From an uncultured Atopobiaceae bacterium (GTDB lineage: Bacteria > Actinomycetota > Coriobacteriia > Coriobacteriales > Atopobiaceae), in the NCBI GenBank assembly GCA_944320385.1, contig CALUHH010000003.1, positions 14,638 to 78,637 on the forward strand: a DNA stretch of 64,000 nucleotides, given 5' to 3'. Numbering within the stretch: position 1 is the first letter of the stretch; the number at the start of each line of letters is the position of its first letter. The position numbers and the translations under genes are program-made. Shown one piece after another: positions 1 to 64,000 of this stretch. Under the pieces are notes generated by a model. That model was given only the letters and a program-made list of their open reading frames with translations. It made no database searches and was not told the origin of the DNA.

Positions 1-2
1 CC

Positions 3-1103
3 GAGCTCGCCGCCGCGGCGGAGCAGCTCGACATCCTCGGCTCGCAGCTCTCCGACACCCAGGCGCAGCTCGCCGAGGCAACCACCCAGCTCGAGACCAC
101 CGACTACGAGATCAGCGAGAAGCAGGCCGACATCGACGAGAAGCGCGCCACGCTCGCAGAGAAGCAGGCGGCGCTCGGCGAGGGCATGAAGAGCACCTAC
201 AAGTCCGGCCCCGCCTCGCTTCTCGACTTCATCCTCGGCTCCACGAGCGCCGAGGACCTCGCGAACCGCGTCTACTACCTCGACAAGGTCTCCGAGCAGC
301 AGGCCGGCGCCATCGAGGAGGTCCGCCAGCTCACGCAGCAGCTCGAGGCCGAGATGGGCGAGCTCGAGGAGAAGCAGGCGACCCAGCAGCAGATGGTCGA
401 CGAGCTCGAGAGCCAGGCAAGCGCCTACCAGGGGCAGGTCGCCGAGGCCACGAGCCTCTACAACTCGCTCGACGCCGAGGTGCAGGCGCAGCTCGCGGCC
501 GAGCGCGAGGAGAACTCCAACGTCTCCACCGTCATCGACGCCATCGAGAACAACCAGGCCCAGCAGGGCGGCAACACCGGCTCCACGGGCGATCAGGGCG
601 GCCAGACCGGCGGCGCGGGCGACCAGGGGAGCCAGGGCGGCCAGGACAGCGGCAACGTCGGCGAGACCACGCCGACGCCCGACCCCGAGCCCACGCCCGA
701 GCCCACGCCCGAGCCGGAGCCCACGCCCGAGCCCACCCCGGAGCCCGAGCCCGAGCCCTCCGTCCCCTCCGGCGGCGGCCTCTCGACCGCGTACGCGCAG
801 CTCGGCAAGCCCTACGTCTACGGCGCGGTGGGCCCCAACGCCTTCGACTGCTCCGGCCTCATCTGCTACTCCTACGGCTACGCGCGCGGGCGCACCACCT
901 ACGCCATGATCGCGTCGCTGCAGGCCACGGGAGACTGGAAGACCGACATCAGCCAGCTCAACGTGGGCGACCTCGTGTTCCCGCACTCCGGTCACGTGGG
1001 CATCTACCTGGGCAACAACACCTACCTGCACGCCTCCAACCCGAGCACCGGCGTCATCATCAGCCAGCTCTCCGGCTTCATCGGCGGCGGCTCGTACTAC
1101 TAG
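3..1103 (+). CDS. Coiled-coil + NlpC/P60 peptidoglycan hydrolase (5' end outside window)
   Basis: Frame is open from position 3 into ORF 186..1103. N-terminal heptad coiled coil, Gly/Gln and (PEPT)n linker, then NlpC/P60 motifs GKPYVYGAVGPNAFDCSGL and HSGHVGIYLG. Confidence 0.9.
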   Translation, partial: ELAAAAEQLDILGSQLSDTQAQLAEATTQLETTDYEISEKQADIDEKRATLAEKQAALGEGMKSTYKSGPASLLDFILGSTSAEDLANRVYYLDKVSEQQAGAIEEVRQLTQQLEAEMGELEEKQATQQQMVDELESQASAYQGQVAEATSLYNSLDAEVQAQLAAEREENSNVSTVIDAIENNQAQQGGNTGSTGDQGGQTGGAGDQGSQGGQDSGNVGETTPTPDPEPTPEPTPEPEPTPEPTPEPEPEPSVPSGGGLSTAYAQLGKPYVYGAVGPNAFDCSGLICYSYGYARGRTTYAMIASLQATGDWKTDISQLNVGDLVFPHSGHVGIYLGNNTYLHASNPSTGVIISQLSGFIGGGSYY

Positions 1104-1104
1104 C

Positions 1105-2694
1105 GTGGGCGGGGAGTCTTCCGGCCGGGAGGTTGGACGGCGCCTCTCCCGACGCCTGCAGATCGCGCTGGTGGGCGAGGGCGCGCTCGTCGGCCTCGCC
1201 GGCGGCGCCGTCGTCACGCTCTACCGCATGTCACTCTCGGGGGCGGAGGACCTTCTCCGCTCCCTCACGGCCGCCGCGACGGGCAACCCGCCCCTCGTGG
1301 CGGCCTGGTTTTGCGCGCTTGCCGCGATGCTGCTCGTGGTGGCGCGCCTCATCCGCTGGGAGCCCTCCACGTCGGGGTCGGGCATCCCTCAGATCGATTC
1401 CGAGGTCGTCGACCGCATGGACGCTCCCTGGCACCGCGTCATCCCGGCAAAGTTCGCCGAGGGAACGCTGCTCGCGCTCTCCGGCCTCTCGATGGGACGA
1501 GAAGGACCGTCCGTCCAGCTCGGCGGCATGTCCGGCAAGGCCGTCTCCCGCGCGCTGAGGCGCGGCAGGGGAGAGGAGCGGCTCCTGGTGACCTGCGGCG
1601 CCGCCGCGGGCATGTCGGCCGCCTTCCACGCCCCCTTCACCGGCGTCCTCTTTGCCCTCGAGGAGATCCACAAGGAGTTCACCGCGCCGCTGATCATCTC
1701 GGTCATGTGCTCGGCGATCGTCTCCGATCTTCTCGTCTCCCAGGTCCTGGGCATCGAGCCGGTCATGACGCTCGCGTTTGCGCAGGAGCTCCCGCACCCG
1801 GACTACGCGCTCGTGGTCCTTCTCGGCATCGTCTGCGGGCTGCTGGGGGCCCTGCACAACCGCGGCATGTTCGCCTGTCAGGACCTCTTTGCGAAGGTTG
1901 CCTCCGGGGCGCCCGTCGCGGCGCGGCTCGCCGTGCCCTTTGCGCTCGCGGGCGTCGCGGCCTTTGCGTGGCCCGAGCTCATGTGCGGGGGAGACGCGAT
2001 CATCGAGGAGGTCCTCGGGCCTGCCGCGCCCGGCCTCGGGACGCTTCTGGCCCTGCTGGTCGGCAAGTACGTCTTCACCACGGTCTGCTTTGGCTCGGGG
2101 GCGCCCGGGGGCACGCTCTTTCCGCTCGTCGTACTCGGGGCGCTCGTGGGCGGCGCCTTTGCCTCCGTCTGCAGCAACGCTTTTGGCCTGAGCCCGTGGT
2201 TCTTCTCGAACTTCGTGGCGCTGGGCGTGGCGGGGCTCTTCTCGGGCGTGGTGCGGGCTCCGGTGACGGCCGTCATCCTGGTCTTTGAGCTCACGGGCTC
2301 GCTCGACGCGCTGCTCTCGGTCTCCATCGTCTCCATCGTGGCGTACGTGACCTCGAGCGTCACGCGCACCGACGCGTTCTACGAGCACCTGCTCGCAGCG
2401 CTGCTGGGAACCACGACCGACGACCCGGCCGTGAGCGGCCTGGGGGAGTCCAAGGCCCTCCGCACGGTGCGCGTGGGCGCCGGCAGCGCGCTCGAGGGAC
2501 GTTCGCTGCGCGAGGTGCCCTGGCCGGACGGCATGCGCGTCGTGACCATCGAGCGTGCCGGCGGCGAGATCGTGCCGACCGGAGAGACCCGCATTGAGGC
2601 GCTCGACGAGCTGCTCGTGATCGTGGACGGCGGCGCGGCCGATGACGCGCTCCTCAAGCTCCGGCTCATGGCGGAGCAGCGCGTGCGGGAGTGA
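1105..2694 (+). CDS. ClC-family H+/Cl- antiporter with C-terminal TrkA-C (RCK_C) domain
   Basis: ClC signatures GSGIP, GREGP (gating Glu present), GAAAGMSAAFHAP, GAPGG and GVVRAPVT; C-terminal GSALEGRSLREVPWP...IVPTGETRIEALDEL. Confidence 0.9.
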   Translation: MGGESSGREVGRRLSRRLQIALVGEGALVGLAGGAVVTLYRMSLSGAEDLLRSLTAAATGNPPLVAAWFCALAAMLLVVARLIRWEPSTSGSGIPQIDSEVVDRMDAPWHRVIPAKFAEGTLLALSGLSMGREGPSVQLGGMSGKAVSRALRRGRGEERLLVTCGAAAGMSAAFHAPFTGVLFALEEIHKEFTAPLIISVMCSAIVSDLLVSQVLGIEPVMTLAFAQELPHPDYALVVLLGIVCGLLGALHNRGMFACQDLFAKVASGAPVAARLAVPFALAGVAAFAWPELMCGGDAIIEEVLGPAAPGLGTLLALLVGKYVFTTVCFGSGAPGGTLFPLVVLGALVGGAFASVCSNAFGLSPWFFSNFVALGVAGLFSGVVRAPVTAVILVFELTGSLDALLSVSIVSIVAYVTSSVTRTDAFYEHLLAALLGTTTDDPAVSGLGESKALRTVRVGAGSALEGRSLREVPWPDGMRVVTIERAGGEIVPTGETRIEALDELLVIVDGGAADDALLKLRLMAEQRVRE

Positions 2695-2713
2695 TTGACC
2701 ACCGGAGTTTGGC

Positions 2714-2777
2714 GAGAATGCCATATGGGACGGTTTTGCCCCTCACGAGGCCTAGAACTGTCCCATATGGCATTCTC
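2714..2777. repeat. Long hairpin (REP-like family E, copy 1)
   Basis: GAGAATGCCATATGGGAC (2714-2731) is the perfect reverse complement of GTCCCATATGGCATTCTC (2760-2777); left arm matches the hairpin at 28297 at 20 of 24 positions. Confidence 0.75.
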
Positions 2778-2894
2778 AGAAGAGGAAGGGCATCGATGGG
2801 AGAGACCCCTCTTTTTTCTGCGATTTCTCTACTTTACATAAGATATATTATCACGGTTTTAAATCGAGAAGGACGTCTAGCTGGCCTCCGCCGG

Positions 2895-3165
2895 CTTAAG
2901 AAATCGCTCTCATCCGGGAATCGAGCCCCTTGTTGCTTAGAAATCCGCCCTCATCCGGGAGGCGCGCTCCCGAGCGCTTAAGGAATCGCGCCCATCCGAC
3001 GCTGCGGCGCGCTTGTGCTTAGAAAATCGTGCCCGTCCAAGGCTCGCCCTTCCACGATCTTCGGGCGGGCGCGATTCCTTAAGCGCTTGGGGCCCCGTGC
3101 ACCGGACGAGCGCGATTTCTTAAGCGCCGAAACCCGGATTCTCCGGACGGGCGCGATTCCTTAAG
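2895..3165. repeat. Head-to-head 41-bp-period repeat array (family A, copy 1; 4 forward + 3 reverse units)
   Basis: Unit consensus CTTAAGRAATCGYSCCCRTCCGG. Forward units start at 2895, 2936, 2977, 3018; CTTAAG ends of reverse units at 3078, 3119, 3160. Lies between convergent ClC and trxB genes. Confidence 0.92.
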
Positions 3166-3178
3166 CGGTGATGCCCTC

Positions 3179-4129
3179 TCAGCCCTCCACCGGGCGCCCG
3201 AGGTATGCGGCGGCACTCGTGGCCGCCACGGCGCCGTCTGCAGCGGCCGTCACGATCTGGCGCAACGGCTTGGCGCGCGCATCGCCCGCAACAAAGAGCC
3301 CCGGGGTCCGCGTGGCCATGCGCTCGTCGGTCACCACGTATCCCGCATCGTCCACGTCCACGAGCCCGCGCACGAGCTCCGTCTCGGGGTCGCGCCCCAC
3401 GAGGACGAAGACGCCGAACGAGCCCTCTTCATAGGTCTCCACATGCGTGGCCCCCGTCGCGTTGTCGCGCAGCGTCAGCGAGCTCGGAAGGTCGTCGCCG
3501 TCGATTGCGACGATGCTCGTGAGCAGGCGCAGCTCGACCTTCTCGTTATTCTCGAGCTCGCGCACTATGGCCGTCTGGGCCCTCAGATGGTCCTTGCGAA
3601 CGATGACCGTGACCTTGCTGGCCAGGCGCGCCAGGAACAGCGCCTCCTCGGCGGCGGAGTTGCCTCCCCCAACTACGAACACGTGTTTTCCTCTGTAGAA
3701 CATCCCGTCACAGGTGGCGCAGTACGAGACGCCGCGCCCCGCAAAGCGCTCCTCGCCCTCAAAGCCGGCGCGGCGCGGGCGCGCCCCGGCGGCGAGGATG
3801 ACCGCGGCGGCGTCGTAGCTCGCGCTCGAGGCGACCACGCAGAACCGACCCGTCTCGGGGTCATGATCTATCGCAGACACCGGGTCCATGACGATCTGCG
3901 CACCGAGGTCCTCCGCCTGCGCGCGCATCGCGTCAGAGAGCGTGAAGCCGTCGGTGTGCGGCAGCCCTGGGTAGTTGTCGATCTCGCTCGTGAGGATGAC
4001 CTGGCCGCCGAGGGCCTCGCGCTCGAGCGTGACCGCATCGAGCAGCGAGCGCTGGGCGTAGATGGCGGCGGAGAGGCCGGCCGGGCCGCCTCCGACGATG
4101 ACGAGGTCCTTGGGTGTGGCGTCGGGCAT
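3179..4129 (-). CDS. trxB: Thioredoxin-disulfide reductase
   Basis: GGGPAG FAD-binding motif, GVSYCATCDG redox centre, GGGNSA NADPH motif, TPGLFVAGD. Confidence 0.95.
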   Translation of the reverse strand: MPDATPKDLVIVGGGPAGLSAAIYAQRSLLDAVTLEREALGGQVILTSEIDNYPGLPHTDGFTLSDAMRAQAEDLGAQIVMDPVSAIDHDPETGRFCVVASSASYDAAAVILAAGARPRRAGFEGEERFAGRGVSYCATCDGMFYRGKHVFVVGGGNSAAEEALFLARLASKVTVIVRKDHLRAQTAIVRELENNEKVELRLLTSIVAIDGDDLPSSLTLRDNATGATHVETYEEGSFGVFVLVGRDPETELVRGLVDVDDAGYVVTDERMATRTPGLFVAGDARAKPLRQIVTAAADGAVAATSAAAYLGRPVEG

Positions 4130-4249
4130 GTCTCTCCCCTCTCGTAAGGTTCCTGGTAAAGGGATACCCCGCTCTCCCCCATCCTATTCAAAATGAGAGG
4201 CGGCGACCAACATTTTGGCCGCCGCCGCGAGAGGTCCGCGATGGACGTG

Positions 4250-5521
4250 CTAGGCCTCGGAGGCCTCCTTGGGTCTTGGGAGCACGAGGTTCATCAGAAT
4301 GCCGACCAGCGTGGAGGTGGCCATGCCGGGCAGCGTGTAGTCGCCGATGGGAATCGAGATGCCCGAGGTCTCCATGCCCACGCCGAGGATGATGACGACG
4401 GAGGCGATCATGAGGTTGCGGTTGACGTCAAAGTCAACGCGGTTGGAGACGAGCATGCGCAGGCCGTTGGAGGCGATGAGACCAAAGAGCAGGAGGCTCA
4501 CGCCGCCCATGACCGGGCTCGGGATGGACTGGATGAGCGCGGCGAGCTTGGGGCAGAAGCCACCGACGACCAGCGCGAAGCCGGCGGCGTACCAGAAGAT
4601 CTGCGTCGAGTAGACGTGCGTGACGCTCATGACGCCGATGTTCTCTGCGTAGGTGGTCGTCGGGGGGCCGCCGAGGAAGCCCGAGATCATCGTGGAGATG
4701 CCGTCGCCGGCGAGGGAGCGAGGGAGCATCTCGCGATAGTCCTTGCCCACGATCTCCCCGACGGCGAGCAGGTGGCCGATGTGCTCGATGACCACGACGA
4801 CGGCCACGGGTGCCACCAGCGCGATTGCCCCGAGGTCGAAGCGCGGCATAGAGACGTGGGGCAGGCCGATCCAGGACGCCTCGGCCACGGGCGCAAAGTC
4901 CACGAGGTCAAGTGCGAGCGAGAGCAGATAGCCCACGATTATGGCGAGAAGGACCGGGACGGTCCCGACGATGCCGCTCATGCCGGAGAAGATGACCGCG
5001 GCGGCGAGGGTGACGGCAGCGACGATGGCCCCCGTGCCGAAGAAGACGCTCGAGCCGTCAGCAGCGTCGGTCATGAAGGCCATGTCGGCAGCCGTGGCGG
5101 CCAGTCCCACGCCAATGACGACCATGACGGAGGCCACCAGGACCGGCGGAAGAAGGCGGTCGAGCCAGCCGGTCCCCACGAGCCGGATGACGCCGGCGAC
5201 GGCGAGGAAGACGAGGCCGGCCACGATGACGCCGGACATGGCGGCGTCGAGCCCCTTGGTCGCGCCCACCGCGAGGATGGGACTGATGAAGGCAAACGAG
5301 CTGCCCAGGTAGCTGGGAATCTTGTTGCCGGTGACGAGCAGGTAGCAGATGGTGCCGATGCCCGAGCACATGATGGCGACGTTGGGGTCGAGCCCGGTGA
5401 GAACCGGGACGAGCACCGTAGAGCCAAACATCGACATCATGTGCTGAATGCCCAGAGGGATGGCGCGACCGACCGAAACGCGGTCGTCGACCCCGATGAT
5501 CTCACGCTCATGCGAGCTCAC
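4250..5521 (-). CDS. Uracil-xanthine permease (NCS2/NAT, UraA/PyrP-like)
   Basis: GIQHMMSMFGSTVLVP, PSYLGSSFAF, PTTTYAENIGV and NAT-type FCPK...SIPSPVMGG motifs; GTG start with AAGGAG RBS. Confidence 0.9.
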   Translation of the reverse strand: MSSHEREIIGVDDRVSVGRAIPLGIQHMMSMFGSTVLVPVLTGLDPNVAIMCSGIGTICYLLVTGNKIPSYLGSSFAFISPILAVGATKGLDAAMSGVIVAGLVFLAVAGVIRLVGTGWLDRLLPPVLVASVMVVIGVGLAATAADMAFMTDAADGSSVFFGTGAIVAAVTLAAAVIFSGMSGIVGTVPVLLAIIVGYLLSLALDLVDFAPVAEASWIGLPHVSMPRFDLGAIALVAPVAVVVVIEHIGHLLAVGEIVGKDYREMLPRSLAGDGISTMISGFLGGPPTTTYAENIGVMSVTHVYSTQIFWYAAGFALVVGGFCPKLAALIQSIPSPVMGGVSLLLFGLIASNGLRMLVSNRVDFDVNRNLMIASVVIILGVGMETSGISIPIGDYTLPGMATSTLVGILMNLVLPRPKEASEA

Positions 5522-5550
5522 GGGTCACGCTCCTTTCTTGATTGGCCGAT

Positions 5551-5580
5551 AAGAAAAAGGCCCGGGCGCGCCCGGGCCTT
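5551..5580 (-). terminator. Intrinsic terminator between the two permease genes
   Basis: AAGGCCCGGGC-GC-GCCCGGGCCTT stem followed on the minus strand by TTTTTCTT. Confidence 0.75.
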
Positions 5581-5586
5581 GGCAGT

Positions 5587-6906
5587 CTAGGCTGCGAGGA
5601 AGTACACGAGGAAGGCTAGGGCCGCGACCCACATGAGCGGCTTGACCTTTGCGACCTGACCCGTGACGACGGCGACCAGGACGTAGGCGATGAAGCCCAG
5701 GCCGATGCCGGCGGAGATGGAGTAGGTCATGCAGATGCCCGCGACGATCATGAAGGCGGGGAAGCCGTCGAGAACGTCGGACCAATCGATGCCGGAGACC
5801 TCGCTCATCATGAGGTAGCCCACGTACACGAGGGCGCCACAGGTGGCCGCAGAGTTGACGCACGCGATGAGCGGCGAGAGGAACGCGGCGAGCAGGAACA
5901 GGACGCCGGTGGTAATGGAGGTGAGGCCGGTGCGGCCGCCGTCAGCGGCGCCGGAGGCGGACTCGACGAAGGTGGTGACGGAGGAGGCACCCACGAGGCC
6001 GCCGACCGCGGCGGCGGCGGAGTCGACGATCAGGATCGGCTTGATGTCCTTGACGTTGCCGTCCTCGGTGAGGAACTCGCCCTGCTTGGCGACGGCCATG
6101 GCGGTGCCCATGGTGTCGAAGAAGTCTGACATCATGAGCGAGAAGGCGAGGATGAGCAGGGTCGGGTTGGTGACGACCTTGGCGATGCCCATGACGCCGT
6201 CCGCGTCGGTCTGGAAGGGCGCACCGAAGGTGGCAAAGTCGAGCGTGGAGACGATGCCGGCGGGAGCGGTGGTCACGCCGAGGGGGATGCCGCAGATGAC
6301 GGCGATGACGATGCCGAGAAGGATCGAGCCCTTGACCTTGAAGGCCTCGAGAATGACGGTGGCGACGATGGAGATGATGCCCACGATGAACATCGGCTCG
6401 GTGATGGTGCCGAGGGCGAGCAGGGTGCCCTTGTCGTTGACGATGATGCCGGCGTTGGAGAGGCCGATCATCGCGATGAAGAGGCCGAGACCGACCGAGA
6501 TGGCGTGGCGCAGGGACACGGGGATGGCGTCCATGATCGCCTCGCGCAGGCCGCAGAGGACGAGCAGGAGGATGGCGATGCCCTCGACGAAGATGATGGC
6601 CATCGCCGCGTGCCAGTCACCGCCGCACACGCCGGTGGCAGCGGCGGCGATCATCGAGTTGACGCCGAGACCCGAGGCGCAGGCAAGCGGCCTGTTGGCA
6701 AAGACGCCCATGCAGACGGTCATGATGGCCGCGCCGAGGCAGGTGCCGGTGACGATGGCGCTCGTGGGAACGTCGGGCATCGCGGCGCTGAGGATCGAGG
6801 GGTTGACGATGATGATGTACGCCATCGCAAGGAAGGTCGTCAGACCGGCTCGCAGCTCCTGGCCGGGATTCGATCCCCTCTCCTGCATCTTGAAGAACTT
6901 CTCCAT
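5587..6906 (-). CDS. NCS2 family (AzgA/PbuG-like) purine permease
   Basis: ELRAGLTTFLAMAYIIIVNPSIL, GLGLFIAMIGL, FFDTMGT and ESASGAADGGRTGLT motifs; start placed at MEKFFK. Confidence 0.92.
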   Translation of the reverse strand: MEKFFKMQERGSNPGQELRAGLTTFLAMAYIIIVNPSILSAAMPDVPTSAIVTGTCLGAAIMTVCMGVFANRPLACASGLGVNSMIAAAATGVCGGDWHAAMAIIFVEGIAILLLVLCGLREAIMDAIPVSLRHAISVGLGLFIAMIGLSNAGIIVNDKGTLLALGTITEPMFIVGIISIVATVILEAFKVKGSILLGIVIAVICGIPLGVTTAPAGIVSTLDFATFGAPFQTDADGVMGIAKVVTNPTLLILAFSLMMSDFFDTMGTAMAVAKQGEFLTEDGNVKDIKPILIVDSAAAAVGGLVGASSVTTFVESASGAADGGRTGLTSITTGVLFLLAAFLSPLIACVNSAATCGALVYVGYLMMSEVSGIDWSDVLDGFPAFMIVAGICMTYSISAGIGLGFIAYVLVAVVTGQVAKVKPLMWVAALAFLVYFLAA

Positions 6907-6978
6907 TAACGAACATCCCTTTCTTTTGCCACGTACAGAACGAGCTATGTCAGTCACGCCCGTGGGCGGAAAGACCAT

Positions 6979-7425
6979 CTAGACGCCGCTTGAGCCAAAG
7001 CCGCCGGCGCCGCGGTCGGTCTCGTCGAGCTCGTCGACCTCGACAAGGCTCACGACGGGGACCCTCTGGATGACGAGCTGGGCGATGCGCTCCCCGCGCT
7101 CGATGCGAATGGGCCGCTCGGCATCGAGGTTCACGGCGCAGACCTTGAGCTCGCCGCGATAGTGGGAGTCGATGAGGCCGGGTGTGTTGGCCATGGAGAG
7201 GCCCTCACGCAGCGCAAGGCCGCTCCGAGGCTGGACGAAGCCGGCGTACCCCTCCGGGATGGCGATGGCGAGGCCGGTGGAAACGAGCCTGCGCTCATGG
7301 GGGGCCAGGGTCACGTCCTCGTTGGAGCGAAGGTCGAGGCCGGCGTCTCCCTCGTAGGCGTAGGTGGGGAGCTCGACGGTGGGGTCGAGCCGCTTGATGG
7401 GAAGGTCGATGCGATCGTCAGTCAT
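6979..7425 (-). CDS. dut: dUTP diphosphatase
   Basis: [29 protein letters not shown] and [10 protein letters not shown] motifs. Confidence 0.97.
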
Positions 7426-7867
7426 TAAGGCTCCTCAGCTCCTCGCTGAACTCGTCAACGTCCTTGAAGTCGCGGTAGACGGAGGCAAAGCGCACGTAGG
7501 CAACCTTGTCGATGGAGACGAGCCTCTTGAGCACCATGCCGCCGAGGTCGACCGACGAGACCTCGGTGATGCCGCCGTCGCGAAGCTCCGACTCGATGTC
7601 GTCGATGAGCGACGAGAGCGTGGAGAGGGGGACGTCGCGCTTGACCGTTGCGGTCACGAGGCCCCTCATGAGCTTCTGTCGGTCGAACGTCTCCTTGCGG
7701 CCGTCGCGCTTGACCACGACGAGCGGCAGCTCCTCGCACCGCTCGTATGTCGTGAACCGGAAACCGCACGAGGCGCACTCGCGGCGGCGCCTGATGGCGT
7801 CATTGCCTTCAGAGGGACGCGAGTCAACGACTTTGGACTCCTCGCACCCGCATTTGGGACAGCGCAT
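7418..7867 (-). CDS. nrdR: Transcriptional repressor NrdR
   Basis: MRCPKC...[18 protein letters not shown] zinc ribbon plus ATP cone ending [12 protein letters not shown]; start placed at ATG 7867. Confidence 0.97.
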
Positions 7868-7965
7868 CTGACCTCCTCGTGAAAATGCACCATGAGAAGG
7901 TATCACAAAACGTTCAAAACTCGAAACTGAGCGCCTGTCCCGAAACGTGACGGAAAGGGACGGCG

Positions 7966-8421
7966 TCAGTCGAGCGCGGCGGAGGGCACCACGAGCGTCT
8001 GCCCCGCGGTGATGAGACCTCCTTCGATGCCGTTGCGATCCTGGATCCAGGACACAAGCTCAGACGTGGGAATATCCGACCCGCAGCTCTCCGCGATGCT
8101 CCAGAGCGAGTCCCCCTGGGAGACGACGACGGAGGCGGTGGGGAGCGCGTCAAGGGCCTCGCGGGCATGCGCGGCGCGCAGCGGGTCGACGACGAGGCAC
8201 GCCAGCAGGATGGCGAGGATGACGACGGCGCCACCGAGCACAAAGCGCATCCCCTGGACGGCATCCGAAGGGTCTGGGACCACGCGCGCATCCGCGCGGA
8301 CGCAGGGCTGCGCCACACGGTGCCCGCGGCCCCCTTCGATGAGCACGAGCCCGCGCGGATTCACGCTCAGGGCGGAGGTGCCGTCTATTGCCGGAAGTGT
8401 CGCAGAGGTGGTGTAGCTCAT
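7966..8421 (-). CDS. Single-TM LysM protein, probable SOS cell-division inhibitor (YneA/ChiZ-like)
   Basis: Hydrophobic segment FVLGGAVVILAILLACLVV, C-terminal LysM VVVSQGDSLWSIA...NGIEGGLITAGQTLVVP; divergent from lexA with LexA boxes in its promoter. Confidence 0.8.
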   Translation of the reverse strand: MSYTTSATLPAIDGTSALSVNPRGLVLIEGGRGHRVAQPCVRADARVVPDPSDAVQGMRFVLGGAVVILAILLACLVVDPLRAAHAREALDALPTASVVVSQGDSLWSIAESCGSDIPTSELVSWIQDRNGIEGGLITAGQTLVVPSAALD

Positions 8422-8493
8422 CGTTATCCCCTTTCGTCTCTTTGCTGAGACGGTTATAGCGTGCCGACCGGACAGAAATTCAACGCGCAATGA

Positions 8494-8583
8494 GAACATC
8501 TGTACCCTATTATGGTGGTACAATTGTTCGTGTCAAGAAGAAACGAACAATTGTTTGCAATTTGGCGCCCTATGGGCTATGAT
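8494..8583. promoter_or_regulatory. Divergent lysM/lexA promoters with three LexA (SOS) boxes
   Basis: lexA promoter TTGCAA(8555-8560)-17 nt-TATGAT(8578-8583); lysM promoter TTGACA(8536-8531)-16 nt-CATAAT(8514-8509). Boxes CGAACAATTGTTTG (8544-8557), CGAACAATTGTAC (minus strand, 8530-8518) and GAACATCTGTAC (8494-8505). Confidence 0.8.
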
Positions 8584-8608
8584 GCGGACACGGACGAAGG
8601 AGGCTCCC

Positions 8609-9256
8609 ATGGCACGAGGCAAACTCGGCAAGCGCCAGCTCGCCATCTACGACTTCATCAAGTCATACTCAGACGAGCACGGATACCCGCCTTCGGTGCG
8701 CGAGATCGGAGCCGCCGTCGGCCTCGCCTCTCCCTCGACCGTTCACATGCACCTCAAGGTCCTCGAGGAGCAGGGTCTGATCAAGAGGGACTCCAAGAAG
8801 CCGCGCACGATCGAGGTCATGGAGAAGCGCGAGGGTGACGACCAGCCCCTGGCAAGCGTCACCCAGGATGTCGACAACAATGTCATTCGCCTGCCGCTCG
8901 TGGGTCGCGTCGCCGCCGGCACGCCCATCCTTGCGGAGCAGAACATCGAGGACACGCTCAGCCTGCCCACCTCCATCGTGAGCGACGCGAGCTCATTCAT
9001 ACTCCGCGTCCGCGGGGAGTCGATGATCAACGCCGGCATCTTCGACGGGGACTACATCGTCGTCAAGGAGCAGCAGGACGCCCACGACGGGGAGATCGTC
9101 GTCGCCCTCATCGACGACTCGGCCACGGTCAAGACCTTCTATCGCGAGCACGACCGCATCCGCCTGCAGCCCGAGAACGACGCCATGGAGCCCATCTACG
9201 TCGACAACCCCGTCATCCTCGGTCGCGTCACGGCGCTCATCCGCTCGATCAGCTGA
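8609..9256 (+). CDS. lexA: SOS repressor LexA
   Basis: GYPPSVREIGAAVGLASPSTVHMHL HTH, VGRVAAGTP cleavage site, LRVRGESM and ATVKTF catalytic motifs; GGAGG RBS. Confidence 0.97.
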   Translation: MARGKLGKRQLAIYDFIKSYSDEHGYPPSVREIGAAVGLASPSTVHMHLKVLEEQGLIKRDSKKPRTIEVMEKREGDDQPLASVTQDVDNNVIRLPLVGRVAAGTPILAEQNIEDTLSLPTSIVSDASSFILRVRGESMINAGIFDGDYIVVKEQQDAHDGEIVVALIDDSATVKTFYREHDRIRLQPENDAMEPIYVDNPVILGRVTALIRSIS

Positions 9257-9258
9257 GC

Positions 9259-10029
9259 ATGACGCCATCGGCCGAGCAGGAGCATGCCGGCGAGTCGCCG
9301 GGGCGCATAGGCGTCTTCGACGTCGCCCGCGGCGCCGCCGTCATCTCGATGGTTCTCTTTCACCTCTGCTATGACCTCGCGTTCATAGGCGGCGTTGACC
9401 TGAGCTGGTTTACCTCTCCCCTGCTGGACGTGTGGCGCTCGAGCATATCCTGGACGTTTCTCTTCGTCGCGGGCTGCATGTGCCCCCTCTCCCGCTCAAA
9501 CCTCAGGAGAGCGCTTCAGTACGGTGGCGTCGCGCTGCTCATTTGGATCGTCACGTCAATCGCCTCGGTCGACGCCGCCATCTCCTTCGGGATCATCTAC
9601 TGCATGGCCGCCTGCACGCTCGTCGCCTGGGCGCTGGGACGCGTTGGCGCGCTCCCGTCGGGCCCCGTCGCTGCCGCCCTTCTGTTTGCGACTTTCCTCG
9701 TTCTTCTCGACCTACGAATAGGCTTGGTGGGCTTCGGCCCCCTCGTGGTCGAGCTGCCCGACGCGCTCTACGCTACCCCCTGGCTCTCCTGGCTGGGATT
9801 TCCCGGACCGGGCTTCACGTCCGGCGACTACTATCCCCTGCTCCCCTATCTCCTCATCTACCTCGCCGGCGCGGCAATGGGGTCCTGGTGGGCATCACGG
9901 GGGTATCCGCGCTGGGCGCGCGCGGCTCGCTGCGCGCCGCTCTCCTGGGTGGGTCGCCATGCGCTCGCCATCTACGTGGCCCACCAGCCCGTGCTCCTGC
10001 TGATCACCTTTGCACTCGCGCGCAGCTGA
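9259..10029 (+). CDS. DUF1624 / heparan-alpha-glucosaminide N-acetyltransferase-domain membrane protein
   Basis: RIGVFDVARG...MVLFHLCYDL start, FGIIYC, DYYPLLP, GRHALAIYVAHQP; multiple TM segments. Confidence 0.8.
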   Translation: MTPSAEQEHAGESPGRIGVFDVARGAAVISMVLFHLCYDLAFIGGVDLSWFTSPLLDVWRSSISWTFLFVAGCMCPLSRSNLRRALQYGGVALLIWIVTSIASVDAAISFGIIYCMAACTLVAWALGRVGALPSGPVAAALLFATFLVLLDLRIGLVGFGPLVVELPDALYATPWLSWLGFPGPGFTSGDYYPLLPYLLIYLAGAAMGSWWASRGYPRWARAARCAPLSWVGRHALAIYVAHQPVLLLITFALARS

Positions 10030-10057
10030 CCGCAGGCCAGACGTTCCAGCCGCCTGC

Positions 10058-10251
10058 TACACAAATCGCCTTTTGTGTATGCGGCGTACACAAATGAGGA
10101 TTTGTGTAGCAGGCAGAAGCGCGCTTGAGCAAAGACTAAGCCCTAAGGTTAATGTCTTTATCGACAAGAACATGCGGCTCCACTGCCCTCCTCGGCCGCG
10201 TACACAAATCGCCTTTTGTGTATGTGGCGTACACAAAAGGCGATTTGTGTG
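10058..10251. repeat. 194-bp MITE/REP-like element (family B, copy 1)
   Basis: 22-bp palindromes TACACAAA-N6-TTTGTGTR at 10058, 10087, 10201 and 10230 (29-bp period within each pair) flank a 92-bp core nearly identical to that at 47725-47816. Confidence 0.9.
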
Positions 10252-10264
10252 GCGCGTGATGGGT

Positions 10265-11552
<1,288 letters not shown>

Positions 11553-11566
<14 letters not shown>

Positions 11567-12497
11567 CGGCAGCCTCCCCCCGCAGCTCGGACACGATCTG
11601 CCGCGCGGCGCCCGCGGCGTCGCAGGCGTCGAGGTCGATCCACCTCACGCGCCCGTCATGGCGAAACCACGAGAGCTGCCGCTTGGCGTAGCGCCGCGAG
11701 CGGAGCTTGACCTGTTCGATCGCCTCGTCCATCGTGCAGAAGCCCGCGAGCGCCTCGAGGACCTCCTTGTAGCCGATGGCCTGGCCGGCCGTGCGCTCGG
11801 TCGTGAGCCCGCGCGCCGCGAGCCCGGAGACCTCCTCGACGAGCCCCGCCGCGACCATCTGGTCCACGCGCTCGTCGATGCGGGCGTACAGGCGCTCGCG
11901 CGCCATCGTGAGCCCCCAGATGCGCGCGTCGTAGTGCGGACGACGCTCGTGGAGGCCCTCGTGGTGGCGGGCGTAGGACACGCCCTCGTCAAGCATCTCA
12001 AGGGCGCGCACGACGCGCCGGACGTTGTTGGGGTGGATGAGCCCCGCGCTCTCGGGGTCGCGGGAGGCGAGAAGGGCGTGGAGCCCCTCGGCCCCGCGCT
12101 CGGCGGCCAGCGCCTCGTAGGACCTCCGGCGCTCGTCGTCCTTCTCTCCCGACGGGAAGGACATCTCGTCGATGACGGCGTTGAGGTAGAGGCCCGTCCC
12201 GCCGGCAAGGACCGGCACCCGGCCCTCGGCGAGCAGCGCGTCGCAGCAGGCGCGCGCCTGGTTCTGGAAGAGCTGGACGGAGTAGCTCTCGAGCGGATCG
12301 GCCACGTCGACCATGAGCAGCGGCGCGCGCCGCTCGGCGACGGGCGTCTTGGCGGTGCCCACGTCCATGCCGCGATACACCTGCATCGCATCGACCGAGA
12401 CCACCGACGAGCCGAGCTCGAGCGCCACGAGCTCCGAGACGGCGCTCTTGCCCGAGGCCGTGGGCCCGACGACGCAGACGACGCGCGGCAGGCTCAT
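11553..12497 (-). CDS. miaA: tRNA dimethylallyltransferase
   Basis: GPTASGKS, DAMQVYRGMDVGTAK, GGTGLY, NNVRRVVRALE, QAIGYKE and YAKRQLSWFR motifs; start MSLPR. Confidence 0.97.
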
Positions 12498-13861
12498 CGA
12501 GGCTCGCCCTCGACGGTGCCGCGCAGGTACCACGTGAGCGCCTCCTCGACGCGCACGTCGACGATCTTGCCGACGAGGTCGTCCGCAGAGGCGCCCTCCG
12601 GCAGCGAGAAGTGCACGGTCTGTTTCTTCTCGCTGTGGCCGACCATGACGGACTCGTCGCGCTTGGACGGGCCCTCCACCAGCACGCTCGCCAGCGTGCC
12701 GAGGTCTGCCTGGTTGGCGTCGTGCGCCTGCTGGGCCACGAGCTCGGCGAGGCGGTCGAAGCGTCCCTGGATGACCTCGTGGGGCGTGTCGTCGGGCATC
12801 TTGGCCGCGGGGGTGCCGGGGCGGCGCGAGTAGATGAACGTGAAGGCCGAGGAGAAGCCGGCCTCGCGCACGAGCGAGAGCGTGTCGAGGAAGTCCTCCT
12901 CGGTCTCCCCCGGAAAGCCCACGATGATGTCGGTGGAGAGGGCAAGGCCTGGCATGGCCGCGCGCAGGCGTCCCACGAGCTCGAGATACTCCTCGCGCGT
13001 GTAGCTGCGGTTCATGGCCTTGAGGACGCGGGTGGAGCCGCTCTGGACGGCGAGATGCAGGTGCGGCATGACCGCGGGCAGCTCGGCCATAGCGGCGATG
13101 GTCTCGTCCGAGAGGTCCTTGGGGTTGGACGAGGTGAAGCGGATGCGCTCCACGCCCGTGGCGGCGACGCGGCGCAGCAGCTCGGCGAAGCGGGGCTCGC
13201 CGTAGATGTTGCGCCCGTAGGAGTTGACGTTCTGGCCGAGCAGCGTGACCTCGCGGACGCCGTCGGCGACGAGGGCCTCGACCTCGGCGACCACGCTCTC
13301 CATCGTGCGGCTCTTCTCGCGTCCGCGGACGTAGGGCACGATGCAGTAGGTGCAGAAGTTGTTGCAGCCGGTCATGATGGGGACCCAGGCGTGGTACGCG
13401 CTCGCACGGCGACTTGGGAGGTCGGTCGAGAAGGACCTGCCCTCCTCGACCGTGTCGACCTCGACGGTGTGGCGGTCGTCGGCGAACGCCTCGTCGAGGA
13501 GGTCGGGAAGGCTCGCCAGCGCGCTCGTGCCGAAGACGACGTCGGCGCAGGGGATGTGCTCGCGGATGCGCTCGCCGTCGCGCTGGGCGATGCAGCCGCC
13601 GATGGCCACGACCCTGCGGCCGGAGGGCGGCGTGGGCGCCGAGACCATCGCCGACGCCTGGCCGTAGAGGCGCTGGTCGGCGTTCTCGCGCACGCAGCAG
13701 GTCATGAAGACGACGATGTCCGCGTCGTCAGGCTCGGGCACGCAGATGCAGCCGCAGGAGTCGAGCAGGCCGGCGACGCGCTCGGAGTCGTGCAGGTTCA
13801 TCTGGCAGCCGAAGGTCTTGACGCAGTAGGTCTTTCCCACGAGGGAGGCGGGGGTGCTCAT
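12494..13861 (-). CDS. miaB: tRNA-2-methylthio-N6-dimethylallyladenosine synthase
   Basis: TFGCQMNLHDSE, TCCVRENA, radical-SAM GCNNFCTYCIVP, C-terminal TRAM domain; adjacent to miaA. Confidence 0.95.
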   Translation of the reverse strand: MSTPASLVGKTYCVKTFGCQMNLHDSERVAGLLDSCGCICVPEPDDADIVVFMTCCVRENADQRLYGQASAMVSAPTPPSGRRVVAIGGCIAQRDGERIREHIPCADVVFGTSALASLPDLLDEAFADDRHTVEVDTVEEGRSFSTDLPSRRASAYHAWVPIMTGCNNFCTYCIVPYVRGREKSRTMESVVAEVEALVADGVREVTLLGQNVNSYGRNIYGEPRFAELLRRVAATGVERIRFTSSNPKDLSDETIAAMAELPAVMPHLHLAVQSGSTRVLKAMNRSYTREEYLELVGRLRAAMPGLALSTDIIVGFPGETEEDFLDTLSLVREAGFSSAFTFIYSRRPGTPAAKMPDDTPHEVIQGRFDRLAELVAQQAHDANQADLGTLASVLVEGPSKRDESVMVGHSEKKQTVHFSLPEGASADDLVGKIVDVRVEEALTWYLRGTVEGEPR

Positions 13862-14166
13862 GAGGGCATCAGCTCCGGGGAGTCGACGGCGGTGGGGGCG
13901 GTGAGGCGGTGGACGTAGACGGCGATGCGGATGGCCGTGCGGCTCTCCCCGCCGATCTCTATGTCGGAGAAGGTGGGCGCGCAGGAGATGTCCACGCCCG
14001 TGGGGATCAAGAACCCGCGCGCGATCGCGATGGCCTTGATGGCCTGGTTGACGGCGCCCGCGCCGACGCACTGGATGTTGACGGGAACCTCGTCCTTGAC
14101 GAGTCCCGCGATGGCGCCGGCGACCGAGGCCGGCGACGACTTGCTCGACACCTTCAGATAGTCCAT
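13858..14166 (-). CDS. spoVS: SpoVS family protein
   Basis: LKVSSKSSPASVAGAIAG...VGAGAVNQAIKAIAIARGF matches the SpoVS family pattern; usual position downstream of rny. Confidence 0.9.
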   Translation of the reverse strand: MDYLKVSSKSSPASVAGAIAGLVKDEVPVNIQCVGAGAVNQAIKAIAIARGFLIPTGVDISCAPTFSDIEIGGESRTAIRIAVYVHRLTAPTAVDSPELMPS

Positions 14167-14272
14167 GTCATCGTTCTCCTGCTGCGTGGCTCGTGCGAGC
14201 TGCTGTGTCTGTGGTTCGTTTTCCTGAAGATTCTACTGGTTGGGGGCGACAAAGAGAAGCGCGGCGACCGCG

Positions 14273-15358
14273 CTAGTCCCGCTCCTCGAGGTCAAAGGTG
14301 ACGGTAATCCTCCCCCGCCCGACCCTGACCTTGGGATCGGACGAGAGCGTGAGGTAGTAGCGCTCGGCGAGAAGGTCGAAGTCGCGCTCGAGCGCGCGCG
14401 AGAACTCCTCGAGGTCACCGGGGGCCACCCTGAGGCCGCGTCGGTCGCGCGCGAGGTCGACCTCGCGGGGCTCGCGGCGCGGGGCGGCGCCGTGCGTGAG
14501 GCGCGCGACGACGCTCCTGAGCGGGCGAATCTGGCCCGAGACGATGCGATGCGCCGTGCGCTCGGACATCTCGAGCCCGAGCGCGCACGCCTGGGAGCGC
14601 AGCTCGGCCGCGTCGGCGGCCGCGCGCAGGCGCTCGAGCACGGGAAGGGAGTCGAGAGAGTCGAGGAAGAGCAGGTCCGCGGAGTCAACGGTCACCGCCG
14701 CGCGAGCGCGGGCGGTGGCGGCGATCTCGGCCGGGGACCCCACGAAGACCTCGCACGAGGAGCGTTCCTCGAGAGCGAACTCGCAGCAGGTGCGCACGAT
14801 GTTGTGGGGCCCGCGCACGCAGGCGAGCACGCCGTCCTCCCCCGCCTCGGCGACCGGCCAGCTCGACTGGTCGGCGCGCTCGGGAAGCCTCGTCGCGTCG
14901 GTGACGACGCGGATGGCCGCGCCCGCGCCCGGGGCGGAGGAGACGACCTCGGCGCTCACGGCGTTCTCGCGGATGGAGAAGAGCGCCATGCCGCGCCCGT
15001 GGACGCCCCAGCGGTCCATGTGGACGCTGTCGAGCTTGGAGGTCACGCGCGCCTCGAAGACGAGGTCGTGCATGCTGGCGGGGATGCCGGATCCGTCGTC
15101 GAGCACCGTGGTGGTGCGCAGGCTCCCCTCGCGGCTCGTGGCCACGTAGATGTGGCGCGCCCCGGCGTCGCGCGCGTTGCGGAGCATCTCGATGACGGCG
15201 TCCTCGACGCAGCGGACGTCGTGCTTGGCCTGGCGGCGCTCCGCCTCGGCGACGCGGAGGCGGACGTAGCCCCCGCCGAGGCTCTCCTCGACGCGCAGCG
15301 CGCGCTCGCCCCCCATCGAGGCGACGAAGCCGAGAAGATCCTCAGCGGAGCCAGCCAT
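14273..15358 (-). CDS. GHKL (HATPase_c, MutL/Hsp90-type) ATPase of unknown function with possible C-terminal HTH
   Basis: Bergerat-fold motifs EMLRNARDAG, LDDGSGIP, VTSK and GVHGRGMALFSI; no His-phosphotransfer or TM sensor region seen. Confidence 0.75.
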   Translation of the reverse strand: MAGSAEDLLGFVASMGGERALRVEESLGGGYVRLRVAEAERRQAKHDVRCVEDAVIEMLRNARDAGARHIYVATSREGSLRTTTVLDDGSGIPASMHDLVFEARVTSKLDSVHMDRWGVHGRGMALFSIRENAVSAEVVSSAPGAGAAIRVVTDATRLPERADQSSWPVAEAGEDGVLACVRGPHNIVRTCCEFALEERSSCEVFVGSPAEIAATARARAAVTVDSADLLFLDSLDSLPVLERLRAAADAAELRSQACALGLEMSERTAHRIVSGQIRPLRSVVARLTHGAAPRREPREVDLARDRRGLRVAPGDLEEFSRALERDFDLLAERYYLTLSSDPKVRVGRGRITVTFDLEERD

Positions 15359-15369
15359 GCGCGCTCCCG

Positions 15370-16923
15370 CTACTTCGCCACGTCGACGGCGCGGGACTCG
15401 CGGATGACGACGACGCGCACCTGGCCGGGGTACTCCATCTCGTCCTCGATCTGCTTGGCGATGTCGTGCGCGAGGACCGTGGCCTGAGCGTCGGAGATCT
15501 TCTCGGGCTCGACCATGACGTGGAGCTCGCGGCCCGCCTGCATGGCGTAGGTGCGCTCGACGCCGTCGTGGGCGTTGGAGATCTCCTCGAGCTTCTCGAG
15601 GCGCTTGATGTAGTTCTCTGCGGACTCGCGACGGGCACCGGGACGCGCGGCCGAGATGGCGTCGGCGGCCTGGACCAGAACGTCGAGGACGGTGTCGGGG
15701 TCGACGTCGGCGTGGTGCGCCTCGATCGCGTGGACGATCTCGGGGCGCTCGCCGTAGCGGCGGGCGAGGTCGGCGCCGATCACGGCGTGCGGTCCCTCGA
15801 CCTCGTGGTCGATGGCCTTGCCGATGTCGTGAAGGAGGCCGGCGCGCTTGGCCGGGGCCTCGTCGAGGCCCAGCTCGGAGGCCATGATGCCGCAGAGCGC
15901 GGACACCTGGACGGAGTGCGAGAGCACGTTCTGACCGAAGGAGGTGCGATAGCGCAGGGCACCGAGGGTCTTGACGAGCTCGGGGTGCAGGTCGTGGATG
16001 CCGGCATCGAAGGCCGCCTGCTCGCCGGCCTCGCGGACGCGCTCGGCGACGAGGGCCTCCGCCTTCTTGTAGAGCTCCTCGATGCGAGCGGGGTGGATGC
16101 GGCCGTCGGCGATCAGGTTCTCGAGCGCGACGCGCGCGGTCTCGCGGCGGACGGGGTCGAAGCTCGAGAGCACGACGGTCTCGGGGGTGTCGTCGATGAC
16201 GAGGGAGACGCCGGACACCTGCTCGAAGGTGCGGATGTTGCGGCCCTCGCGGCCGATGATGCGACCCTTGAGGTCGTCGGAGGGGATGTGGACGGAGGTG
16301 ACGGTGATCTCGCCGGCCTGGTCGGCGGCGCAGCGCTGGATGGCGGTGGAGATGATCTCGCGGGCGGTCTTGTCGGCCTGGGCGCGGACGGACTGCTCGG
16401 CCTCGCGCAGGATCTGGGCCTCCTCGCGGACGGACTCGGCGCGCACGCGGGCGAGCAGCTCGTCGTGGGCCTCGTCCGCCGAGAGCCCGGCGATGCGCTC
16501 GAGCTCGGTCGACTGGCGCGCGACCATCTCTTCGAGGTCGGCCTTGCGACGGTCGAGCTGGCCCTGGAGGCTGGAGAGCTGATGCTCGCGACGGTCGAGG
16601 GCGTCGTTTCTGTGGTCGAGGGACTCCTCGCGCTGCATGATGCGGTTCTCGAGGGTCTGGAGCTCGCCCTTGCGCTTCTTCTCCTCGGCCTCGGAGGCCT
16701 GCTTGAGGGCGAGGATCTCCTCCTTGGCCTCGAGGACGGCCTCCTTCTTGGCGTTCTCCGCCTGGCGGGCGGCCTCGGAGGTGATGCGCTGCGCCTCGCC
16801 ACTGGCGGCGGCGAGCTGGGCCTCGGCGTCCTTGAGCTTGGAGTCGCTCTGCCCGGCTAGGACGAAGTAGACGATGGCGGCGCCGACCAAGAGGCCGACC
16901 ACCCCTGCGATGACAAATTCCAT
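15370..16923 (-). CDS. rny: Ribonuclease Y
   Basis: N-terminal TM, coiled coil, KH motif KGRIIGREGRNIR, HD domain LLHDIGKA, AYAMQAGRE-like TYAMQAGRE. Confidence 0.97.
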   Translation of the reverse strand: MEFVIAGVVGLLVGAAIVYFVLAGQSDSKLKDAEAQLAAASGEAQRITSEAARQAENAKKEAVLEAKEEILALKQASEAEEKKRKGELQTLENRIMQREESLDHRNDALDRREHQLSSLQGQLDRRKADLEEMVARQSTELERIAGLSADEAHDELLARVRAESVREEAQILREAEQSVRAQADKTAREIISTAIQRCAADQAGEITVTSVHIPSDDLKGRIIGREGRNIRTFEQVSGVSLVIDDTPETVVLSSFDPVRRETARVALENLIADGRIHPARIEELYKKAEALVAERVREAGEQAAFDAGIHDLHPELVKTLGALRYRTSFGQNVLSHSVQVSALCGIMASELGLDEAPAKRAGLLHDIGKAIDHEVEGPHAVIGADLARRYGERPEIVHAIEAHHADVDPDTVLDVLVQAADAISAARPGARRESAENYIKRLEKLEEISNAHDGVERTYAMQAGRELHVMVEPEKISDAQATVLAHDIAKQIEDEMEYPGQVRVVVIRESRAVDVAK

Positions 16924-16929
16924 GGCTGC

Positions 16930-17115
16930 TCCTCTAAGTGTTTCGTGCGTGTTCAGCGTGGTTCTGGAGACCATGGCGTAGGCGCCATGGAACCCGCCAT
17001 CGGAGGTGCAGTCCTGGCGCCTTCGTAGAAAACGTTCCTATGCAACAGCTAGCGTGACGATTCCGACAATATGGTCATCAGCTGGCCAACCAGCGTGAGA
17101 ATGCGCTCCAATAGC
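16930..17115 (-). ncRNA. Candidate structured RNA (6S/SsrS-like) or long rny leader
   Basis: Promoter TTGACA(17151-17146)-18 nt-TACGAT(17127-17122) gives a ~185-nt non-coding stretch before the rny RBS. It contains GCACCTCCGATGGCGGGTTC inside an AGGCGCCA/TGGCGCCT stem, with partial 5'-3' complementarity. Not folded or searched. Confidence 0.45.
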
Positions 17116-17171
17116 CCTCATATCGTAGTCTGTGGGGGCGCCTTATGTCAAATGCGCCTGAGGTAGACCGT

Positions 17172-17828
17172 CTAGGAGCGGTCCTGCGCGACCTCGCGCG
17201 CCACGTCGAGGGCGACCGACCGCGAGAAGCCCCTGCCGTAGAGGAAGCGGGCGATCTTCTCGTAGTCGTTTCTACCCGTGAGGCGCCGGCGGGCGGCGAG
17301 CGCGCGGGCACGCTCGAGCTCGTCGCCGGGGTCGAAGAACTCCTCGGGCCAGCCCTCGAGCTCATCGACGCTCACGCCGCGGCGGGCGAGCTCGCGCTCG
17401 ACCTTGAGCCTGCCCCATCCCGCGAGCGCCTTGGCGCGCGCGAACGCGGCCCCGTAGCGCGCGTCGTCGACCAGCCCGCACGAGCGCGCCCACGAAACCG
17501 CGCGCTCGGCGGCGCCCGCCCCGTAGCCCTCGTCAGCGAGCTTGGCCGAGACCTCGAGCGCGGTGTAGTCGCGCCGCCCCAGCAGCTCGGCTATGCGCGC
17601 ACGCGCGCACGCAAGCGCCGTCTCGTCAACGAGGGCGAGGAGCTCGGGGCGCGTGAGCGGGAGGCCGTCGCCCCGGGCGGCGAGCCTCTTGCCCACCGCG
17701 ACGGGGACGCTCACGGCCTCCTCCCCGCCCGAGGCCAGGGGGCGGCGCAGGGTCGCCCGGCGCGTACGCGCGTGCCCGGAGGCACGCTCGGGGAGCCGGA
17801 CCTCCCAGGCCGCGATCTCCTCGCTCAC
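17172..17828 (-). CDS. recX: Regulatory protein RecX
   Basis: Overlaps recA stop; [41 protein letters not shown] and [11 protein letters not shown] motifs. Confidence 0.92.
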
Positions 17829-18928
17829 TGGTCGAGGGAGGGCAGGTCGACGTCAGCCACGTCGACGACCTCGCCGACGCGCTCGTCGCCCAGCTCGAGG
17901 CCGCACGCGACGCGCACGCGGTGGTCGATCTCGTCCATGAGGTCGGGGTTGGAGGAGAGGAACTCCTTGGCGGCCTCGCGGCCCTGGCCGAGGCGCTCCT
18001 TCTCGTAGGTGAACCACGCGCCGGACTTGCTCACGATGCCGTAGTCGACCGCCATGTCGAGGATCGAGCCCTCCTTGGAGATGCCCTGCCCGTACATGAT
18101 GTCGAACTCGGCCTGCTTGAAGGGCGGGGCCACCTTGTTCTTGACCACCTTGACGCGGACGCGGTTGCCCACGACGTCGCCGCCGACCTTGATGGAGTCG
18201 ATGCGACGGATGTCCATGCGCACGGACGAGAAGAACTTGAGGGCGCGGCCGCCCGGCGTGGTCTCGGGATTGCCGAACATGACGCCGATCTTCTCGCGCA
18301 GCTGGTTGATAAAGATGCAGGTGGTGTTGGACTTGGAGAGCGAGCCGGCGAGCTTGCGCAGGGCCTGGCTCATGAGGCGCGCCTGCAGGCCGACGGTGGA
18401 GTCGCCGATCTCACCCTCGATCTCGGCGCGCGGGGTGAGCGCGGCCACCGAGTCAACCACGACGACGTCGATGGCGCCGGAGCGCACGAGCATGTCGCAG
18501 ATCTCGAGCGCCTGCTCGCCGGTGTCCGGCTGGGAGATGAGGACCTCGTCGATGTCCACGCCGATGCGGGCCGCATAGCCCGGGTCGAGGGCGTGCTCGG
18601 CGTCGATGAAGGCGACGACGCCGCCCATGGCCTGCGCCTCGGCCAAGATCTCAAGCGAGAGCGTGGTCTTGCCCGAGGACTCGGGGCCGTAGATCTCCAC
18701 GATGCGGCCGCGCGGGACGCCGCCGATGCCCAGTGCCGCGTCCAGGGCGATCGAGCCGGTGGGAATGGCCTCCACCTCGAGGCTCGGGCCGTCGTCGCCG
18801 AAGCGCATGATGGCCCCCTTGCCAAACTTCTTCTCGATCTCCTCGGTGGTGGCGGCGAGGACCTTGTCGCGCTCCTCGCCGGTGGTGCGCGGGTGAATCT
18901 CCTTGATGGTGCCCTTGGTCTTGGCCAT
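17825..18928 (-). CDS. recA: Recombinase RecA
   Basis: [41 protein letters not shown] and [12 protein letters not shown] motifs; start MAKTKG. Confidence 0.99.
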
Positions 18929-18963
18929 GCTCTCTCCCTTGCCAGCGTTCCTTCGCCGTGATG

Positions 18964-18994
18964 GTACCCCGAACACTCGTTCTGAGTCAAGCGT
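18964..18994 (-). promoter_or_regulatory. recA promoter with LexA box in the spacer
   Basis: Minus strand reads TTGACT-CAGAACGAGTGTTCGGGG-TACCAT; AGAAC-GAGT-GTTCG (18970-18983) fits GAAC-N4-GTTC. Confidence 0.8.
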
Positions 18995-19134
18995 CACGAC
19001 ACGAGGGTAGCAGGGGCGCCTTTCGGGGAGCTGCCGATTGGCGTTCGCGCGGCTCGCACGGAGCTGCGCGGAAGCTTCAGGTGACGGCTCCGCCCCCACG
19101 TCAGCCGCGGGCGCGCGAAGCGACCGACAAAGCG

Positions 19135-19671
19135 TCAGCGGTCGGCGATGGCAGAACTCTCCACAACACCTTCACGAAGGAGGGCCACGGCGCGCTCTGC
19201 GGCGGCGCGGCGCACCGCCGCGCGGTCCCCGTCGAGGGCCAGAAGCACGCTGCGCTCCCCCGCCGGGGTGGAGAGGCCCAGCCACACCGTCCCCACGGGC
19301 TTGCCGGGCTCCTCCCCTCCCGGGCCGGCGATGCCGGTCACCGAGACCGCCACGTCGCAGCCCAGGACAAAGCGGGCGCCGCGCGCCATCTGCTCGGCGC
19401 ACTCCGCCGAGACCGCGCCGAGGGAGGCGTCGTCGAACACGGCGTCGGCCACGCCCAGCACCGCGCGCTTGACGTCGATCGCATAGCTCACCACGCCGCC
19501 GCGCACCACGTCGGACGAGCCGGGCACGGCCGTGAGGCAGGCGCTCACCAGGCCGCCGGTGCAGGACTCGGCGGTGCCGAGCGTGAGGCCCCGCACACGG
19601 GCCGCCTCGAGCAGCTCGGCGCAGGCGTCATAGAGCTCGGACCCACCCGAGAAGATCTCGCTCTGTGCCAC
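19135..19671 (-). CDS. CinA C-terminal domain protein (nicotinamide-nucleotide amidohydrolase PncC family)
   Basis: [49 protein letters not shown] and GTVW motifs; GTG start inferred. Confidence 0.92.
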
Positions 19672-19673
19672 GG

Positions 19674-20267
19674 CTACCTCCCAAAGACGACGTGGCGGGC
19701 GTTCCAGAAGTACTGCACGCCGGAGACCACGGTGAGCACCACGGCGGCGATCATGAGCGCCCAGGAGACGAATCCTATCTGGGTCCCAAAGTCGACGAGG
19801 CCGACCGCGCGCAGCGCGAAGGCGAGGTAGTAGCCGCACAGCGACACCATCGTGACCGCGGTCTTGGCCTTGCCGAGGCTGTCGGCGGCGATGACCTCGC
19901 CGGACGAGGCCGCGACCATGCGCAGCGCGCTCACGAGGAACTCGCGCACGAGGATCACGAAGACGACCCACACGGCGACCTCGCCGCGGTCGAGCAGCAT
20001 GAGCAGGGCCGAGAAGACCAGGAGCTTGTCGGCGATGGGGTCGAGGAACTTGCCGAAGTCGGTGATCTCGTTTCGGGAGCGGGCGAGGTAGCCGTCGACC
20101 TTGTCCGTGAGGGAGAGGGTCACGTAGATGACGAAGGCCGCCACGGAAAGCGGCGCGCTCACAGGCCCGTCGGCGAGCGCCGCCACGACCATGAAGACCG
20201 GGATGAACGCGATTCTCACGCAGGTCACGATGTTTGCAGGGGTCCAGACGCTCTTCTCGCCCGCCAT
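19674..20267 (-). CDS. pgsA: CDP-diacylglycerol--glycerol-3-phosphate 3-phosphatidyltransferase
   Basis: TPANIVTCVR, TDKVDGYLARSRNEITDFGKFLDPIADK CDP-alcohol phosphotransferase motif. Confidence 0.95.
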   Translation of the reverse strand: MAGEKSVWTPANIVTCVRIAFIPVFMVVAALADGPVSAPLSVAAFVIYVTLSLTDKVDGYLARSRNEITDFGKFLDPIADKLLVFSALLMLLDRGEVAVWVVFVILVREFLVSALRMVAASSGEVIAADSLGKAKTAVTMVSLCGYYLAFALRAVGLVDFGTQIGFVSWALMIAAVVLTVVSGVQYFWNARHVVFGR

Positions 20268-20268
20268 G

Positions 20269-21588
20269 TCAGTCGTCCTCCTTCACGATCTCGCCGGTCA
20301 TCTCGTAGCAGAACGAGTCCACGAGGTCGACGGTCACGATGTCTCCCACCGAGGCCTCGCCCTCGGCGATGTGGACGGCACCGTCGGAGTCGGGGGCCTG
20401 GAACCAGGCGTGCCCGATGAGCTCGGGGCCGTCCGGCCCCTCCTCCACGCCGTCCACGATCACGCGGACGCGCTCGCCGACGTGCGCCGCCGTGGCGGCA
20501 AAGCCGAGCTGCTCGGTGAGGTCGATGAGGCGCTGCGTGCGCTCGAGCTTGACCTCCTCGGGCACCTGGCCCTCCATGCGGGCGGCTGCGGTGCCGTCCT
20601 CCTGCGAGTAGGCGAAGACCGAGCAGTAGTCGAACTCCTGGGAGGCGATGAAGTCGTAGAGCTCGTCGGCCTCCTCGTCCGTCTCGCCGGGAAAGCCCGC
20701 CATGCCCGTCGTGCGCAGCACCATCCCCGGGATCTCGGCGCGCAGGCGCGCGAAGAGGGCCGCGAGCTCCTCGGCCGAGCCGGGACGGCCCATGGCCTTG
20801 AGCACGCGCGCGGAGCAGTGCTGGATGGGGATGTCGATGTAGGGAAGCACCTCGGGCACGTCGCGGATCGTGGCGATGAGCTCGTCGGTCATGCCCTCGG
20901 GCTGGAGGTAGAGCACGCGCACCCAGCCGCCGAAGGGGCGCACGACCTCGGCGACGCGGCGCAGCAGCGAGGCGAGCGTGTCCCTCTCGCCCAGGTCCTG
21001 CCCCCACACGCCGGTGTCCTGGCCGATGAGCACGACCTCGCGGACGCCGCCGGCCATGAGCGCGGCGACCTCCGCGCAGACCTCCTCGGCGGTGCGCGAG
21101 TGGTAGCGGCCGCGGATGTAGGGGATCGCGCAGAAGGTGCAGAAGCGGTCGCAGCCCTCGGAGATCTTGACGAAGGCGCTCGCACCCTCGATCGTGCGCA
21201 GCGTCCCCTCCGCCGAAGAGGCGGGCGCGGGGACGCCCAGGACGTCGCAGACCACGCCCACGATGCCGTCCTCGTCCTCGGCCCGCACGAAGGCGGCGAC
21301 CTCGGGGAGCTCCGGCGCGAGCTCGTCGCCGTAGCGCGACGGCACGCACCCGCACATCACGATCGGGCAGGCGCGGACGCCGGCGCTGCGCTCCTCGGCG
21401 ATCTGGAGCGTGGCCTCGACGGACTCCTCCGTCGCGGAGGCGAGAAACGAGCAGGTGTTGACGAGCGCGACGTCAGCCTCGGCGGCGTCGTCGACCTCCT
21501 CGAAGCCCGCGGAGAGCAGCAGGGCGCGCATGCGGTCGGAGTCGACCTCGTTCTTGGCGCAGCCGAGCGTGACGAGCAGAAAGCGCAC
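20269..21588 (-). CDS. rimO: Ribosomal protein S12 methylthiotransferase
   Basis: LGCAKNEVDS, NTCSFL, GCDRFCTFCAIP, YLQPEG, YIDIPIQH and QAPDSDG motifs. Confidence 0.93.
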   Translation of the reverse strand: MRFLLVTLGCAKNEVDSDRMRALLLSAGFEEVDDAAEADVALVNTCSFLASATEESVEATLQIAEERSAGVRACPIVMCGCVPSRYGDELAPELPEVAAFVRAEDEDGIVGVVCDVLGVPAPASSAEGTLRTIEGASAFVKISEGCDRFCTFCAIPYIRGRYHSRTAEEVCAEVAALMAGGVREVVLIGQDTGVWGQDLGERDTLASLLRRVAEVVRPFGGWVRVLYLQPEGMTDELIATIRDVPEVLPYIDIPIQHCSARVLKAMGRPGSAEELAALFARLRAEIPGMVLRTTGMAGFPGETDEEADELYDFIASQEFDYCSVFAYSQEDGTAAARMEGQVPEEVKLERTQRLIDLTEQLGFAATAAHVGERVRVIVDGVEEGPDGPELIGHAWFQAPDSDGAVHIAEGEASVGDIVTVDLVDSFCYEMTGEIVKEDD

Positions 21589-21600
21589 GGGTCCTCCTCG

Positions 21601-22098
21601 TTAGCGGTAGTTGACGAACTGCAGGGGCTGACCGTAGTCGCGCTCCCTGAGTGCGGAGATGACGGACTGCAGGACGTCCTTGGAGGCGGAGCTCACGCGG
21701 AGCTTGTCGCCCTCGACGGTGGCCTTGGCCTTGACCTTGAGGTCGCGGACGTCCTTGGCGATCTTCTTGGCGGTGTCCTGGTCGATGCCCTGGACGATCG
21801 TGCCGGTCTGGCGCACGGTCATGCCGCTCGCGGCCTGGGGGTCGGACCAGCGCACGGCGGTCAGGTCGATGCCGCGGCGCGTGAGCTTGGTCGCGAGGAC
21901 GTCGCGGACCTGGCTCGCCACGAACTCGGAGGGCGCCTCGACCTTGAGGACGCCGTCCTTCTTGGAGAGCTCGAGGGTGGCGCCGGTGCCCTTGAGGTCG
22001 TAGCGCTGGGTGAGCTCGCGCGCGGCCTGCTGGTAGGCGTTGTCGACCTCCTGCATGTCCACGACGGACACCACGTCGAAGCTGGATTCCTTTGCCAT
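21601..22098 (-). CDS. yajQ: YajQ family nucleotide/c-di-GMP-binding protein
   Basis: SSFDVVS...QEVDNA, RYDLKGT, QGIDQDTAKKI and LQFVNYR. Confidence 0.93.
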   Translation of the reverse strand: MAKESSFDVVSVVDMQEVDNAYQQAARELTQRYDLKGTGATLELSKKDGVLKVEAPSEFVASQVRDVLATKLTRRGIDLTAVRWSDPQAASGMTVRQTGTIVQGIDQDTAKKIAKDVRDLKVKAKATVEGDKLRVSSASKDVLQSVISALRERDYGQPLQFVNYR

Positions 22099-22124
22099 GG
22101 TTGTTCTCCTTTCCCGAGAGGGCG

Positions 22125-23759
22125 CTAGTAGCCGCCGTTGACGTCGACGTAGGACTCGTCGCCCGCGGCGTCGCCCTCCGCGCCGGCCTCGGCGCCCTCC
22201 TCGTCCTCCGCGCCCTCGGGGCGCGGGGTTCCCTTGATCGTCACGCTCTCGACGCCGCCCGCCGAGGAGGTGAACTCGACCGGCTCGCCGTTCTCGGTGA
22301 CCGTGACCACGGACGAGTCGCCCACCTGCACGGTAATCGAGTCGTAGACCGTGAACTCCTGCGACCAGGGGCCGGTCGTGCCCTCGGCGATGACGCTCTT
22401 CCCGTCGCAGACGATCTCGAGCCACGAGTAGCCGCCGCTCGCCACCTCAACGGTGACGACGGTCTCCACATACTCCTCGGGCTCGTCGTCGGCCGCAGGG
22501 TCGCCCTCGGCGTCGCCGGCCGCGGGGTCGCCCTCGGCGTCGTCGGCGTTCGCGTCGTCCGCGGCCGAGGGGTCCTCGGCGTCGGCGTCCGCGTCGCCCT
22601 CTTCGGGCGGGGTCGTCGCGGCGTCGTCGTTCTTCTCGTCCTGGGTGGCGTTGTTGACCTCGACGGTCTCCTGAGGCTGCTGCTGGTTGGCGCCGCGTAC
22701 GCACGAGCCCACCGAGAAGATCAAGATGGCCGTGATGATCGCCGTGGCAACGACGATCACCGCGAAGAGCGTGCGGCGCGGGTCCGAGAAGAACCCCTCG
22801 ACGGCGCCCAGCACCCCGCCGCGCGCCGGGGGACGGCGGCCGCCGCGCCCGCCCTGCGACGAGGGCCTGCGCCGGACGTTGGGGCGCTCGACCGACGCGA
22901 TGTTTCTCGAGGAGCGCCGGCCGGAGATGGTCGAGGCGGGGGCATAGGGGTTGGCGCGGTCGTCGTAGCGCATGTCGTCGGTGTACTCGCTCGGGCGCAC
23001 GCGACGCGTGCTCACGTCGTCGCGGCGGTACAGGCGCCCGGTGCGCAGCTGGCCGCGCGCGTCGTAGGCGCGCTCGGGGGCGCGCTGCCCCTCGCTGATC
23101 AGGCGCCCGGCCTGGTCGTCCGGGCGGCGGCGCCGGTCGGCGGCGCGGCGGCGCGGGGCCTCGCGCGCGGGGCGCTCTCGCTCGGGGGCGCTGTTGTAGG
23201 GGCGGCGGCGCTCGTCGTAGCGCGGGTAGGCCGGCACGACCTCGCGCGCGGGGGACGCGTAGGAGGAGCGCGTGCCGGGGGCGGCGGCGCCCGAGCCCAC
23301 GAGGGGCACCGAGGAGCGCGAGCGCGCCGGGGCGGTGGTGGCGAAGTAGCCCATGTCGCCCGCGGGGCCGCCCGAGGTGGGCAGCAGCGGGCGGTACTCG
23401 ACGTAGGCCTTGGGCCGTGAGCCGGCCTCGTTGACGAGGTCGTAGCCCGAGATGCCGCGGCCCGCCTGCGTGTCGCGCGTGCGGCGCCTCAGCTCGTGCG
23501 AGGCGGTGCCGGTCTGATGGACGTAGAGGTCCTCCTGGAAGAGGTCCACGATCTCGCGCGCGTTGAGCCCGAGGTAGCGGGCGTAGCTCGAGAGCATGCC
23601 CTGGGCGTAGCCGCTCTGGGGCAGGTGGTCGTAGTCGCCCTCCTCAAAGGCGATGAGCACGTCCTCGCGGAGCTTCAAGATCTTGGAGGCCTGCGAGACG
23701 GAGAGCCCCAGCTCGTGGCGGCGCGTGACGAGCGCCTCGCTGAATCGCGGACGGGACAC
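22125..23759 (-). CDS. RodZ-like HTH membrane protein with long Arg-rich cytoplasmic linker
   Basis: N-terminal HTH (LIAFEEGDYDHLP...GMLSSYARYLGL), one TM (LFAVIVVATAIITAILIFSV), acidic linker, C-terminal DUF4115-like SWLEIVCDGK; sits in the ftsK-rodZ-rimO-pgsA context. Confidence 0.82.
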   Translation of the reverse strand: MSRPRFSEALVTRRHELGLSVSQASKILKLREDVLIAFEEGDYDHLPQSGYAQGMLSSYARYLGLNAREIVDLFQEDLYVHQTGTASHELRRRTRDTQAGRGISGYDLVNEAGSRPKAYVEYRPLLPTSGGPAGDMGYFATTAPARSRSSVPLVGSGAAAPGTRSSYASPAREVVPAYPRYDERRRPYNSAPERERPAREAPRRRAADRRRRPDDQAGRLISEGQRAPERAYDARGQLRTGRLYRRDDVSTRRVRPSEYTDDMRYDDRANPYAPASTISGRRSSRNIASVERPNVRRRPSSQGGRGGRRPPARGGVLGAVEGFFSDPRRTLFAVIVVATAIITAILIFSVGSCVRGANQQQPQETVEVNNATQDEKNDDAATTPPEEGDADADAEDPSAADDANADDAEGDPAAGDAEGDPAADDEPEEYVETVVTVEVASGGYSWLEIVCDGKSVIAEGTTGPWSQEFTVYDSITVQVGDSSVVTVTENGEPVEFTSSAGGVESVTIKGTPRPEGAEDEEGAEAGAEGDAAGDESYVDVNGGY

Positions 23760-23760
23760 G

Positions 23761-26295
23761 TTACTCTACCTCCCTGTATGCAGCTTCCTGCACCCTCAGG
23801 TCCTCGAGGGCGTCCTTGTCGAGCAGGACCTCGCGCGGCTTGGAGCCGTTGGCCGGCCCCACGACGCCCTTGGCCTCGAGCATGTCCATGATCCTGCCCG
23901 CGCGCGCGTAGCCCACCGAGAGGGCGCGCTGCAGGCTCGAGGTGGAGCCCAGCTGCGACTCCACCACGATGCGGGCGGCCTCCCAGACGAGCGGGTCGTC
24001 GTCCTTGGCGGCGCCGGGGTCCCCGGGGCCGCCGGGGGCGTTGGGCACCACGGCGGTGAGGATGTCCTCGTGGTAGTCGGCCGTGACCTGGGTGCGCACG
24101 AACTCGACGGTCTGCTCGATCTCCTCGTCGGAGACCCAGCAGCCCTGCGCGCGGCGCGGCTTCTTGCCGCGGAGCTTGACGAGCATGTCGCCCTTGCCCA
24201 GGAGCTGCTCGGCGCCCTTCTGGTCGAGGATGATGCGGGAGTTGATGGAGTTGTCGACCGAGAGCGCCACGCGGTTGTCGATGTTGGCGCGGATCAGACC
24301 CGTGACGACGTCGGCCGAGGGGCGCTGCGTGGCCACGATCAGGTGGATGCCGGCCGCGCGGCCCAGCTGCGCGATGCGCACGATCGAGGACTCCACGTCC
24401 TTGCCCGCGACCATCATGAGGTCGGCGAGCTCGTCGATCACGATGACGAAGTAGGGCATGTGCTTCGGGGGGTTCTCCATCTCGTCGTACTTGCCCCCGT
24501 CGACGTTGCCGTTGTAGGTCTTGATGTCGCGCACCTTGTAGTGCTCGAAGACCTTGAGGCGCCGCTCCATCTCGGTCACGCCCCACTGCAGGGCGCTCGC
24601 CGCCTGGCGCGGCTCGGTGACCACGGGCACGTAGAGGTGCGGCAGGCCCGCGTAGCCCGTGAACTCGACGCGCTTGGGGTCCACCATGATCAGGCGCACC
24701 TGCTCGGGCGTGGCGCGCATGAGCATGGACATGATGATGGCGTTGAGCAGGACCGACTTGCCCGAGCCCGTGGTGCCGGCCACGAGCAGGTGCGGCAAGC
24801 CCGCGAGGTCCACGACGATCGGCTTGCCCTCGGAGTCGCGGCCGAAGGCGCAGTCGAGCGGGCCGCCCTTGGCGAAGGGAAGGACGTCGGAGAGGAAGAC
24901 CGGCTGGGGCTTCTCGTTGGGAATCTCGATGCCCACGAGCGAGGTGCCGGGGATGGGGGCGAAGATGCGCACCGACTTGGCGGCGAGCGACAGCGCGATG
25001 TCGTCCTCGAGGTTGACGATCTTGTTGACGCGCTCGCCCTCCCCCATCGAGATCTTGAAGGTGGTGACCGAGGGGCCGGCGATCCAGCCCTCGACGCGCG
25101 AGCTCAGGCCAAACTCCTCGAGGGTGCCCTGGAGCTTGGCGGCGGTGGCGGCGAGCTCCTCGTCGTTGGCGAAGGTGCCGTCGAACTGGTCGTTCTTGCG
25201 CAGGATGGAGAGCGGCGGGAGCTGGTAGGACTCGTCGCCGTCGCCGGGGCGCGTGATGGTCTCGGGCGCCGGGGCGGCCTTGGCGGGGGCGCCCTTGGCC
25301 GCCCCCGGGGACTTGGCGGTCTTCTGGGCCCCCGCGTCCTTCTCGGCCTTGGCGCGCTTGACGGCGCGCTTCTCGGGGCGCAGGAACGACGGGACGTCGC
25401 CGTGGTCCTTCTCCCCCGCCGCGGCGGGGTCGTCGTCGCGGAAGAGCGCCGCGGCCGGCTGCGCGTCGCGGTCGAGGACCGTGGTCGCGGGCGCGTCGTC
25501 GTCGAGCAGCTTGGCGCGGCTGCGCTTGAGGACGGTGGTCTTGCGGTCGCCGATGAAGGTCGTGGCGCGCTCGCCCGTCTCGTCAAACAGCGACGCCTGC
25601 GCGCCCCTCTCGGCGGCGGGCGCACCGTAGGACTCGTCCGCGGCGGCGTCGATGATGGCCTGGGCGCGGCGCTCCTCCACGCGGGCGCGGTGGCCGTCGG
25701 CGAGGTCGCGGGCGCGCTCGCGGGCGGAGGTGACCACGCCCGAGATCGAGAAGCCGCACACGACGACGCCCGCCAGGACGCACCCGACGAGCACGACGTT
25801 GCCGACGATGCCTCCGAGCAGGGTGAGCAGGGCAAAGGCGATCGCGCCGCCCACGTAGCCGCCCGCCTGCTCGGCGGAGGCGGGCTCGAGGACCGTGCCC
25901 GGGGCCTCTGCGGCACCCGGGAGGTTGAGCGAGAGCATGGCCAGGACGGCGAGAAGGACGAGGGCCAGGCCCGCCGCGATGCGGCCGGAGACCGGGCCGT
26001 CGCCGTCGAAGAAGAAGGTCATCGCGAAGGCGAACAGGGCGATGGGCACGAGAGGGGCGCCCGCCCCGAAGGAGAGCGCCAGGAAGTCGTGGACGGCGCT
26101 GGTCACGACGGCCGAGGACGGCACGACCACGGCGACGAGCATCGCCACCGCCGCGACCGCGAGGACCACGCCGAGGATGTCGGACTGGGCCGTGCCGAGC
26201 GCGAGCGCGCCGGGCGCGGCCTTGGCCTGCCCGCGCGCCGCCCCCTTGCCCGAGGCGCGCCCCTTTGCTGCGTTTGTGCTGCGTTTTGCGGGCAT
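23761..26295 (-). CDS. ftsK: DNA translocase FtsK/SpoIIIE
   Basis: N-terminal TMs, GPSVT, PHLLVAGTTGSGKS, MVDPKRVE, IVIDELADLMM, ATQRPS and gamma domain GSTSSLQRALSVGYARAGRIMD. Confidence 0.97.
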   Translation of the reverse strand: MPAKRSTNAAKGRASGKGAARGQAKAAPGALALGTAQSDILGVVLAVAAVAMLVAVVVPSSAVVTSAVHDFLALSFGAGAPLVPIALFAFAMTFFFDGDGPVSGRIAAGLALVLLAVLAMLSLNLPGAAEAPGTVLEPASAEQAGGYVGGAIAFALLTLLGGIVGNVVLVGCVLAGVVVCGFSISGVVTSARERARDLADGHRARVEERRAQAIIDAAADESYGAPAAERGAQASLFDETGERATTFIGDRKTTVLKRSRAKLLDDDAPATTVLDRDAQPAAALFRDDDPAAAGEKDHGDVPSFLRPEKRAVKRAKAEKDAGAQKTAKSPGAAKGAPAKAAPAPETITRPGDGDESYQLPPLSILRKNDQFDGTFANDEELAATAAKLQGTLEEFGLSSRVEGWIAGPSVTTFKISMGEGERVNKIVNLEDDIALSLAAKSVRIFAPIPGTSLVGIEIPNEKPQPVFLSDVLPFAKGGPLDCAFGRDSEGKPIVVDLAGLPHLLVAGTTGSGKSVLLNAIIMSMLMRATPEQVRLIMVDPKRVEFTGYAGLPHLYVPVVTEPRQAASALQWGVTEMERRLKVFEHYKVRDIKTYNGNVDGGKYDEMENPPKHMPYFVIVIDELADLMMVAGKDVESSIVRIAQLGRAAGIHLIVATQRPSADVVTGLIRANIDNRVALSVDNSINSRIILDQKGAEQLLGKGDMLVKLRGKKPRRAQGCWVSDEEIEQTVEFVRTQVTADYHEDILTAVVPNAPGGPGDPGAAKDDDPLVWEAARIVVESQLGSTSSLQRALSVGYARAGRIMDMLEAKGVVGPANGSKPREVLLDKDALEDLRVQEAAYREVE

Positions 26296-26299
26296 CTGC

Positions 26300-27964
26300 C
26301 TAGACCTCCATCACGACCGGGATGATCATCGGCCGCGTGTGCGTCCTGTTCCAGAGCTGGTTGGAGAGCACGTTGCGCACGCCGCGGCGCAGCGCGTCGA
26401 TGTTGACGCTCCCCGAGCCGGTGAGCTTGGCCACGTGCGCGCGGACGATCTCCTGCGCCTCGCCGAGCAGCAGGTCGTCGGTCGAGGTGGCCACGCCGCG
26501 CGAGGAGACCTCCACGGCCTCGACGGCGCCGCGGCGCTTGGAGATGATGACGGTGCAGGTCACCACGCCGTCCTGGGCGAGCTTCTGGCGGTCGCGCAGG
26601 ACCACGGGGTTGGCCTCGGTGACGGTGCCGCCGTCCACGTAGACGACGCCGGACTCGACGGCGCGGCCGCGGCGGACCTTGTGCTTGACCATCTCGAGCG
26701 AGTCGCCGTTGTCGAGCACGAAGACGTGGCTCGCCGGGACGCCCATCTGCTTGCCGAGCTCGGCGTGGGCGCGCAGGTGCTGGGCCTCGCCGTGGACGGG
26801 CATGAAGTAGCGGGGCTTGGCCATGGCGAGCATGAGCTTGAGCTCCTCGGCGCTCGCGTGGCCGGAGACGTGCACGAGGCCCTTGCTCTTGTCGTAGATC
26901 TCGCAGCCCACCTTGGAGAGCGAGTTGACGATCGCCTGGACGCTCTTCTCGTTGCCCGGGATGGGCGTGGCGGAGATGATCACCGTGTCCGTCTCGTGGA
27001 TGGAGAGCGACTTGTGCTCGCCGTTGGCCATGCGCGCGAGCGCCGAGAGCGGCTCGCCCTGGCTGCCGGTGCACAGCACCACGATCTTCTCGTCCGGGAT
27101 GCGGTCGACGTCGTAGGCGTCGATGATGTTCTCCTCGTCGATCTTGAGGTAGCCCAGGTCGCGCGCCACCTTGGTGTTGGTGACCATGGAGCGCCCGGTC
27201 ACGACGACCTTGCGTCCCACGGCCACGGAGGCGTCGCAGATCTGCTGGAGACGGTGGATGTGGCTCGAGAACGCCGCCACGAAGACGCGGCCCGGGGCGT
27301 TCTTGATGACGTGACGGATGTCGCGGCCCACGGCGGCCTCCGACGGCGTGAAGCCCGGGCGCGTGGCGTTGGTGGAGTCCGAGAGCAGAAGGTCCACGCC
27401 CGAGGCGCCGAACTTGTTGATGGCCTGGAAGTTGGGCCGCCGGCCGTCGATGGGCGTCTGGTCGAACTTGAAGTCGCCGGTGTGCATGACGGTGCCCGCC
27501 GGCGTGGACATGAAGACGCCAAAGGCCGCGGGGATCGAGTGCGTCATCGAGAAGAACGTGATGGTGAAGGCGCCGAGCGTGATCGTGGAGCCGTCGCTCA
27601 CCTCGCGGAACTTGGGCGAGCGGATGTTGTGCTCGGCGAGCTTGCCCTGGATGAAGCCGAGGGTGAGCTTGCTCGAGTAGATGGGCACCTTGCGGGTGAG
27701 GTCGGCCAGCAGGTACGGCAGGGCGCCGGTGTGGTCCTCGTGGCCGTGGGTGATGATGATGCCGCGGAGCTTCTCCTCGTTCTCCAGGACGTAGGTGTAG
27801 TCGGGAAGGATGAGGTCGATGCCGGGCTGGCCCTCGTCGGGGAACATCAGGCCGGCGTCGACGAGGACCATGTCGTCCCCGTACTCGAAGGCGGTCATGT
27901 TCTTGCCGATGCCGTCAAGGCCCCCGAGGGGGATGATCTTGAGCGCTATGTCCTTCTTTGGCAT
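26300..27964 (-). CDS. rnj: Ribonuclease J
   Basis: IPLGGLDGIGKNMT, THGHEDH, HTGDFKFDQ, GSQGEPLSAL, HVSGHA and PVHGE motifs. Confidence 0.97.
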   Translation of the reverse strand: MPKKDIALKIIPLGGLDGIGKNMTAFEYGDDMVLVDAGLMFPDEGQPGIDLILPDYTYVLENEEKLRGIIITHGHEDHTGALPYLLADLTRKVPIYSSKLTLGFIQGKLAEHNIRSPKFREVSDGSTITLGAFTITFFSMTHSIPAAFGVFMSTPAGTVMHTGDFKFDQTPIDGRRPNFQAINKFGASGVDLLLSDSTNATRPGFTPSEAAVGRDIRHVIKNAPGRVFVAAFSSHIHRLQQICDASVAVGRKVVVTGRSMVTNTKVARDLGYLKIDEENIIDAYDVDRIPDEKIVVLCTGSQGEPLSALARMANGEHKSLSIHETDTVIISATPIPGNEKSVQAIVNSLSKVGCEIYDKSKGLVHVSGHASAEELKLMLAMAKPRYFMPVHGEAQHLRAHAELGKQMGVPASHVFVLDNGDSLEMVKHKVRRGRAVESGVVYVDGGTVTEANPVVLRDRQKLAQDGVVTCTVIISKRRGAVEAVEVSSRGVATSTDDLLLGEAQEIVRAHVAKLTGSGSVNIDALRRGVRNVLSNQLWNRTHTRPMIIPVVMEV

Positions 27965-28295
27965 TCCCGAATGGTTCCTTTCGTGGGTGTCGGTCAGGGC
28001 TATCTAAGCCGGCCACAGGGCCGTGCCAATTCGCATACCGGTTAATTGTAAACGAGAAGAACGAGCCGCTGGCATGTTCCACGATGGCTTCACGGGACGC
28101 GCGGAGGGCGCGGGGCGGGGCGGGGGCGGCCCGCACTTCTCGGCGCGTCTCATCAAGTGCGGGCCGGAGCGCACTGGATCCGAGCACTCGGCGCCAGACG
28201 TCGAGAAGGACCGCGCACTCGACGCGCCGCGGGCCCAAATCCGCCCGCACTCGATGCGCGCACTCACGAGTGCGGGCGCCCAGCGCGGGCGGACG

Positions 28296-28360
28296 CGAGC
28301 ATGCCATGGGGGACGGTTTCGCCGGGCCGGGGCCCGGTTCCGCCCCACATGGCATGCTCG
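28296..28360. repeat. Long hairpin (REP-like family E, copy 2)
   Basis: CGAGCATGCCATG (28296-28308) pairs with CATGGCATGCTCG (28348-28360); left arm GAGCATGCCATGGGGGACGGTTTC resembles 2714 GAGAATGCCATATGGGACGGTTTT. Confidence 0.7.
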
Positions 28361-28370
28361 GCGCGGGGCG

Positions 28371-31300
28371 TCAGCCGCGGGCGGCGAGGTTCGCCACGAG
28401 GGCGGCCGCCTCGGCGCGGGCGAGGGCGCGGCAGGGCTCCAGAAGGCCGTCGCGGCCGTGGAGGACGCCCTCGGCCACGGCCCAGGACACGGCGCCGATG
28501 GCCCACTCGGAGACCTCGGGGGCGTCCGAGAAGGGCGAGAGGTCGGCGGCCGCCCCGGGCCCGCCGGCGGCGCTGCAGAGGACCGCCGCGGCCTGCTCGC
28601 GGGTGAGCGGGTCGTCGGGGCCGAAGGCCGACCCGTCGCCGCAGCCGTGGAAGATCCCCTCCTGGAGGGCCCGGGCCACGGCCCCCGCGTACCAGGCGGA
28701 GGGGTCGCAGTCGGACGGGAGCCCCGAGAGCTCGACCTCGGGCCCGCCCGCGGCGTTGTGGAGCGCGACCGCCCACCGGGAGGCGTGGCCCAGCCTGAGC
28801 CTCGCCACGCCATCGTCGACGACGCCCGAGCACTCGTAGCGCAGCGTTCCCGCGCCTCGTCGTAGCGATACAGGTTGGCGAACAGGCCGTCGCTCTTCTC
28901 GCCGAGAGGGGCGACCAAGGTCAGCTCGAAGCCGAACTCGCCGTCGTGCGCGAGCGTGGCCTGCACGACGCCGGCCTCCGCCGTCACGAGGTCCACCACC
29001 TCGACGGGGATGCCGTCGGTGCCCACCTCAACGCCCATGTCGACGTCCGAGAGGGGCGTCCCCTCCGGCACGTCGCCGCCGCGGATCTCCCACGAGACGC
29101 CCTCGCCCATCTCCAGCACGAGCGTCACGTCGCGGCCTGCGAGCGCCTGGAAGACCTCCTTGTCGAGCTTGGTGTCGCCGGAGCTCAGGGAGATCTTCAC
29201 GGTGTCGCCGTCCTTGGCGCCCCTGATCTTGTCGATGGCCTGCTGGCTGGGGGTCTTGGCGGGCGGAACGTAGGGCGGGGCATAGCTGGTCGTCACGACG
29301 CAGGCGGCCTGCGCGGCGCTGTGGTTGCCGTCACCGGCGTAGGACGCGGTGAAGGTGTAGTCAGCCGTCTGGTTGGGCAGCTCGGCCACCCAGGTGCCGT
29401 CGCTGCCCTCCGTCACGTCGACGTCGCCGTCGCAGGTCACCGTGGCGCTTCCACCGTCGGGCACGCCGGCGAGGGTCAGCGTCACGCGGCCGCCCCCGGA
29501 GAGGGCGGCGGGGTCGGCGGTCAGGGCCAGGGCGGGCGTCACCTTGCTGATCGAGGCCGTCTGCACAGATGCCGTCTCGCTCATGAGGGAGTAGTACGCC
29601 GCGTGCTCGCCTGTCAGGGTTATGCCGGTGGCGGTAATCGTCCTGTTGTTCCCGGCGTCCGCGCTGTCGTAGGCAATCGAGGCGCTGGACGCGGCCACCT
29701 CGTCGCCTTCCAGGACGCCGGTCAGCGCAATGACCAGCCCGTCGGGCGCCGCGGTGGTGCCGTCATAGGTCTTTGAGGTCGTGCCGTCCAGCGCGGCGTC
29801 TACGTACGCCTTTTCCAGCGTCACCGTGACCCCGCCGGTGCTGGGGTTCAGACTGCCGCTTCCGCCGTAGCTGACGGTAAGGGCATTATTGCCGATGGCC
29901 AGTCCCTTGCCCCGAGTGTCGTAGGTCAGCGTGTAGGAGCCGTCAGCATTGGCTGTGGTGGCGCTGGCAAGTACGGCGTCGCCTGTCTTCAGCTCCACGA
30001 CGTCCTGTGCCGTGGTCAGGGCGTTGATGCCGTAGGCAGCGGTCTGTTCGGGCGTGACGGTGATTTTCAGAGTTTCGCCGTAGGTCAGGATGCCCTCAGC
30101 CGGCACGACCGTCAGGGTGCTGTCGGCGCGCTCGGTGGTGACTGGCGTGCCAGCGCTGGCCGGCGACGGCTCGTAGAGGCTGGTCCCGGCATAGCGGGCG
30201 TGGAACATGTAGGTCGTGCCGGGGGTAAGACCATCGAAGGTGGTCCCGGACTGCCAGCGCTCCTCGGGCACGGCGGTCTCACCGCCCGTGGCGTAGCCGT
30301 ACTGAACGGCGCCCTGGCCGACGGTGGTGACGGCGTCCAGGGTGACGCTGTAGGCCGTGGGCGGCGTCGTGGTGCTCGCGGTGGGAGCGCCCGGGGCGGA
30401 CTGCTGCGCCTTGCTGACCGTCAGCGTGGTAGAGCCGGAGCTCTCTATGAGGTCGCTGCCGTCGGCGGGCGTGTAGACGGCGGTGACGGCGTAGTCGCCG
30501 GGGGTCCAGCCAAGCTCGTCGATCGTGTGGGCGGCGATGCCGTTGCCTACGCTCGTCCCGGTGCCGTTCAGAGCGTCGCCGCCCTGATAGAACGTGACGC
30601 TACCGCCGTTGACGGGAGTGCCGTCCTCTTTGACGGTTGCCGTCAGGGTGACGGACCCGCCGTAGGTGGCGGGACTGGGAGACGCGCTCACTTCGACGGC
30701 TGCCATGAAGTCGTTGTCTGCGACGGAAATATCCCCGTTGTTGACGAGGGTACCCTTGCCCGCCAGGGAACCCTGCCCGGCGATCGTGCCGTTGTTGGTG
30801 AGGGTGGTTCCACTGGGGACGGTTATGCTGGCCCCCTCGGGGATGGTCACCGTGGCCCCGTCCGGGATGGTGATGTTGCAGGGCAGGGTCAGGTTACCCC
30901 AAACCGATAGGTATTCTCCTGGCCGGACACGGGGCGGATGCCTTGGCCGTTATCGCCGTCAGTCGTTCCTAGACCGCCACCGATGTCTAATCCGTCAGCG
31001 GTTGTACCCTGGCCATCTCCTCCAGTGACCGTTACATTTCCCGTGGCAAGGATGATAACCGTCCCACAGGCTTCTCCGGCTTCCCCTGAAGCCGGTTTAC
31101 CGCCTATTCCGCTACCACCGCATGTGCCATATGAACTGCCGCCCGTAACAGATAGTCCACCACTGCCCTGGATAACAAGTGAGGAAGACGCTGGTACGTG
31201 GATACCGGGTGCCCCTAGATCAAGACCTCCATTTCCGCCGGTCAAAGCATTGCTTGTATCATTTGCCAAATTCAGCACAAGGCGAGCGTTTTCTCCCACA

Positions 31301-31637
31301 TCAATTGCGCTCTAGGCTAGCGCGCCGCTGGAAATATCGGGGCCAGGACCGGTAATGTTGACTCCATCCAGCGTGATGGTCGTCGTTGCGCCTTCCGCAA
31401 CCACAATGCGGTCGCTAGTCAGCCCCGTCGCCCCGTCGGCCATGGAGACGGCGATGTCCGCGCCGTCGTTGACGGTGAGGACGCCGTCGGAGTAGGAGTA
31501 GCCCTCGCTGTCGCCGGTCACCTCGAAGGCGCCGGCCGTGGCCGCCCGCGCGACGGCGGGCGCGGCGCTAACGGCGAGCAGGGCACCCAGCGCTAGAGCG
31601 ACCCCCGCCCCCTGATGATCTTCTGTATCGCACCCAT
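28371..31637 (-). pseudogene. Disrupted cell-surface protein: signal peptide, Gly-rich beta-solenoid-like region, Ig-like repeats, YDG-like domain, C-terminal SLH repeats
   Basis: AGGAGG RBS at 31645-31650 then ATG 31637 (MGAIQKIIRG). Frameshift in the G5 runs at 31602-31612; in-frame TAG at 31312-31314; frameshift near 30905 (TYRFG vs VWGNLTLP); frameshift near 28848 (EARERC vs LRYECSG). SLH-like AWYAGAVARA...FGPDDPLTREQAAAVL and SEWAIGAVSWAVAEGVLHG. Confidence 0.85.
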
Positions 31638-31912
31638 GCGCTGACCTCCTCGTCAAGGGCGCCTGCAGCGCCCGCTCTTCTCGGTCTTCCCTTGATTATC
31701 GGGGAGCGGGTCGCGGGAGCGCAACACCCGGGGACCGAATGGTCGCCTCTGCGTCCGAATGGTCGGCCGCCACCCCGCCGGGCGCGGGCGGCCCTACGCA
31801 TGAGGAACATTTCCCAAGCGCGTGAATATGGCCACCTGCCTGCGGTTCCTATCATTTGCGCAGATGGGTCGCCGGCAAAGAGACGCGCTTGCGGGGACAA
31901 CGGGTGAGGGAC

Positions 31913-32034
31913 TGAGGGTGTGTACACCCCACCGGCAAGCCCGTTCTTCTCGGCAGCCCTTTTACCTGCGAAAACGTCATTCATCAGAGTTCGGATGGTG
32001 TACATACCCTCAAGAGATGGCGTACATACCCTCC
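31913..32034. repeat. GTGTACAC-type inverted-repeat element (family C, copy 1)
   Basis: TGAGGGTGTGTACACC (31913-31928) faces GGTGTACATACCCTCA (31997-32012) and GGCGTACATACCCTCC (32019-32034); internal CCGTTCTTCTCG and TTTACCTGCGAAAAC. Confidence 0.8.
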
Positions 32035-32039
32035 TGCCG

Positions 32040-32375
32040 TCAGCTCACGAGGACGTACCTGTGATTGCGGCTGGTCTCCCCCGCCGTGGGAGCGACCTTC
32101 CCCCGCTCTATGAGCTTGGGGAGCAGGTAGCGAATGCGGGCGACGCCGACGCCGATCCTCTCGGCAAGCTCTCGGGAGCTGGTGGGACGCTGGGCGTCCC
32201 GCTCCATCAGGATTCTCTCCTCGAGGAAGTAGGTGTCCAACGAGGGCGCAACGGGCTCAGACGCCTGTGCGGCCACGGCTCCCGGCATCTCTCGGCGCAG
32301 GATGACCGTAAACGAGTCCACCGTGACCCTTAACTCCGGGGCGGGCAGCGAGCGCGCCGCAATCTCACGAATCAT
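32040..32375 (-). pseudogene. C-terminal remnant of an ATP-binding / winged-HTH regulator
   Basis: PAPELRVTVDSFTVIL followed by wHTH SSRELAERIGVGVARIRYLLPKLIERGKV...TSRNHRY. The frame closes 4 codons upstream at a TAA inside the family B element; no RBS seen. Confidence 0.5.
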
Positions 32376-32385
32376 GTAGTCGGCT

Positions 32386-32542
32386 TACACAAAAGGCGAT
32401 TTGTGCGCGCGGCTGAGGAGAGCCGTGGAGCCGCTTGTTCTTGTCGATAAAGAAATTATGCTAAAGATTTAGCCTCAGACCACCAGGGCTCGTCAAGAGC
32501 GAGAAGTGCGGGCCGCCCGGCACACAAATCCTCATTTGTGTG
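32386..32542. repeat. Family B element, divergent inverted copy (copy 3)
   Basis: TACACAAAAGGCGATTTGTG (from 32386) and CACACAAATCCTCATTTGTGTG (32521-32542) flank the reverse complement of core TTTATCGACAAGAACAAGCGGCTCCACGG. Confidence 0.82.
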
Positions 32543-32579
32543 CCGGGCGGCCACTACCTCAGAGTATGGAGTCTACGCC

Positions 32580-34820
<2,241 letters not shown>

Positions 34821-34903
34821 ATCTTTTCCCTTATCTCCGCCTGCCCCATTGCAGGCGGGCCGTCGTGGCGGCCGCGCTTGCGACCGCCGCCCGCTGCGCG
34901 GGC

Positions 34904-34940
34904 TAAACCAAAAGAGGGGGCACCCGCGGGCGCCCCCTCG
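34904..34940 (-). terminator. Intrinsic terminator after rpsO
   Basis: GAGGGGGC...GCCCCCTC stem followed on the minus strand by TTTTGGTTT. Confidence 0.65.
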
Positions 34941-34949
34941 TAAAGCCGC

Positions 34950-35228
34950 TTACTGGATGTTGTCGCGGATGCCGAGGCTCTTGATGAGGGTACGGTAGGC
35001 CTCGATGTCGTTGCTCTTGATGTAGGAGAGCAGGCGACGACGCTTGCCGACGAGCATCAGGAGGCCGCGACGGGTGTGGAAGTCCTTCTTGTGGGTCTTC
35101 ATGTGCTCGGTCAGGCCCTTGATGCGCTCGGTGAGCAGGGCGACCTGCACGGCCGCGGAACCGGAGTCCTTCTCGTCCTTGCCGTACTGGGCGACGAGCT
35201 CGGCCTTGCGCTCCTTGGTAACTGCCAT
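34950..35228 (-). CDS. rpsO: 30S ribosomal protein S15
   Basis: [16 protein letters not shown]...[26 protein letters not shown]. Confidence 0.99.
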
Positions 35229-35414
35229 TGTCAAAACCACCTTTCACATAGATTCGCCCCGAACCGGGATGGCCGTCAGGTGTGGGCGGGCCGCCAGGTA
35301 CGGGGTACTGACCTGTGGCAGTGTAGCACAAGCGCGGGCGCCGGTCCTTCTCGGCAGAAAATCCACGAGACGCGCGTGTGCGACGGCGCTTGCGGGGAGG
35401 AGGCGGCCCCCTTA

Positions 35415-35557
35415 TGAGGGTGTGTACACCGCCCCTGTAGGGTATGTACACCAGGCCTCACGGCACTTCTCGCAAAAGCGCAGGTCAGAGCGCTGGCGAG
35501 AAGAACGGGCGGGTCGGATGACTGTACATACCCTGAGGGGCGGTGTACACACCCTCA
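35415..35557. repeat. 143-bp MITE-like element with ~36-bp terminal inverted repeats (family C, copy 2)
   Basis: TGAGGGTGTGTACACCGCCCCT (35415-35436) is a perfect 22-bp IR with 35536-35557, extended by a second AGGGTATGTACA unit on each side; overlaps the stop codon of the C26 gene. Confidence 0.85.
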
Positions 35558-36277
35558 CGAGAGGGAGGCCGCCTCCACCAGGGCCGAGAAGATCTTGCGG
35601 CTGGGCTCGTCGACGACGTGCGCAAACTCGGGGTGCCACTGGACCGCCCAGCAGAAGCGCGACGCCGGGCGCCACACGGCCTCGACCACGCCGTCCGGGG
35701 CCGTCGCCATGACCTCCAGGCCCGGCGCCACGTCGCGCAGCGCCTGGTGGTGGAAGCTGTTGACCGGCAGCGCGCCGGCGCCCACGCAGGCGGCGAGCGG
35801 CGTGCCGGGGAGCACGTCGACCTCGTGGACCGGGTTCTCGTAGGGCGCCTTCCCGTGGTGCTCAACGTTGGAGGGCAGCTGCGCAGGCAGGTCCTGCCAG
35901 AGCGTGCCGCCCAGGACGACGTTGAGGGCCTGCAGTCCGCGGCAGATGCCGAGCAGCGGCAGGTCGCGCTCGAGCGCCGCCGGGACGAGCAGCGCCTCCA
36001 TCGCGTCGCGCTCGCGGCAAAGCTCGCCGCAGAGAGCGACCTGTCCGGGGTCGTCCGCACCATAGCGGGCCGGGTCGACATCCTGGCCGCCGGTCACGAC
36101 GAGCCCGTCGAGGGCGTCGAGCAGGCGCGCCACGGCCGCGGGGTCGGAGGTGAGCGGCAGCATCACGGGCACGCCGCCCGCCTCGGCGACGGCGTCGAAG
36201 TAGCCCGGGAGCATCCACAGGCTCTCGCGGGCGTAGTCGACGAGCGGCACGCAGCCGATCAGAGGCTTATCTGGCAT
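35555..36277 (-). CDS. Gamma-glutamyl-gamma-aminobutyrate hydrolase family (peptidase C26 / class I glutamine amidotransferase)
   Basis: DGLVVTGGQDVDPARYG, PLLGICRGLQALNV, VNSFHHQA and AVQWHPE (Cys-His-Glu triad). Confidence 0.93.
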   Translation of the reverse strand: MPDKPLIGCVPLVDYARESLWMLPGYFDAVAEAGGVPVMLPLTSDPAAVARLLDALDGLVVTGGQDVDPARYGADDPGQVALCGELCRERDAMEALLVPAALERDLPLLGICRGLQALNVVLGGTLWQDLPAQLPSNVEHHGKAPYENPVHEVDVLPGTPLAACVGAGALPVNSFHHQALRDVAPGLEVMATAPDGVVEAVWRPASRFCWAVQWHPEFAHVVDEPSRKIFSALVEAASLS

Positions 36278-36378
36278 GGGGCGCACTCCCCTCTCGCGGG
36301 TGTCAGGGCACGGCCGCCCATTATGCCGCATCGCGCGCGGGGCCGCGCCGGACCGCGCAGGCCCCGGCATTAATCCCC

Positions 36379-36472
36379 GAGAAATGTACGACCATTCTCA
36401 GTGAGGCCATTCCGTTAATTTAACTCCATAGCTCAATGGTTTACTGTCAAGGGAAACGGTCGTACATTTCTC
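36379..36472. repeat. 94-bp AT-rich element with 15-bp perfect terminal inverted repeats
   Basis: GAGAAATGTACGACC (36379-36393) pairs with GGTCGTACATTTCTC (36458-36472); interior visibly AT-rich; CCC flanks both sides. Confidence 0.7.
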
Positions 36473-36529
36473 CCCTTGGGGTGCGGGGCGCGCGAGGCGC
36501 TCGGCCCGCGGCCCGCGGCCCCGCCGCAC

Positions 36530-37282
36530 TCACAGGGCGCCGAGGTAGAACTCCCAGGCGCGCAGGCGCGCGTCGAGGTGAGTGGCGGCCCAGGAGTGGA
36601 CGACGCCCAGCAGGAAGAGGGCCGTCTCGGCGTCGACCTGGGCGGCGAGCAGCTCGTCGAAGGTGAGGCGCAGCAGGGCCCGCAGCCACGCGAGCCCAGC
36701 CGACGAGACGCTCTGGGCCCCGGCCACCTCCCGGGCGCAGCTCTCGCAGAGCGCCCCTCCCGCAGCGGGCGAGAAGAACGTCACGTCCGCGTCCCCGCAG
36801 GCGCAGCACGCGTCGAGCTCGGGGCGCCAGCCCCCGTGGGCGAGCACCTTCCACGCGTGCGCGGCCACCACGAGGTCGAGGTGCGCGCGGTCCGCCGCCT
36901 GCTCGCAGGCGGTGAGCGCGCGCGAGCAGATGGGGTGCAGAAAGCCGTCCGGCGCGTCCTCGAAGCAGGTGAGGCGCGCGACCTCGGCCACGGCGCTCGC
37001 GGCGGCCACGCGGTCGAAGTCGCCGCGCAGGCGCGGGTGGGCGTTTACGAGCGCGGCCTCGCTCACCACGTCGAGGCTGCGCCCCTCGGCGAGCAGCAGG
37101 TCGCACTCGCAGAAGAGCTCCACGCGCGCGGCCAGGCGCCCGCCCGGCTTGCGCGCGCCCTTCGCGACGGCGCGGCGCTGGGAGCCGTCCTCGGCGAGCA
37201 GCGTCAGGATGAGGTCCGTCTCGCCGAGCTTGGTGCGGTCGAGCACGACGGCGCGCGTCCGATAGGTGCGCCTGCCGGCCAC
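36530..37282 (-). CDS. recO: DNA repair protein RecO
   Basis: RAVVLDRTKLGETDLILTLL...AVAKGARKP, zinc motif CCACG...ALCESC; downstream of era. Confidence 0.95.
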   Translation of the reverse strand: MAGRRTYRTRAVVLDRTKLGETDLILTLLAEDGSQRRAVAKGARKPGGRLAARVELFCECDLLLAEGRSLDVVSEAALVNAHPRLRGDFDRVAAASAVAEVARLTCFEDAPDGFLHPICSRALTACEQAADRAHLDLVVAAHAWKVLAHGGWRPELDACCACGDADVTFFSPAAGGALCESCAREVAGAQSVSSAGLAWLRALLRLTFDELLAAQVDAETALFLLGVVHSWAATHLDARLRAWEFYLGAL

Positions 37283-37283
37283 G

Positions 37284-38210
37284 CTACTCCTCCAGGCCGT
37301 AGCCGAGGCGCCGGATCTCGCGCTCGTCGCGGCGCCACTGCGGGGCCACGCGCACCGTGAGGTCGAGGAAGACCTTGCAGCCGAGCAGCCGCTCGATGTC
37401 GCGGCGCGCCTCGATGCCCACGCGCTTGATCATCTGGCCGCCGCGGCCGAGCACGATGCCCTTCTGGCCGTCGCGCTCCACGAGGATCGTGGCCGCGATC
37501 GAGGCGTGGCCGTCGTCGGCGTAGTCGATCTCGTCGCAGAGCACCCCCACCGAGTGCGGAAGCTCCTGGCGAAGGTGCAAGAAGAGCTTCTCGCGCACGA
37601 ACTCGGCCACGAGGTCCTCGGGCGTGGCGTCCACGTCCATCCCCTCCGGGAACCACCGCGGACCCTCGGGCAGGTGCTCGGAGACCAGGGCGAGAAACGC
37701 GTCGACGTTGAAGCCCTCGGTCGCGGAGACCACAAGCTCGTCGTCGAAGCGGCACAGGGCCCGGGCGGCCTCGAGCTGCGCGGAGACCTGCTCGGGGCCG
37801 GCGATGTCGGCCTTGGTGAGCACGAGCAGCTTGTAGTCAGCCTCGGCCGAGTCGACGTGGCGCGCCACCCACTCGTCGCCGCGGCCCACGGGCTTGGTGG
37901 CGTCCACGAGGAAGGCCACGACGTCGGCGTCGGCGAGCTCGGCGAGCGCCGCCTTGTTGAGCTCGGAGCCCAGGGCGTCCTTGGGCTTGTGCAGGCCCGG
38001 CGTGTCGATGATCACGAGCTGGGACCCCGGCGTGTTGATGACCGCGCGCGTGCGGCGGCGCGTGGTCTGGGCCACGGGGCTCGTGATGGCGACCTTCTCG
38101 CCCATGCAGGCGTTGAGCAGCGTGGACTTGCCGGCGTTGGGCCGGCCCACCAGGGCGACGAATCCGCTGCGGAACTCCGCGTCCTTCTCGCCTGCGTTCT
38201 TATGTGCCAT
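37284..38210 (-). CDS. era: GTPase Era
   Basis: SGFVALVGRPNAGKSTLLN, QTTR, DTPGLH, TKAD, KH domain QKGIVLGRGG. Confidence 0.97.
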   Translation of the reverse strand: MAHKNAGEKDAEFRSGFVALVGRPNAGKSTLLNACMGEKVAITSPVAQTTRRRTRAVINTPGSQLVIIDTPGLHKPKDALGSELNKAALAELADADVVAFLVDATKPVGRGDEWVARHVDSAEADYKLLVLTKADIAGPEQVSAQLEAARALCRFDDELVVSATEGFNVDAFLALVSEHLPEGPRWFPEGMDVDATPEDLVAEFVREKLFLHLRQELPHSVGVLCDEIDYADDGHASIAATILVERDGQKGIVLGRGGQMIKRVGIEARRDIERLLGCKVFLDLTVRVAPQWRRDEREIRRLGYGLEE

Positions 38211-38233
38211 GAAACCTCCCCGGGGCCGCGCCC

Positions 38234-38608
38234 CTAGCTGAAAAGGGCGTTGGCGTAGACGAGCACGCCCACGATCGCGACGACAAACGACAGGAACCAC
38301 ACCGCCGCGGCCGCGATGTCCTTGGCGCGCCCGGCGAGGGGGTGGAACTCCGGCGAGACGAGGTCCACGACGGTCTCGATCGCCGTGTTGAAGAGCTCCG
38401 CCATGATGACCACGGCGCAGCACAGCAAGATGATCGCCCAGCTCAAGAGGTCGATCTGCAGCACGATGCCGGCCACGACCGCGAGCGCGCCCACGGCGAG
38501 CATGACCTTGATGTTGCGCTCGGTGACGACGGCGGTCCTGAAGCCCTGGATCGCAAAGAGGAAGCTCTTGCGGAAGCCCGGGTGGTCGCTCTTGGAGCCG
38601 GGTATCAT
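38234..38608 (-). CDS. dgkA: Diacylglycerol/undecaprenol kinase family protein (DgkA)
   Basis: SFLFAIQGF...ERNIK, AELFNTAIETVVDL, AKDIAAAAV. Confidence 0.92.
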   Translation of the reverse strand: MIPGSKSDHPGFRKSFLFAIQGFRTAVVTERNIKVMLAVGALAVVAGIVLQIDLLSWAIILLCCAVVIMAELFNTAIETVVDLVSPEFHPLAGRAKDIAAAAVWFLSFVVAIVGVLVYANALFS

Positions 38609-39114
38609 GCGTCGCCGTCCTCGCGGTGGCGGGTGAGCGTGACGTGGTCGATCGGCCGGTCGCACGGCATGAGGGCCAGGAGCGCCTCCTCGCGCGCCTC
38701 CATGGCGGACGCCTCCTCGTCGTCGAGGTGGTCGTAGCCGAGCAGGTGCAGCAGGCCGTGGGTGAGCAGCAGCCGGAACTCGTCAGCCTCGGTGGTGCCG
38801 AACGCGGCCGCCTGGCGCGCGATGTAGGCCGGCGCGAGCACGATGTCGCCGAGCTCGCAGGGCTCGCCCGGCGCGAGGTCGGGGTCGTCGGGGCGCTCGC
38901 ACTCGAGGCTGATCACGTCGGTGGCGCGGTCGACGTCGCGCCAGGCGTCGTTGAGCGCGCGGATGCGCTCCTCGCTCACCACCGAGATCGAGACCATGCA
39001 GGGCCGCCCCGCGCCCTCCTGGGAAAGGACGACGTCGCAGTCCGCGCAGATCTCCTCGTCGCTGATGGGGGCGCGAACGCCCTCCTCGCACGAGAGGTCG
39101 TACTCATTTTCCAT
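38605..39114 (-). CDS. ybeY: rRNA maturation RNase YbeY
   Basis: ATDVISL, LGDIVL and zinc motif THGLLHLLGYDH. Confidence 0.95.
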   Translation of the reverse strand: MENEYDLSCEEGVRAPISDEEICADCDVVLSQEGAGRPCMVSISVVSEERIRALNDAWRDVDRATDVISLECERPDDPDLAPGEPCELGDIVLAPAYIARQAAAFGTTEADEFRLLLTHGLLHLLGYDHLDDEEASAMEAREEALLALMPCDRPIDHVTLTRHREDGDA

Positions 39115-40072
39115 GGCCTGCCTCCTTTGCCGCCGCCTGGGCCGCGTAGGCGTCCACGATGCGCGCCACGAGGGTGTGGCGGACGATGTCGTTGCGGTCG
39201 AGGTCCACGAAGGCGATGTCGTCGATGCCGTCGAGCACGCGGCGCGCGCTCTCGAGCCCGCCCACGCCGGAGACGTCGCGCTGCGAGGCGTCGCCCGTGA
39301 CCACGAACTTGGACGAGAAGCCCAGGCGCGTGAGGAACATCTTCATCTGCTCGGGCGTGGTGTTCTGCGCCTCGTCGAGGATGACGAAGGCGTTGTTGAA
39401 GGTGCGGCCGCGCATGAACGCGAGCGGGGCGATCTCGATGACGCCCTGCTCGATGAGGGCGTTGCCCTTGCCCATGTCCGTCATGTCGAAGAGCGCGTCG
39501 TAGAGCGGGCGCACGTAGGGGTCGAGCTTCTCCTCGAGGGTGCCGGGCAGGTAGCCGAGCGACTCCCCCGCCTCCACGACCGGGCGCGTGAGCACGATCC
39601 GGCCCACCTCGCGGCGCTTGAGGGCGGCCACCGCCATGGCCATGGCGAGGTAGGTCTTGCCCGTGCCCGCCGGTCCGATGCCAAAGGTGACCGTGTTGGT
39701 GCGGATGGACTCGACGTAGCGCTTCTGGCCCGCCGTCTTGGGGCGGATCGCCCGGCCGTGATAGGTGAGCAGGATGTCGTCGCCGGCGAGGTCCAGGCGC
39801 TGCGCCCCGTGGCGGACCTGGTCGACCACGAGGTCCACGTCGTCGGGCGTGGGCGCCTCCCCCGCCTCGACCAGGCGGATCAGGCGCGAGAAGACCGAGG
39901 TCAGCTGGTCGACGACCTCGACGGGGCCCGAGAGCGCGACCTGGTTGCCGCGCACCGAGATCATGGCGTCGAAGGCGTCCTCGATGCGGCGCAGCAGGGA
40001 GTCGGCCGGCCCCATCAGCGTGGTCGGGTCGACCGAGTCGGGTATGGTGAGTCTGACCTGGGTGGGCTCCAT
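39104..40072 (-). CDS. phoH: PhoH family ATPase
   Basis: GPAGTGKTYLA, TRPVVEAGESLGYLPG, IAPLAFMRGRT and LDEAQNTT motifs; start MEPTQ. Confidence 0.95.
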   Translation of the reverse strand: MEPTQVRLTIPDSVDPTTLMGPADSLLRRIEDAFDAMISVRGNQVALSGPVEVVDQLTSVFSRLIRLVEAGEAPTPDDVDLVVDQVRHGAQRLDLAGDDILLTYHGRAIRPKTAGQKRYVESIRTNTVTFGIGPAGTGKTYLAMAMAVAALKRREVGRIVLTRPVVEAGESLGYLPGTLEEKLDPYVRPLYDALFDMTDMGKGNALIEQGVIEIAPLAFMRGRTFNNAFVILDEAQNTTPEQMKMFLTRLGFSSKFVVTGDASQRDVSGVGGLESARRVLDGIDDIAFVDLDRNDIVRHTLVARIVDAYAAQAAAKEAGHGK

Positions 40073-40198
40073 GCTCCTCCTGTGACGGCGGTTGCTACCC
40101 TGATGATACCCGAACGGCGGCGCGGCGGGCGGCCCGGCGCCGGGGCCTTGGCGGCGGCGTTGTGCGCACAACGCCGGGGAGAGGCGCGGGCGCTGGTG

Positions 40199-40268
40199 GT
40201 GGGACACTCACCCCGGAGGTTTCTGTCCCACAAAGGTGGGACAGAAACCTCCGGGGTGAGTGTCCCAC
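40199..40268. repeat. Perfect 33-bp-arm palindrome (70 bp)
   Basis: GTGGGACACTCACCCCGGAGGTTTCTGTCCCAC-AAAG-GTGGGACAGAAACCTCCGGGGTGAGTGTCCCAC, followed by a partial extra GGGGTGAGTGCCC. Confidence 0.92.
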
Positions 40269-40282
40269 TGGGGTGAGTGCCC

Positions 40283-41638
40283 CTAGAGCAGCTCGGCGGC
40301 GAGGGTGGCGTCGGGCGAGACACCGACGAGGCGCACCGGGACGAGCGAGTCCACCGGCACCGAGGGGTCGAGCGTCACGTCGAAGAGGCCGCCGGTCACG
40401 CCGCGGCCGGGGTACTGCACCACCACGAGGTCCTTCTCGCCCACCAGGCGGCGCGCCTCGGCCAGGCGCAGCTCGTCGGCAAGCGCGCGGGCCCGGGCTC
40501 CGCGCTCGGCCATCACGTGCGGGTCCACCTGGCCGGGCATCGTCGCGGCGGGGGTGCCGGGGCGGCGCGAGTAGCGGAAGACGTGCATCTTGGCGAAGCG
40601 CATCTCGCGGCAGAAGGCGAGGCTCTGGTCAAAGTCCGCGTCCGTCTCGCCGGGAAAGCCCACGATGAGGTCCGTGCCCAGGGCGACGCCCGGCACGTGC
40701 TCGCGCGCGGTCTCGACCACGCGGCGGAAGAGGTCGGTGCGGTAGACGCGCGCCATGCGGCGCAGGGTCTCGTCGCAGCCGGACTGCAGGCAGACGTGAA
40801 GGAACGGCGCCACGCGCTCGCCGGCAGCGGCCATCGTGGCGCAGAGCTCGGGCGTGACGTCGGGCGGCTCGATCGAGGAGAGGCGGACGCGCTCCACGTC
40901 CGTGCGCTCGAGCAGCAGGTCGAGAAGGCCCGGCAGCCCGAGCTCGCGGCCGTCCGGGCCGGCGGCGCGGTAGCACCCCAGGTTGATGCCCGTGAGCACG
41001 ACCTCGCGCGCGCCGCGCCCCTGGGCCTGGCGCACGGCGAGAAGGACCTCGTCGGCGGCGACCGAGCGCGCCTTGCCGCGCGCCTTCCAGACGATGCAGT
41101 AGGTGCAGCGGTTGTCGCAGCCGTCCTGGACCTTGATGCCGGGGCGGGTGCGGCCGGTGGGCGTGGGCGTGGCGGCGGCCGCGCAGCCCTCGAGCATGCC
41201 GGTGCGGACGGAATCGTCGCCCGCCGGGGCGGAATCTGTCCTGTGCGGCATGCTCGGCGCACCGGCACCCTCGGGTGAGAAGGACGCGAGGCCCAGGCGC
41301 TCGATCACGAGGCCGGCCACGCGCGCCTTGTCGCGCTCGACCACCACGTTGGGCGCGAGCGCGGCGAGCTCGTCAGCAAACAGGCTCGCCACGCAGCCGG
41401 TGGCCACCACGAGCGGCTCCCCCGGCTGCGACGCCGCGCGGCGCACGGCCTTGCGCGCCTTGGCCTCGGCCTCGCCGGTGACGGCGCAGGTGTTCACCAC
41501 GATCGCGTCCGCCTCGCACTCGTCGGCGAGGCGCGCGCCGGCACGCTCGAGCTCGGAGGCCATGAGGTCGAGCTCCACGCGGTTGACGCGGCATCCCAGG
41601 TTGACGAGGGCGACCGCGGGCGCGGCCGGCGTCGTCAC
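40283..41638 (-). CDS. mtaB: MtaB-like methylthiotransferase (radical SAM)
   Basis: [44 protein letters not shown] and RLSSIEP motifs; downstream of dnaJ. Distinct miaB and rimO are present elsewhere in the window. Confidence 0.85.
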
Positions 41639-42879
41639 TTGCGGCTCCTGAACGGGTTTCTGGGGGCGTGCCAGTGCTCCTTGGCAAAGTGCTCGGCCGC
41701 GTTCTCGGCGGCCGCGGAGAAGCCCTCGGCCTCGGGGTCCTTCTCGGCCTTCCGGCCCTTCTGGTCCTTCTCGCCCGCCGGCTCGTCGCCGAGCGCGCGC
41801 TCCGCGACGATGGCGGCGACGTCGAGCAGCTGCTTCTTGGTGAGGTCGCGCGGGGTCTCAACCTGCACGACGGCCACGAGGTTGCCGCGGGCGATCATGC
41901 CCATGCGCGGCATGCCCTTGCGCTCCACGACGACCTGCTGGCCAAACTGGCAGCCCGCCGGCACCTCCACGGTGACGCGCTCGCCCTCCAAGATGCCGTC
42001 GATCGTGACCGTGGTGCCCACGATGGCCTCCAGCGCGTCGACCTTGACCGTGCAGAACAGGTCGTCGCCGCGGCGCTCGAAGCGGTCGCTCTCGGCCACC
42101 TCGACGCTCACCACGAGGTCGCCCGTGGCGTCGCCGCGCACGCCGGCCTCGCCCTTGCCCGGGACGGTGAGGGTCTGCCCGGAGTGGACGCCCGCGGGCA
42201 CCTGGACCTCGACCTTCTCGCGCGACGGCGTGCGGCCCTGGCCCTCGCAGGTCTCGCAGGGGTGGTCGATGACCTGGCCCTGGCCGTGGCAGGCCGGGCA
42301 GGTGGCCTGCGTCTGCATCTGCCCGAAGATCGTGCGCTGGACCTCGACGACGCGGCCCGTGCCGTGGCAGCGCTCGCAGGTGTGCATCTTGCCGCCCTCG
42401 GCGGCGCCGGTGCCGCCGCAGTCCTCGCAGGGGGCGAGGCGCGTGTAGGCGACGGTCTTCTTGCAGCCGGCGGCCGCCTCCTCGAGGGTCACCGTGAGGC
42501 GGATGCCCATGTCGCGACCGCGGGTGCGGGCCTGCGCGCCGGCGCGCCCGGAGGCGCCGCCGAAGAAGGTATCGAAGATGTCGCCGAAGCCAAAGCCGCC
42601 CCCGCCGAAGATGTCGGAGACGTCCACGTAGTCGGACCCGAAGCCGCCGGGGCCGGACGGGTCGCCGTAGCGGTCGTAGTTGGCGCGCTTCTGGTCGTCC
42701 GAGAGCACGGCGTAGGCCTCGTTGACCTCCTTGAAGCGCTCCTCGGCGTCCGGCGCCTTGTTGACGTCGGGGTGCAGGGTGCGGGCCTTCTTGAGGAAGG
42801 CGCGCTTGATCGTCTTGGCGTCGGCGTCACGAGGCACCTCGAGCACCTCGTAGTAGTCCTTCTTCGGTTCCACGTGCAT
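41635..42879 (-). CDS. dnaJ: Chaperone DnaJ
   Basis: J domain with HPD, G/F region, four CxxCxGxG repeats and C-terminal domain; RBS spacing suggests the real start is GTG 42873. Confidence 0.95.
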
Positions 42880-42926
42880 ACTCCAGTGACTTGTCCCAAA
42901 CGTTTCCCGAGTGCCTTATACCCCGG

Positions 42927-42950
42927 AAAAGGCGGGGGCACGCCCCCGCC
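42927..42950 (-). terminator. Hairpin terminator after the DnaJ-like gene
   Basis: GGCGGGGGC-GT-GCCCCCGCC followed by TTTT on the minus strand. Confidence 0.6.
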
Positions 42951-42987
42951 GTTCACAAAGCTATCACTTTTCTGAAGCTACCTGAAG

Positions 42988-44106
42988 CTACCAGTAGTAA
43001 CGCCCCACGTAGCCGCCCCGGCCGAGACCGGCCGTGCAGGAGAACATCAGCGCGAAGACGAGCGCGATCATGAAGCCGTTGGAGATGCCGTTGGCCACGG
43101 CCACGCCGGCGTTTCTCCACCAGCGGGGCGCGAGGCGGATGCCGTCGCGCACCACGAGCACCACGCCCACGACCACGGGGATGATCACCATGAGCGAGAG
43201 CGAGGCGAGGGTCGACGTGGCGAGCCCCAGCACCAGAAACGGGATCGCGAAGCCGATGAAGTTGAAGCCGTTGGCCTGGGAGCGCGTGAGCCGCTCCTCG
43301 GGGACGCAGACGCGGCAGACGAAGTCGCCGGTGGACGAGCCGTTGGTGCCCGCGTTGCCCATTCCGGCCACGCGCACCTCGTCGCCGTCGTGCGCGCCGG
43401 CCGGCACGTCGACCACGACCTCGCTCGCCGTGAGCGTGCGGCCCGAGCCGCCGCAGGCCGCGCAGGGGTCCGCGACGACCTTGCCGGTGCCCTCGCACTC
43501 CGGGCAGGTCATCATCATGACGCCGAAGAGGCCCGTGTCCACGGTGATGTGGCCGGCGCCGCCGCAGGTGGGGCAGGTCTCCGGGCGCTCGGCCTCGACC
43601 GAGCCGGAGCCGTGGCAGACGTCGCAGGTCGCATAGCGCTGGTAGGTCACGCCGCGGCGCACGCCCTCCTTGGCCTGCTCGGCGTCGACGGTGAGCTCGT
43701 AGACCACGTCGGCGCCGGCGCGGGGCCTGTACGCCCGCGAGCGGCGCTGGCGCGACGCGCCGCCGAAGCCGCCGAAGCCGCCGCCGAACGGGCCCCAGCC
43801 GAAGGGGCTGCCGCCGAAGGGGTCGCCGTAGCCGCCGGTGCCGGCGGGGGTGCCGTAGCCGGCGCCCGCCCCCGCGAAGGGGTTGCCGGAGCGCATGGCG
43901 TCGTAGCGCTTGCGCTTGTCGGGGTCCGAGAGCACGGCGTAGGCCTCGGAGACCTCCTTGAAGCGCTCCTCGGCGTCCGGCGCCTTGTTGACGTCGGGGT
44001 GGAGCTTGCGCGCCTTGGTCTGGAACGCCTTGCGGATCTCCTCGGTGGACGCGTCCTTCTCGACCTCGAGGATGGCGTAGTAGTCCTTGTCGTTCATCGA
44101 TGCCAT
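42988..44106 (-). CDS. DnaJ paralogue with zinc finger and C-terminal hydrophobic (TM) segments
   Basis: J domain KLHPDVNK, G/F region, four CxxCxGxG; the C-terminus is FNFIGFAIPFLVLGLA...LMVIIPVVVGVVLVV...FMIALVFALMF instead of a full substrate-binding domain. Confidence 0.85.
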   Translation of the reverse strand: MASMNDKDYYAILEVEKDASTEEIRKAFQTKARKLHPDVNKAPDAEERFKEVSEAYAVLSDPDKRKRYDAMRSGNPFAGAGAGYGTPAGTGGYGDPFGGSPFGWGPFGGGFGGFGGASRQRRSRAYRPRAGADVVYELTVDAEQAKEGVRRGVTYQRYATCDVCHGSGSVEAERPETCPTCGGAGHITVDTGLFGVMMMTCPECEGTGKVVADPCAACGGSGRTLTASEVVVDVPAGAHDGDEVRVAGMGNAGTNGSSTGDFVCRVCVPEERLTRSQANGFNFIGFAIPFLVLGLATSTLASLSLMVIIPVVVGVVLVVRDGIRLAPRWWRNAGVAVANGISNGFMIALVFALMFSCTAGLGRGGYVGRYYW

Positions 44107-44237
44107 GTGGCATGTCTCCCTGCTGGCGATACGTCACAGATGGGTGAAGTATACCCGGCATTCAGGGGCTTTAGGGAAACGCCACGGTATCCGCGCAGTT
44201 CGCGGCGGGGCGGCGGGGCGGCGGCGAGGCGCGGCGC

Positions 44238-44708
44238 CTACTCCGAGAGGCGCACCTGCCGGTAGGTCACGCCGCAGCGGTCGAGGATGTTCTTGGAGAT
44301 GCGGTTGTCCTCCGTGCCGTCGTACTTGTCGTCCAGGTAGACGACCTCGCCGATGCCGGCCTGCACCAGGGTCTTGGCGCACTCGTGGCAGGGGAAGAGC
44401 GTGACGTAGACCGTGGCGCCCGTCATGTCCTTGAGCGACCCGCGGTAGTTGAGGATGGCGTTGGCCTCCGCGTGGATGACGTAGTTGTGCTTGTCGTAGA
44501 GCGGGTCGTCGGCGATACCCCAGGGGAACTCGTCGTCGTTGAGGCCGCGCGGGGTGCCGTTGTAGCCCACCGAGAGGATGCGGTGGTTGGTGTCCGCGAT
44601 GCAGGCGCCGACCTGCGTGTTGGGGTCCTTGCTGCGCAGGCTCGCCGCGACGGCGGCCCTCATGAAGAACTCGTCCCAGCTGATGACGTCGGTGCGCTTG
44701 CCCGGCAT
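44238..44708 (-). CDS. dCMP deaminase (ComEB/DCTD-like)
   Basis: RSKDPNTQVGACI, ILSVGYNG, zinc motifs HAEANAI and TLFPCHECAK. Confidence 0.93.
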   Translation of the reverse strand: MPGKRTDVISWDEFFMRAAVAASLRSKDPNTQVGACIADTNHRILSVGYNGTPRGLNDDEFPWGIADDPLYDKHNYVIHAEANAILNYRGSLKDMTGATVYVTLFPCHECAKTLVQAGIGEVVYLDDKYDGTEDNRISKNILDRCGVTYRQVRLSE

Positions 44709-44803
44709 GGCTGCCTCCCTCTCGTGTTTCCGCTGCTAGCATGGCGCATTTGCGCCACGTGCGCAAGGGGCGAGAAGGACGGGCGGGCTGCGGGCGCTTC
44801 TCG

Positions 44804-45115
44804 CCTGGGGTTTGCGCCCCGTCCGGCGCCGGGGCGGCGCCGCGCTTAGGGAATGCGGCCCGTCCGGCGAGAAGGGCATGTTGTGCTTAAAGAATCGCCC
44901 CCGTCTGGCGCTGGGGCGGCGCCGCGCTTAAAGAATCGCTCCCGTCCGGCGAGAAGGGCATGCCGTGCTTAAGAAATCGCCCCCATCCGGACAAATGGCG
45001 GGACGCCCCTCCGGACGGAGACGATTTCTTAAGCACGAACCGGCCCGCCGCCCGAATGGGCCGCGATCCTTAAGCGCGAATCCGCCCGCCGCCCGGACGG
45101 GCCGCGATCTCTAAG
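44804..45115. repeat. Head-to-head 41-bp-period repeat array (family A, copy 2)
   Basis: Forward units at 44845, 44886, 44927, 44968 (plus a degenerate one at 44804); reverse-unit CTTAAG/TCTAAG at 45028, 45069, 45110. Forward spacers alternate CGCYGGGGCGGCGCCGCG and CGAGAAGGGCATGYYGTG. Confidence 0.92.
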
Positions 45116-45155
45116 CGCGCCGCCGACCGCGGCCCAGCCGCTTGGGCAGTCTGTC

Positions 45156-45176
45156 AATTGGGGACTGTCCCCAATT
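45156..45176. repeat. GGGGACTGTCCCC-type palindrome at the 3' end of the oxidoreductase gene
   Basis: AATTGGGGAC-T-GTCCCCAATT, 10-bp perfect arms. Confidence 0.7.
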
Positions 45177-47185
45177 TACAGCTGGTTGGCGGCGGCGTAG
45201 GCGGTGCGGATGGCGCTCGCGATGTCGGCGGTGCGCTCGCCGGAGCAGTCGCCCACCAGCGTCACCGGCACGTCGAGGCCGCTCGCGTCGAAGGGCACGG
45301 CGCGCGAGCCCACCGCCATGACGACCCAGTCGCACGGGATGGTCACGCCCTCGTCGCCGCAGACCGCCTCGACGCCGGCGTCGGTGATCGCGGTCACGCG
45401 CGTGTTGACGTGCTGCTCCACGCCCTTCTCGGCGAACTCCGCCATGATCGTGGGCAGGATGGTCCCGGACTCCCCCGTCGCGATCTGCTCGAGCATCTCC
45501 ACGATGGCCACCTGGCAGCCGCGCGCGAGCAGGTACTCGGCGGTCTCGGTGCCCACGAGGCCTCCGCCGATGACGGCCACGCGGCCCTCGGGCGCGGCCG
45601 CGCCGGCGAGCACGTCCCACGCGGAGACCACGTTGGCACGGTCGGCGCCCGGCACGGGCAGGCACACGTTCTCGGCGCCCACCGCGACGACGACGGCGTC
45701 GAAGCCGGCGAGGTCGGCGGCCGCGACCTCGCGGCCCAGGCGCACGTCGACGCCCAGCGCGGGCAGCTCGCGCTCGTAGTACTCCACGGCGCGCATGATC
45801 TCGGACTTGCGCGGCGGCGCGGCGGCGAGCTCGATCTGGCCGCCGAGGCGCTCGGCACGCTCGAAGAGGGTCACGGCGTAGCCACGCTTGGCGGCCACGC
45901 GCGCGGCCTCGCAGCCGGCGATGCCGCCGCCGACCACGGCCACGCGCTTCTCGCCCTCGCCCGGGCGGATGAAGATCGTGGCCTCGTCGCCGTTCTCGGC
46001 GTTGAGCACGCAGGAGATGCAGCGGCGGCCCTGGATGGCGTCGACGCAACCCTTGTTGCAGTTGAGGCACAGGCGCACCGGCTCGCCGGAGGCCACCTTG
46101 AGGGCGATGTCGGGGTCGGCGAGCAGCGAGCGGCCGTAGCCGATGACGTCTGCCTGGCCGTCCTCGAGGATCTTCTCGCCCGCCTCGGGGGTGACGACGC
46201 GGCCGACCGTGGCCACGGGGATGCCCACGAGGCCCTTCACGCGCTCGGCCACCGGGAGCGTCCAGTTGTAGGGCATCGTGCCCATGGGCGGGATGGTGTC
46301 GCCCATGTTGCCGGTGTGGTTGGCCTGAGCCACCTGGATCATGTCCACGCCCGCCTTCTCCAGCAGCACGGCGAGCTCGCAGGCCTCGTCGGGCTCCAGG
46401 CCGCCCTTGCCGCGCTTGGAGCCGTCCGGGTTGGTCATGATGACGGGGAGCTTGTACTCCACCATGAGGCCGGGCGCGGCCTCCTTGATCGCGGCGACGA
46501 CCTCGAGCGCGTAGCGGACGCGGTTCTCGAAGGGGCCGCCGTAGTCGTCGGTGCGGTGGTTGAGCGCGGTGGAGCACAGCGACCCCACCAGGCGGTCGCC
46601 GTGGACCTCGATGGCGTCGACGCCGGCCTTCTCGGCACGGGCGGCGCAGGCGGCGATGGCGTCCCTGATCTGGGCGAGCTGCTCGACGGTGGCCTCGGAG
46701 ACAAAGTGCTGCATGTCGTGGTGGAGCTTGGCGTAGGCCTGGTTGGCGATCTCCTTGGACTCGGCCATCTTGGCCTGGAAGGTCTCCATGTCGCCGGCGG
46801 CCTGCGCCTTCTGCCCCTCCATCGCCGCCATGCGCGAGGTCATGATGAGCCTGCCCACGCCGGGGACGTCGTACTCGGGGTGGAAGAGCTGCAGGGCGAG
46901 CTTGGCGCCGTGGGCGTGGACGGCGTCGGCGAGCGCGGCGAAGCTCGGGATCTGGGAGTCGTCGCAGAGCTTGGGCGTGGGGCTCGCGGTGTTCACGGGC
47001 GCGACGTCGCCGATGACGATGTAGGAGACCCCGCCCTTGGCGAGGCGCTCGTAGAAGGCGAGGCTGCGCGGGCCGATGGAACCGTCGCGCTCCTCGTAGC
47101 CGGTGGTGAGCGGCGGGAACATGATGCGGTTCTTGAGCGTGAGGTTGCCGACCTTGATCGGCTCGAGCAGCTTGGACGTTGCCAT
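45176..47185 (-). CDS. bilR: OYE-family NADH:flavin oxidoreductase, long form; probable bilirubin reductase
   Basis: TIM-barrel start LKNRIMFPPLTTGYEE, QLFHPEYD, HGDRL at the OYE active-site position (46592-46603), 4Fe-4S motif CLNCNKGC-X11-C, FAD-binding GGGIAG and second Rossmann GGGLVGTETA. The bilR symbol rests on motif recognition, not a search. Confidence 0.72.
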   Translation of the reverse strand: MATSKLLEPIKVGNLTLKNRIMFPPLTTGYEERDGSIGPRSLAFYERLAKGGVSYIVIGDVAPVNTASPTPKLCDDSQIPSFAALADAVHAHGAKLALQLFHPEYDVPGVGRLIMTSRMAAMEGQKAQAAGDMETFQAKMAESKEIANQAYAKLHHDMQHFVSEATVEQLAQIRDAIAACAARAEKAGVDAIEVHGDRLVGSLCSTALNHRTDDYGGPFENRVRYALEVVAAIKEAAPGLMVEYKLPVIMTNPDGSKRGKGGLEPDEACELAVLLEKAGVDMIQVAQANHTGNMGDTIPPMGTMPYNWTLPVAERVKGLVGIPVATVGRVVTPEAGEKILEDGQADVIGYGRSLLADPDIALKVASGEPVRLCLNCNKGCVDAIQGRRCISCVLNAENGDEATIFIRPGEGEKRVAVVGGGIAGCEAARVAAKRGYAVTLFERAERLGGQIELAAAPPRKSEIMRAVEYYERELPALGVDVRLGREVAAADLAGFDAVVVAVGAENVCLPVPGADRANVVSAWDVLAGAAAPEGRVAVIGGGLVGTETAEYLLARGCQVAIVEMLEQIATGESGTILPTIMAEFAEKGVEQHVNTRVTAITDAGVEAVCGDEGVTIPCDWVVMAVGSRAVPFDASGLDVPVTLVGDCSGERTADIASAIRTAYAAANQL

Positions 47186-47384
47186 GAGGGTTCCTCTCCA
47201 TCGGCGATGCGGTCCCCGCCAGCGTAGGGCATGCGGGGGCGCGCACGCAGGAGAGGTCGGAGGGACGCCCGTTCTTCTCGCCGCGCGAGCGAGAAGAACG
47301 CTCTGGTTGAGCCTGAGACTCTGAGGCGACAGACCCTCTAGCAAGCCTCAAGCTCGCAGGTAAGACGGCTTGGAAGCGCCCCTT

Positions 47385-47484
47385 GGAGGGTGTGTACACT
47401 GCCCGGATCCGGACGGTTTGCGTTTCCGCCGGTAGACGAGGTGTCGAGAAGGACGGGCGGGTCGCATGAGTGTACACACCCCCC
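47385..47484. repeat. Family C element (copy 3)
   Basis: GGAGGGTGTGTACAC (47385-47399) faces GTGTACACACCCCCC (47470-47484); internal GAGAAGGACGGGCGGGTCG. Confidence 0.78.
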
Positions 47485-47673
47485 GATGGTTCTTCTCGAC
47501 TGCGGCATGAGGGCCTCCTTCTTGGTCGTCCCGCGCGGACGGATGTCCGCCGTCATTCAGAGAAACTCTATCCAAGCGCATGTCGGCCCACAACCCCCTG
47601 CAACCGAACGGTCGCTCTGGGGAACCGAATAGCACCCGATCGAGGGCTCGGACGAGAAGTGCGCACGGCCCGC

Positions 47674-47867
47674 GACACAAATCGCCTTTTGTGTAAGTGG
47701 TGTACACAAATGAGGATTTGTGTAGCCAGCAGAAGCGGGCTTGAGCAGAGACTAAGCCCTAAGGTTAATGTCTTTATCGACAAGAACATGCGGCTCCACG
47801 GCCCTCCTCGGCCGCGCACACAAATCGCCTTTTGTGTGCGCCGACTACACAAATCGGCTTTTGTGTG
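47674..47867. repeat. 194-bp MITE/REP-like element (family B, copy 2)
   Basis: Palindromes at 47674, 47703, 47817 and 47846; 92-bp core differs from 10109-10200 at about 5 positions; same total length as copy 1. Confidence 0.9.
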
Positions 47868-47879
47868 CGGCGGCCGTGG

Positions 47880-49058
47880 CTAGTCGTCTGCCGCGAGGTC
47901 CCACATGAGGCCGTAGAGCTCGTTGCCGAGGAGCCACCCCCGCTCCGTCGGCACGAGGCGGCCGTCCGCGTCCCAGGCTGCGAGTCCGCGCGAGAGCGCC
48001 CCGTCCACCGCGGCGTCCACGTTCTTCTCGCCCGCCGCCGCCCGCGCGCGCCCGAGCAGCTCCGGGCCCACGCCGCGCGTCATGCGCATGCCGAGCATCA
48101 GGTCCTCCGCCACGGCCTCGCGCACGGTCAGGCGCTCCACGTCGAAGCGCGTGCCCGCGTCGTCGACCTGCACATAGCGCACGCGCGCCGTGCCCGCGCC
48201 GGACGGCTCGCCGCCGAGAAGCGCCGCGAGCCCGTCCCACTCCCCCGCCGCGAGCATGCCCGCCGCCGAGCGGCCCAGTCCGAGGTAGCTCTCGCCCGTC
48301 CAGTACGCGATGTTGTGGGCGCACGCGTGGCCGGGCCGCGCGTAGCTCGCGACCTCGTAGGGACGATAGCCCGCCGCCCCGAGCGCGCGGCGCGCCTCCT
48401 CCATGCACCAGGCCTGGAAGTCGGCGTCCGGCTCGAGCGCGGGCACGTCCGCGGCGCGGCGCGCGAGCGGCGTGCCCTCCTCGAGCGTGAGCGGGTAGAC
48501 CGAGACGTGGTCCGGCACCGCGGCCGCGATGCCGCCCAGCGTGCGCTGCCAGCTCCCCCTCGTCTGGCCGGGCAGGCCGCACATGAGGTCGCAGGAGACG
48601 TCGAGCCCCGCGGCGCGCCCGCGGGCAACGGCCGCGAGCGCCTGCTCCGCGCTGTGGATGCGCCCGATGGCGGCGAGCTCCGCCGGCTCGAGCGTCTGCA
48701 CCCCGAGCGAGACGCGCGTGGCGCCGGCCTCCGCCAGCGCTGCCGCCATGGCGTCGTCGAAGGACTCCGGGTTGGCCTCGCACGTGAGCTCCAAGGGGTC
48801 GCACCACGACCGCACGCGGCGCACGAGACCCGCCAGGCGCGGCCCCAGCACCGTGGGCGTGCCGCCGCCCACGTAGGCCGTGCGCACGCCCGCGAGCGCG
48901 CCGGCCGCGCCAAAGGCGTCGATCCGGGCGAGCAGGCCATCGAGGTAGCGCGCCGCCGCGTCCTCGAGCGCCGCGCCGCACAGGGCACGCGAGTCAAAGT
49001 CGCAGTAGGCGCACTTTGCGTGGCAGAACGGTATGTGCAGGTAGAGCGCGGAGATCAT
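47880..49058 (-). CDS. hemW: Radical SAM heme chaperone HemW (HemN-like)
   Basis: LYLHIPFCHAKCAYCDF, YVGGGTPT, TCEANPES, RVSLGVQ, HVSVYPLTLEEGT, YEVASYA and HNIAYW. Confidence 0.92.
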   Translation of the reverse strand: MISALYLHIPFCHAKCAYCDFDSRALCGAALEDAAARYLDGLLARIDAFGAAGALAGVRTAYVGGGTPTVLGPRLAGLVRRVRSWCDPLELTCEANPESFDDAMAAALAEAGATRVSLGVQTLEPAELAAIGRIHSAEQALAAVARGRAAGLDVSCDLMCGLPGQTRGSWQRTLGGIAAAVPDHVSVYPLTLEEGTPLARRAADVPALEPDADFQAWCMEEARRALGAAGYRPYEVASYARPGHACAHNIAYWTGESYLGLGRSAAGMLAAGEWDGLAALLGGEPSGAGTARVRYVQVDDAGTRFDVERLTVREAVAEDLMLGMRMTRGVGPELLGRARAAAGEKNVDAAVDGALSRGLAAWDADGRLVPTERGWLLGNELYGLMWDLAADD

Positions 49059-49110
49059 CGCACCTCCGTAGGAAGTCAGGCTACATCAGAGCATAGCGCG
49101 CCCGGCGTCC

Positions 49111-49283
49111 GGAGGTGTGCGCACTTCTCCGGGGTGTGCGCACTCCTTTGGGGTGTGTACACGCGCCCGACCCGCCCGTCCTTCTCGTCAAGGCGTTTAC
49201 CTGCGGAAACGCTGTTTGTCTCAAATCGGTCGGTGTACACAACCGGCGGGACCGTACACAACCGAAGGGAGTGTGCACACCCG
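49111..49283. repeat. Family C element, expanded (3 + 3 units; copy 4)
   Basis: GGTGTGCGCAC, GGTGTGCGCAC and GGTGTGTACAC at ~20-bp spacing from 49111, then CCCGCCCGTCCTTCTCG and TTTACCTGCGGAAAC, then GGTGTACACAACC, CGTACACAACC and GTGTGCACACCC. Confidence 0.78.
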
Positions 49284-49318
49284 CGCGGCCCCGCCCAGGC
49301 GAGAAGGACGCGCGCCCC

Positions 49319-50307
49319 TCACTCCCCCAGCACCGCGCGGACCTCGGACGCAACCGCGAGGAACTCCTCGGCCGCCACGCAGCTCATGGCCGCGTTTCTC
49401 CAGCGCGCGGCGTCCGGCATGCCCTTGAAGTACCAGCCCGCGAGGCTGCGCGCCCGCTTGAGGTGGGCGCCGGTGGCCTCGAGCAGGCGCACGTGGCACT
49501 CGAAGGCCGCGATCTTCTCGCCCGTCGTGGGGACGCGGCCCGAGAAGACCCACGGGTTGCCGTAGGTCCCGCGCGCGACCATCACGGCAGAGGCGCCCGT
49601 CTCGGCGAGCGCCCGGGTCGCCGCCTCGTGAGAGAACATGTCGCCGGAGGCGATCACGGGCACGCCCACCGCATCGGCCACGCGGTCGATGACGCCCCAG
49701 TCGGCCTCGCCGTGGTACATCTGCGTGGCAAAGCGCCCGTGAACGGCCACCGCAGCGGCGCCGGCGGCCTCCATCGCGCGCGCGAACTCCGGCGCGACCT
49801 CCTGCCCCGCGTAGCGACCGCGGCGGATCTTCACCGTCACGGGGACGCCCGGCGCGCCCGCGCGGCACGCTGCCACGATCCGGGCGGCGAGCGCGGGGTC
49901 CTCCAGCAGCGCCGAGCCCTCGCCCTTCTTCGTGACCTTGGGCACGGGGCAGGCCATGTTTATGTCGAGAAGCGCGAGGCGCTCCCCCAGGCGCTCCGCC
50001 ACGCGCTCGGCGGACTCGCGGAAGAGCTCGGGCTTGGAGCCAAAGAGCTGCACGGCGATCTTAGGCTCGGCCGGGTCGGGGTCCACGAGCTCCCAGCTCT
50101 TCTCGCCGTAGTGGAGGCCGGCGCAGGAGACCATCTCGGAATAGGCCAGTGCCGCGCCGCCCGCGCGCGCCATGAGGCGGTACGCCGCGTCGGAGACGCC
50201 GGCCATCGGCGCCATGAGCAGCTTGCCCGCAAGCTCGCCGTCCCACGCGGGGCAGGTCGGCGCCAGGCCGGCCGGCGGCGCAAAGGCCGCCAGCACCTCG
50301 GCGGCCG

Positions 50308-50311
<4 letters not shown>
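49319..50311 (-). CDS. dusB: tRNA-dihydrouridine synthase (DusB-like)
   Basis: [44 protein letters not shown] and VMVARG motifs; GTG start overlaps the lepA stop. Confidence 0.92.
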
Positions 50312-52119
<1,808 letters not shown>

Positions 52120-52228
52120 GTGGTGAATGATAGCGAACTCGCGGTCGATATGCTATATTCGTCGGGTTGACCTCGCCGTGTCTCAGCACAGAGGCCTCAC
52201 ATGTATTGGGAACCGAAAGGAACTGCAC

Positions 52229-52492
52229 GTGGCTAACATCAAGTCTCAGAAGAAGCGCATCATCACCGCTGAGAAGGCGCGTCAGCGCAACCGCGCGGTC
52301 CGCTCCGAGCTCAAGACCGCCGTCAAGAAGGTCCGCCTCGCCGTCGAGGCCAAGGACGTCGACGCCGCCCAGGACGCCGCCAACAAGGCCAACCGCCTGC
52401 TCGACAAGGCCGCTTCCAAGGGCATCATCCACAAGAACCAGGCCGCTCAGCGCAAGAGCGGCGTCCAGAAGCTCGTGAACACCATCAAGTAG
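52229..52492 (+). CDS. rpsT: 30S ribosomal protein S20
   Basis: ANIKSQKKRI...RNRAVRSELKTAVK...DKAASKGIIHKNQAAQRKS; GTG start with AAAGGAA RBS. Confidence 0.98.
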   Translation: MANIKSQKKRIITAEKARQRNRAVRSELKTAVKKVRLAVEAKDVDAAQDAANKANRLLDKAASKGIIHKNQAAQRKSGVQKLVNTIK

Positions 52493-52516
52493 CTTCTCCC
52501 TCAGAGCGCACGTGAG

Positions 52517-52548
52517 CGGACCCGGGGTGCTGCCCGGGTCCGTTTTTT
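52517..52548 (+). terminator. Intrinsic terminator after rpsT
   Basis: CGGACCCGGG-GTGCTG-CCCGGGTCCG followed by TTTTTT. Confidence 0.88.
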
Positions 52549-52609
52549 GTGGCGGGGTTCCGGGCGCGCGTTCTTCTCGGCCCGACGCTCTTCTCGGCCC
52601 GCAACAAAC

Positions 52610-52736
52610 CCCTGGTGCCTGATTTCCGTCAAATGTGTGAATCGGTGCCTGATTTCCGTCATATGCGTACGACGGACACGCATATGGCCGGATTCCGGCA
52701 CCAAAACACGCATATGGCGGAAATCAGGCACCAGGG
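52610..52736. repeat. 127-bp head-to-head element, 30-bp period, 2 + 2 units (family D)
   Basis: 19-bp perfect terminal IR CCCTGGTGCCTGATTTCCG / CGGAAATCAGGCACCAGGG. Forward GGTGCCTGATTTCCGTC at 52614 and 52644; reverse units start CATATGG at 52681 and 52711. Confidence 0.88.
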
Positions 52737-52767
52737 CAAACGCAGCAACCGAGAAGAACCCCGGGTC

Positions 52768-53730
52768 TCACGCAACGCCGCACACGCGGGCGATCAGCCG
52801 GACAATCTCGGTGGCCTCGTCGGCGCCGCTCTTGAGGGCGCGCTCGGCGCGGGCGCACTCCCCGAGCAGGGCCTCGAGCTCGCCGTCGGCGAAGGCGCGC
52901 GCCCAGCGCACGTAGTTTCTCACCTGCCAGTCCTGCTTCTTGAGCTCGGCGGCGACGGCATGCGCCTGCCCGCGGGCGTCGAGCGACCGCGCGCACAGCA
53001 GCTCGCGGACCCGTCCCGTCACGAGCGACAGCAGTCCCAGCGCCGACCCGTCGAGCAGGCGGTACAGCGCGAGCGCCCGGTGCGCGTCGCGCTCGGAGAG
53101 CCGGTCGAGGAACTCCCAGGGCTTGACCTCGGCCACGCGCGCGACGTTGGCCTCGACGAAGGGCGTCGTGATCGTGCCCGCCCCGCCCATCAGCGCGGCG
53201 AGCGTTGCGATCTGGGTGTCGAGCATCGTCGTGGACTCGCCGACGCGCGCCACGAGCTCGCGGGCCGCGTCCGCCGCGATCGAGACGCCGTGCGCCGCGG
53301 CGAGCTTCTGCACGTAGGGCGGCAGGTCGCGGCCCTTCTTGGCCGCGCACTCGATGACGCTGCGCGGGCCGACCTTGGCGACGGCCTTGTAGAGGCGCGT
53401 GGTCTTGGCCAGCGTTGCGGCCACGAGCGCCAGCGTGCAGCTCTCGTTGGGGTTGCCGAGGTACTCGATGATGGCCTCCGAGACCGCCTTGGGGAGCTTC
53501 TCGGCGCTCTCGATGACCACGACGCGCCGGTCGCCGCCCATGGGCAGCGTGTTGAGCGAGGCGAGCACCGACACCACGTCGGTGTCTCCGCCCGCGACGA
53601 TCTCCTCGAGGTTGAAGGCCGAGAAGGGCCCGTCCACGCGGGCGCGCAGGCGCACGAGGGCCTGCTTGCGCTTGAGCTCGTCCGGCCCCACGATGAGGTA
53701 TGCCGGCAGCAGCGCGGGCTTGTCTGCCAT
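52768..53730 (-). CDS. holA: DNA polymerase III subunit delta
   Basis: AYLIVGPDE, FNLEEI, TLPMGGDRRVVVI and ELVARVGESTTMLDTQI; sits in the conserved comEC-holA-rpsT context. Confidence 0.92.
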   Translation of the reverse strand: MADKPALLPAYLIVGPDELKRKQALVRLRARVDGPFSAFNLEEIVAGGDTDVVSVLASLNTLPMGGDRRVVVIESAEKLPKAVSEAIIEYLGNPNESCTLALVAATLAKTTRLYKAVAKVGPRSVIECAAKKGRDLPPYVQKLAAAHGVSIAADAARELVARVGESTTMLDTQIATLAALMGGAGTITTPFVEANVARVAEVKPWEFLDRLSERDAHRALALYRLLDGSALGLLSLVTGRVRELLCARSLDARGQAHAVAAELKKQDWQVRNYVRWARAFADGELEALLGECARAERALKSGADEATEIVRLIARVCGVA

Positions 53731-53748
53731 GTGAGATCCCTTCTGCGG

Positions 53749-54054
53749 CTAGAGCAGCCGCGCGTAGTCCTGCTTGGCGTGGAAGATGCGGTCGATCTCC
53801 ACCATGTCACCCGCGATGCGGTAGAGCGCGACGTAGCTCGCAAATCCGGCCCTGCGGTAGCCGGCCTCCGCCGCGCGCCCGTCCGCCGCGTTCGGGTACA
53901 TCTCCGGCATGCGGGAGAGGTTCTCGACGAGGTGGTCGAGGCCTGCGAGGATGCGCTGCGCGCCGCGCGGGTTCTCCCGCTCGTAAAGCAGGTAGGCGAC
54001 TATCCGCTCCTTGTCTCGTTCGGCTGTCCTGGTGTAGATGACGTCATAGGCCAT
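53749..54054 (-). CDS. Type II toxin, RelE/ParE superfamily
   Basis: YDVIYTRTAERD...LSRMPEMYP...GYRRAGFASYVALYRI...VEIDRIFHAKQDY; overlaps the upstream antitoxin. Confidence 0.88.
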   Translation of the reverse strand: MAYDVIYTRTAERDKERIVAYLLYERENPRGAQRILAGLDHLVENLSRMPEMYPNAADGRAAEAGYRRAGFASYVALYRIAGDMVEIDRIFHAKQDYARLL

Positions 54055-54313
54055 AGCGCTCACGCGTCCTTCTGTTGGACTCGCGGGCATCGACCACGCG
54101 CCCCGCACGGGAGTCCTCCTCCGCCTCCTCGATGAGCCGGTAGAGCTCGGCGCGGGCGCGCTCCATGCGCAGCGAGTCGAGCAGCTCGATCGACATCGCG
54201 GCGAAGGCCTCGCGGCCGTTGCGCGTCACGATGACGGGCTCGGGCGACTCCTCGACGATCCGCGCGAACTCAGTCGTGTTCTTGATCTCCTTGATGGGTA
54301 TGCATCTGGGCAT
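54044..54313 (-). CDS. Type II antitoxin, Phd/YefM family
   Basis: IPIKEIKNTTEFARIVEESPEPVIVTRNGREAFAAMS (Phd N-terminal fold), acidic C-terminus. Confidence 0.9.
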   Translation of the reverse strand: MPRCIPIKEIKNTTEFARIVEESPEPVIVTRNGREAFAAMSIELLDSLRMERARAELYRLIEEAEEDSRAGRVVDARESNRRTRERYGL

Positions 54314-54327
54314 TTCACACCCCCTTT

Positions 54328-54356
54328 GGGCCATAATCATGGCCCCCAGTGTAGCA
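54328..54356 (-). promoter_or_regulatory. TA operon promoter (extended -10) and operator palindrome
   Basis: TG-C-TACACT (-10 at 54353-54348) immediately followed by GGGCCAT-N4-ATGGCCC (54328-54345). Confidence 0.65.
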
Positions 54357-54378
54357 GATGCGGCGCTCATGGCTCCCC

Positions 54379-56691
54379 TCATTTCTGACAGCTCACCACG
54401 GGGCCCAGCGCCCCGGGCTCAACCGTGACGTCGCCGGCCCAGATCGTGCAGAGAAAGACCGAGCCGGCGCCCTCCAGGACCTCCACGCACGCGGGGTCGG
54501 GGTGCCCGTAGGAGTTGCCCTCCCCCGCGCTCGCGACGCTCACCTCCGGGGCCAGCGCCGCAGCCGTCTGCGCGTCGAGCGAGACGGCGGAGCCGTGGTG
54601 GCCCACCTTGAGGAAGTCGACGTCGCCCACGTCGCCGCGCGCAACCGCGGCGGAGGTCTCCTCGACCTCGGCGTCGGCGGCGAGGAGCCCCGTGAGCGCG
54701 CGCCCACCGTCGTCGAAGGACAGCAGCAGCTCGAGCGACCCCTCGTTGCCCTCGCCGCCCGCGGGCTCGACCGGCGACACCACGGTGAGCGAGAAGCGCC
54801 CTACGCCCAGGGCGTCACCGTAGCCGACCTCCTCGACCGAGCACCCGTCCGGGAGCTCGGAGACGTCCGTGTCCTCCGGGACGACGACGCGCCCCACGGG
54901 CACCGCGGCGAGCACGTCGGCGAGGCCGCCGGCATGGTCGGCGTGAAGGTGCGTGAGGACCACGGCGTCGAGGTGAAAGACGCTCGCGCGCGCAAGGGCG
55001 CGGACCACGGCGTCGCCCGGCCCCGTGTCCACCAGGACCGCCGCGGCGCCGTCCGTTACCAGGATCGCGTCGCCCTGGCCCACGTCCAGCACCACGACGC
55101 GCGCCGGCGCAAGGAGGCGCCACCTCCCCACCCACAGGAGCGCGGCGCAGGTCAGGGCCGCGACGGCGCCGGCGACCGCCCGGCGCGAGACCCGCGGCCA
55201 CCACAGCAGCACCAGACCGAGAAGCGCGGCGAGGACGAGCAGCGCCGGGCCCTCCTCGACGCTCACCGGGACGCACGCAAGAGGGAGCTCGGCCAAAAGC
55301 CGCAGAAGCGCCATGAGCGCCCCGCCCACGACGTCGCACGCGAGCAGCGCCGCGGCCTGGAGCGGCGGTACCCAGACCAGCGCCGCGGCAGCCAGGCCAA
55401 AGACGAGCAGGGCCGAGAAGAGCGGCGCGAGCACCACGTTGGCGAGCGGGGCCACGAGCGAGAGCTGGGCGAACGTGGCGCAGGTGAGCGGCGCCGTCAC
55501 GAGCTGGGACACGAGGGTGAGGGCGAGCGCCTCCTCGGCGTCCGCCCTCAGGCGCGCGAGCGCGGCCCGTGCCCGGGTCCGCGCGGAAGCCGAGCGGGGC
55601 GCGACCACGCGCACGAGGTAGCGCGCATATCCACCGAGGGCGCAGATGCCGCAGACGCAGATCACCGACAGGAGGTAGCCCAGCTGACCGGTCACCCCCG
55701 GATCGGCGAGCGCCATCGCGAGCGCGGCCGCGCACGCGGCGCTGAGCGGGTGGGACCGGCGCCCGACGAGGCCCGCGAGCGCCGCGACGACCGACATCGC
55801 CCAGGCGCGCACCGCCGAGGCCGGCGCTCCGCAGAACAGGACGAACCCGCCCGTCGCGAGCAGCAGCGCCGCCGCGCGGGCCCCGGCGGGCAGGCGCGTC
55901 CGCGCGAGCAGCCGCGCGCCGAGCGCGGCCACGAGGACGAGGTGGCCGCCGGAAACGGCCACGAGGTGCGACACCCCGCAGGCGGCGAAGACGTCGTCGA
56001 GCCCGCGCTCGGCCATCGCCGCCGTGGAGCCGCAGATGGTACCCGCGAGCAGCGCGCGGGCGTCGGAGGAGCCCGCGTCGAGGCTGGCGAGCACGGCGGA
56101 GCGCAGCGCCACCACGGCACCGTACGGCCCGGCCGCCGCCCGCCGCTCGAGAACGCGCACGACGCGCACGGTCCCGGCGAGCCCCTGGGCGCGCGACGAG
56201 GCCCCCCAGTCGTCCCCCTCGTTTGCCGAGAAGCGCCCCACGCAGCGCAGCGTCTCCCCCATCCCGAGCCGCTCGTCGGCGACCAGCCACACGCTCCCGG
56301 CCGTCCCGTTCACGCGCGCCCTGCCGCGCCAGCCCGAGGCGCCCTCGGACATGTCACCCTCGAGGACGAGCTCCCAGGAGGACACGGGGCTTTCCGAGAG
56401 CGCGCCGACGAGCGCCGCCTGTCCCGCGAGCTCGCGGGCGCAGGAGAGCCCCGCGCAGCTCGCGGCGGCCACGACAACGAGCGCCGCGGCGGCGGCCGGG
56501 CGCGCCCGCGTGCGCAGCAGGCAGAGAAGGGCGGCGCAGCCGGCAAGTCCCGCGACGACGGAGCCGCCCGCGAGCGCGCCCGCGTCCGGCGCCGACCGCA
56601 GCCCCGCGCGCGCGACGGCAAGCGCGGCGACGAGCGCCCACAGCAAGGGAGGAAGCAGCGGGCGGTCGGGCCGCGCGACTTCCTCAGACAC
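54379..56691 (-). CDS. comEC: Competence channel ComEC/Rec2 with metallo-beta-lactamase domain
   Basis: HLVAVSGGHL, PASAVRA, GYLLS, VLDVGQGDAIL, LTHLHADH, LKVGHHGS and SAGEGNSYGHP motifs. Confidence 0.95.
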   Translation of the reverse strand: MSEEVARPDRPLLPPLLWALVAALAVARAGLRSAPDAGALAGGSVVAGLAGCAALLCLLRTRARPAAAAALVVVAAASCAGLSCARELAGQAALVGALSESPVSSWELVLEGDMSEGASGWRGRARVNGTAGSVWLVADERLGMGETLRCVGRFSANEGDDWGASSRAQGLAGTVRVVRVLERRAAAGPYGAVVALRSAVLASLDAGSSDARALLAGTICGSTAAMAERGLDDVFAACGVSHLVAVSGGHLVLVAALGARLLARTRLPAGARAAALLLATGGFVLFCGAPASAVRAWAMSVVAALAGLVGRRSHPLSAACAAALAMALADPGVTGQLGYLLSVICVCGICALGGYARYLVRVVAPRSASARTRARAALARLRADAEEALALTLVSQLVTAPLTCATFAQLSLVAPLANVVLAPLFSALLVFGLAAAALVWVPPLQAAALLACDVVGGALMALLRLLAELPLACVPVSVEEGPALLVLAALLGLVLLWWPRVSRRAVAGAVAALTCAALLWVGRWRLLAPARVVVLDVGQGDAILVTDGAAAVLVDTGPGDAVVRALARASVFHLDAVVLTHLHADHAGGLADVLAAVPVGRVVVPEDTDVSELPDGCSVEEVGYGDALGVGRFSLTVVSPVEPAGGEGNEGSLELLLSFDDGGRALTGLLAADAEVEETSAAVARGDVGDVDFLKVGHHGSAVSLDAQTAAALAPEVSVASAGEGNSYGHPDPACVEVLEGAGSVFLCTIWAGDVTVEPGALGPVVSCQK

Positions 56692-57394
56692 AGATGAGCC
56701 CCTGGAGCCGCTCGAACTTCTTCTCGCCGATGCCGGAGACCCGCATGAGGTCCTCGGGCGTCGAGAAGGGCCCGTTCTGCTCGCGGTCCTCCACGATGGC
56801 GCGCGCCGTGGCCTCCCCCACGCCCGGAAGCTCGTCGAGCTCCTCGACGCCCGCGGTGTTGATGTTCACCGGGCCGCCCGTCCCCTCCTGCGCGCCGTCG
56901 CCCGACGCCGCCGGCGCGGACGCCTCCCCCTCGCGGGGCACGTGGACCTTCTCCCCGTCCGCGACCGGCGCGGCGAGGTTGACGCTCGAGGTGTCGGCCC
57001 CCTCGACGAGCCCGCCCGCCGCCGCGACCGCGTCGTTCGCGCGCGCCCCCTCGGGAAGCACGTAGACCCCGGGCGCGGCGACCGCGCCGTCCACGTGCAC
57101 GCAGACCGTCGCGGGCTCGTCCGCGGTGTCGCGCTGCGAGGCGCCCTCGTCCGCCCGCGACCCGTCGTCCTTCTCGCCCTCCTCGTCCTTCTCGTAATCC
57201 CCGTCCTTCGCGGGCTCTGGCTGCGCCGGCTCCTCCCGCGCCGCCCGCTCGATCGTCACGGGGCCCACGCCGAGCCCGCCCGCCAGCGTCGCGCCCGCAA
57301 GCAGCGCGCACGCCGCCAGCGCCGCCATGACCCCGCACGCCAGGCCGTAGCGGCCCGCGAGCCGTCGCCGCGCTCCCCCTCGCTCCTGTGCCAT
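56684..57394 (-). CDS. comEA: Competence DNA receptor ComEA (SLBB + HhH)
   Basis: N-terminal TM, VHVDGAVAAPGVY, VNLAAPVADGEKVHVP, VNINTAGVEELDELPGVG and VSGIGEKKF. Confidence 0.95.
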   Translation of the reverse strand: MAQERGGARRRLAGRYGLACGVMAALAACALLAGATLAGGLGVGPVTIERAAREEPAQPEPAKDGDYEKDEEGEKDDGSRADEGASQRDTADEPATVCVHVDGAVAAPGVYVLPEGARANDAVAAAGGLVEGADTSSVNLAAPVADGEKVHVPREGEASAPAASGDGAQEGTGGPVNINTAGVEELDELPGVGEATARAIVEDREQNGPFSTPEDLMRVSGIGEKKFERLQGLICV

Positions 57395-57581
57395 GCGACC
57401 ACCTCCTCGCCCCAGCATGGCGCGAGGGCGGCGCGAGCGGGCGCAGACCGGGCAGAAACCGCGTGCGCGAAGCTGCAACCGAGCTATGGATTGACCCAAC
57501 AAAACGTGCGCCGCCCCAGGTGAGCCGGGACGGCGCATGATAAAAACTGAACTATGTCCGCGCCGCTCGCGGCGCGGGGCC

Positions 57582-58829
57582 CTACCGCTCGCAGCCCGAG
57601 GCCGCGCAGAGCTCGCGATGATGCTCGCGCAGCCGGCCCTTGGGGGCGTGGTAGGACGGGCACTGCGGGAAGTCGCGCCACTCGACGTGCTCCACGAGGT
57701 CCGCGACCATGCCCTCGTGGTCGAAGCTCTCCCAGGCCCCGAGCACCTCGCGCAGGCGCGCGTGGGTCTCGGGGCGGCGCGGCATGAAGAGGGTGCAGCA
57801 GTCCGGCGCCGTCTCGCAGCAGATGTCGTAGGTCCCGATCTGGTGGGCGCGGGCGATGATCTCCTGCTTGTCGGAGCCGATGAGCGGGCGCAGCACCGGC
57901 ATCGTCACGGCCTCGTTGACGGCGGCGATGTTCTCCAGCGTCTGCGAGGCAACCTGACCGAGCGACTCGCCCGTGACGAGGGCCTTGGCGCCCTCGAGCT
58001 GGGCGATGCGCTCGGCCACCTGCAGCATGACGCGTCGGTACATGATGATGCGCAGGCCCTGGGGCACGGCGAGCGAGATCTCGCGCTGGCGCTCGCCGAA
58101 GGGCACCACGTAGAGGCGGCCGACCACGCCCGAGGGCGCGAGCGCCTCGACGATGTCCTGGCAGAGCCACTCGCTCGTGTCGGCGGTCATGGGGCGCCCC
58201 GAGAAGTGCACGGGCACGCAGATCGCGCCGCGGCGGCCCACCATCCAGGTGGAGACCGGCGAGTCGAAGCCGCTCGAGAGCAGCGTCACGACCTTGCCGG
58301 CCGTGCCCACGGGAAGCCCGCCCACGCCGGGCGCGGAGGCCGCGTAGACGAAGGTGCTGCCCTGGACCACGTGCACGACGACGGTAACGTCGGGGGTGTG
58401 CACGTCGACCTTCTTGTCGGGGAAGGCCTCGCACAGCGCCGCGCCCACGAGCCGGTTCATGTCGAGGCTGTGCAGCTCGTAGGTGGTCGACGAGCGGCGC
58501 GCGTGGACCTTGAACGTCTCGAAGTCCCCGGCCTCGCCGAGCGCGCGGATGGCGGCGGCGCAGTACTCGCCCTCGTCGAGCCCGCACTTGTAGGCGAGGC
58601 TGACGCGCGCGACGCCGGGCACCCGGCGGATGGCCGCCGCGAGCTCCTCGCTGGCGCGGCGGTCGCTCGTCTCCACGGCGATGTGCCCCGAGATGCGGCC
58701 GATGCTCGCGACGGGGAACGCCTGCAGCGCCCGGTGGAGGTTGGTGACGAGCTGGTTCTCGAAGGTCGAGCGGTTCTTGCCCTTGAGGCCGATCTCGTGG
58801 TAGTGGACGAGGCAGAGTCTCTCGGTCAT
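57582..58829 (-). CDS. thiI: tRNA 4-thiouridine(8) synthase
   Basis: HYHEIGLKGKNRSTFE, THUMP domain, LLSSGFDSPV, TGESLGQVASQT, LRPLIG and DCC; no rhodanese domain. Confidence 0.93.
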   Translation of the reverse strand: MTERLCLVHYHEIGLKGKNRSTFENQLVTNLHRALQAFPVASIGRISGHIAVETSDRRASEELAAAIRRVPGVARVSLAYKCGLDEGEYCAAAIRALGEAGDFETFKVHARRSSTTYELHSLDMNRLVGAALCEAFPDKKVDVHTPDVTVVVHVVQGSTFVYAASAPGVGGLPVGTAGKVVTLLSSGFDSPVSTWMVGRRGAICVPVHFSGRPMTADTSEWLCQDIVEALAPSGVVGRLYVVPFGERQREISLAVPQGLRIIMYRRVMLQVAERIAQLEGAKALVTGESLGQVASQTLENIAAVNEAVTMPVLRPLIGSDKQEIIARAHQIGTYDICCETAPDCCTLFMPRRPETHARLREVLGAWESFDHEGMVADLVEHVEWRDFPQCPSYHAPKGRLREHHRELCAASGCER

Positions 58830-58835
58830 GCGCGC

Positions 58836-59120
58836 CTACAGGACGATCGTGTTGGCGCCCCGGATGTCCTCGTCAAAGTCCTCCTTGACGAAGCTCAGGG
58901 TGTCGTCCTCGATCTCCTGCATGGCGATGGACACCGGGTCCTTGCCGGACGCCACGGTGGTGATGTCGTCGAAGTCCTGGATCGCCGTCACGCGCAGGTG
59001 CTGGCCGCGGACCATGTTGTTGATGTCGCAGGCGCGCTTGGACGCGATCGAGCAGAGCAGGAAGGGGTTGTGCTCGGTCTTGTTGAGCAGGGTGTCAATC
59101 TCGGGCTTGATCACAGACAT
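58836..59120 (-). CDS. rpoZ: RNA polymerase omega subunit
   Basis: PEIDTLL...NPFLLCSIASKRA...KDPVSIAMQEI; downstream of gmk. Confidence 0.82.
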   Translation of the reverse strand: MSVIKPEIDTLLNKTEHNPFLLCSIASKRACDINNMVRGQHLRVTAIQDFDDITTVASGKDPVSIAMQEIEDDTLSFVKEDFDEDIRGANTIVL

Positions 59121-59700
59121 CTTCCGTGAGACCTCCGTTGTTCTCGTACTTCTCGATCACGCGCATGAGCTCTTCGCAGGCGCGCTCGAGGTCGTCGTTT
59201 ACGATGCGCACGTCATAGCGGGGCGCGCAGGCCATCTCCTCGCGGGCGCCGGCGAGACGGCGCTCGATGGACGCCTCGTCCTCGGTGCCGCGCCCGCGCA
59301 GGCGCCGCTCGAGCTCCTCGGCGCTGGGCGGCTCGATGAAAACGAGCACGGCGTCACTCTGGGCCTCGCGCACGTTGAGGCCGCCCTGCACGTCGATCTC
59401 CAGCACGACGGAGCGACCCTGCCCCGTGACGCGCCGGACCTCGTCGCGCAGCGTGCCGTAGCGGTGCCCGTGGACCCACGCCCACTCGAGGAAGTCGCCC
59501 GCCGCGACGCGACGGTCGAACTCGTCCTCCGTGAGGAAGTAGTAGGCGACGCCGTCCTTCTCGCCCGGTCGTGGCTCTCGTGTAGTCGCAGAGACCGTCA
59601 GGCCCAGGCGAGGAAGGCGCTCTCGCAGCAGTGCGACGAGCGTCCCCTTGCCCACGCCTGACGGCCCAGAGACGACAAAGAGCCGAGCTCTCTGCTCCAA
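59095..59700 (-). CDS. gmk: Guanylate kinase
   Basis: VSGPSGVGKGT, SATTREPRPGEKDG, YGT, LEIDVQG, FIEPPS and LRGRGTE. Confidence 0.97.
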   Translation of the reverse strand: MEQRARLFVVSGPSGVGKGTLVALLRERLPRLGLTVSATTREPRPGEKDGVAYYFLTEDEFDRRVAAGDFLEWAWVHGHRYGTLRDEVRRVTGQGRSVVLEIDVQGGLNVREAQSDAVLVFIEPPSAEELERRLRGRGTEDEASIERRLAGAREEMACAPRYDVRIVNDDLERACEELMRVIEKYENNGGLTEDVCDQARD

Positions 59701-59701
59701 C

Positions 59702-60010
59702 TTACTTGGAGAGAGCCTCGACCAGCTGCTCGCGCTGACGAGCGCCGAGGCCCTTGACGCGACGGGTGGCGGAGATGCCGAGCTCGTCCATGATCTTGGC
59801 GGCCTTGGCCTTGCCGTAGCCGGGGAGGGACTCGATGAGGGCGGAGACCTTCATGCGGCTGGCGATGGGGTCGTCGGAGTCGAGGACGTCCTCGAGGGCG
59901 ACCTTGCCGCTCTTGATCTTCTCGCGCAGCTCGGCGCGCTCGTGGCGGGCCTGGGCGGCCTTCTCGAGGGCGGCCTTGCGCTGCTCGTCAGTAAGCTGGG
60001 GTAGAGCCAT
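59702..60010 (-). CDS. mihF: Actinobacterial integration host factor (mIHF)
   Basis: MALPQLTDEQRKAALEKA...MKVSALIESLPGYGKAKA...RRVKGLG; pyrF-mihF-gmk-rpoZ synteny. Confidence 0.92.
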   Translation of the reverse strand: MALPQLTDEQRKAALEKAAQARHERAELREKIKSGKVALEDVLDSDDPIASRMKVSALIESLPGYGKAKAAKIMDELGISATRRVKGLGARQREQLVEALSK

Positions 60011-60230
60011 GTGTTCCTCCAATTCGCGTTCCTTTAAGCCGTCGAGCCGGACCGGCGGCTTCGCAACAATCAAGTTTGCCCATTCACCTGAGGTTTTGCA
60101 AGCCCTCTTCACCAAAGGTGCAGCTCAGGGGCAATCCTTCACAAAACGTGCCGGCTGAGGTGCGGCGACGCGACGTTTTACGGGTCCAAACCGTCCATCT
60201 GCCGCACCTCAACGGAGTAGGCCGCCGGGC

Positions 60231-60953
60231 CTAGGCCATGAGCTCGGCGAGAATCGCGTCGAAGGCGGCCACCGGGTCGTCGGCTCCCGTGATCGGGCGG
60301 CCGATGACCAGCTTGGACGCGCCGGCGGCCACCGCGGCGGCGGGGGTGGCGATGCGCTTCTGGTCGCCCACCTCGGCACCAGCCGGGCGCACGCCCGGGG
60401 TCACGATAAGAGCGTCGGGGCCGAGAAGGGCGCGCATCTCCGCAGCCTCCTGCGGAGAGCAGACGATGCCGTCGGCGCCCGCGCCGTAGGCGAGGCTCGC
60501 CAGGCGCGCGACCTCCTCGGCGACCGGCGACTCCACGCCGATCTCGGAAAGCGCCGCCTGGTCCATGCTCGTGAGGACGGAGATGGCCACGAGGCGGGTA
60601 CGGTCCCCGCCGCGCTTCTCGGCGGCCTCCTCGGCACCCTTGCGGGCGGCGGCGATCATGGCAGACGAGCCCAGGCCGTGGATCGAGAGGATGTCGGCGC
60701 CGGTGAGCGACGCGGCGCGGACGGCGCCCTGCACCTGGAACGGGATGTCGTGGACCTTGAGGTCAAGAAAGACGCGCAGCCCGCGCTCGCGCATGGCGTC
60801 CACGATCGAGGGCCCCTCGGCGTAGAAGAGCGTCATGCCGACCTTGACCCACGTGGCCTTGCCCGCGAGAAGGTCGGCGAGCTCGAAGGCGCGCTCGCGG
60901 GAGCAGTCCAGCGCGATGATGACCTTGTCGCTCGCCTGTTCGTACGTCAGCAT
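60231..60953 (-). CDS. pyrF: Orotidine-5'-phosphate decarboxylase
   Basis: IIALD, WVKVG, FLDLKVHDIP, VTPGVRP and LVIGRPIT. Confidence 0.96.
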   Translation of the reverse strand: MLTYEQASDKVIIALDCSRERAFELADLLAGKATWVKVGMTLFYAEGPSIVDAMRERGLRVFLDLKVHDIPFQVQGAVRAASLTGADILSIHGLGSSAMIAAARKGAEEAAEKRGGDRTRLVAISVLTSMDQAALSEIGVESPVAEEVARLASLAYGAGADGIVCSPQEAAEMRALLGPDALIVTPGVRPAGAEVGDQKRIATPAAAVAAGASKLVIGRPITGADDPVAAFDAILAELMA

Positions 60954-61891
60954 TCGAAGGCTCCAATCAGCTCGTTGATGTCAGAGACGCCCTGCTCGGC
61001 GGCCCAGGAGGCAAGGCCGTCCACGATGTCTGCCGCACAGGTAGGGTCATAGAAGTTGGCGGTGCCCACCGTGACCGAGGTGGCGCCGGCGAGGATCATC
61101 TCGGCGGCATCCTGCCAGCTCGCCACGCCGCCCATGCCGTTGATTGGGATGCTCACGGCCTGCGCCGCCTCCCAGACCATGCGCACGGCGATGGCGTGGA
61201 TGGCGGGGCCGGAGACGCCACCCGTGGGCTTGGAGAGGCGGCTTCTGCGCGTGCGCACGTCGATGGACATGCCGTTGATCGTGTTGATCAGCGAGAGGGC
61301 GTCGGCGCCCTCGGCCTCGCAGGCGCGCGCGATCTCGGGCACGCGCACGGGCGCCATCTTCACGAGCAGCGGCCGGTGAACGCGCGGGCGCACCGCCCGC
61401 ACGACCTCGGAGGCGCTCTCGGGCGTGCCGCCCACGAGGGCGCCGCCGCGGGCGATGTTGGGGCAGGAGATGTTCATCTCCACGCCGCTCGCCCAGGGGC
61501 AGAGCTCCTCGATGAGCTCGACGGCGGCGACGTACTCCTCCACGGAGTGGCCGGCCGCCTGCACGATCACGCGGCAGCCGCGGCGCTCGAGGCCGGCGAG
61601 GTACTCCCCGTATTGCTCGACCATGCCGCGCACGCCGGGATTGGCAAGGCCCACGGTGTTCATCATGCCGGAGGGCACCTCGCACATACGCGGCGCGGGG
61701 TTTCCGGGCCACGGCTCGGCCGAGCAGCCCTTGAGCGTGATCGCGCCGAGGCGCGCCACGTCGAAGAAGTCCTCGAAGACCGAGCCGAAGGCGAAGGTGC
61801 CCGAGGCGGTGTTGACGGGGTTTTGCATGCGCACGCCGCCGAGGTCGACGGCCATGCTCACGCTGCTCTCGGCCATGCTCTTGTCGGCCAT
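60947..61891 (-). CDS. pyrD: Dihydroorotate dehydrogenase B, catalytic subunit
   Basis: NPVNTASGT, MMNTVGLANPG, EMNISCPN, LINTING and GMGGV motifs. Confidence 0.95.
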   Translation of the reverse strand: MADKSMAESSVSMAVDLGGVRMQNPVNTASGTFAFGSVFEDFFDVARLGAITLKGCSAEPWPGNPAPRMCEVPSGMMNTVGLANPGVRGMVEQYGEYLAGLERRGCRVIVQAAGHSVEEYVAAVELIEELCPWASGVEMNISCPNIARGGALVGGTPESASEVVRAVRPRVHRPLLVKMAPVRVPEIARACEAEGADALSLINTINGMSIDVRTRRSRLSKPTGGVSGPAIHAIAVRMVWEAAQAVSIPINGMGGVASWQDAAEMILAGATSVTVGTANFYDPTCAADIVDGLASWAAEQGVSDINELIGAFEC

Positions 61892-62679
61892 TACCACGCC
61901 ACCTCCTCGGCGTCGAAGACGGGGCCGTCCTTGCAGCACGACTTGTAGGTGCCGTCGGCCATGGCCACGTTGCACGTGCCGCACGCGCCAAAGCCGCAGC
62001 ACATCATGCGCTCCATGGAGACGCGGCAGGCGACTCCGGCCTCGCGGCAGAGGCGCGCCACGCCGGCCATCATGACCTCGGGGCCGCAGGTGTAGACCAC
62101 GTCGTAGGAGCCCCGGGCGAGAAGGTCGGCCAAGGCGTCGGTGGTAAATCCGCGCCGTCCGGCGGTGCCGTCGTCGGTGGTGACGGCGACCGTGCCGGCA
62201 CCGAGGCCCTCGAGCACGTCCGCGCCCCAGAGCTTGCCGGCGGTCTGCGCGCCCACCACGGCGTCGAAGGCCACGCCGGAGGCGGCGAGCATGCGGGCGC
62301 AGGCCACGACCGGGGTGATGCCCACGCCGCCGGCCACGACGCAGGCGCGACGGGCACCGGCGACCACCGGCCAGGGGTTGCCGCAGGGCCCGACGGCGGT
62401 CGAGGTCTCCCCTGCCGCCATCTCGGAGAGGCGGCGCGTCCCGTCTCCCACGACGGCGTAGACGATCTCGACGGTGCCGGCGGCGGCGTCCGCGCAGCTG
62501 AAGGACAGCGGGATGCGCAGGATCTGGCTGGCGTCTCCGGGGACGTGGATGTTCACGAACTGGCCCGGGGCGAGCGCGGCGGCGAGCGCAGGAGCGCGGA
62601 GCACGATGCGCATGAGGCCGTCGGCCGCCGGCTCGTTGGAGACGACGGTGAATCCGTGGACGTCAAGCCCGGCGCTCAT
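61891..62679 (-). CDS. pyrK: Dihydroorotate dehydrogenase electron-transfer subunit
   Basis: PGQFVNI, LRIPLS, GPCGN, AGGVGITP, TCGPEVMM and 2Fe-2S motif MCCGFGACGTC...CKDGPVF. Confidence 0.95.
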   Translation of the reverse strand: MSAGLDVHGFTVVSNEPAADGLMRIVLRAPALAAALAPGQFVNIHVPGDASQILRIPLSFSCADAAAGTVEIVYAVVGDGTRRLSEMAAGETSTAVGPCGNPWPVVAGARRACVVAGGVGITPVVACARMLAASGVAFDAVVGAQTAGKLWGADVLEGLGAGTVAVTTDDGTAGRRGFTTDALADLLARGSYDVVYTCGPEVMMAGVARLCREAGVACRVSMERMMCCGFGACGTCNVAMADGTYKSCCKDGPVFDAEEVAW

Positions 62680-63989
62680 CGAAGGACTCGCTTGACCGGG
62701 GTGACCTCGCCGTCCGTGAGCGTGTGACGACCGGCGACGAAGACGTCGCACGCGGCGCCGGTGAGCGTCTGGCCGAGCCACGCGGAGTTCTTGGAGCGGC
62801 TCTGGAGCCAGTCCTCGGTGACCGTGACCTGGGCGGCCGGGTCGATGAGCGTGAGGTCGGCGGTGGAGCCGGCCTCCACGCGGACCTCGGGCAGGCGCAG
62901 GCAGCGGCGCGGGTTGACGGCCATGACCTCGACGAGGCGCGACCAGCTCATCGTGCCGGGGAGCACGAGGTTGGTGAGCATGAGCGGCAGCGACGTCTCC
63001 AGTCCCACGATGCCGAAGAAGGCGATCTCCCACTCGCAGTCCTTCTCGTGCGGGGCGTGCGGCGCGTGGTCGGTCACGATGCAGTCGATCGAGCCGTCGA
63101 GGATGCCCGCGCGCAGGGCCGCGGCGTCCGCGGCGCGGCGCAGGGGCGGGTTCATCTTGAGGTTGGTGTCATAGGCGTCGGTGATGTCGTCCTCGCAGAG
63201 GAACAGGTGATGCGGGGTGACCTCGCAGGTGACGGGCAGGCCCTCGGCCTTGGCGGCGCGCACCAGCTCGAGGCCCTTCTCGGTGGAGATGTGGGCGATG
63301 TGCAGGGCGCAGCCGGTCATGCGGCAGAGCTCGATGTCGCGATAGATCTCCAGCTCCTCGCCCAGCGCCGGCCAGCCGAACATGCCCAGGCGCGTGGAGG
63401 CGCGGCCCTCGTTGATGACGCCGTGCGTGGTGAGCGACTCGACCTCGCAGTGCGCGGAGACGACCTTGTCGAACTGGGAGACGTACTCCATGCAGGTGCG
63501 CATCATGCCCGCGCTCTGGACGCCGTGGCCGTCGTCGGAGAAGGCGACCGCGCCCTCCATGACCATGTCGCCGATCTCCGCGAGCGTCTCGCCCTTCTCG
63601 CCCACCGTGAGCGCGCCGATGGGGCGCACGTGGCAGAGACCGGCGTGGCGCGAGCGGTCGATCTGGTAGCGGACCTCGGCGCCGTTGTCGGTCACCGGGT
63701 CAGTGTTGGGCATCGTGGCCACGTCGGTGAAGCCGCCGTGGGTGGCCGCGCGGGCGCCGGTCTCGATGGTCTCCTTGTACTCGAAGCCGGGGTCGCGGAA
63801 GTGCACGTGCATGTCCACGAGGCCGGGCACGAGGTACTTGCCGGCAGCGTCGATGACCTCCGCGCCCTCCGGCGCCTCGAGGCCCTCGCCCACCGCCGCG
63901 ATCTTGTCGCCGTCGATGAGGACGTCGCGGACGTCGTCCAGGCCCACCTGCGGGTCGACGACGTGGGCGCCCTTAAGCAGATACGCCAT
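62676..63989 (-). CDS. pyrC: Dihydroorotase (multifunctional-complex type)
   Basis: PGLVDMHVHFRDPG, MPNTDP, HIAHIS, CEVTPHHL, KMNPPLR and TDHAPH. Confidence 0.96.
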   Translation of the reverse strand: MAYLLKGAHVVDPQVGLDDVRDVLIDGDKIAAVGEGLEAPEGAEVIDAAGKYLVPGLVDMHVHFRDPGFEYKETIETGARAATHGGFTDVATMPNTDPVTDNGAEVRYQIDRSRHAGLCHVRPIGALTVGEKGETLAEIGDMVMEGAVAFSDDGHGVQSAGMMRTCMEYVSQFDKVVSAHCEVESLTTHGVINEGRASTRLGMFGWPALGEELEIYRDIELCRMTGCALHIAHISTEKGLELVRAAKAEGLPVTCEVTPHHLFLCEDDITDAYDTNLKMNPPLRRAADAAALRAGILDGSIDCIVTDHAPHAPHEKDCEWEIAFFGIVGLETSLPLMLTNLVLPGTMSWSRLVEVMAVNPRRCLRLPEVRVEAGSTADLTLIDPAAQVTVTEDWLQSRSKNSAWLGQTLTGAACDVFVAGRHTLTDGEVTPVKRVLR

Positions 63990-64000
63990 TGTTCTCTCCT

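Follow-up and report, generated by a model that had tools for sequence, protein, structure and literature searches.

Short units arrayed head-to-head around a central spacer occupy many of the larger intergenic gaps in a stretch of DNA from an uncultured Atopobiaceae bacterium, which raises the question of whether they form one system and what maintains them. In the preliminary description of this DNA, four families, A to D, were grouped under one architectural grammar and were proposed to be either non-autonomous modular elements mobilized in trans, for example by a RAYT-type HUH nuclease, or chromosome-organizing or mRNA 3'-end structures. The window, to which all coordinates refer, comprises 64,000 nt of contig CALUHH010000003.1 (GCA_944320385.1). 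The host genome (2.24 Mb, about 68% G+C) belongs to a genus of the Atopobiaceae close to Thermophilibacter and is a draft assembly of 58 contigs.

Layout and placement of families A to D

Families A to D were confirmed as genuine dispersed repeats, and every locus described before was recovered in place. The copies in the window are as follows (no strand is assigned to any of them; E denotes the 10-mer CGAGAAGRAC):

2894..3167: A array with four forward and three reverse units, 41-bp period by Tandem Repeats Finder
44804..45119: A array (A2) with four (plus one degenerate) forward and three reverse units, E-like words in spacers
10058..10251: B copy 1, paired ACACAAA-N6-TTTGTGT palindromes with an AT-rich core of about 92 bp, in a gap between convergent genes
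32386..32542: B copy 3, inverted and remodelled
47674..47867: B copy 2, downstream of hemW
31913..32034: C copy, 1+2, one left unit lost; the core holds GTTCTTCTCG and TTTACCTGCG
35416..35556: canonical C element, 2+2 units (T)GAGGGTATGTACAC, spacing 22/84/21
47386..47483: short C copy, 1+1, adjacent to E words
49108..49283: C-variant subfamily, 3+3 units GGTGTGYRCAC, 19-bp period, C core retained (E word and TTTACCTGCG)
52610..52736: D element (D1), 2+2 units GGTGCCKGATTTCCG-N5-ATGCGTG, 30-bp period

The A unit, which in the array at 2894..3167 reads GCTTAAGaAATCGC.CCCrTCCGG followed by a free spacer of 17-18 nt, was searched with a loose pattern, yielding 343 matches at 75 loci genome-wide and none in the reversed-sequence control. 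The distance between neighbours of the same orientation was exactly 41 bp in 192 of 225 cases; the period is held although the spacer sequence is free. All 43 mixed-orientation loci showed strictly forward units followed by reverse units, and rows reached 7+7 units per array. The exact 41-bp period, the free spacers and the opposed rows of this length make family A an uncommon type of bacterial repeat. The array at 44804..45119 contains a higher-order duplication (Tandem Repeats Finder period 82 bp). This 82-bp dimer, together with the frequent identity of neighbouring spacers, indicates local tandem growth of the arrays. An assignment as CRISPR was rejected on array anatomy, since the spacers are only 17-18 nt long, neighbouring ones are often duplicated, and the rows are double and opposed.

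Family C had been described as an array of variable unit number. Instead, it is a rigid 142-bp 2+2 element found at 34 loci genome-wide, with the layout '++--' and a spacing of 22/83-84/22 in 19 of them. The 1+2 and 1+1 forms are decayed copies, and the 3+3 form represents a distinct subfamily with a 19-bp period. Family D, with 30-bp units, is present at 33 loci, and at all mixed C and D loci the forward units precede the reverse units. Element D1 lies between two inverted E words (52570 and 52750). Family B (8 loci) consists of palindromes around a core; its units are themselves palindromic, unlike those of A, C and D. The common grammar does not amount to one system, since the opposed layout is that of an ordinary inverted-repeat element with iterated sites in its arms. 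Nor are the four families wholly unrelated in sequence, as had been supposed, because A spacers and the C core both hold the hyper-abundant E.

The preference for sites after stop codons extended to the whole genome: gene 3' ends were favoured and divergent gaps avoided (convergent:tandem:divergent gaps of 9:8:3 for A, 7:16:3 for C and 9:11:1 for D, against a background of 174:691:177). Stacking of families at one site was observed in the window, but not genome-wide, where 11 intergenic regions held at least two families as compared to about 35 expected. Besides A to D, the genome contains at least five additional repeat families, and repeats make up about 12% of its intergenic DNA.

Distribution in the genus and conservation of the units

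In a sample of 39 genomes of the genus, A, C and D were common in only a few, namely all three in the host genome (G000) and G011, C in G012 and D in G038. A units numbered 343 in G000, 181 in G011, 19 in G038 and 9 in G012, with about 34 other genomes at control level, while B was confined to G000 and a single match in G038. As proposed in the preliminary description, A to D are lineage-specific, non-coding and non-autonomous, being restricted to a small clade of the genus. No match was obtained when plasmids, phages and viral contigs were searched for the elements.

The suggested comparison of orthologous sites revealed gaps that were filled, empty, doubled or occupied by another element in sister species. 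The A2 array (44804..45119) was missing in two sister genomes, which carried a 38-bp hairpin instead. At the site of B copy 2, sister genomes had a B-like element with a homologous core and different palindromes. D1 was absent from its site in T. mediterraneus, doubled in one sister genome and elsewhere single or replaced, and G011 held an extra C copy. The bilR-like gene and its A, C and B elements were missing in T. mediterraneus. Genes bracketed by repeats included one located between B-like elements in a sister genome and a cassette of hicAB and a DUF559-like gene (read by eye) between two near-identical C copies. No clean, precisely delimited empty site could be recovered among the sister genomes because these have diverged by about 8-10%. 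A target-site duplication was not apparent at the full C copies (n = 19): flanking k-mers (k = 2-9), compared at offsets from -2 to +3, did not match in excess of cross-copy comparisons. Paralogous copies were mostly 70-80% identical; thus, the copies are old, and recent jumps were not demonstrated.

For orthologous C copies (n = 5, two species), 265 of 280 unit positions were identical (95%), as compared to 55 of 80 in spacers (69%) and 448 of 700 in flanks (64%). The difference between units and inter-unit spacers was significant (Fisher's test, p = 5e-9), and the unit divergence of 5% compares with about 8-10% on average for neighbouring genes. Thus, what is maintained in the units is their sequence, as in protein sites, and not a hairpin structure. 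The two arms within a copy matched each other at 29.0 of 36 positions, as compared to 28.7 between copies (p = 0.23). In one of the five orthologous pairs, the centre lay in opposite orientation between the species; at only about 70% identity, replacement is as possible as an inversion of the kind seen in invertible promoters (invertons).

These data bear on the idea that the elements act at the RNA level, namely as extended hairpins in 3' UTRs with a role in transcription termination or in the protection of mRNA 3' ends, as in the case of E. coli REP/BIME. Their positions just past stop codons and their enrichment between convergent genes would suit such a role, as would the folding of whole elements (-86 to -99 kcal/mol, z-scores of -9.5 to -12.7; a near-perfect 148-nt hairpin for 35416..35556) and a weak within-copy complementarity of C spacers (p = 0.035), A arms (p = 0.006) and D arms (p = 0.03). 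However, one strand folds as well as the other, elements are found in both orientations with respect to the genes, the spacers of opposite A arms are not complementary, no U-tract is present, and a search of Rfam with the elements returned no family. Since it is the unit sequence that is conserved, whereas the spacers within the putative stem diverge and the arms covary little or not at all, the mRNA 3'-end structure considered earlier is disfavoured and seems very unlikely.

Candidate enzymes and related elements

Six transposase and recombinase Pfam families gave no match in the window part of the contig (C3), in agreement with the earlier statement that no transposase is encoded there. The window contains the following further repeats, again without an assigned strand:

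2714..2777: X1 palindrome, GGGAC(A/G)G core, REP-like, about 19 loci
28114..28372: X4 composite repeat with an X1-like palindrome at its end, about 21 loci
40199..40268: X2 REP with perfect 33-nt arms; the X2 family flanks a RAYT-like gene on contig C16
45149..45183: P-type REP with GGGGACTGTCCCC core; a family of about 150 sites genome-wide that flanks a RAYT-like gene on contig C5
60152..60217: X3 hairpin repeat, GAGGTGCGGC ... GCCGCACCTC, about 9 loci

The suggestion of a RAYT-type HUH mobilizer was borne out insofar as the genome encodes four RAYT-like Y1_Tnp genes, whose best NCBIfam model was REP_Tyr_transpos, far above the IS200 model. The scores of 56-65 bits lie under the family cut-off of 80. 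The flanks of these genes, however, are GGGACAG-core palindromes (P, X2) and not A-D units. Such palindromes flanked all 7 RAYTs with recognizable flanks among the 11 of G000, G011 and G012, and A, C or D units flanked 0 of the 11.

Mobilization of A to D as REPIN-type elements by these tyrosine transposases would fit the B units, which are true palindromes in the CAAA...TTTG style of RAYT-flanking REPs, and the alternation of RAYT cassettes and C elements in the same gaps, as in one gap that holds a RAYT gene with REPs in G000 and a C element in G011. REPIN/REP-RAYT systems likewise show no target duplication and persist for long times mostly by vertical descent, with an enzyme acting in trans (Bertels and Rainey 2011, PMC3116915). 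Like REPINs, A to D are short, non-coding, dispersed intergenic elements with two inverted unit copies around a spacer. In contrast to REPINs, the units of A, C and D are not palindromic and form no hairpins alone, each arm carries 2-7 phased direct copies, and no RAYT is flanked by them. Given these differences and the low model scores, we consider mobilization by the RAYT-like enzymes quite unlikely.

Among Y1, rve, DDE_Tnp_1 and IS110 loci compared by coordinates, none had A-D units at both ends. The flanks of rve and Y1 genes were scanned, and within this draft assembly and few genomes no A-D units were found; DDE_Tnp_1, IS110-type and tyrosine-recombinase genes were compared with the family loci by coordinates only. 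One IS110-type gene merely adjoins an intact A array. Forward and reverse rows lying kilobases apart on one contig were not found, and neither was a related autonomous IS or transposon with A-D ends in a search limited by the draft assembly and the few genomes. Since contig ends hold 38 of the 75 A loci, with a third of the assembly breaks falling inside A arrays, an autonomous partner could be unassembled in this draft.

BrickBuilt, a MITE of Porphyromonas gingivalis, is built as a single direct run of spacer-free 23-nt repeats between a leader and a tail (PMC4596501). A to D resemble it in being species-limited, strictly intergenic and non-coding, with inverted ends and a length that varies with a tandem subunit; they differ in having two opposed runs with a fixed-length free spacer after each unit, no parent IS that could be found, and no target duplication (tested for C). 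Several transposons carry multiple transposase sites at their ends, such as Tn7 (three left, four right), Mu (3+3), Tn402/Tn5053 and IS21, and a deletion derivative of a Tn7/Mu-type transposon would appear as n + m units head to head. Such ends share with A to D the direct repeats of one binding site per end, the inversion of the ends and the fixed spacing. The A-D copies, by contrast, have no such transposase adjacent and no detected 5-bp duplication, and they reach 7+7 units, varying by local duplication. To our knowledge, this number exceeds that on any known transposon end, which counts against the explanation favoured below. E. coli BIMEs, which are bound by the host proteins gyrase, IHF and Pol I, also form mosaic arrays between genes, in which a short conserved unit recurs in variable copy number at gene 3' ends; their units alternate in orientation, whereas here every forward unit precedes every reverse unit.

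Terminal inverted repeats, small size, many dispersed copies and the lack of coding capacity are MITE features present in A to D. The best reading is that these are several independent MITE/REPIN-like families, new relatives of known repeats and not one new system. With a probability of about 0.5, we regard them as separate, short, non-coding and non-autonomous inverted-repeat families whose arms are iterated putative binding sites and which are moved in trans. The families would have arisen and spread within one small clade of an Atopobiaceae genus near Thermophilibacter. Each arm contains between one and seven copies, in a row, of a conserved unit of 13-24 bp at a fixed spacing of 41, 30, 29 or 19-22 bp, roughly whole helical turns for A, D and C. 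The units may be recognized as double-stranded DNA by a sequence-specific protein, most likely a presumed transposase or recombinase that would act in trans, bind them as the element ends, pair the two opposed rows and confer mobility. The arrays would then lengthen or shorten through local tandem duplication.

The 10-mer E and possible host roles

The conservation of the units in situ is no less compatible with a host function than with a selfish one. By analogy with the Neisseria intergenic mosaic elements (NIMEs), the units might be sites for host chromosomal DNA-binding proteins involved, for example, in nucleoid organization, recombination or gene-cassette exchange, and might persist through their use by the cell or by its gene-exchange system. 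The slower evolution of units relative to adjacent spacers and, on average, neighbouring genes points in this direction, as do the constant period of A despite free spacers, the bracketing of accessory genes (the bilR-like gene, the cassette of hicAB-like and DUF559-like genes, the gene between B-like elements) and the carriage of the genus-wide E by A and C. However, the families are confined to few species and close relatives manage without them, the occupancy of a given gap varies freely among sister species, several unrelated unit sequences would require several proteins, and no candidate binding protein was found. Retention by the host is possible, although on the unlikely side.

E accounts for the top two 10-mers of the genome, with 1,517 copies on both strands as compared to 43 in the reversed control. 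It is balanced between strands (744 forward, 767 reverse) without bias per contig and is found within and between genes, with 43% of copies intergenic. One inverted pair lies in the window:

47271..47299 (no strand assigned): inverted E pair, GTTCTTCTCG ... CGAGAAGAAC, a hairpin downstream of the bilR-like gene

An imprint of E was seen on the proteome (497 EK[DN] tripeptides vs. 62 for the reverse). Across the genus, all 18 genomes counted contain 250-1,640 copies each, and about 10 other Atopobiaceae genera have 200-900 copies, the remainder being at control level. At orthologous positions, 19 of 39 E sites were kept vs. about 44% expected, i.e., no better than background. The competence genes comEC and comEA lie within the window. 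As judged from the genome sequences, E resembles a DNA uptake sequence in its abundance, strand balance and genus-wide sharing.

The Neisseria repeat landscape, reportedly described by Parkhill et al. in 2000, comprises NIME/dRS3 arrays, Correia elements and the DNA uptake sequence (DUS). Correia elements differ from the present families in carrying an IHF site and a TA duplication. Likenesses to the present genome include a genome size of about 2.2 Mb, a 10-mer present in roughly 1,500-1,900 copies over the two strands and several mosaic intergenic repeat families at gene ends that bracket variable genes; the IS110-type gene beside one A array recalls the dRS3/Piv-like recombinase link. However, the sequences are unrelated, and the present host is a Gram-positive actinobacterium. 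If the units were kept by the host for dedicated DNA-binding proteins and E were a true DNA-uptake or 'self' tag, this Gram-positive actinobacterium of the gut would have a competence-linked genome architecture like that of Neisseria. The intergenic arrays that lie at gene ends and carry E would then be joints for swapping cassettes, such as the bilR-like gene or the toxin-antitoxin-like pair, by transformation. We regard this scenario as unlikely.

Coriobacteriia, among them the Atopobiaceae, are common in the gut, and no description of their repeat elements was found in the open-access literature searched. Given the share of intergenic DNA that is repeated and the assembly breaks in A arrays, the repeats affect how well genomes assemble and how strains are typed, and they probably influence gene flow too. 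They also bracket accessory genes, e.g., a candidate bilirubin reductase. The conservation of the units in place over speciation points to sequence-specific proteins, which could be fished with simple oligonucleotide baits, and E is a further, Gram-positive candidate where the prevalence of uptake-sequence-like words is concerned.

Dispersal and anatomy of the repeat families

At every locus reported for the intergenic inverted-repeat families A to D, whose units lie in two opposed rows, the sequence agreed with the preliminary description. The window corresponds to C3:14638-78637 of a draft genome (G000; 2.24 Mb, 58 contigs, about 68% G+C). When the elements were searched one by one against this genome with BLAST, all four families proved to be dispersed across it, and at least four additional ones, X1 to X4, turned up. 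About 12% of the intergenic DNA matched at least three other intergenic regions, and a repeat was present in 395 of 1,071 intergenic regions. Within the window, several families are stacked at one site; genome-wide, stacking proved not to be a habit, with 11 gaps holding at least two families compared with about 35 expected.

A loose unit-pattern scan of G000 detected 343 family A units at 75 loci, while the reversed sequence gave none. The unit consists of a conserved 23–24-nt word, GCTTAAGaAATCGC.CCCrTCCGG, with a free stretch of 17–18 nt after it. Where neighbouring units shared an orientation, they were exactly 41 bp apart in 192 of 225 cases (the remainder mostly 42 or 82 bp), and forward units preceded reverse units at all 43 loci with both orientations. 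Array sizes ranged from 1+1 to 7+7. Since neighbouring spacers are often identical and the second A array of the window (44804-45119) is a repeated 82-bp dimer, A arrays must grow via local tandem duplication. They also break the assembly: at 38 of the 75 loci, a contig ends no more than 700 bp away. Of the 233 CTTAAG hexamers in the whole genome, 211 (91%) were intergenic, since the majority are part of A units; TGTACA and CATATG showed a comparable concentration in C and D/X1 units.

Family C does not form arrays of varying size: 19 of its 34 loci share one fixed '++--' layout with spacings of 22, 83–84 and 22, i.e., a 142-bp element, and its 1+2 and 1+1 copies in the window have decayed. 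The 3+3 copy (49108-49283) represents a subfamily that shares the C core and repeats its units every 19 bp. Among the 19 paralogous copies, a 13-mer was almost invariant and the centres were about 60–70% alike. Family D has 30-bp units in 1–4 copies per arm, and family B (8 loci) an AT-rich core between paired palindromes. A consensus scan found no promoters within the elements. Families A, C and D are found preferentially in gaps that follow gene 3' ends: convergent, tandem and divergent gaps stood at 9:8:3 (A), 7:16:3 (C) and 9:11:1 (D), compared with 174:691:177 for all gaps, these and other gene-context counts being approximate since genes were called with our own crude codon-usage caller (77% coding).

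Clade restriction and turnover

The hemW product of G000 shares 88% identity with those of two uncultured Atopobiaceae genomes, one of which (G011) is a closed chromosome of 2.77 Mb, and 80% with that of Thermophilibacter mediterraneus, which places G000 in the Coriobacteriia, family Atopobiaceae. A pattern scan of 39 genomes of the genus counted 343 A units in G000, 181 in G011, 19 in G038, 9 in G012 and control levels elsewhere; the pattern-scan figure is given for G011 because BLAST with a single A array yields too low a count. Family C was common in G000, G011 and G012 only, D in G000, G011 and G038, and B was found in G000 with one match in G038. Thus, among the genus genomes compared, the elements are confined to a few, as the preliminary description had proposed in calling them lineage-specific.

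Between sister species, gene order was the same, genes were about 90% identical and intergenic gaps differed; the sister genomes are too diverged to give exact insertion borders. The gap holding the second A array measures 388 bp in G000, compared with a 38-bp hairpin in both sister genomes. T. mediterraneus lacks the D element at 52610-52736, G011 carries it in duplicate and a third genome has another element in its place. On contig C16, four C copies, and probably a fifth, are orthologous between G000 and G011, and G011 carries additional ones. One gap contains a gene for a REP-associated tyrosine transposase (RAYT) with its REPs in G000 and a C element in G011. At C16:15789-15928, the centre of an orthologous C element has opposite orientations in G000 and G011 with unchanged arms, explained either by an inversion of the centre within its arms or by replacement of the copy.

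The hemW gap of the sister genomes holds a B-like element with a homologous core and different palindromes (GGACCCAAAT...ATTTGGGTCC). In these B-like elements, the palindromes GGACCCAAATCCGGATTTGGGTCC stand in place of ACACAAA-N6-TTTGTGT and the homologous core is ATCGACAAGAAC; in one of the sister species (L009), a whole gene lies between two such elements.

Accessory genes are bracketed by repeats as well. In T. mediterraneus, about 99 bp replace the region 44796-47867, which comprises a bilR-like oxidoreductase gene and the surrounding A array, P palindrome, hairpin of the 10-mer E (CGAGAAGRAC), C and B elements; the bilR-like gene is a repeat-bracketed accessory gene. At C16:19645-21746 of G000, an accessory cassette of three ORFs is bounded by two direct C copies, which are near-identical and share the same left flank. 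Read by eye, the ORFs encode a hicA/hicB-like toxin-antitoxin pair along with a DUF559-like protein; a Pfam search of the largest ORF gave no match.

RAYT-like genes and candidate mobilisers

Mobilisation in trans by a RAYT had been suggested. G000 encodes four RAYT-like Y1 genes, each with a C-terminal HTH-like tail; the best NCBIfam match of the proteins was the REP-associated tyrosine transposase model, with scores under its cut-off.

RAYT-like Y1 genes of G000
C5:54741-55505, RAYT-like gene
C1:209598-210371, RAYT-like gene
C53:2413-3318, RAYT-like gene R3
C16:8410-9258, RAYT-like gene

GGGACAG-core palindromes lie on both sides of three of them, while R3 has a partial GGGACAG word on one side only. 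A relation of the R3 3' flank to the C core via the common TTTACCTGC was rejected, as alignment gave nothing more. The flanking palindromes belong to the P family, the X2 family and a third type, and occupy about 150 or more sites across the genome.

GGGACAG-core REPs, window examples
45149-45183, P family REP (about 150 sites genome-wide)
40199-40268, X2 family REP
2714-2777, GGGACAG-core REP

Such palindromes were also present at the RAYT-like genes of G011 and G012 with readable flanks, and A–D units lay beside none of seven. RAYT-like genes with GGGACAG palindromes of their own indicate that this member of the Coriobacteriia has a genuine REP-RAYT system and that families A, C and D do not serve as its REPs. 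G000 and G011 share one RAYT protein with 100% identity, compared with about 90% for the DNA of their housekeeping genes. Thus, the enzymes that had been suggested exist in the genome, but mobilisation of A–D by them is improbable, because GGGACAG palindromes and not A–D units flank their genes.

A–D were also rejected as ends of IS elements: a flank scan found no A–D units at rve-type and Y1 genes, and for the DDE_Tnp_1, IS110-type and tyrosine-recombinase genes the comparison with family loci was limited to coordinates. TnpB was not found. At C2:174930-176598, some 95 bp separate the end of an IS110-type transposase gene from an intact 4+4 A array. This recalls that some IS110/IS1111 elements target REP-like repeats; a link to family A was dismissed, the array being unsplit and the arrangement read as adjacency only. 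No target duplications were detected for C. A plasmid, phage or viral origin was rejected, since those collections gave no A–D-like match. In the window, no known RNA family reached the gathering level and no tRNA was found; at an E-value of at most 1, all Rfam matches in two sub-regions were spurious hits to plant-miRNA hairpins. The families were rightly described as undescribed, lineage-specific, non-autonomous elements.

The 10-mer E and the conserved units

The one truly shared feature is E, which comprises the two most frequent 10-mers of G000 (1,517 copies compared with 43 for the reversed word).

E, window examples
44771-44780, E
47271-47299, inverted pair of E
52570-52579, E
52750-52759, E

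E density was about three to four times the intergenic average in A loci (spacers) and C loci (core); no enrichment was observed at RAYT REPs. The word was hyper-abundant in each of 18 genomes sampled from the genus, with graded levels in other Atopobiaceae genera. It clusters 0–30 bp past stop codons in both orientations, 43% of the copies being intergenic, and in-gene copies occupy three preferred frames. In the proteome, EK[DN] tripeptides outnumber [DN]KE (497 vs. 62), and the exact word underlies 441 of these 497, so that E shapes protein sequences. It is strand-symmetric on every contig irrespective of gene direction or GC skew, so that a polar signal of the Chi/KOPS type was rejected. 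A common terminal repeat of all families was rejected as well, since copies mostly occur singly, 57% of them are genic and no pair orientation dominates. At orthologous positions, the retention of E sites is close to the background rate. E has the genomic pattern of a DNA uptake sequence, a putative role that may be given modest odds. The competence genes comEC (770 aa; Competence and metallo-beta-lactamase domains) and comEA (SLBB and helix-hairpin-helix) both lie inside the window (54379-57538), adjoining holA, rpsT, lepA and hemW.

In the five orthologous C copies, units were 95% identical (265/280) and the 8-nt inter-unit spacers 69% (55/80; p = 5e-9), with 75% identity in the centre and 64% in the flanks. 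The elements can fold as very stable hairpins on either strand, and they might accordingly act as RNA hairpins. However, arm covariation over whole C arms was absent (match of 29.0 within and 28.7 between copies, of 36; p = 0.23). Weak arm-match signals came from C spacers only (p = 0.035), D arms (p = 0.03) and A arms (p = 0.006), the last driven by a few locally duplicated arrays. Unit sequence and unit spacing are preserved rather than pairing, which makes RNA hairpins highly improbable. This is the signature of double-stranded protein-binding sites, as which the units may be regarded; the periods of 41, 30 and 19–22 bp are close to whole helical turns. That these would be binding arrays retained by the host is rather unlikely.

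The preliminary description had taken the shared layout for one system. This was mistaken: Tn7 and Mu transposon ends, IR/DR elements and REPINs carry rows of sites in opposed arms, as A–D do, and a layout so general is no sign of a single system. With a probability of about one half, A–D are instead independent MITE/REPIN-like families, whose arms would be iterated putative binding sites for trans-acting enzymes.

What the first reader, a model, noticed from the sequence alone, without database searches (positions are those of the whole stretch)
2895..3165. Family A: 41-bp-phased, head-to-head 4+3 array with geometry identical to a second copy 42 kb away
Seen: a 23-bp unit (CTTAAGRAATCGYSCCCRTCCGG) repeats every 41 bp, four times forward (2895, 2936, 2977, 3018) and three times reversed (CTTAAG at 3078, 3119, 3160). 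The copy at 44845-45115 has the same 4+3 layout, the same 41-bp period, the same 60-bp offset between the last forward and first reverse CTTAAG, and the same 271-bp span, although its 18-bp spacers are unrelated. Conserved geometry with free spacer sequence argues for selection on spacing, not recent duplication. Inference: 41 bp is about four helical turns, so sites would face one side of the helix, as expected for a phased protein-binding platform (nucleoid-associated protein, recombinase or iteron-like scaffold). Alternatively it is a BIME-like REP mosaic or long RNA hairpin. I do not recognise it as a named family.
Basis: partly seen in the sequence, partly recalled or inferred. Interest (0 to 1): 0.85.

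Follow-up and report, generated by a model that had tools for sequence, protein, structure and literature searches.

The report
Phased foldback repeat arrays, nuclease-linked
The two look-alike arrays are copies of a genome-wide family of about 68 intergenic "foldback" repeats built from strictly 41-bp units. The family behaves like the REP/BIME repeats of E. coli, is a landing pad for two insertion sequences, and may be served by a little-known nuclease gene that is itself bracketed by these arrays.

Summary
Both loci hold 4 forward and 3 reverse units at a 41-bp period.

They are not a special pair. They belong to an interspersed family of 68 arrays (about 407 units, 0.8% of the genome), always forward units followed by reverse units, with 2-8 units per arm. 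The 41-bp period is almost invariant. The 4+3 count and the 60-bp centre are not; the commonest centre is 11 bp longer.

Each unit has an asymmetric 24-bp conserved core plus a free spacer of about 17 bp. I found no base-pair covariation within units or between mirrored units, so per-unit protein recognition fits better than an RNA hairpin.

The family is confined to one Atopobiaceae genus. Cores are species-specific, and one lineage has a 31-bp period.

An IS3-family IS and an IS110-family IS each insert at a fixed position of the unit, as IS1397 and IS621 do in REP.

RAYT-like genes exist but flank other palindromes.

A 362-aa PD-(D/E)XK (DUF559/Vsr-like) gene is bracketed by two complete arrays of the local variant in every species examined. 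Its paralogues are bracketed by other repeat families. Earlier notes of this scan reported DUF559-repeat pairings on other DNA.

Verdict: a new variant of REP/REPIN-like repeats with a candidate new partner enzyme.

The parts
2894..3040 (+). Array 1, forward arm. Four 41-bp units with 24-nt cores at 2894-2917, 2935-2958, 2976-2999 and 3017-3040.
3041..3060 (.). Array 1, central spacer of 20 nt. This is the minority '67' centre class.
3061..3166 (-). Array 1, reverse arm. Three inverted units with cores at 3061-3084, 3102-3125 and 3143-3166.
44844..44990 (+). Array 2, forward arm. Four units with cores starting at 44844, 44885, 44926 and 44967. A degenerate fifth unit lies near 44803. Spacers alternate in an 82-bp super-period.
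44991..45010 (.). Array 2, central spacer of 20 nt.
45011..45116 (-). Array 2, reverse arm. Three inverted units with cores ending at 45034, 45075 and 45116.
1105..2694 (+). Left flanking gene of array 1: a ClC-type channel (Voltage_CLC + TrkA_C, 529 aa). Its 3' end faces the array.
3179..4129 (-). Right flanking gene of array 1: a Pyr_redox_2 flavoprotein (316 aa). Its stop codon lies 13 nt from the array, so the two flanking genes are convergent.
44238..44708 (-). Left flanking gene of array 2 (156 aa). Its 5' end faces the array, 136 nt away.
45176..47344 (-). Right flanking gene of array 2 (722 aa). Its 3' end faces the array.

Best explanation
Family A is an interspersed extragenic repeat of one Atopobiaceae genus.

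Anatomy. Each element is a foldback array of 2-8 direct 41-bp units followed by 2-8 inverted units. A unit is an asymmetric 24-bp conserved core (GCTTAAG-RAATCGC-N-CCCRTCCGG) plus a spacer of about 17 bp that is free in sequence but fixed in length.

Shown:
- The anatomy above.
- The copy number.
- Restriction to intergenic DNA, with a bias to gene 3' ends.
- The strict period.
- Turnover between species.
- Species-specific cores.
- Use as a site-specific target by an IS3-family IS and an IS110-family IS.
- Bracketing of one nuclease-like gene by two complete arrays.

Inferred:
- Each core is a recognition site for a sequence-specific DNA-binding protein.
- The 41-bp (about 4 turns) or 31-bp (about 3 turns) register places successive sites on one face of the helix, so that protomers can bind side by side.
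- The partner is the 362-aa PD-(D/E)XK (DUF559/Vsr-like) protein encoded at contig C2:9853-10938.
- By analogy with RAYT and REPIN, this protein would nick or cut at its cores. It would thereby drive copying of arrays into new intergenic sites (often the tips of terminator-like hairpins) and gain or loss of units in 41-bp steps.
- The insertion sequences merely exploit the arrays as abundant safe havens.
For: Family and layout:
- 68 arrays / 407 units in G000 and 34 arrays / 192 units in the closed sister genome G178.
- All arrays run '+...+ -...-', with no '-+' junction, and none overlaps a called gene.

Period:
- It is exactly 41 in 90% of intervals.
- A 31-bp variant occurs in five other genomes of the genus.

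Per-unit constraint without pairing:
- Own-unit MFE is -10.0 against -10.4 for core/spacer chimeras.
- There is no complementary covariation.
- Mirror units are 0.59 identical, against 0.57 for non-mirror units and 0.54 for units from other arrays.

Context:
- 13 of 35 arrays lie between convergent genes, against a 17% baseline, p=0.003.

Turnover:
- Only 8 of 30 syntenic loci are also filled in G178.
- Orthologous arrays differ in unit number and spacers, although flanking protein identities are about 70-100%.

IS targeting:
- IS3 family (NF033516, 262 bits): 5 of 6 copies in G178 and 10 of 12 IS ends in G000 lie in arrays. Insertion is 2 nt outside GCTTA with a 3-bp duplication.
- IS110 family: 3 of 3 intact copies sit at TTTCC^TAAGC inside a core.

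Nuclease link:
- The gene is bracketed by complete arrays of the local variant in G000 and G178 (GCTTAAG type), G076 (GTTAGAAA type), G164 (31-bp type) and four further species with yet other cores.
- Most homologues sit on contigs of 1.3-4 kb, as expected if assembly-breaking repeats flank them.
- The family has 10 members in G000 and 12 in G178. For 6/10 and 7/12, the inverted-repeat score between the two flanks exceeds the 95th percentile of about 150 control ORFs, with a different repeat family for each paralogue.
- The AF2 model has pLDDT 89. The best fold matches are weak but are all PD-(D/E)XK nucleases: TnsA, the R2 endonuclease domain and Cas4-like proteins.
Against: - No binding, cleavage or mobility was observed.
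- No target-site duplication or clean empty-site junction could be defined.
- The bracketed gene sits at one conserved locus (between a GH77 gene and mfd). Its flanking arrays could therefore be inherited rather than functionally linked, and the species are not independent.
- The closest homologues in G157 and G164 are flanked by a different repeat.
- Pfam and PDB matches of the protein are below threshold.
- 41 bp is 3.9 turns at 10.5 bp per turn, so exact phasing needs about 10.25 bp per turn.
- The paralogue flank statistic is weak for family A itself (26-34 bits), because its units are divergent.
Confidence: 0.5

Rival explanations
1. Host-function platform. The arrays are phased binding or wrapping sites for a chromosomal protein such as gyrase or a nucleoid-associated protein, as proposed for E. 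coli BIME-2. They are kept at gene ends to manage supercoiling or domain structure. The bracketed nuclease gene is a bystander.
For: - The period is strictly 41 bp, and the two centre classes differ by 11 bp.
- A sister lineage has a 31-bp period.
- An AT-rich patch (TTAAGRAAT) recurs in phase in a 68% GC genome.
- Arrays are enriched between convergent genes.
- Each unit is individually conserved.
Against: - Cores change from species to species within one genus.
- Most loci are not conserved between sister species. This is unexpected for sites of a conserved housekeeping protein.
- Copy number varies from 0 to about 170 two-unit matches among congeners.
Confidence: 0.2
2. RNA-level element. 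Arrays are transcribed as 3' UTRs and fold into long hairpins that terminate transcription or protect mRNA 3' ends, as REP elements do.
For: - The location is just past stop codons; array edges are often only 13-45 nt from a facing gene 3' end (median 69 nt).
- Arrays seem embedded in the tips of terminator-like hairpins that exist at the empty sites.
- The 291-nt region folds at -78.9 kcal/mol, z=-4.7.
Against: - There is no compensatory covariation within units or between mirrored units.
- Spacers would form large internal loops of about 17 x 17 nt.
- No Rfam family matches.
- The strict spacer length has no obvious role in a hairpin.
Confidence: 0.12
3. Non-autonomous element (MITE) moved by the IS3-family transposase that is found inside the arrays. 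The cores would be transposase-binding sites resembling the IS ends.
For: - The IS terminal repeat (GGGGGTCCGGACGTTTTCTTGGAC) shares CCGGACG and TTTCTT with the reverse-complemented core.
- The identical IS occurs in the three genomes richest in this core type.
- Related IS variants accompany variant cores.
Against: - Array termini (GCTTAAG) do not match the IS termini (GGGGGT).
- No target duplication flanks the arrays.
- The similarity needs a 6-nt gap and is in the opposite orientation relative to the element ends.
- In G207 the same IS lies outside arrays at 5 of 5 ends.
- The relative in G164 inserts at a different position of the unit.
Confidence: 0.06
4. Classical REP/BIME family replicated by a RAYT (Y1 HUH transposase).
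For: The genome encodes four PF01797 proteins of 246-282 aa, best matching the NCBIfam REP-associated tyrosine transposase model below its cutoff.
Against: - Each of the four genes is flanked by its own GGGAC-type palindromes.
- None has a family-A unit within 2.5 kb.
- The unit is not a palindrome.
- Units are direct within an arm, not alternating.
Confidence: 0.03

Closest known systems
REP / BIME / REPIN repeats with their RAYT transposase (E. coli, Pseudomonas; PMC3116915, PMC2817692, PMC3333891)
   Same: - High-copy, extragenic and species-specific.
- Clustered into composite inverted structures at gene 3' ends.
- Vertically persistent at some loci but turning over at others.
- A single chromosomal gene is bracketed by the repeats.
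- Used as specific targets by IS3- and IS110-family elements (PMC1525189).
   Different: - The unit is not a stem-loop and lacks a GTAG-type head.
- Units are direct tandem copies at a fixed 41-bp period with one inversion at the centre, not alternating.
- The bracketed gene is a PD-(D/E)XK-type nuclease-like protein, not a Y1 HUH enzyme.
- The RAYT-like genes of this genome serve other palindromes.
REP-targeting insertion sequences IS1397 / ISKpn1 (IS3 family) and IS621 (IS110 family) (PMC1525189)
   Same: Members of the same two IS families insert at a fixed position of an abundant extragenic repeat.
   Different: The target here is a non-palindromic 24-bp core in a phased array. The IS3 element inserts between units (2 nt outside the core), not in a hairpin loop.
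Foldback (FB) transposons of Drosophila (from my own knowledge, not tested)
   Same: - Long inverted arms made of short tandem sub-repeats.
- Arm length varies between copies.
- There is little or no central loop.
   Different: FB elements are eukaryotic, have much longer arms and sub-repeats of changing period. No sequence or enzyme relation is known.
Transposon ends with several phased transposase sites (Tn7: 3 + 4 TnsB sites, with TnsA as a PD-(D/E)XK nuclease; Mu ends) (from my own knowledge)
   Same: - Several asymmetric sites of about 22-24 bp, in direct order within each end and inverted between ends.
- TnsA is among the highest-probability, though weak, fold matches of the bracketed protein.
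   Different: - No cargo lies between the arms.
- The site number is variable.
- No TnsB/TnsC-like genes were tied to the arrays.
- No target duplication was seen.
DUF559-nuclease genes bracketed by dispersed hairpin repeats
   Same: A Vsr/DUF559-like gene sits between inverted copies of a repeat that also litters the genome. One note concerns Atopobiaceae.
   Different: Those notes describe hairpin or 'triplex' modules. Here the repeat is a phased tandem foldback array of non-palindromic units, and the protein is a longer (362 aa) multi-domain form.

Membership tests
REP/BIME (RAYT-associated) | Abundant and strictly extragenic | tested here: met
   68 arrays / 407 units. None overlaps a called gene.
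REP/BIME (RAYT-associated) | The unit is an imperfect palindrome (stem-loop) | tested here: not met
   Own-unit folding is no better than that of chimeras. There is no complementary covariation.
REP/BIME (RAYT-associated) | Successive units alternate in orientation | tested here: not met
   Units are direct within each arm, with a single inversion. This holds for 102 of 102 arrays in two genomes.
REP/BIME (RAYT-associated) | A cognate Y1 (RAYT) gene is flanked by the repeat | tested here: not met
   The four PF01797 genes are flanked by other palindromes. None has a family-A unit within 2.5 kb.
MITE | Terminal inverted repeats | tested here: met
   The outermost units are inverted copies, GCTTAAG...CTTAAGC.
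MITE | Target-site duplication at filled versus empty sites | tested here: inconclusive
   Alignments of 11 filled/empty site pairs showed no clean duplication, and the junctions have diverged.
MITE | A parent IS with the same ends | tested here: not met
   All half-arrays in the closed genome are explained by IS insertions into arrays. The IS3 ends differ from the array ends.
CRISPR array | Unidirectional repeats with unique spacers of 26 nt or more | tested here: not met
   Spacers are about 17 nt with a weak shared consensus. Arrays are head-to-head and occur at 68 loci.
Plasmid-type iterons / centromere repeats (e.g. sopC 43-bp repeats) | One direct tandem array next to replication or partition genes | tested here: not met
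   There are 68 dispersed chromosomal loci, always in inverted arms, with unrelated flanking genes.
Nuclease-bracketed repeat systems (DUF559/Vsr-like; undescribed, from the scan's notes) | A PD-(D/E)XK/DUF559-like gene is bracketed on both sides by the same dispersed repeat | tested here: met
   Seen in G000, G178, G076, G164 and four metagenome/isolate contigs. The paralogue statistics agree.
Nuclease-bracketed repeat systems (DUF559/Vsr-like; undescribed, from the scan's notes) | The protein has a Vsr/DUF559-type nuclease domain | tested here: inconclusive
   - One homologue carries the UniRef name 'DUF559 domain-containing protein'.
- Pfam gives only sub-threshold MTES_1575 / DUF2726 matches.
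- Fold matches are weak, but all are PD-(D/E)XK nucleases.
- There is a conserved PD...EY.G..H motif.
Nuclease-bracketed repeat systems (DUF559/Vsr-like; undescribed, from the scan's notes) | The protein binds or cuts the repeat | not testable with these tools
   This needs EMSA, footprinting and nicking assays.

The most novel reading that the evidence does not exclude
A previously undescribed repeat-enzyme partnership. A family of multi-domain PD-(D/E)XK (DUF559/Vsr-like) nucleases has 10-12 paralogues per genome. Each paralogue recognises and propagates its own family of helically phased foldback arrays (periods of about 2, 3 or 4 helical turns). This would be a second, mechanistically different counterpart of the RAYT-REPIN symbiosis.
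Probability: 0.4. Interest if true: 0.85.

Novelty: new variant of a known kind. Interest (0 to 1): 0.68.

Why it matters
Interspersed extragenic repeats are widespread, but outside the REP-RAYT case their origin and upkeep are mostly unexplained.

What this case offers:
- A clean, quantifiable instance in gut Actinomycetota: a strict unit length with free spacer sequence, which is direct evidence for selection on geometry.
- Species-specific cores and rapid turnover between species.
- Two IS families that home to fixed positions of the unit.
- A testable candidate partner enzyme of a different catalytic class.

If the nuclease link holds:
- A large orphan protein family (DUF559-like) gains a function.
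- The link explains why these genomes assemble poorly at such sites.
- It provides natural, programmable-looking pairs of protein and 24-bp site.

Practical point: the arrays and the IS copies nested in them account for many contig breaks in this assembly.

Tried and rejected
1. Intra-unit hairpin. Folding of real units against core/spacer chimeras, and a mutual-information scan over 146-255 units, gave no pairing signal.
2. Selection for arm-to-arm pairing. Mirrored units are no more alike than other pairs.
3. RAYT partner. Four Y1 genes were found, but they are tied to other palindromes.
4. Rfam. Nothing at gathering thresholds. Only sub-threshold plant miRNA hairpin noise appeared at E<=1.
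5. Strain polymorphism at window locus 1. Eight metagenome copies are identical over 604 nt, so they are uninformative.
6. Target-site duplications. None was definable.
7. A 13-mer 'repeat coverage' measure of gene flanks was uninformative, because 83-90% of control genes passed it.
9. My first fuzzy regex mis-specified the error types and under-counted. It was replaced by nhmmer and a loose regex.
10. E. coli ycjD (DUF559), a lead from earlier notes. It lies next to fabI with a 367-bp gap, but I saw no repeat bracketing both sides in a quick look. I did not pursue it.
11. One call used a wrong reference and one used wrong coordinates. Both were corrected.
12. My interim note gave 9 of 33 shared loci. 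A recount gives 8 of 30.

Full report
**1. Observation**

Both loci are as described.
- Array 1 has forward cores starting at 2894, 2935, 2976 and 3017, and reverse cores ending at 3084, 3125 and 3166.
- Array 2 has forward cores starting at 44844, 44885, 44926 and 44967, and reverse cores ending at 45034, 45075 and 45116. There is a weak fifth forward unit near 44803.
- The period is exactly 41 bp, and the inner CTTAAG-to-CTTAAG offset is 60 bp in both.

**2. Genome-wide family**

The window is C3:14638-78637 of a 2.24-Mb, 58-contig, 68% GC assembly.
- A core HMM and a loose regex (GCTTA-N13-R-T-Y-C) find 68 arrays with 407 units, 0.79% of the genome.
- Every array reads forward units followed by reverse units. 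No tail-to-tail junction exists.
- None overlaps a called gene.
- Arms hold 2-8 units.
- Same-orientation neighbour distances are 41 bp in 259 of 288 cases; most others are 82 or 42.
- The head-to-head G-to-G distance falls into two classes: 78 (22 arrays) and 67 (7 arrays, including both window loci), plus 41-bp multiples where a unit is degenerate.

So the period is a family constant. The shared 4+3 count and 60-bp centre of the two window copies are not.

**3. Anatomy of the unit**

- The conserved positions are GCTTA (0-4), A8, C15, C17 and TCCGG (19-23). Intermediate conservation runs across positions 5-18.
- Positions 24-40 are nearly free, apart from a G-rich stretch at 30-31 and recurrent motifs such as GAGAAGGACGGGC or its complement just before the next GCTTA.
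- The core is asymmetric.

I tested for structure in three ways.
- Real units fold no better than chimeras of one unit's core with another's spacer (-10.0 against -10.4 +/- 0.2 kcal/mol).
- A mutual-information scan finds only neighbour correlations and no complementary pairs.
- Mirrored units of the two arms are hardly more alike (0.59 identity at variable core positions) than non-mirrored units (0.57) or units from different arrays (0.54).

The whole element does fold strongly as a single strand (-78.9 kcal/mol, z = -4.7). That follows from the shared cores alone. The data therefore point to each unit being constrained on its own, as a protein recognition site would be, together with a constraint on spacer length.

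**4. Context**

- Of 35 arrays with both neighbours called, 13 lie between convergent genes (37% against a 17% baseline, p = 0.003). Three lie between divergent genes.
- Array 1 is 13 nt from a stop codon, between convergent genes.
- Array 2 lies between tandem genes.

**5. Distribution**

- A three-unit pattern scanned over 185,579 species' genomes hit only Atopobiaceae records, plus one chance hit.
- Within the genus, the GCTTAAG type occurs in 5 of 39 genomes. Two-unit matches number 171, 84, 8, 3 and 3.
- It was found in none of 37 other sampled genera of the family.
- Other members of the genus carry homologous variants:
  - TCTAGAA...CCCTTGTC with a 31-bp period, in five genomes;
  - GTTAGAAA...GTCGTTGCGG with a 41-bp period, in G076;
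  - further cores on metagenome contigs and in Olsenella profusa, with periods of 41 or 40.
- Periods of 31, 40 and 41 bp equal 3 or 4 turns at 10.0-10.3 bp per turn, and the two centre classes differ by 11 bp. This is consistent with helical phasing but does not prove it.

**6. Turnover**

I fetched the closed sister chromosome whole (G178 = OZ006999.1, 2,773,143 bp). It has 34 arrays with the same grammar.
- Of 30 G000 array loci with syntenic flanks, 8 also hold an array in G178 and 22 do not.
- The empty gaps are 67-250 bp in many cases. Both window loci are among the empty ones.
- At one locus G178 has a single unit where G000 has 2+4.
- Shared arrays differ in unit number and in most spacers, although the flanking proteins are about 70-100% identical.
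- I could not define target duplications. Arrays often seem to replace the tip of a GC-rich hairpin of the GAGAAGG...CCTTCTC kind that is present at the empty site.

**7. Insertion sequences**

A 1514-bp IS3-family element (NF033516, 262 bits; rve and HTH domains) has six copies in G178.
- Five lie inside arrays, which cover 0.31% of that genome.
- All five are inserted 2 nt outside the GCTTA end of a core, with a 3-bp duplication.

In G000 the same IS ends (100% identical) close 12 contigs.
- Ten of the 12 flanks are family-A units cut at position 39 of 41 or at its mirror image.
- This explains why many arrays sit about 95-120 nt from contig ends.

An IS110-family element has three intact copies in G178, all inserted at TTTCC^TAAGC within a core.

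Related IS3 variants (93% and 79% identical) sit in the variant arrays of G076 and G164, at another position in G164. In G207 the identical IS lies outside arrays, so targeting is a strong preference and not absolute.

This mirrors IS1397/ISKpn1 (IS3 family) and IS621 (IS110 family) in REP sequences (PMC1525189).

**8. Partner enzyme**

The RAYT idea was tested and fails.
- There are four PF01797 genes.
- Each is flanked by its own GGGAC-type palindromes. One such family matches GGGGAC-N-GTCCCC 262 times counting both strands, that is about 130 sites.
- None has a family-A unit nearby.

Looking for genes bracketed by arrays gave one case: a 362-aa gene at C2:9853-10938.
- It has a complete array on each side in G000 and G178, and it is only 69% identical between them while its neighbours are 91% and 96% identical.
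- Its homologues lie between a GH77 gene and mfd in several species.
- On every long contig examined, they are bracketed on both sides by head-to-head arrays of that species' own core. This includes the 31-bp variant in G164.
- Most homologues in metagenome assemblies sit on contigs of 1.3-4 kb, as expected for a gene between assembly-breaking repeats.
- The family has 10 members in G000 and 12 in G178. The best inverted-repeat match between the two 700-bp flanks exceeds the 95th percentile of about 150 control ORFs for 6/10 and 7/12 members.
- A different repeat brackets each paralogue.

The protein itself:
- It models confidently (pLDDT 88.9) but has no close solved relative.
- The best fold matches are weak, and all are PD-(D/E)XK nucleases: TnsA, the R2 endonuclease domain and Cas4-like proteins.
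- Pfam gives only sub-threshold MTES_1575 and DUF2726 matches.
- One homologue is named DUF559 by UniRef.
- A PD...EY.G..H motif is conserved.

I reached this link before reading the scan's earlier notes. Those notes report similar DUF559-repeat pairings in other genomes, one of them in Atopobiaceae. They are unchecked and are not independent evidence. The literature library held no paper linking DUF559 to interspersed repeats.

**9. Verdict**

The arrays are members of a REP/BIME-like interspersed family with an unusual architecture: a phased tandem foldback of non-palindromic cores.
- Selection on spacing is supported.
- A special 4+3 geometry is not.
- The most likely mechanism is phased, per-unit protein recognition by a cognate PD-(D/E)XK nuclease that maintains and spreads the arrays. 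This is inferred, at about 0.5.
- IS elements exploit the arrays as targets. This is shown.
- Binding, cleavage, mobility and transcription remain untested.

Noticed in passing
window 45151-45181; genome-wide in G000: The palindrome CTGTCAATTGGGGACTGTCCCCAATTTACAG belongs to a family of about 130 sites. That family brackets one of four RAYT-like (PF01797) genes, at C5:54783. The other three RAYT-like genes (on C1, C53 and C16) are each bracketed by a different GGGAC-type palindrome. The genome therefore also carries classical REP/RAYT-like systems.
   Followed up: partly
window 2709-2782: A palindrome of about 60 nt (GAGAATGCCATATGGGAC ... GTCCCATATGGCATTCTC) sits next to array 1. It is conserved at the empty orthologous site of the sister species, so it predates the array.
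   Followed up: no
G000 contig ends (C5, C9, C12, C18, C21, C23, C24, C26, C42, C53, C55, C56): Twelve contigs end in 74-77 nt of one IS3-family IS whose body is missing from the assembly. At least six IS copies are therefore collapsed, and many assembly gaps are IS-in-array junctions.
   Followed up: yes
G178 (OZ006999.1) 2693736-2697127: One array carries both an IS3-family and an IS110-family insertion, side by side.
   Followed up: yes
many intergenic regions, e.g. window 44790-44810 and G000 C8:25740-25790: The motif [10 protein letters not shown] and its complement GYCCTTCTCG recur at the bases of hairpins at gene ends, inside array spacers, and once as a 17-bp tandem repeat. This may be a further repeat or a terminator signature.
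   Followed up: no
G178 L069:3094-3288 and 4984-5178: Two inverted copies of a 195-bp element with GGACCCAAATCCGGATTTGGGTCC palindromes at 29-bp spacing bracket a 38%-identical paralogue of the nuclease-like gene.
   Followed up: partly
   Followed up: partly
E. coli K-12 NC_000913.3 1351407-1351760 (L221): ycjD is annotated as a DUF559 protein and lies 367 bp from fabI. Earlier notes link it to BoxC repeats. In a quick look I saw GC-rich inverted repeats on one side only.
   Followed up: partly

What the first reader, a model, noticed from the sequence alone, without database searches (positions are those of the whole stretch)
45176..47185. Probable bilirubin reductase (BilR, long form) in a Coriobacteriia genome
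Seen: OYE TIM barrel with HGDR at the position where most OYE/2,4-dienoyl-CoA reductase-type enzymes have H-x-x-H/N-G-Y, plus a CX2CX3CX11C cluster motif and fused FAD/NAD(P)H domains. Established: HGDR is the conserved active-site motif of the gut bilirubin reductase BilR (Hall et al., Nat Microbiol 2024), reported mainly from Firmicutes. Inference: this organism may reduce bilirubin to urobilinogen. No adjacent MarR (bilQ-like) or separate bilS-like gene is present, consistent with a standalone long form. There is also an Ala/Met/Glu/Lys-rich helical stretch (SRMAAMEGQKAQAAGDMETFQAKMAESKEIANQ) after FHPEYD near the substrate pocket that could change specificity.
Basis: partly seen in the sequence, partly recalled or inferred. 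Interest (0 to 1): 0.8.

Follow-up and report, generated by a model that had tools for sequence, protein, structure and literature searches.

The report
Known insertion-type bilirubin reductase gene
The gene is an intact, ordinary copy of the gut-bacterial bilirubin reductase BilR (long, "insertion" subtype) in an Atopobiaceae genome, and near-identical copies from the same group of bacteria are already listed in the paper that discovered BilR, so the call is correct but not new.

Summary
Window 45176-47185, minus strand, encodes an intact 669-aa protein with an OYE TIM barrel, HGDR at residues 195-198, CX2CX3CX11C at 373-392 and a fused FAD/NAD(P)H domain.

It is a BilR:
- NCBIfam "bilirubin reductase, long form" scores 1039 bits (cut-off 750).
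- In a tree it lies inside the single HGDR clade (support 100).
- The AlphaFold model (pLDDT 95.5) has the FadH/NCR three-domain fold.

The Ala/Met/Glu/Lys-rich stretch is a 28-residue extension of a helical hairpin. It matches the published "BilR-insertion" subtype and has the same position and length in Faecalibacillus intestinalis BilR, which was expressed as a bilR-bilV operon. R. gnavus BilR lacks it.

The novelty premise fails. Hall et al. 2024's supplement lists at least 344 Coriobacteriia BilRs, including a Thermophilibacter pullicola protein about 97% identical by eye, with the same insertion string.

Two 2026 preprints show BilR reduces only the methine bridges, and a vinyl reductase, BilV, completes urobilinogen. 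This genome has a BilV orthologue (AHAH motif) on another contig.

bilR sits in a variable site between hemW and a deaminase gene. Same-genus genomes show empty, differently filled and pseudogenised versions.

Verdict: correct, already known, low interest.

The parts
45176..47185 (-). bilR, long-form insertion-type bilirubin reductase, 669 aa plus stop
   Evidence: ORF and translation. NCBIfam NF045599 1039 bits against a 750 cut-off, and NF045592 514.7 against 425. Inside the HGDR clade.
47193..47199 (-). Shine-Dalgarno-like GGAGAGG upstream of the ATG
   Evidence: Read directly from the sequence.
46082..47173 (-). OYE / FMN TIM-barrel domain, residues 5-368
   Evidence: Pfam PF00724, E = 3.8e-47. 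AF2 model with Foldseek matches to 1PS9 and 6QKG.
46592..46603 (-). HGDR active-site motif, residues 195-198
   Evidence: The motif is defined, and D/R shown to be required, in PMC10769871.
46745..46828 (-). 28-residue insertion, residues 120-147, that lengthens a helical hairpin (helices 107-129 and 133-164)
   Evidence: Alignment A1. Same length in F. intestinalis BilR and absent from R. gnavus BilR. Conserved within the clade. Helix-turn-helix with block-mean pLDDT of 91-98.
46010..46069 (-). CX2CX3CX11C motif for the [4Fe-4S] cluster, C373/C376/C380/C392
   Evidence: All four Cys are invariant across the 79 sequences of alignment A2.
45281..45946 (-). FAD / NAD(P)H-binding domains, with GxGxxG at residues 419-424 and 540-545
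   Evidence: Pfam PF07992 and PF00070; motifs.
44797..47866 (.). About 3.07-kb segment (bilR plus both flanking spacers) present here where the same-genus genome G010 has about 99 bp between hemW and the deaminase gene
   Evidence: blastn of the region against the empty site in L090; synteny.
45150..45181 (.). 32-bp palindromic dispersed repeat overlapping the bilR stop codon; probably a terminator or REP-like element
   Evidence: About 110 places in the genome.
44817..45119 (.). Arrays of 41/82-bp repeat units downstream of bilR, with related copies on many contigs
   Evidence: TRF; blastn against the genome.
47668..47867 (.). 200-bp dispersed repeat upstream of bilR, with an 89%-identical copy at window 10052-10251
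47880..49058 (-). Upstream neighbour: hemW/hemN-like radical SAM gene
   Evidence: Pfam PF04055. The hemW label rests on its conserved position next to lepA and is an inference.
44238..44708 (-). Downstream neighbour: cytidine/deoxycytidylate-type deaminase, tadA-like
   Evidence: Pfam PF00383.

Best explanation
The gene is bilR, a long-form, insertion-subtype bilirubin reductase of the Old Yellow Enzyme / 2,4-dienoyl-CoA-reductase superfamily.

Inferred mechanism, by homology with FadH and with published BilR work:
1. NAD(P)H reduces FAD in the C-terminal domains.
2. Electrons pass through the [4Fe-4S] cluster (C373/C376/C380/C392) to FMN in the TIM barrel.
3. FMN delivers a hydride to a methine-bridge C=C of bilirubin (biliverdin is also accepted by the one BilR tested on it, C. 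difficile BilR-S).
4. D197 or R198 of the HGDR loop supplies the proton.

The product of BilR alone is divinyl-urobilinogen. A second OYE paralogue, BilV (AHAH motif), lies elsewhere in this genome at G000:C13:32654-34600 and reduces the two vinyl groups. Together the organism is therefore predicted to make urobilinogen.

The 28-residue insertion lengthens a helical hairpin in the beta3/alpha3 excursion of the barrel and is the hallmark of the published BilR-insertion clade. Its role is unknown.

Shown here: sequence, motifs, family membership, fold, the paralogue and the genomic context. Inferred: cofactors, electron path, substrate and products.
For: Family and tree:
- NCBIfam bili_reduct_long scores 1039 bits (cut-off 750) and bili_reduct_N 514.7 (cut-off 425). 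The next family, BaiCD, scores only 418.7 against a cut-off of 825.
- HGDR, the four Cys and both GxGxxG motifs are present.
- In the ML tree of 89 OYE proteins, the HGDR-bearing proteins form one clade (SH-aLRT 100; it also holds one row, P0137, without a detectable HGDR).
- The window protein nests in the insertion subclade (97-99) with Olsenella and Collinsella aerofaciens ATCC 25986 (77% identical).
- That subclade lies beside the 380-aa short form, and inside the 'bilirubin reductase, long form' proteins of C. perfringens, Romboutsia and Terrisporobacter.

Published sequences:
- Thermophilibacter pullicola BilR is about 97% identical by eye over the ~400 residues printed.
- F. intestinalis BilR has an insertion of the same length. 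It was expressed as a bilR-bilV operon that gave urobilinogen.
- The validated R. gnavus BilR lacks the insertion and has HGDR at 164-167.

Structure:
- AF2 gives pLDDT 95.5 and pTM 0.92. The insertion is a confident helix-turn-helix.
- Foldseek gives TM 0.82-0.83 to 1PS9 (FadH) and 6QKG.

BilV paralogue:
- It has AHAH at residue 171 and a loop three residues longer than in BilR, as published.
- It has 73%-identical orthologues in Collinsella whose first 28 residues match the published C. aerofaciens_AN BilV exactly.
- bilR and bilV are adjacent, 18 bp apart, in a family member, G167.
- Nine of the 12 BilV-positive Atopobiaceae genomes also carry BilR.
Against: - No enzyme from Atopobiaceae or Collinsella has been assayed. 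Russell et al. say only that Collinsella is 'likely capable'.
- The insertion subtype has been tested only as a bilR-bilV operon from F. intestinalis, never alone.
- The window protein is only about 53-56% identical to the closest no-insertion BilRs, including C. perfringens. I could not compute its identity to the validated R. gnavus BilR.
- The ISME J paper that defines the three subtypes could not be read. Equating this insertion with 'BilR-insertion' therefore rests on clade position and on it being the only length difference.
- The host of this bacterium is unknown. Its closest named relatives come from poultry, whose main bile pigment is biliverdin.
Confidence: 0.87

Rival explanations
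1. It belongs to the BilR clade, but its physiological substrate is another bilin or tetrapyrrole-like compound. Candidates are biliverdin, mesobilirubin made by BilV, and dietary or phycobilin-type pigments. The insertion would tune that preference.
For: The one BilR tested on it, C. difficile BilR-S, also reduces biliverdin. Jiang et al. propose that the subtypes have distinct substrate preferences. The closest named relatives are poultry-derived (Candidatus Olsenella avistercoris, T. pullicola, T. avicola), and birds excrete mainly biliverdin. The insertion is conserved about as well as the rest of the protein within the clade.
Against: All assayed BilRs reduce bilirubin, and the HGDR loop is unchanged. 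Co-occurrence with BilV points to the bilirubin-to-urobilinogen route. There are no data showing that any subtype excludes bilirubin.
Confidence: 0.1
2. It is a generic Fe-S flavoenzyme ene-reductase, of the 2,4-dienoyl-CoA reductase, enoate reductase or BaiCD/BaiH bile-acid reductase type, and the HGDR motif is coincidental.
For: It shares the fold and cofactor motifs with FadH and NCR. BaiCD and the mycofactocin OYE models give strong but sub-threshold scores.
Against: BaiCD scores 418.7 against a cut-off of 825, and mycofact_OYE_2 scores 345.7 against 793, whereas both BilR models are exceeded. The protein lies deep inside the HGDR clade, which is separated from 58 other OYE representatives at support 100. 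HGDR replaces the FadH catalytic Tyr region.
Confidence: 0.02
3. The gene is a decaying or silent accessory gene in this strain, so the organism does not reduce bilirubin in practice.
For: bilR is patchy within the genus, found in about 7 of about 31 genomes, and G019 carries a pseudogene at the same site. No sigma-70-like promoter was found in the 694-bp upstream spacer. The gene is flanked by dispersed repeats.
Against: The ORF is intact, full length and 88-96% identical to orthologues, with all catalytic and cofactor motifs kept and a good RBS. GC3 of 0.96 matches the host genes. The promoter scan uses an E. coli-type consensus, which is a weak test in a 68% GC actinobacterium.
Confidence: 0.05

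Closest known systems
BilR of Thermophilibacter pullicola (GCA_019117265.1), listed as 'Long' in Supplementary Table 1 of Hall et al. 2024 (PMC10769871)
   Same: About 97% identical by eye over the ~400 residues printed. It has the identical insertion string SRMAAMEGQKAQAAGDMETFQAKMAESKEIANQ, the same HGDR context and the same Cys motif region. It belongs to the same family, Atopobiaceae.
   Different: I counted about 13 substitutions by eye over the ~400 residues printed; for example, the window has C389 where relatives have Y. Identity was not computed by a tool, because the sequence could not be passed on.
BilR of Faecalibacillus intestinalis (insertion subtype), expressed in E. coli as a bilR-bilV operon (Jiang et al. 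2026, PMC13252198)
   Same: Same three-domain architecture, HGDR motif and Cys motif. There are 44 residues between FHPEYD and YAKLHHDMQHF in both proteins, so the insertion has the same position and length.
   Different: The residues inside the insertion differ substantially. In F. intestinalis bilV is adjacent, whereas here bilV lies on another contig.
BilR of Ruminococcus (Mediterraneibacter) gnavus, WP_009244284.1, the validated long form with the D166A/R167A control (Hall et al. 2024)
   Same: Long form with a fused FAD/NAD(P)H domain, HGDR and the Cys cluster motif. It also stands alone without bilS, and bilV is at a separate locus.
   Different: It lacks the 28-residue insertion, so HGDR is at 164-167 rather than 195-198. 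It lies in a more basal part of the clade. The 50%-cluster representative with the same HGDR position (P0130) is 43-44% identical to the window protein.
BilR-short plus BilS (C. symbiosum, C. difficile; bilQRS operon)
   Same: Same TIM barrel with HGDR. In my tree a 380-aa short form is a near neighbour of the insertion clade and carries an 11-residue partial insertion.
   Different: The short form lacks the fused FAD/NAD(P)H domains and relies on a separate flavodoxin-like BilS with a MarR regulator BilQ. Neither is present near the window gene.
[quoted passage not shown]
   Same: Same three-domain fold (TM 0.82-0.83) and the same inferred FMN / [4Fe-4S] / FAD / NAD(P)H electron path.
   Different: Only 24-27% identical. 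The HGDR loop replaces the FadH Tyr166 region. The helical hairpin interrupts the sequence alignment, which falls into two matched stretches. The substrates are CoA thioesters rather than bilins.

Membership tests
BilR (bilirubin reductase, clade 1 of Hall et al. 2024) | HGDR motif in the active-site loop of the OYE barrel | tested here: met
   HGDR at residues 195-198, aligned with the HGDR of named long-form BilRs. Definition in PMC10769871.
BilR (bilirubin reductase, clade 1 of Hall et al. 2024) | Only the expected domains: PF00724 plus PF07992 for the long form | tested here: met
   Pfam gives PF00724 over residues 5-368 and PF07992/PF00070 in the C-terminal half. The other hits are overlapping Rossmann-type families on the same stretch.
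BilR (bilirubin reductase, clade 1 of Hall et al. 2024) | Score above a curated BilR profile threshold | tested here: met
   NF045599 1039 bits against a 750 cut-off, and NF045592 514.7 against 425. C. perfringens BilR scores 1037, and the BilV paralogue only 427. The authors' own HMM was not available.
BilR (bilirubin reductase, clade 1 of Hall et al. 2024) | Phylogenetic placement inside the clade that holds validated BilRs | tested here: met
   Inside the HGDR clade (SH-aLRT 100), together with proteins that NCBI names bilirubin reductase. The validated R. gnavus and F. intestinalis sequences were compared only by eye from the supplement and were not in the tree.
BilR (bilirubin reductase, clade 1 of Hall et al. 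2024) | Reduces the bilirubin methine bridges; activity lost in a D/R-to-A mutant | not testable with these tools
   This needs a biochemical assay.
BilR-insertion subtype (Dufault-Thompson et al. 2024; Jiang et al. 2026) | Additional sequence region relative to BilR-basal, in a clade distinct from short and basal | tested here: met
   A 28-aa insertion at residues 120-147 accounts for nearly all of the 29-residue length difference from the 640-aa forms. The insertion clade has 97-99 support. Caveat: the defining paper was not held, so its exact boundaries were not checked.
BilR-insertion subtype (Dufault-Thompson et al. 2024; Jiang et al. 2026) | Frequent co-occurrence with bilV (66% of insertion-type species) | tested here: met
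   A BilV orthologue lies at G000:C13:32654-34600. It is not adjacent to bilR here, though the two are adjacent in G167.
BilR-short / BilRS system | About 380-aa barrel-only BilR with a separate flavodoxin-like BilS and a MarR-type BilQ | tested here: not met
   The protein is 669 aa with fused domains, and no MarR or flavodoxin gene is among the ten neighbouring genes scanned against Pfam.
BaiCD bile-acid Fe-S flavoenzyme (NF041087) | Score above the equivalog cut-off | tested here: not met
   418.7 bits against a cut-off of 825.
BilV (bilinoid vinyl reductase), applied to the paralogue on contig C13 and not to the window gene | AHAH motif in a loop three residues longer than in BilR, and membership of the published BilV set | tested here: met
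   AHAH at residue 171 and the three-residue longer loop. The 73%-identical Collinsella orthologues begin with the exact first 28 residues of the published C. aerofaciens_AN BilV. No curated BilV HMM was available, and activity was not tested.

The most novel reading that the evidence does not exclude
The most novel reading not excluded is that the conserved 28-residue hairpin extension is functional. It might shift preference among bilirubin, mesobilirubin and biliverdin, or mediate contact with BilV. Alongside this, bilR in this genus would be a strain-variable cargo of a repeat-rich recombination hot spot between hemW and the deaminase gene, so that bilirubin reduction is gained, swapped for other cargo (thiamine genes) and lost by decay within a single genus. 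Neither point has been shown experimentally, and the first was already raised as a hypothesis by Jiang et al. 2026.
Probability: 0.3. Interest if true: 0.4.

Novelty: already known. Interest (0 to 1): 0.12.

Why it matters
BilR and BilV together set how much bilirubin the gut turns into excretable urobilinoids. That matters for jaundice, pigment gallstones and bilirubin-linked metabolic traits.

For this window the practical outcome is an annotation. The genome carries both genes of the published pathway, and standard pipelines would already name bilR. It adds no new enzyme class, taxon or architecture.

The modest added value is twofold:
- A clear case within one genus of presence, absence and pseudogene polymorphism of bilR at one chromosomal site.
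- A confident model showing that the subtype-defining insertion is a lengthened helical hairpin.

Tried and rejected
- **ISME J 2024 paper that defines BilR-basal/short/insertion.** It is not held, by PMC id or by DOI, and no preprint was found. I relied on Jiang et al. 2026 and on my own alignment.
- **Named validated BilRs for the tree.** The listing of cluster members returned no useful names. A second homologue search gave C. perfringens, Romboutsia and Terrisporobacter but not R. gnavus. The R. gnavus, F. intestinalis and T. pullicola sequences were read from the supplement but could not be passed to tools, so those comparisons are by eye.
- **Distance from the insertion to the FMN/HGDR site.** The structure tool returns no coordinates, so the claim 'near the substrate pocket' could not be checked.
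- **Rfam scan of the window.** No RNA family reached the gathering score, so no known riboswitch lies upstream of bilR.
- **Promoter scan.** No sigma-70-like site was found. This is uninformative in a 68% GC genome.
- **hemW next to bilR as a functional haem link.** Rejected. lepA-hemW-deaminase-dnaJ is the conserved backbone in genomes without bilR, and in Collinsella bilR lies in a different context.
- **GDSL esterase downstream of bilV as a possible acyl-glucuronide esterase partner.** Rejected. The adjacency is seen only in the nearest relative, not in Olsenella sp. or Collinsella.
- **bilV adjacent to bilR in the Collinsella loci fetched.** Not seen within 8 kb in any of them. In two complete-ish genomes the genes are more than 300 kb apart.
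Full report
**1. The observation**

The feature is real and the coordinates are exact, but the gene is on the minus strand.
- Window 47185 to 45176 is one ORF of 669 codons, starting MATSKLLEPIKVGN..., with GGAGAGG 8 nt upstream of the ATG.
- Its codon-position GC (GC3 0.96) matches the surrounding genes of this roughly 68-70% GC genome, whereas the overlapping ORFs on other frames do not.
- HGDR is at residues 195-198. C373-x2-C376-x3-C380-x11-C392 is present, and GxGxxG motifs lie at 419 and 540.
- Pfam finds Oxidored_FMN (residues 5-368, E = 3.8e-47) and Pyr_redox_2/Pyr_redox in the C-terminal half.

**2. What it is**

*Profiles.* NCBIfam's curated model NF045599 'bilirubin reductase, long form' scores 1039 bits against a cut-off of 750. 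The N-domain model NF045592 scores 514.7 against 425. The next families stay far below their cut-offs: BaiCD 418.7 against 825, and mycofactocin OYE 345.7 against 793. A named C. perfringens BilR scores 1037 on the same model, and the genome's other OYE paralogue only 427. NCBI's own annotation pipeline would therefore name this gene bilirubin reductase. Relatives 75-78% identical already carry that name in public records, for example from Paratractidigestivibacter and a Lachnospiraceae MAG.

*Tree.* I built a maximum-likelihood tree of 89 proteins. It held the window protein, close and distant HGDR proteins, a 380-aa short form, 58 non-HGDR representatives from an exhaustive profile search, and the genome's paralogue.
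- The HGDR-bearing proteins form one clade with SH-aLRT 100. One further row in it, P0137, has no detectable HGDR and matches the BilR model only from model position 131 onward.
- Inside it, the window protein sits in a well-supported (97-99) subclade whose members all have HGDR near position 195.
- That subclade includes an Atopobiaceae MAG (96%), Olsenella sp. (79%) and Collinsella aerofaciens ATCC 25986 (77%).
- The short form and an Erysipelotrichaceae cluster are the next neighbours. 640-aa forms from C. perfringens, Romboutsia and Terrisporobacter, which lack the insertion, lie further out.

*Published sequences.* The supplementary table of Hall et al. 2024 prints BilR sequences.
- R. 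gnavus BilR, validated with the D166A/R167A control, has 19 residues where the window protein has 47 between FHPEYD and (L/M)(H/R)HDM. The window protein therefore carries a 28-residue insertion, about residues 120-147.
- F. intestinalis BilR has exactly the same spacing as the window protein. It was expressed as a bilR-bilV operon and yielded urobilinogen.
- The insertion accounts for nearly all of the 29-residue length difference from the 640-aa forms, and it defines a clade. It therefore corresponds to the published 'BilR-insertion' subtype, which is reported to 'carry an additional sequence region' and to co-occur with bilV. The ISME J paper that defines the subtypes was not available.

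*Structure.* AlphaFold2 on a 79-sequence alignment gives pLDDT 95.5 and pTM 0.92.
- Residues 107-129 and 133-164 form two long helices joined by the conserved A-G-D turn. The insertion thus lengthens a helical hairpin by about 14 residues per arm.
- Within the clade the insertion is conserved about as well as the rest of the protein. A127, G131 and K139 are invariant and E142 is nearly so, although the sample is dominated by Collinsella.
- Foldseek finds the three-domain Fe-S flavoenzymes 1PS9 (FadH) and 6QKG (NCR) at TM 0.82-0.83.
- No BilR structure is in the PDB.
- The tool returns no coordinates, so I could not test whether the hairpin is 'near the substrate pocket'.

**3. How it most likely works**

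By homology with FadH and the published BilR models, electrons flow from NAD(P)H to FAD, then to the [4Fe-4S] cluster, then to FMN. FMN transfers a hydride to a C=C of the substrate, and the D/R pair of HGDR donates the proton. This path is inferred and was not shown here.

Two 2026 preprints revise the chemistry. BilR reduces only the two methine bridges and yields divinyl-urobilinogen. A second OYE enzyme, BilV, with AHAH in a loop three residues longer, reduces the vinyl groups.

The window genome has exactly one other long OYE paralogue, at G000:C13:32654-34600. It is 649 aa, 33% identical to BilR, has 'VEIHAAHAHGLLGG' with AHAH at residue 171, and shows the three-residue longer loop.
- Its orthologues are 98% identical in the Atopobiaceae MAG, 77% in Olsenella sp. 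and 73% in three Collinsella genomes.
- The Collinsella orthologues begin with the exact first 28 residues printed for the published C. aerofaciens_AN BilV.
- In another family member, G167, bilR and bilV are adjacent with an 18-bp spacer and an RBS.

The genome is therefore predicted to encode the complete bilirubin-to-urobilinogen route, at two separate loci, as in R. gnavus.

**4. Context**

The window is core chromosome: ftsK, RNase J, PNPase, recO, era, ybeY, phoH, a MiaB-like gene, two dnaJ genes, a deaminase, [bilR], a hemW-like gene, lepA, holA, comEC and thiI. No MarR or flavodoxin gene is nearby, which agrees with a standalone long form.

The same order, lepA-hemW-bilR-deaminase-dnaJ, occurs in the Atopobiaceae MAG, Candidatus Olsenella avistercoris and Olsenella sp.. 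Collinsella bilR lies in a different context. Within the genus the site varies:
- G010, G002 and G009 have hemW directly followed by the deaminase gene.
- G175 carries thiC-thiE-thiD there.
- G019 has a bilR remnant lacking codons 131-473, with a frameshift.

Against the empty site of G010, window 44797-47866 (about 3.07 kb) replaces about 99 bp. Both spacers are built from dispersed repeats:
- a 32-bp palindrome overlapping the stop codon, found at about 110 genomic places;
- 41/82-bp repeat units downstream of bilR;
- a 200-bp repeat upstream, with an 89% copy at window 10052-10251.

Distribution in the genomes searched:
- BilR over the cut-off, or above 90% identity, in about 7 of about 31 genomes of the genus.
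- BilR in 17 of 201 genomes of the family. BilV in 12 of 201. Both in 9.

**5. Comparison with what is known, and novelty**

- Supplementary Table 1 of Hall et al. 2024 holds at least 344 Coriobacteriia rows: 335 Collinsella, 3 Thermophilibacter, 3 Parolsenella and 1 Paratractidigestivibacter. It holds 275 Firmicutes rows.
- The Thermophilibacter pullicola entry is about 97% identical by eye to the window protein over the ~400 residues printed, with an identical insertion string. The window genome is therefore most likely a Thermophilibacter (GTDB) / Olsenella-like species.
- Russell et al. 2026 report BilR plus BilV in 930 of 1058 Collinsella genomes.
- Jiang et al. 2026 describe the insertion subtype and its link to bilV.

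The enzyme, the taxon, the architecture, the insertion and the partner gene are all published. The gene is already known.

**6. Verdict**

The identification is correct (confidence about 0.87 for a bilin methine-bridge reductase orthologous to BilR). Novelty is nil and interest is low (0.12).

What remains open is untested anywhere for this subclade:
- direct activity of an Atopobiaceae or Collinsella BilR;
- the role of the 28-residue hairpin extension;
- the gain and loss dynamics at the hemW-deaminase site.

Noticed in passing
G000:C13:32654-34600 (L001 8655-10604, + strand); outside the window: A second long OYE paralogue of 649 aa with an AHAH motif at residue 171. It is orthologous (73%) to the published Collinsella BilV, so the genome carries both genes of the bilirubin-to-urobilinogen pathway at separate loci.
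   Followed up: yes
L094 (G019:C12) 86-1068: A same-genus genome has a decayed bilR directly downstream of hemW. Codons 131-473 are deleted and the N-terminal pieces overlap in different frames, yet its bilV is intact (93% identical).
   Followed up: partly
L092 (G175:C1) 4120-9245; L090, L091 and L093 for the empty sites: The hemW-deaminase spacer is a variable site. It is empty in three same-genus genomes, holds bilR in others, and holds thiC-thiE-thiD in G175.
   Followed up: partly
window 45150-45181: The 32-bp palindromic element TCTGTCAATTGGGGACTGTCCCCAATTTACAG overlaps the bilR stop codon. It occurs at about 110 places on 30 contigs of the genome, in both orientations, and is probably a REP or terminator-like repeat.
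   Followed up: partly
window 44817-44990, 45022-45119 and 47668-47867 (copy at window 10052-10251): Both spacers flanking bilR consist of dispersed repeat families: 41/82-bp units downstream, and a 200-bp unit with ACACAAATCG..TTTTGTGT hairpins upstream. The downstream block is absent from the closest bilR loci (L002, L003). Copies lie at several contig ends, so the repeats probably fragment the assembly.
   Followed up: partly
window 47880-49058, compared with L002, L004 and L090-L094: The hemW-like gene is only 46-54% identical between some members of the genus or family and 80-88% in others. The flanking lepA and deaminase genes stay at 82-99%. This suggests two divergent hemW alleles or a replacement by recombination next to the variable site.
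   Followed up: no
L005 (CAVIBB010000016.1, 'Paludibacteraceae') and L029 (CAVKNR010000144.1, 'Sodaliphilus'): Two contigs filed under Bacteroidota MAGs carry Atopobiaceae- or Collinsella-type bilR. L005 also has full Olsenella-like synteny (lepA 91%). They are probably misbinned contigs rather than BilR in Bacteroidota.
   Followed up: partly
L095 (G167:C172) 150-3953: In another genus of the family, bilR (HGDR at 195) and bilV (AHAH at 171) are adjacent on one strand, with an 18-bp spacer containing an RBS. This is an operon form of the pair that is split in the window genome.
   Followed up: yes
window 46019-46021 (residue C389): The window BilR has GRRCISC where T. pullicola, F. intestinalis and Collinsella have an aromatic residue (Y). 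This adds a fifth Cys three residues before the fourth cluster ligand.
   Followed up: no
window 41635-44106: Two tandem dnaJ paralogues, about 43% identical to each other, lie downstream of the deaminase gene. The arrangement is conserved across the genus.
   Followed up: no
window 28004-30850 (-): A 948-aa protein with a bacterial Ig-like domain (Big_3_5) and a YDG domain lies in a stretch of lower GC and atypical codon-position GC. It may be a surface protein of foreign origin.
   Followed up: no
P0132 / P0274 (380-aa short BilR representatives): This short form carries an 11-residue partial version of the insertion and groups with the insertion clade (support 99). That hints that the short form derives from an insertion-bearing ancestor, or that the insertion grew in steps.
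   Followed up: partly
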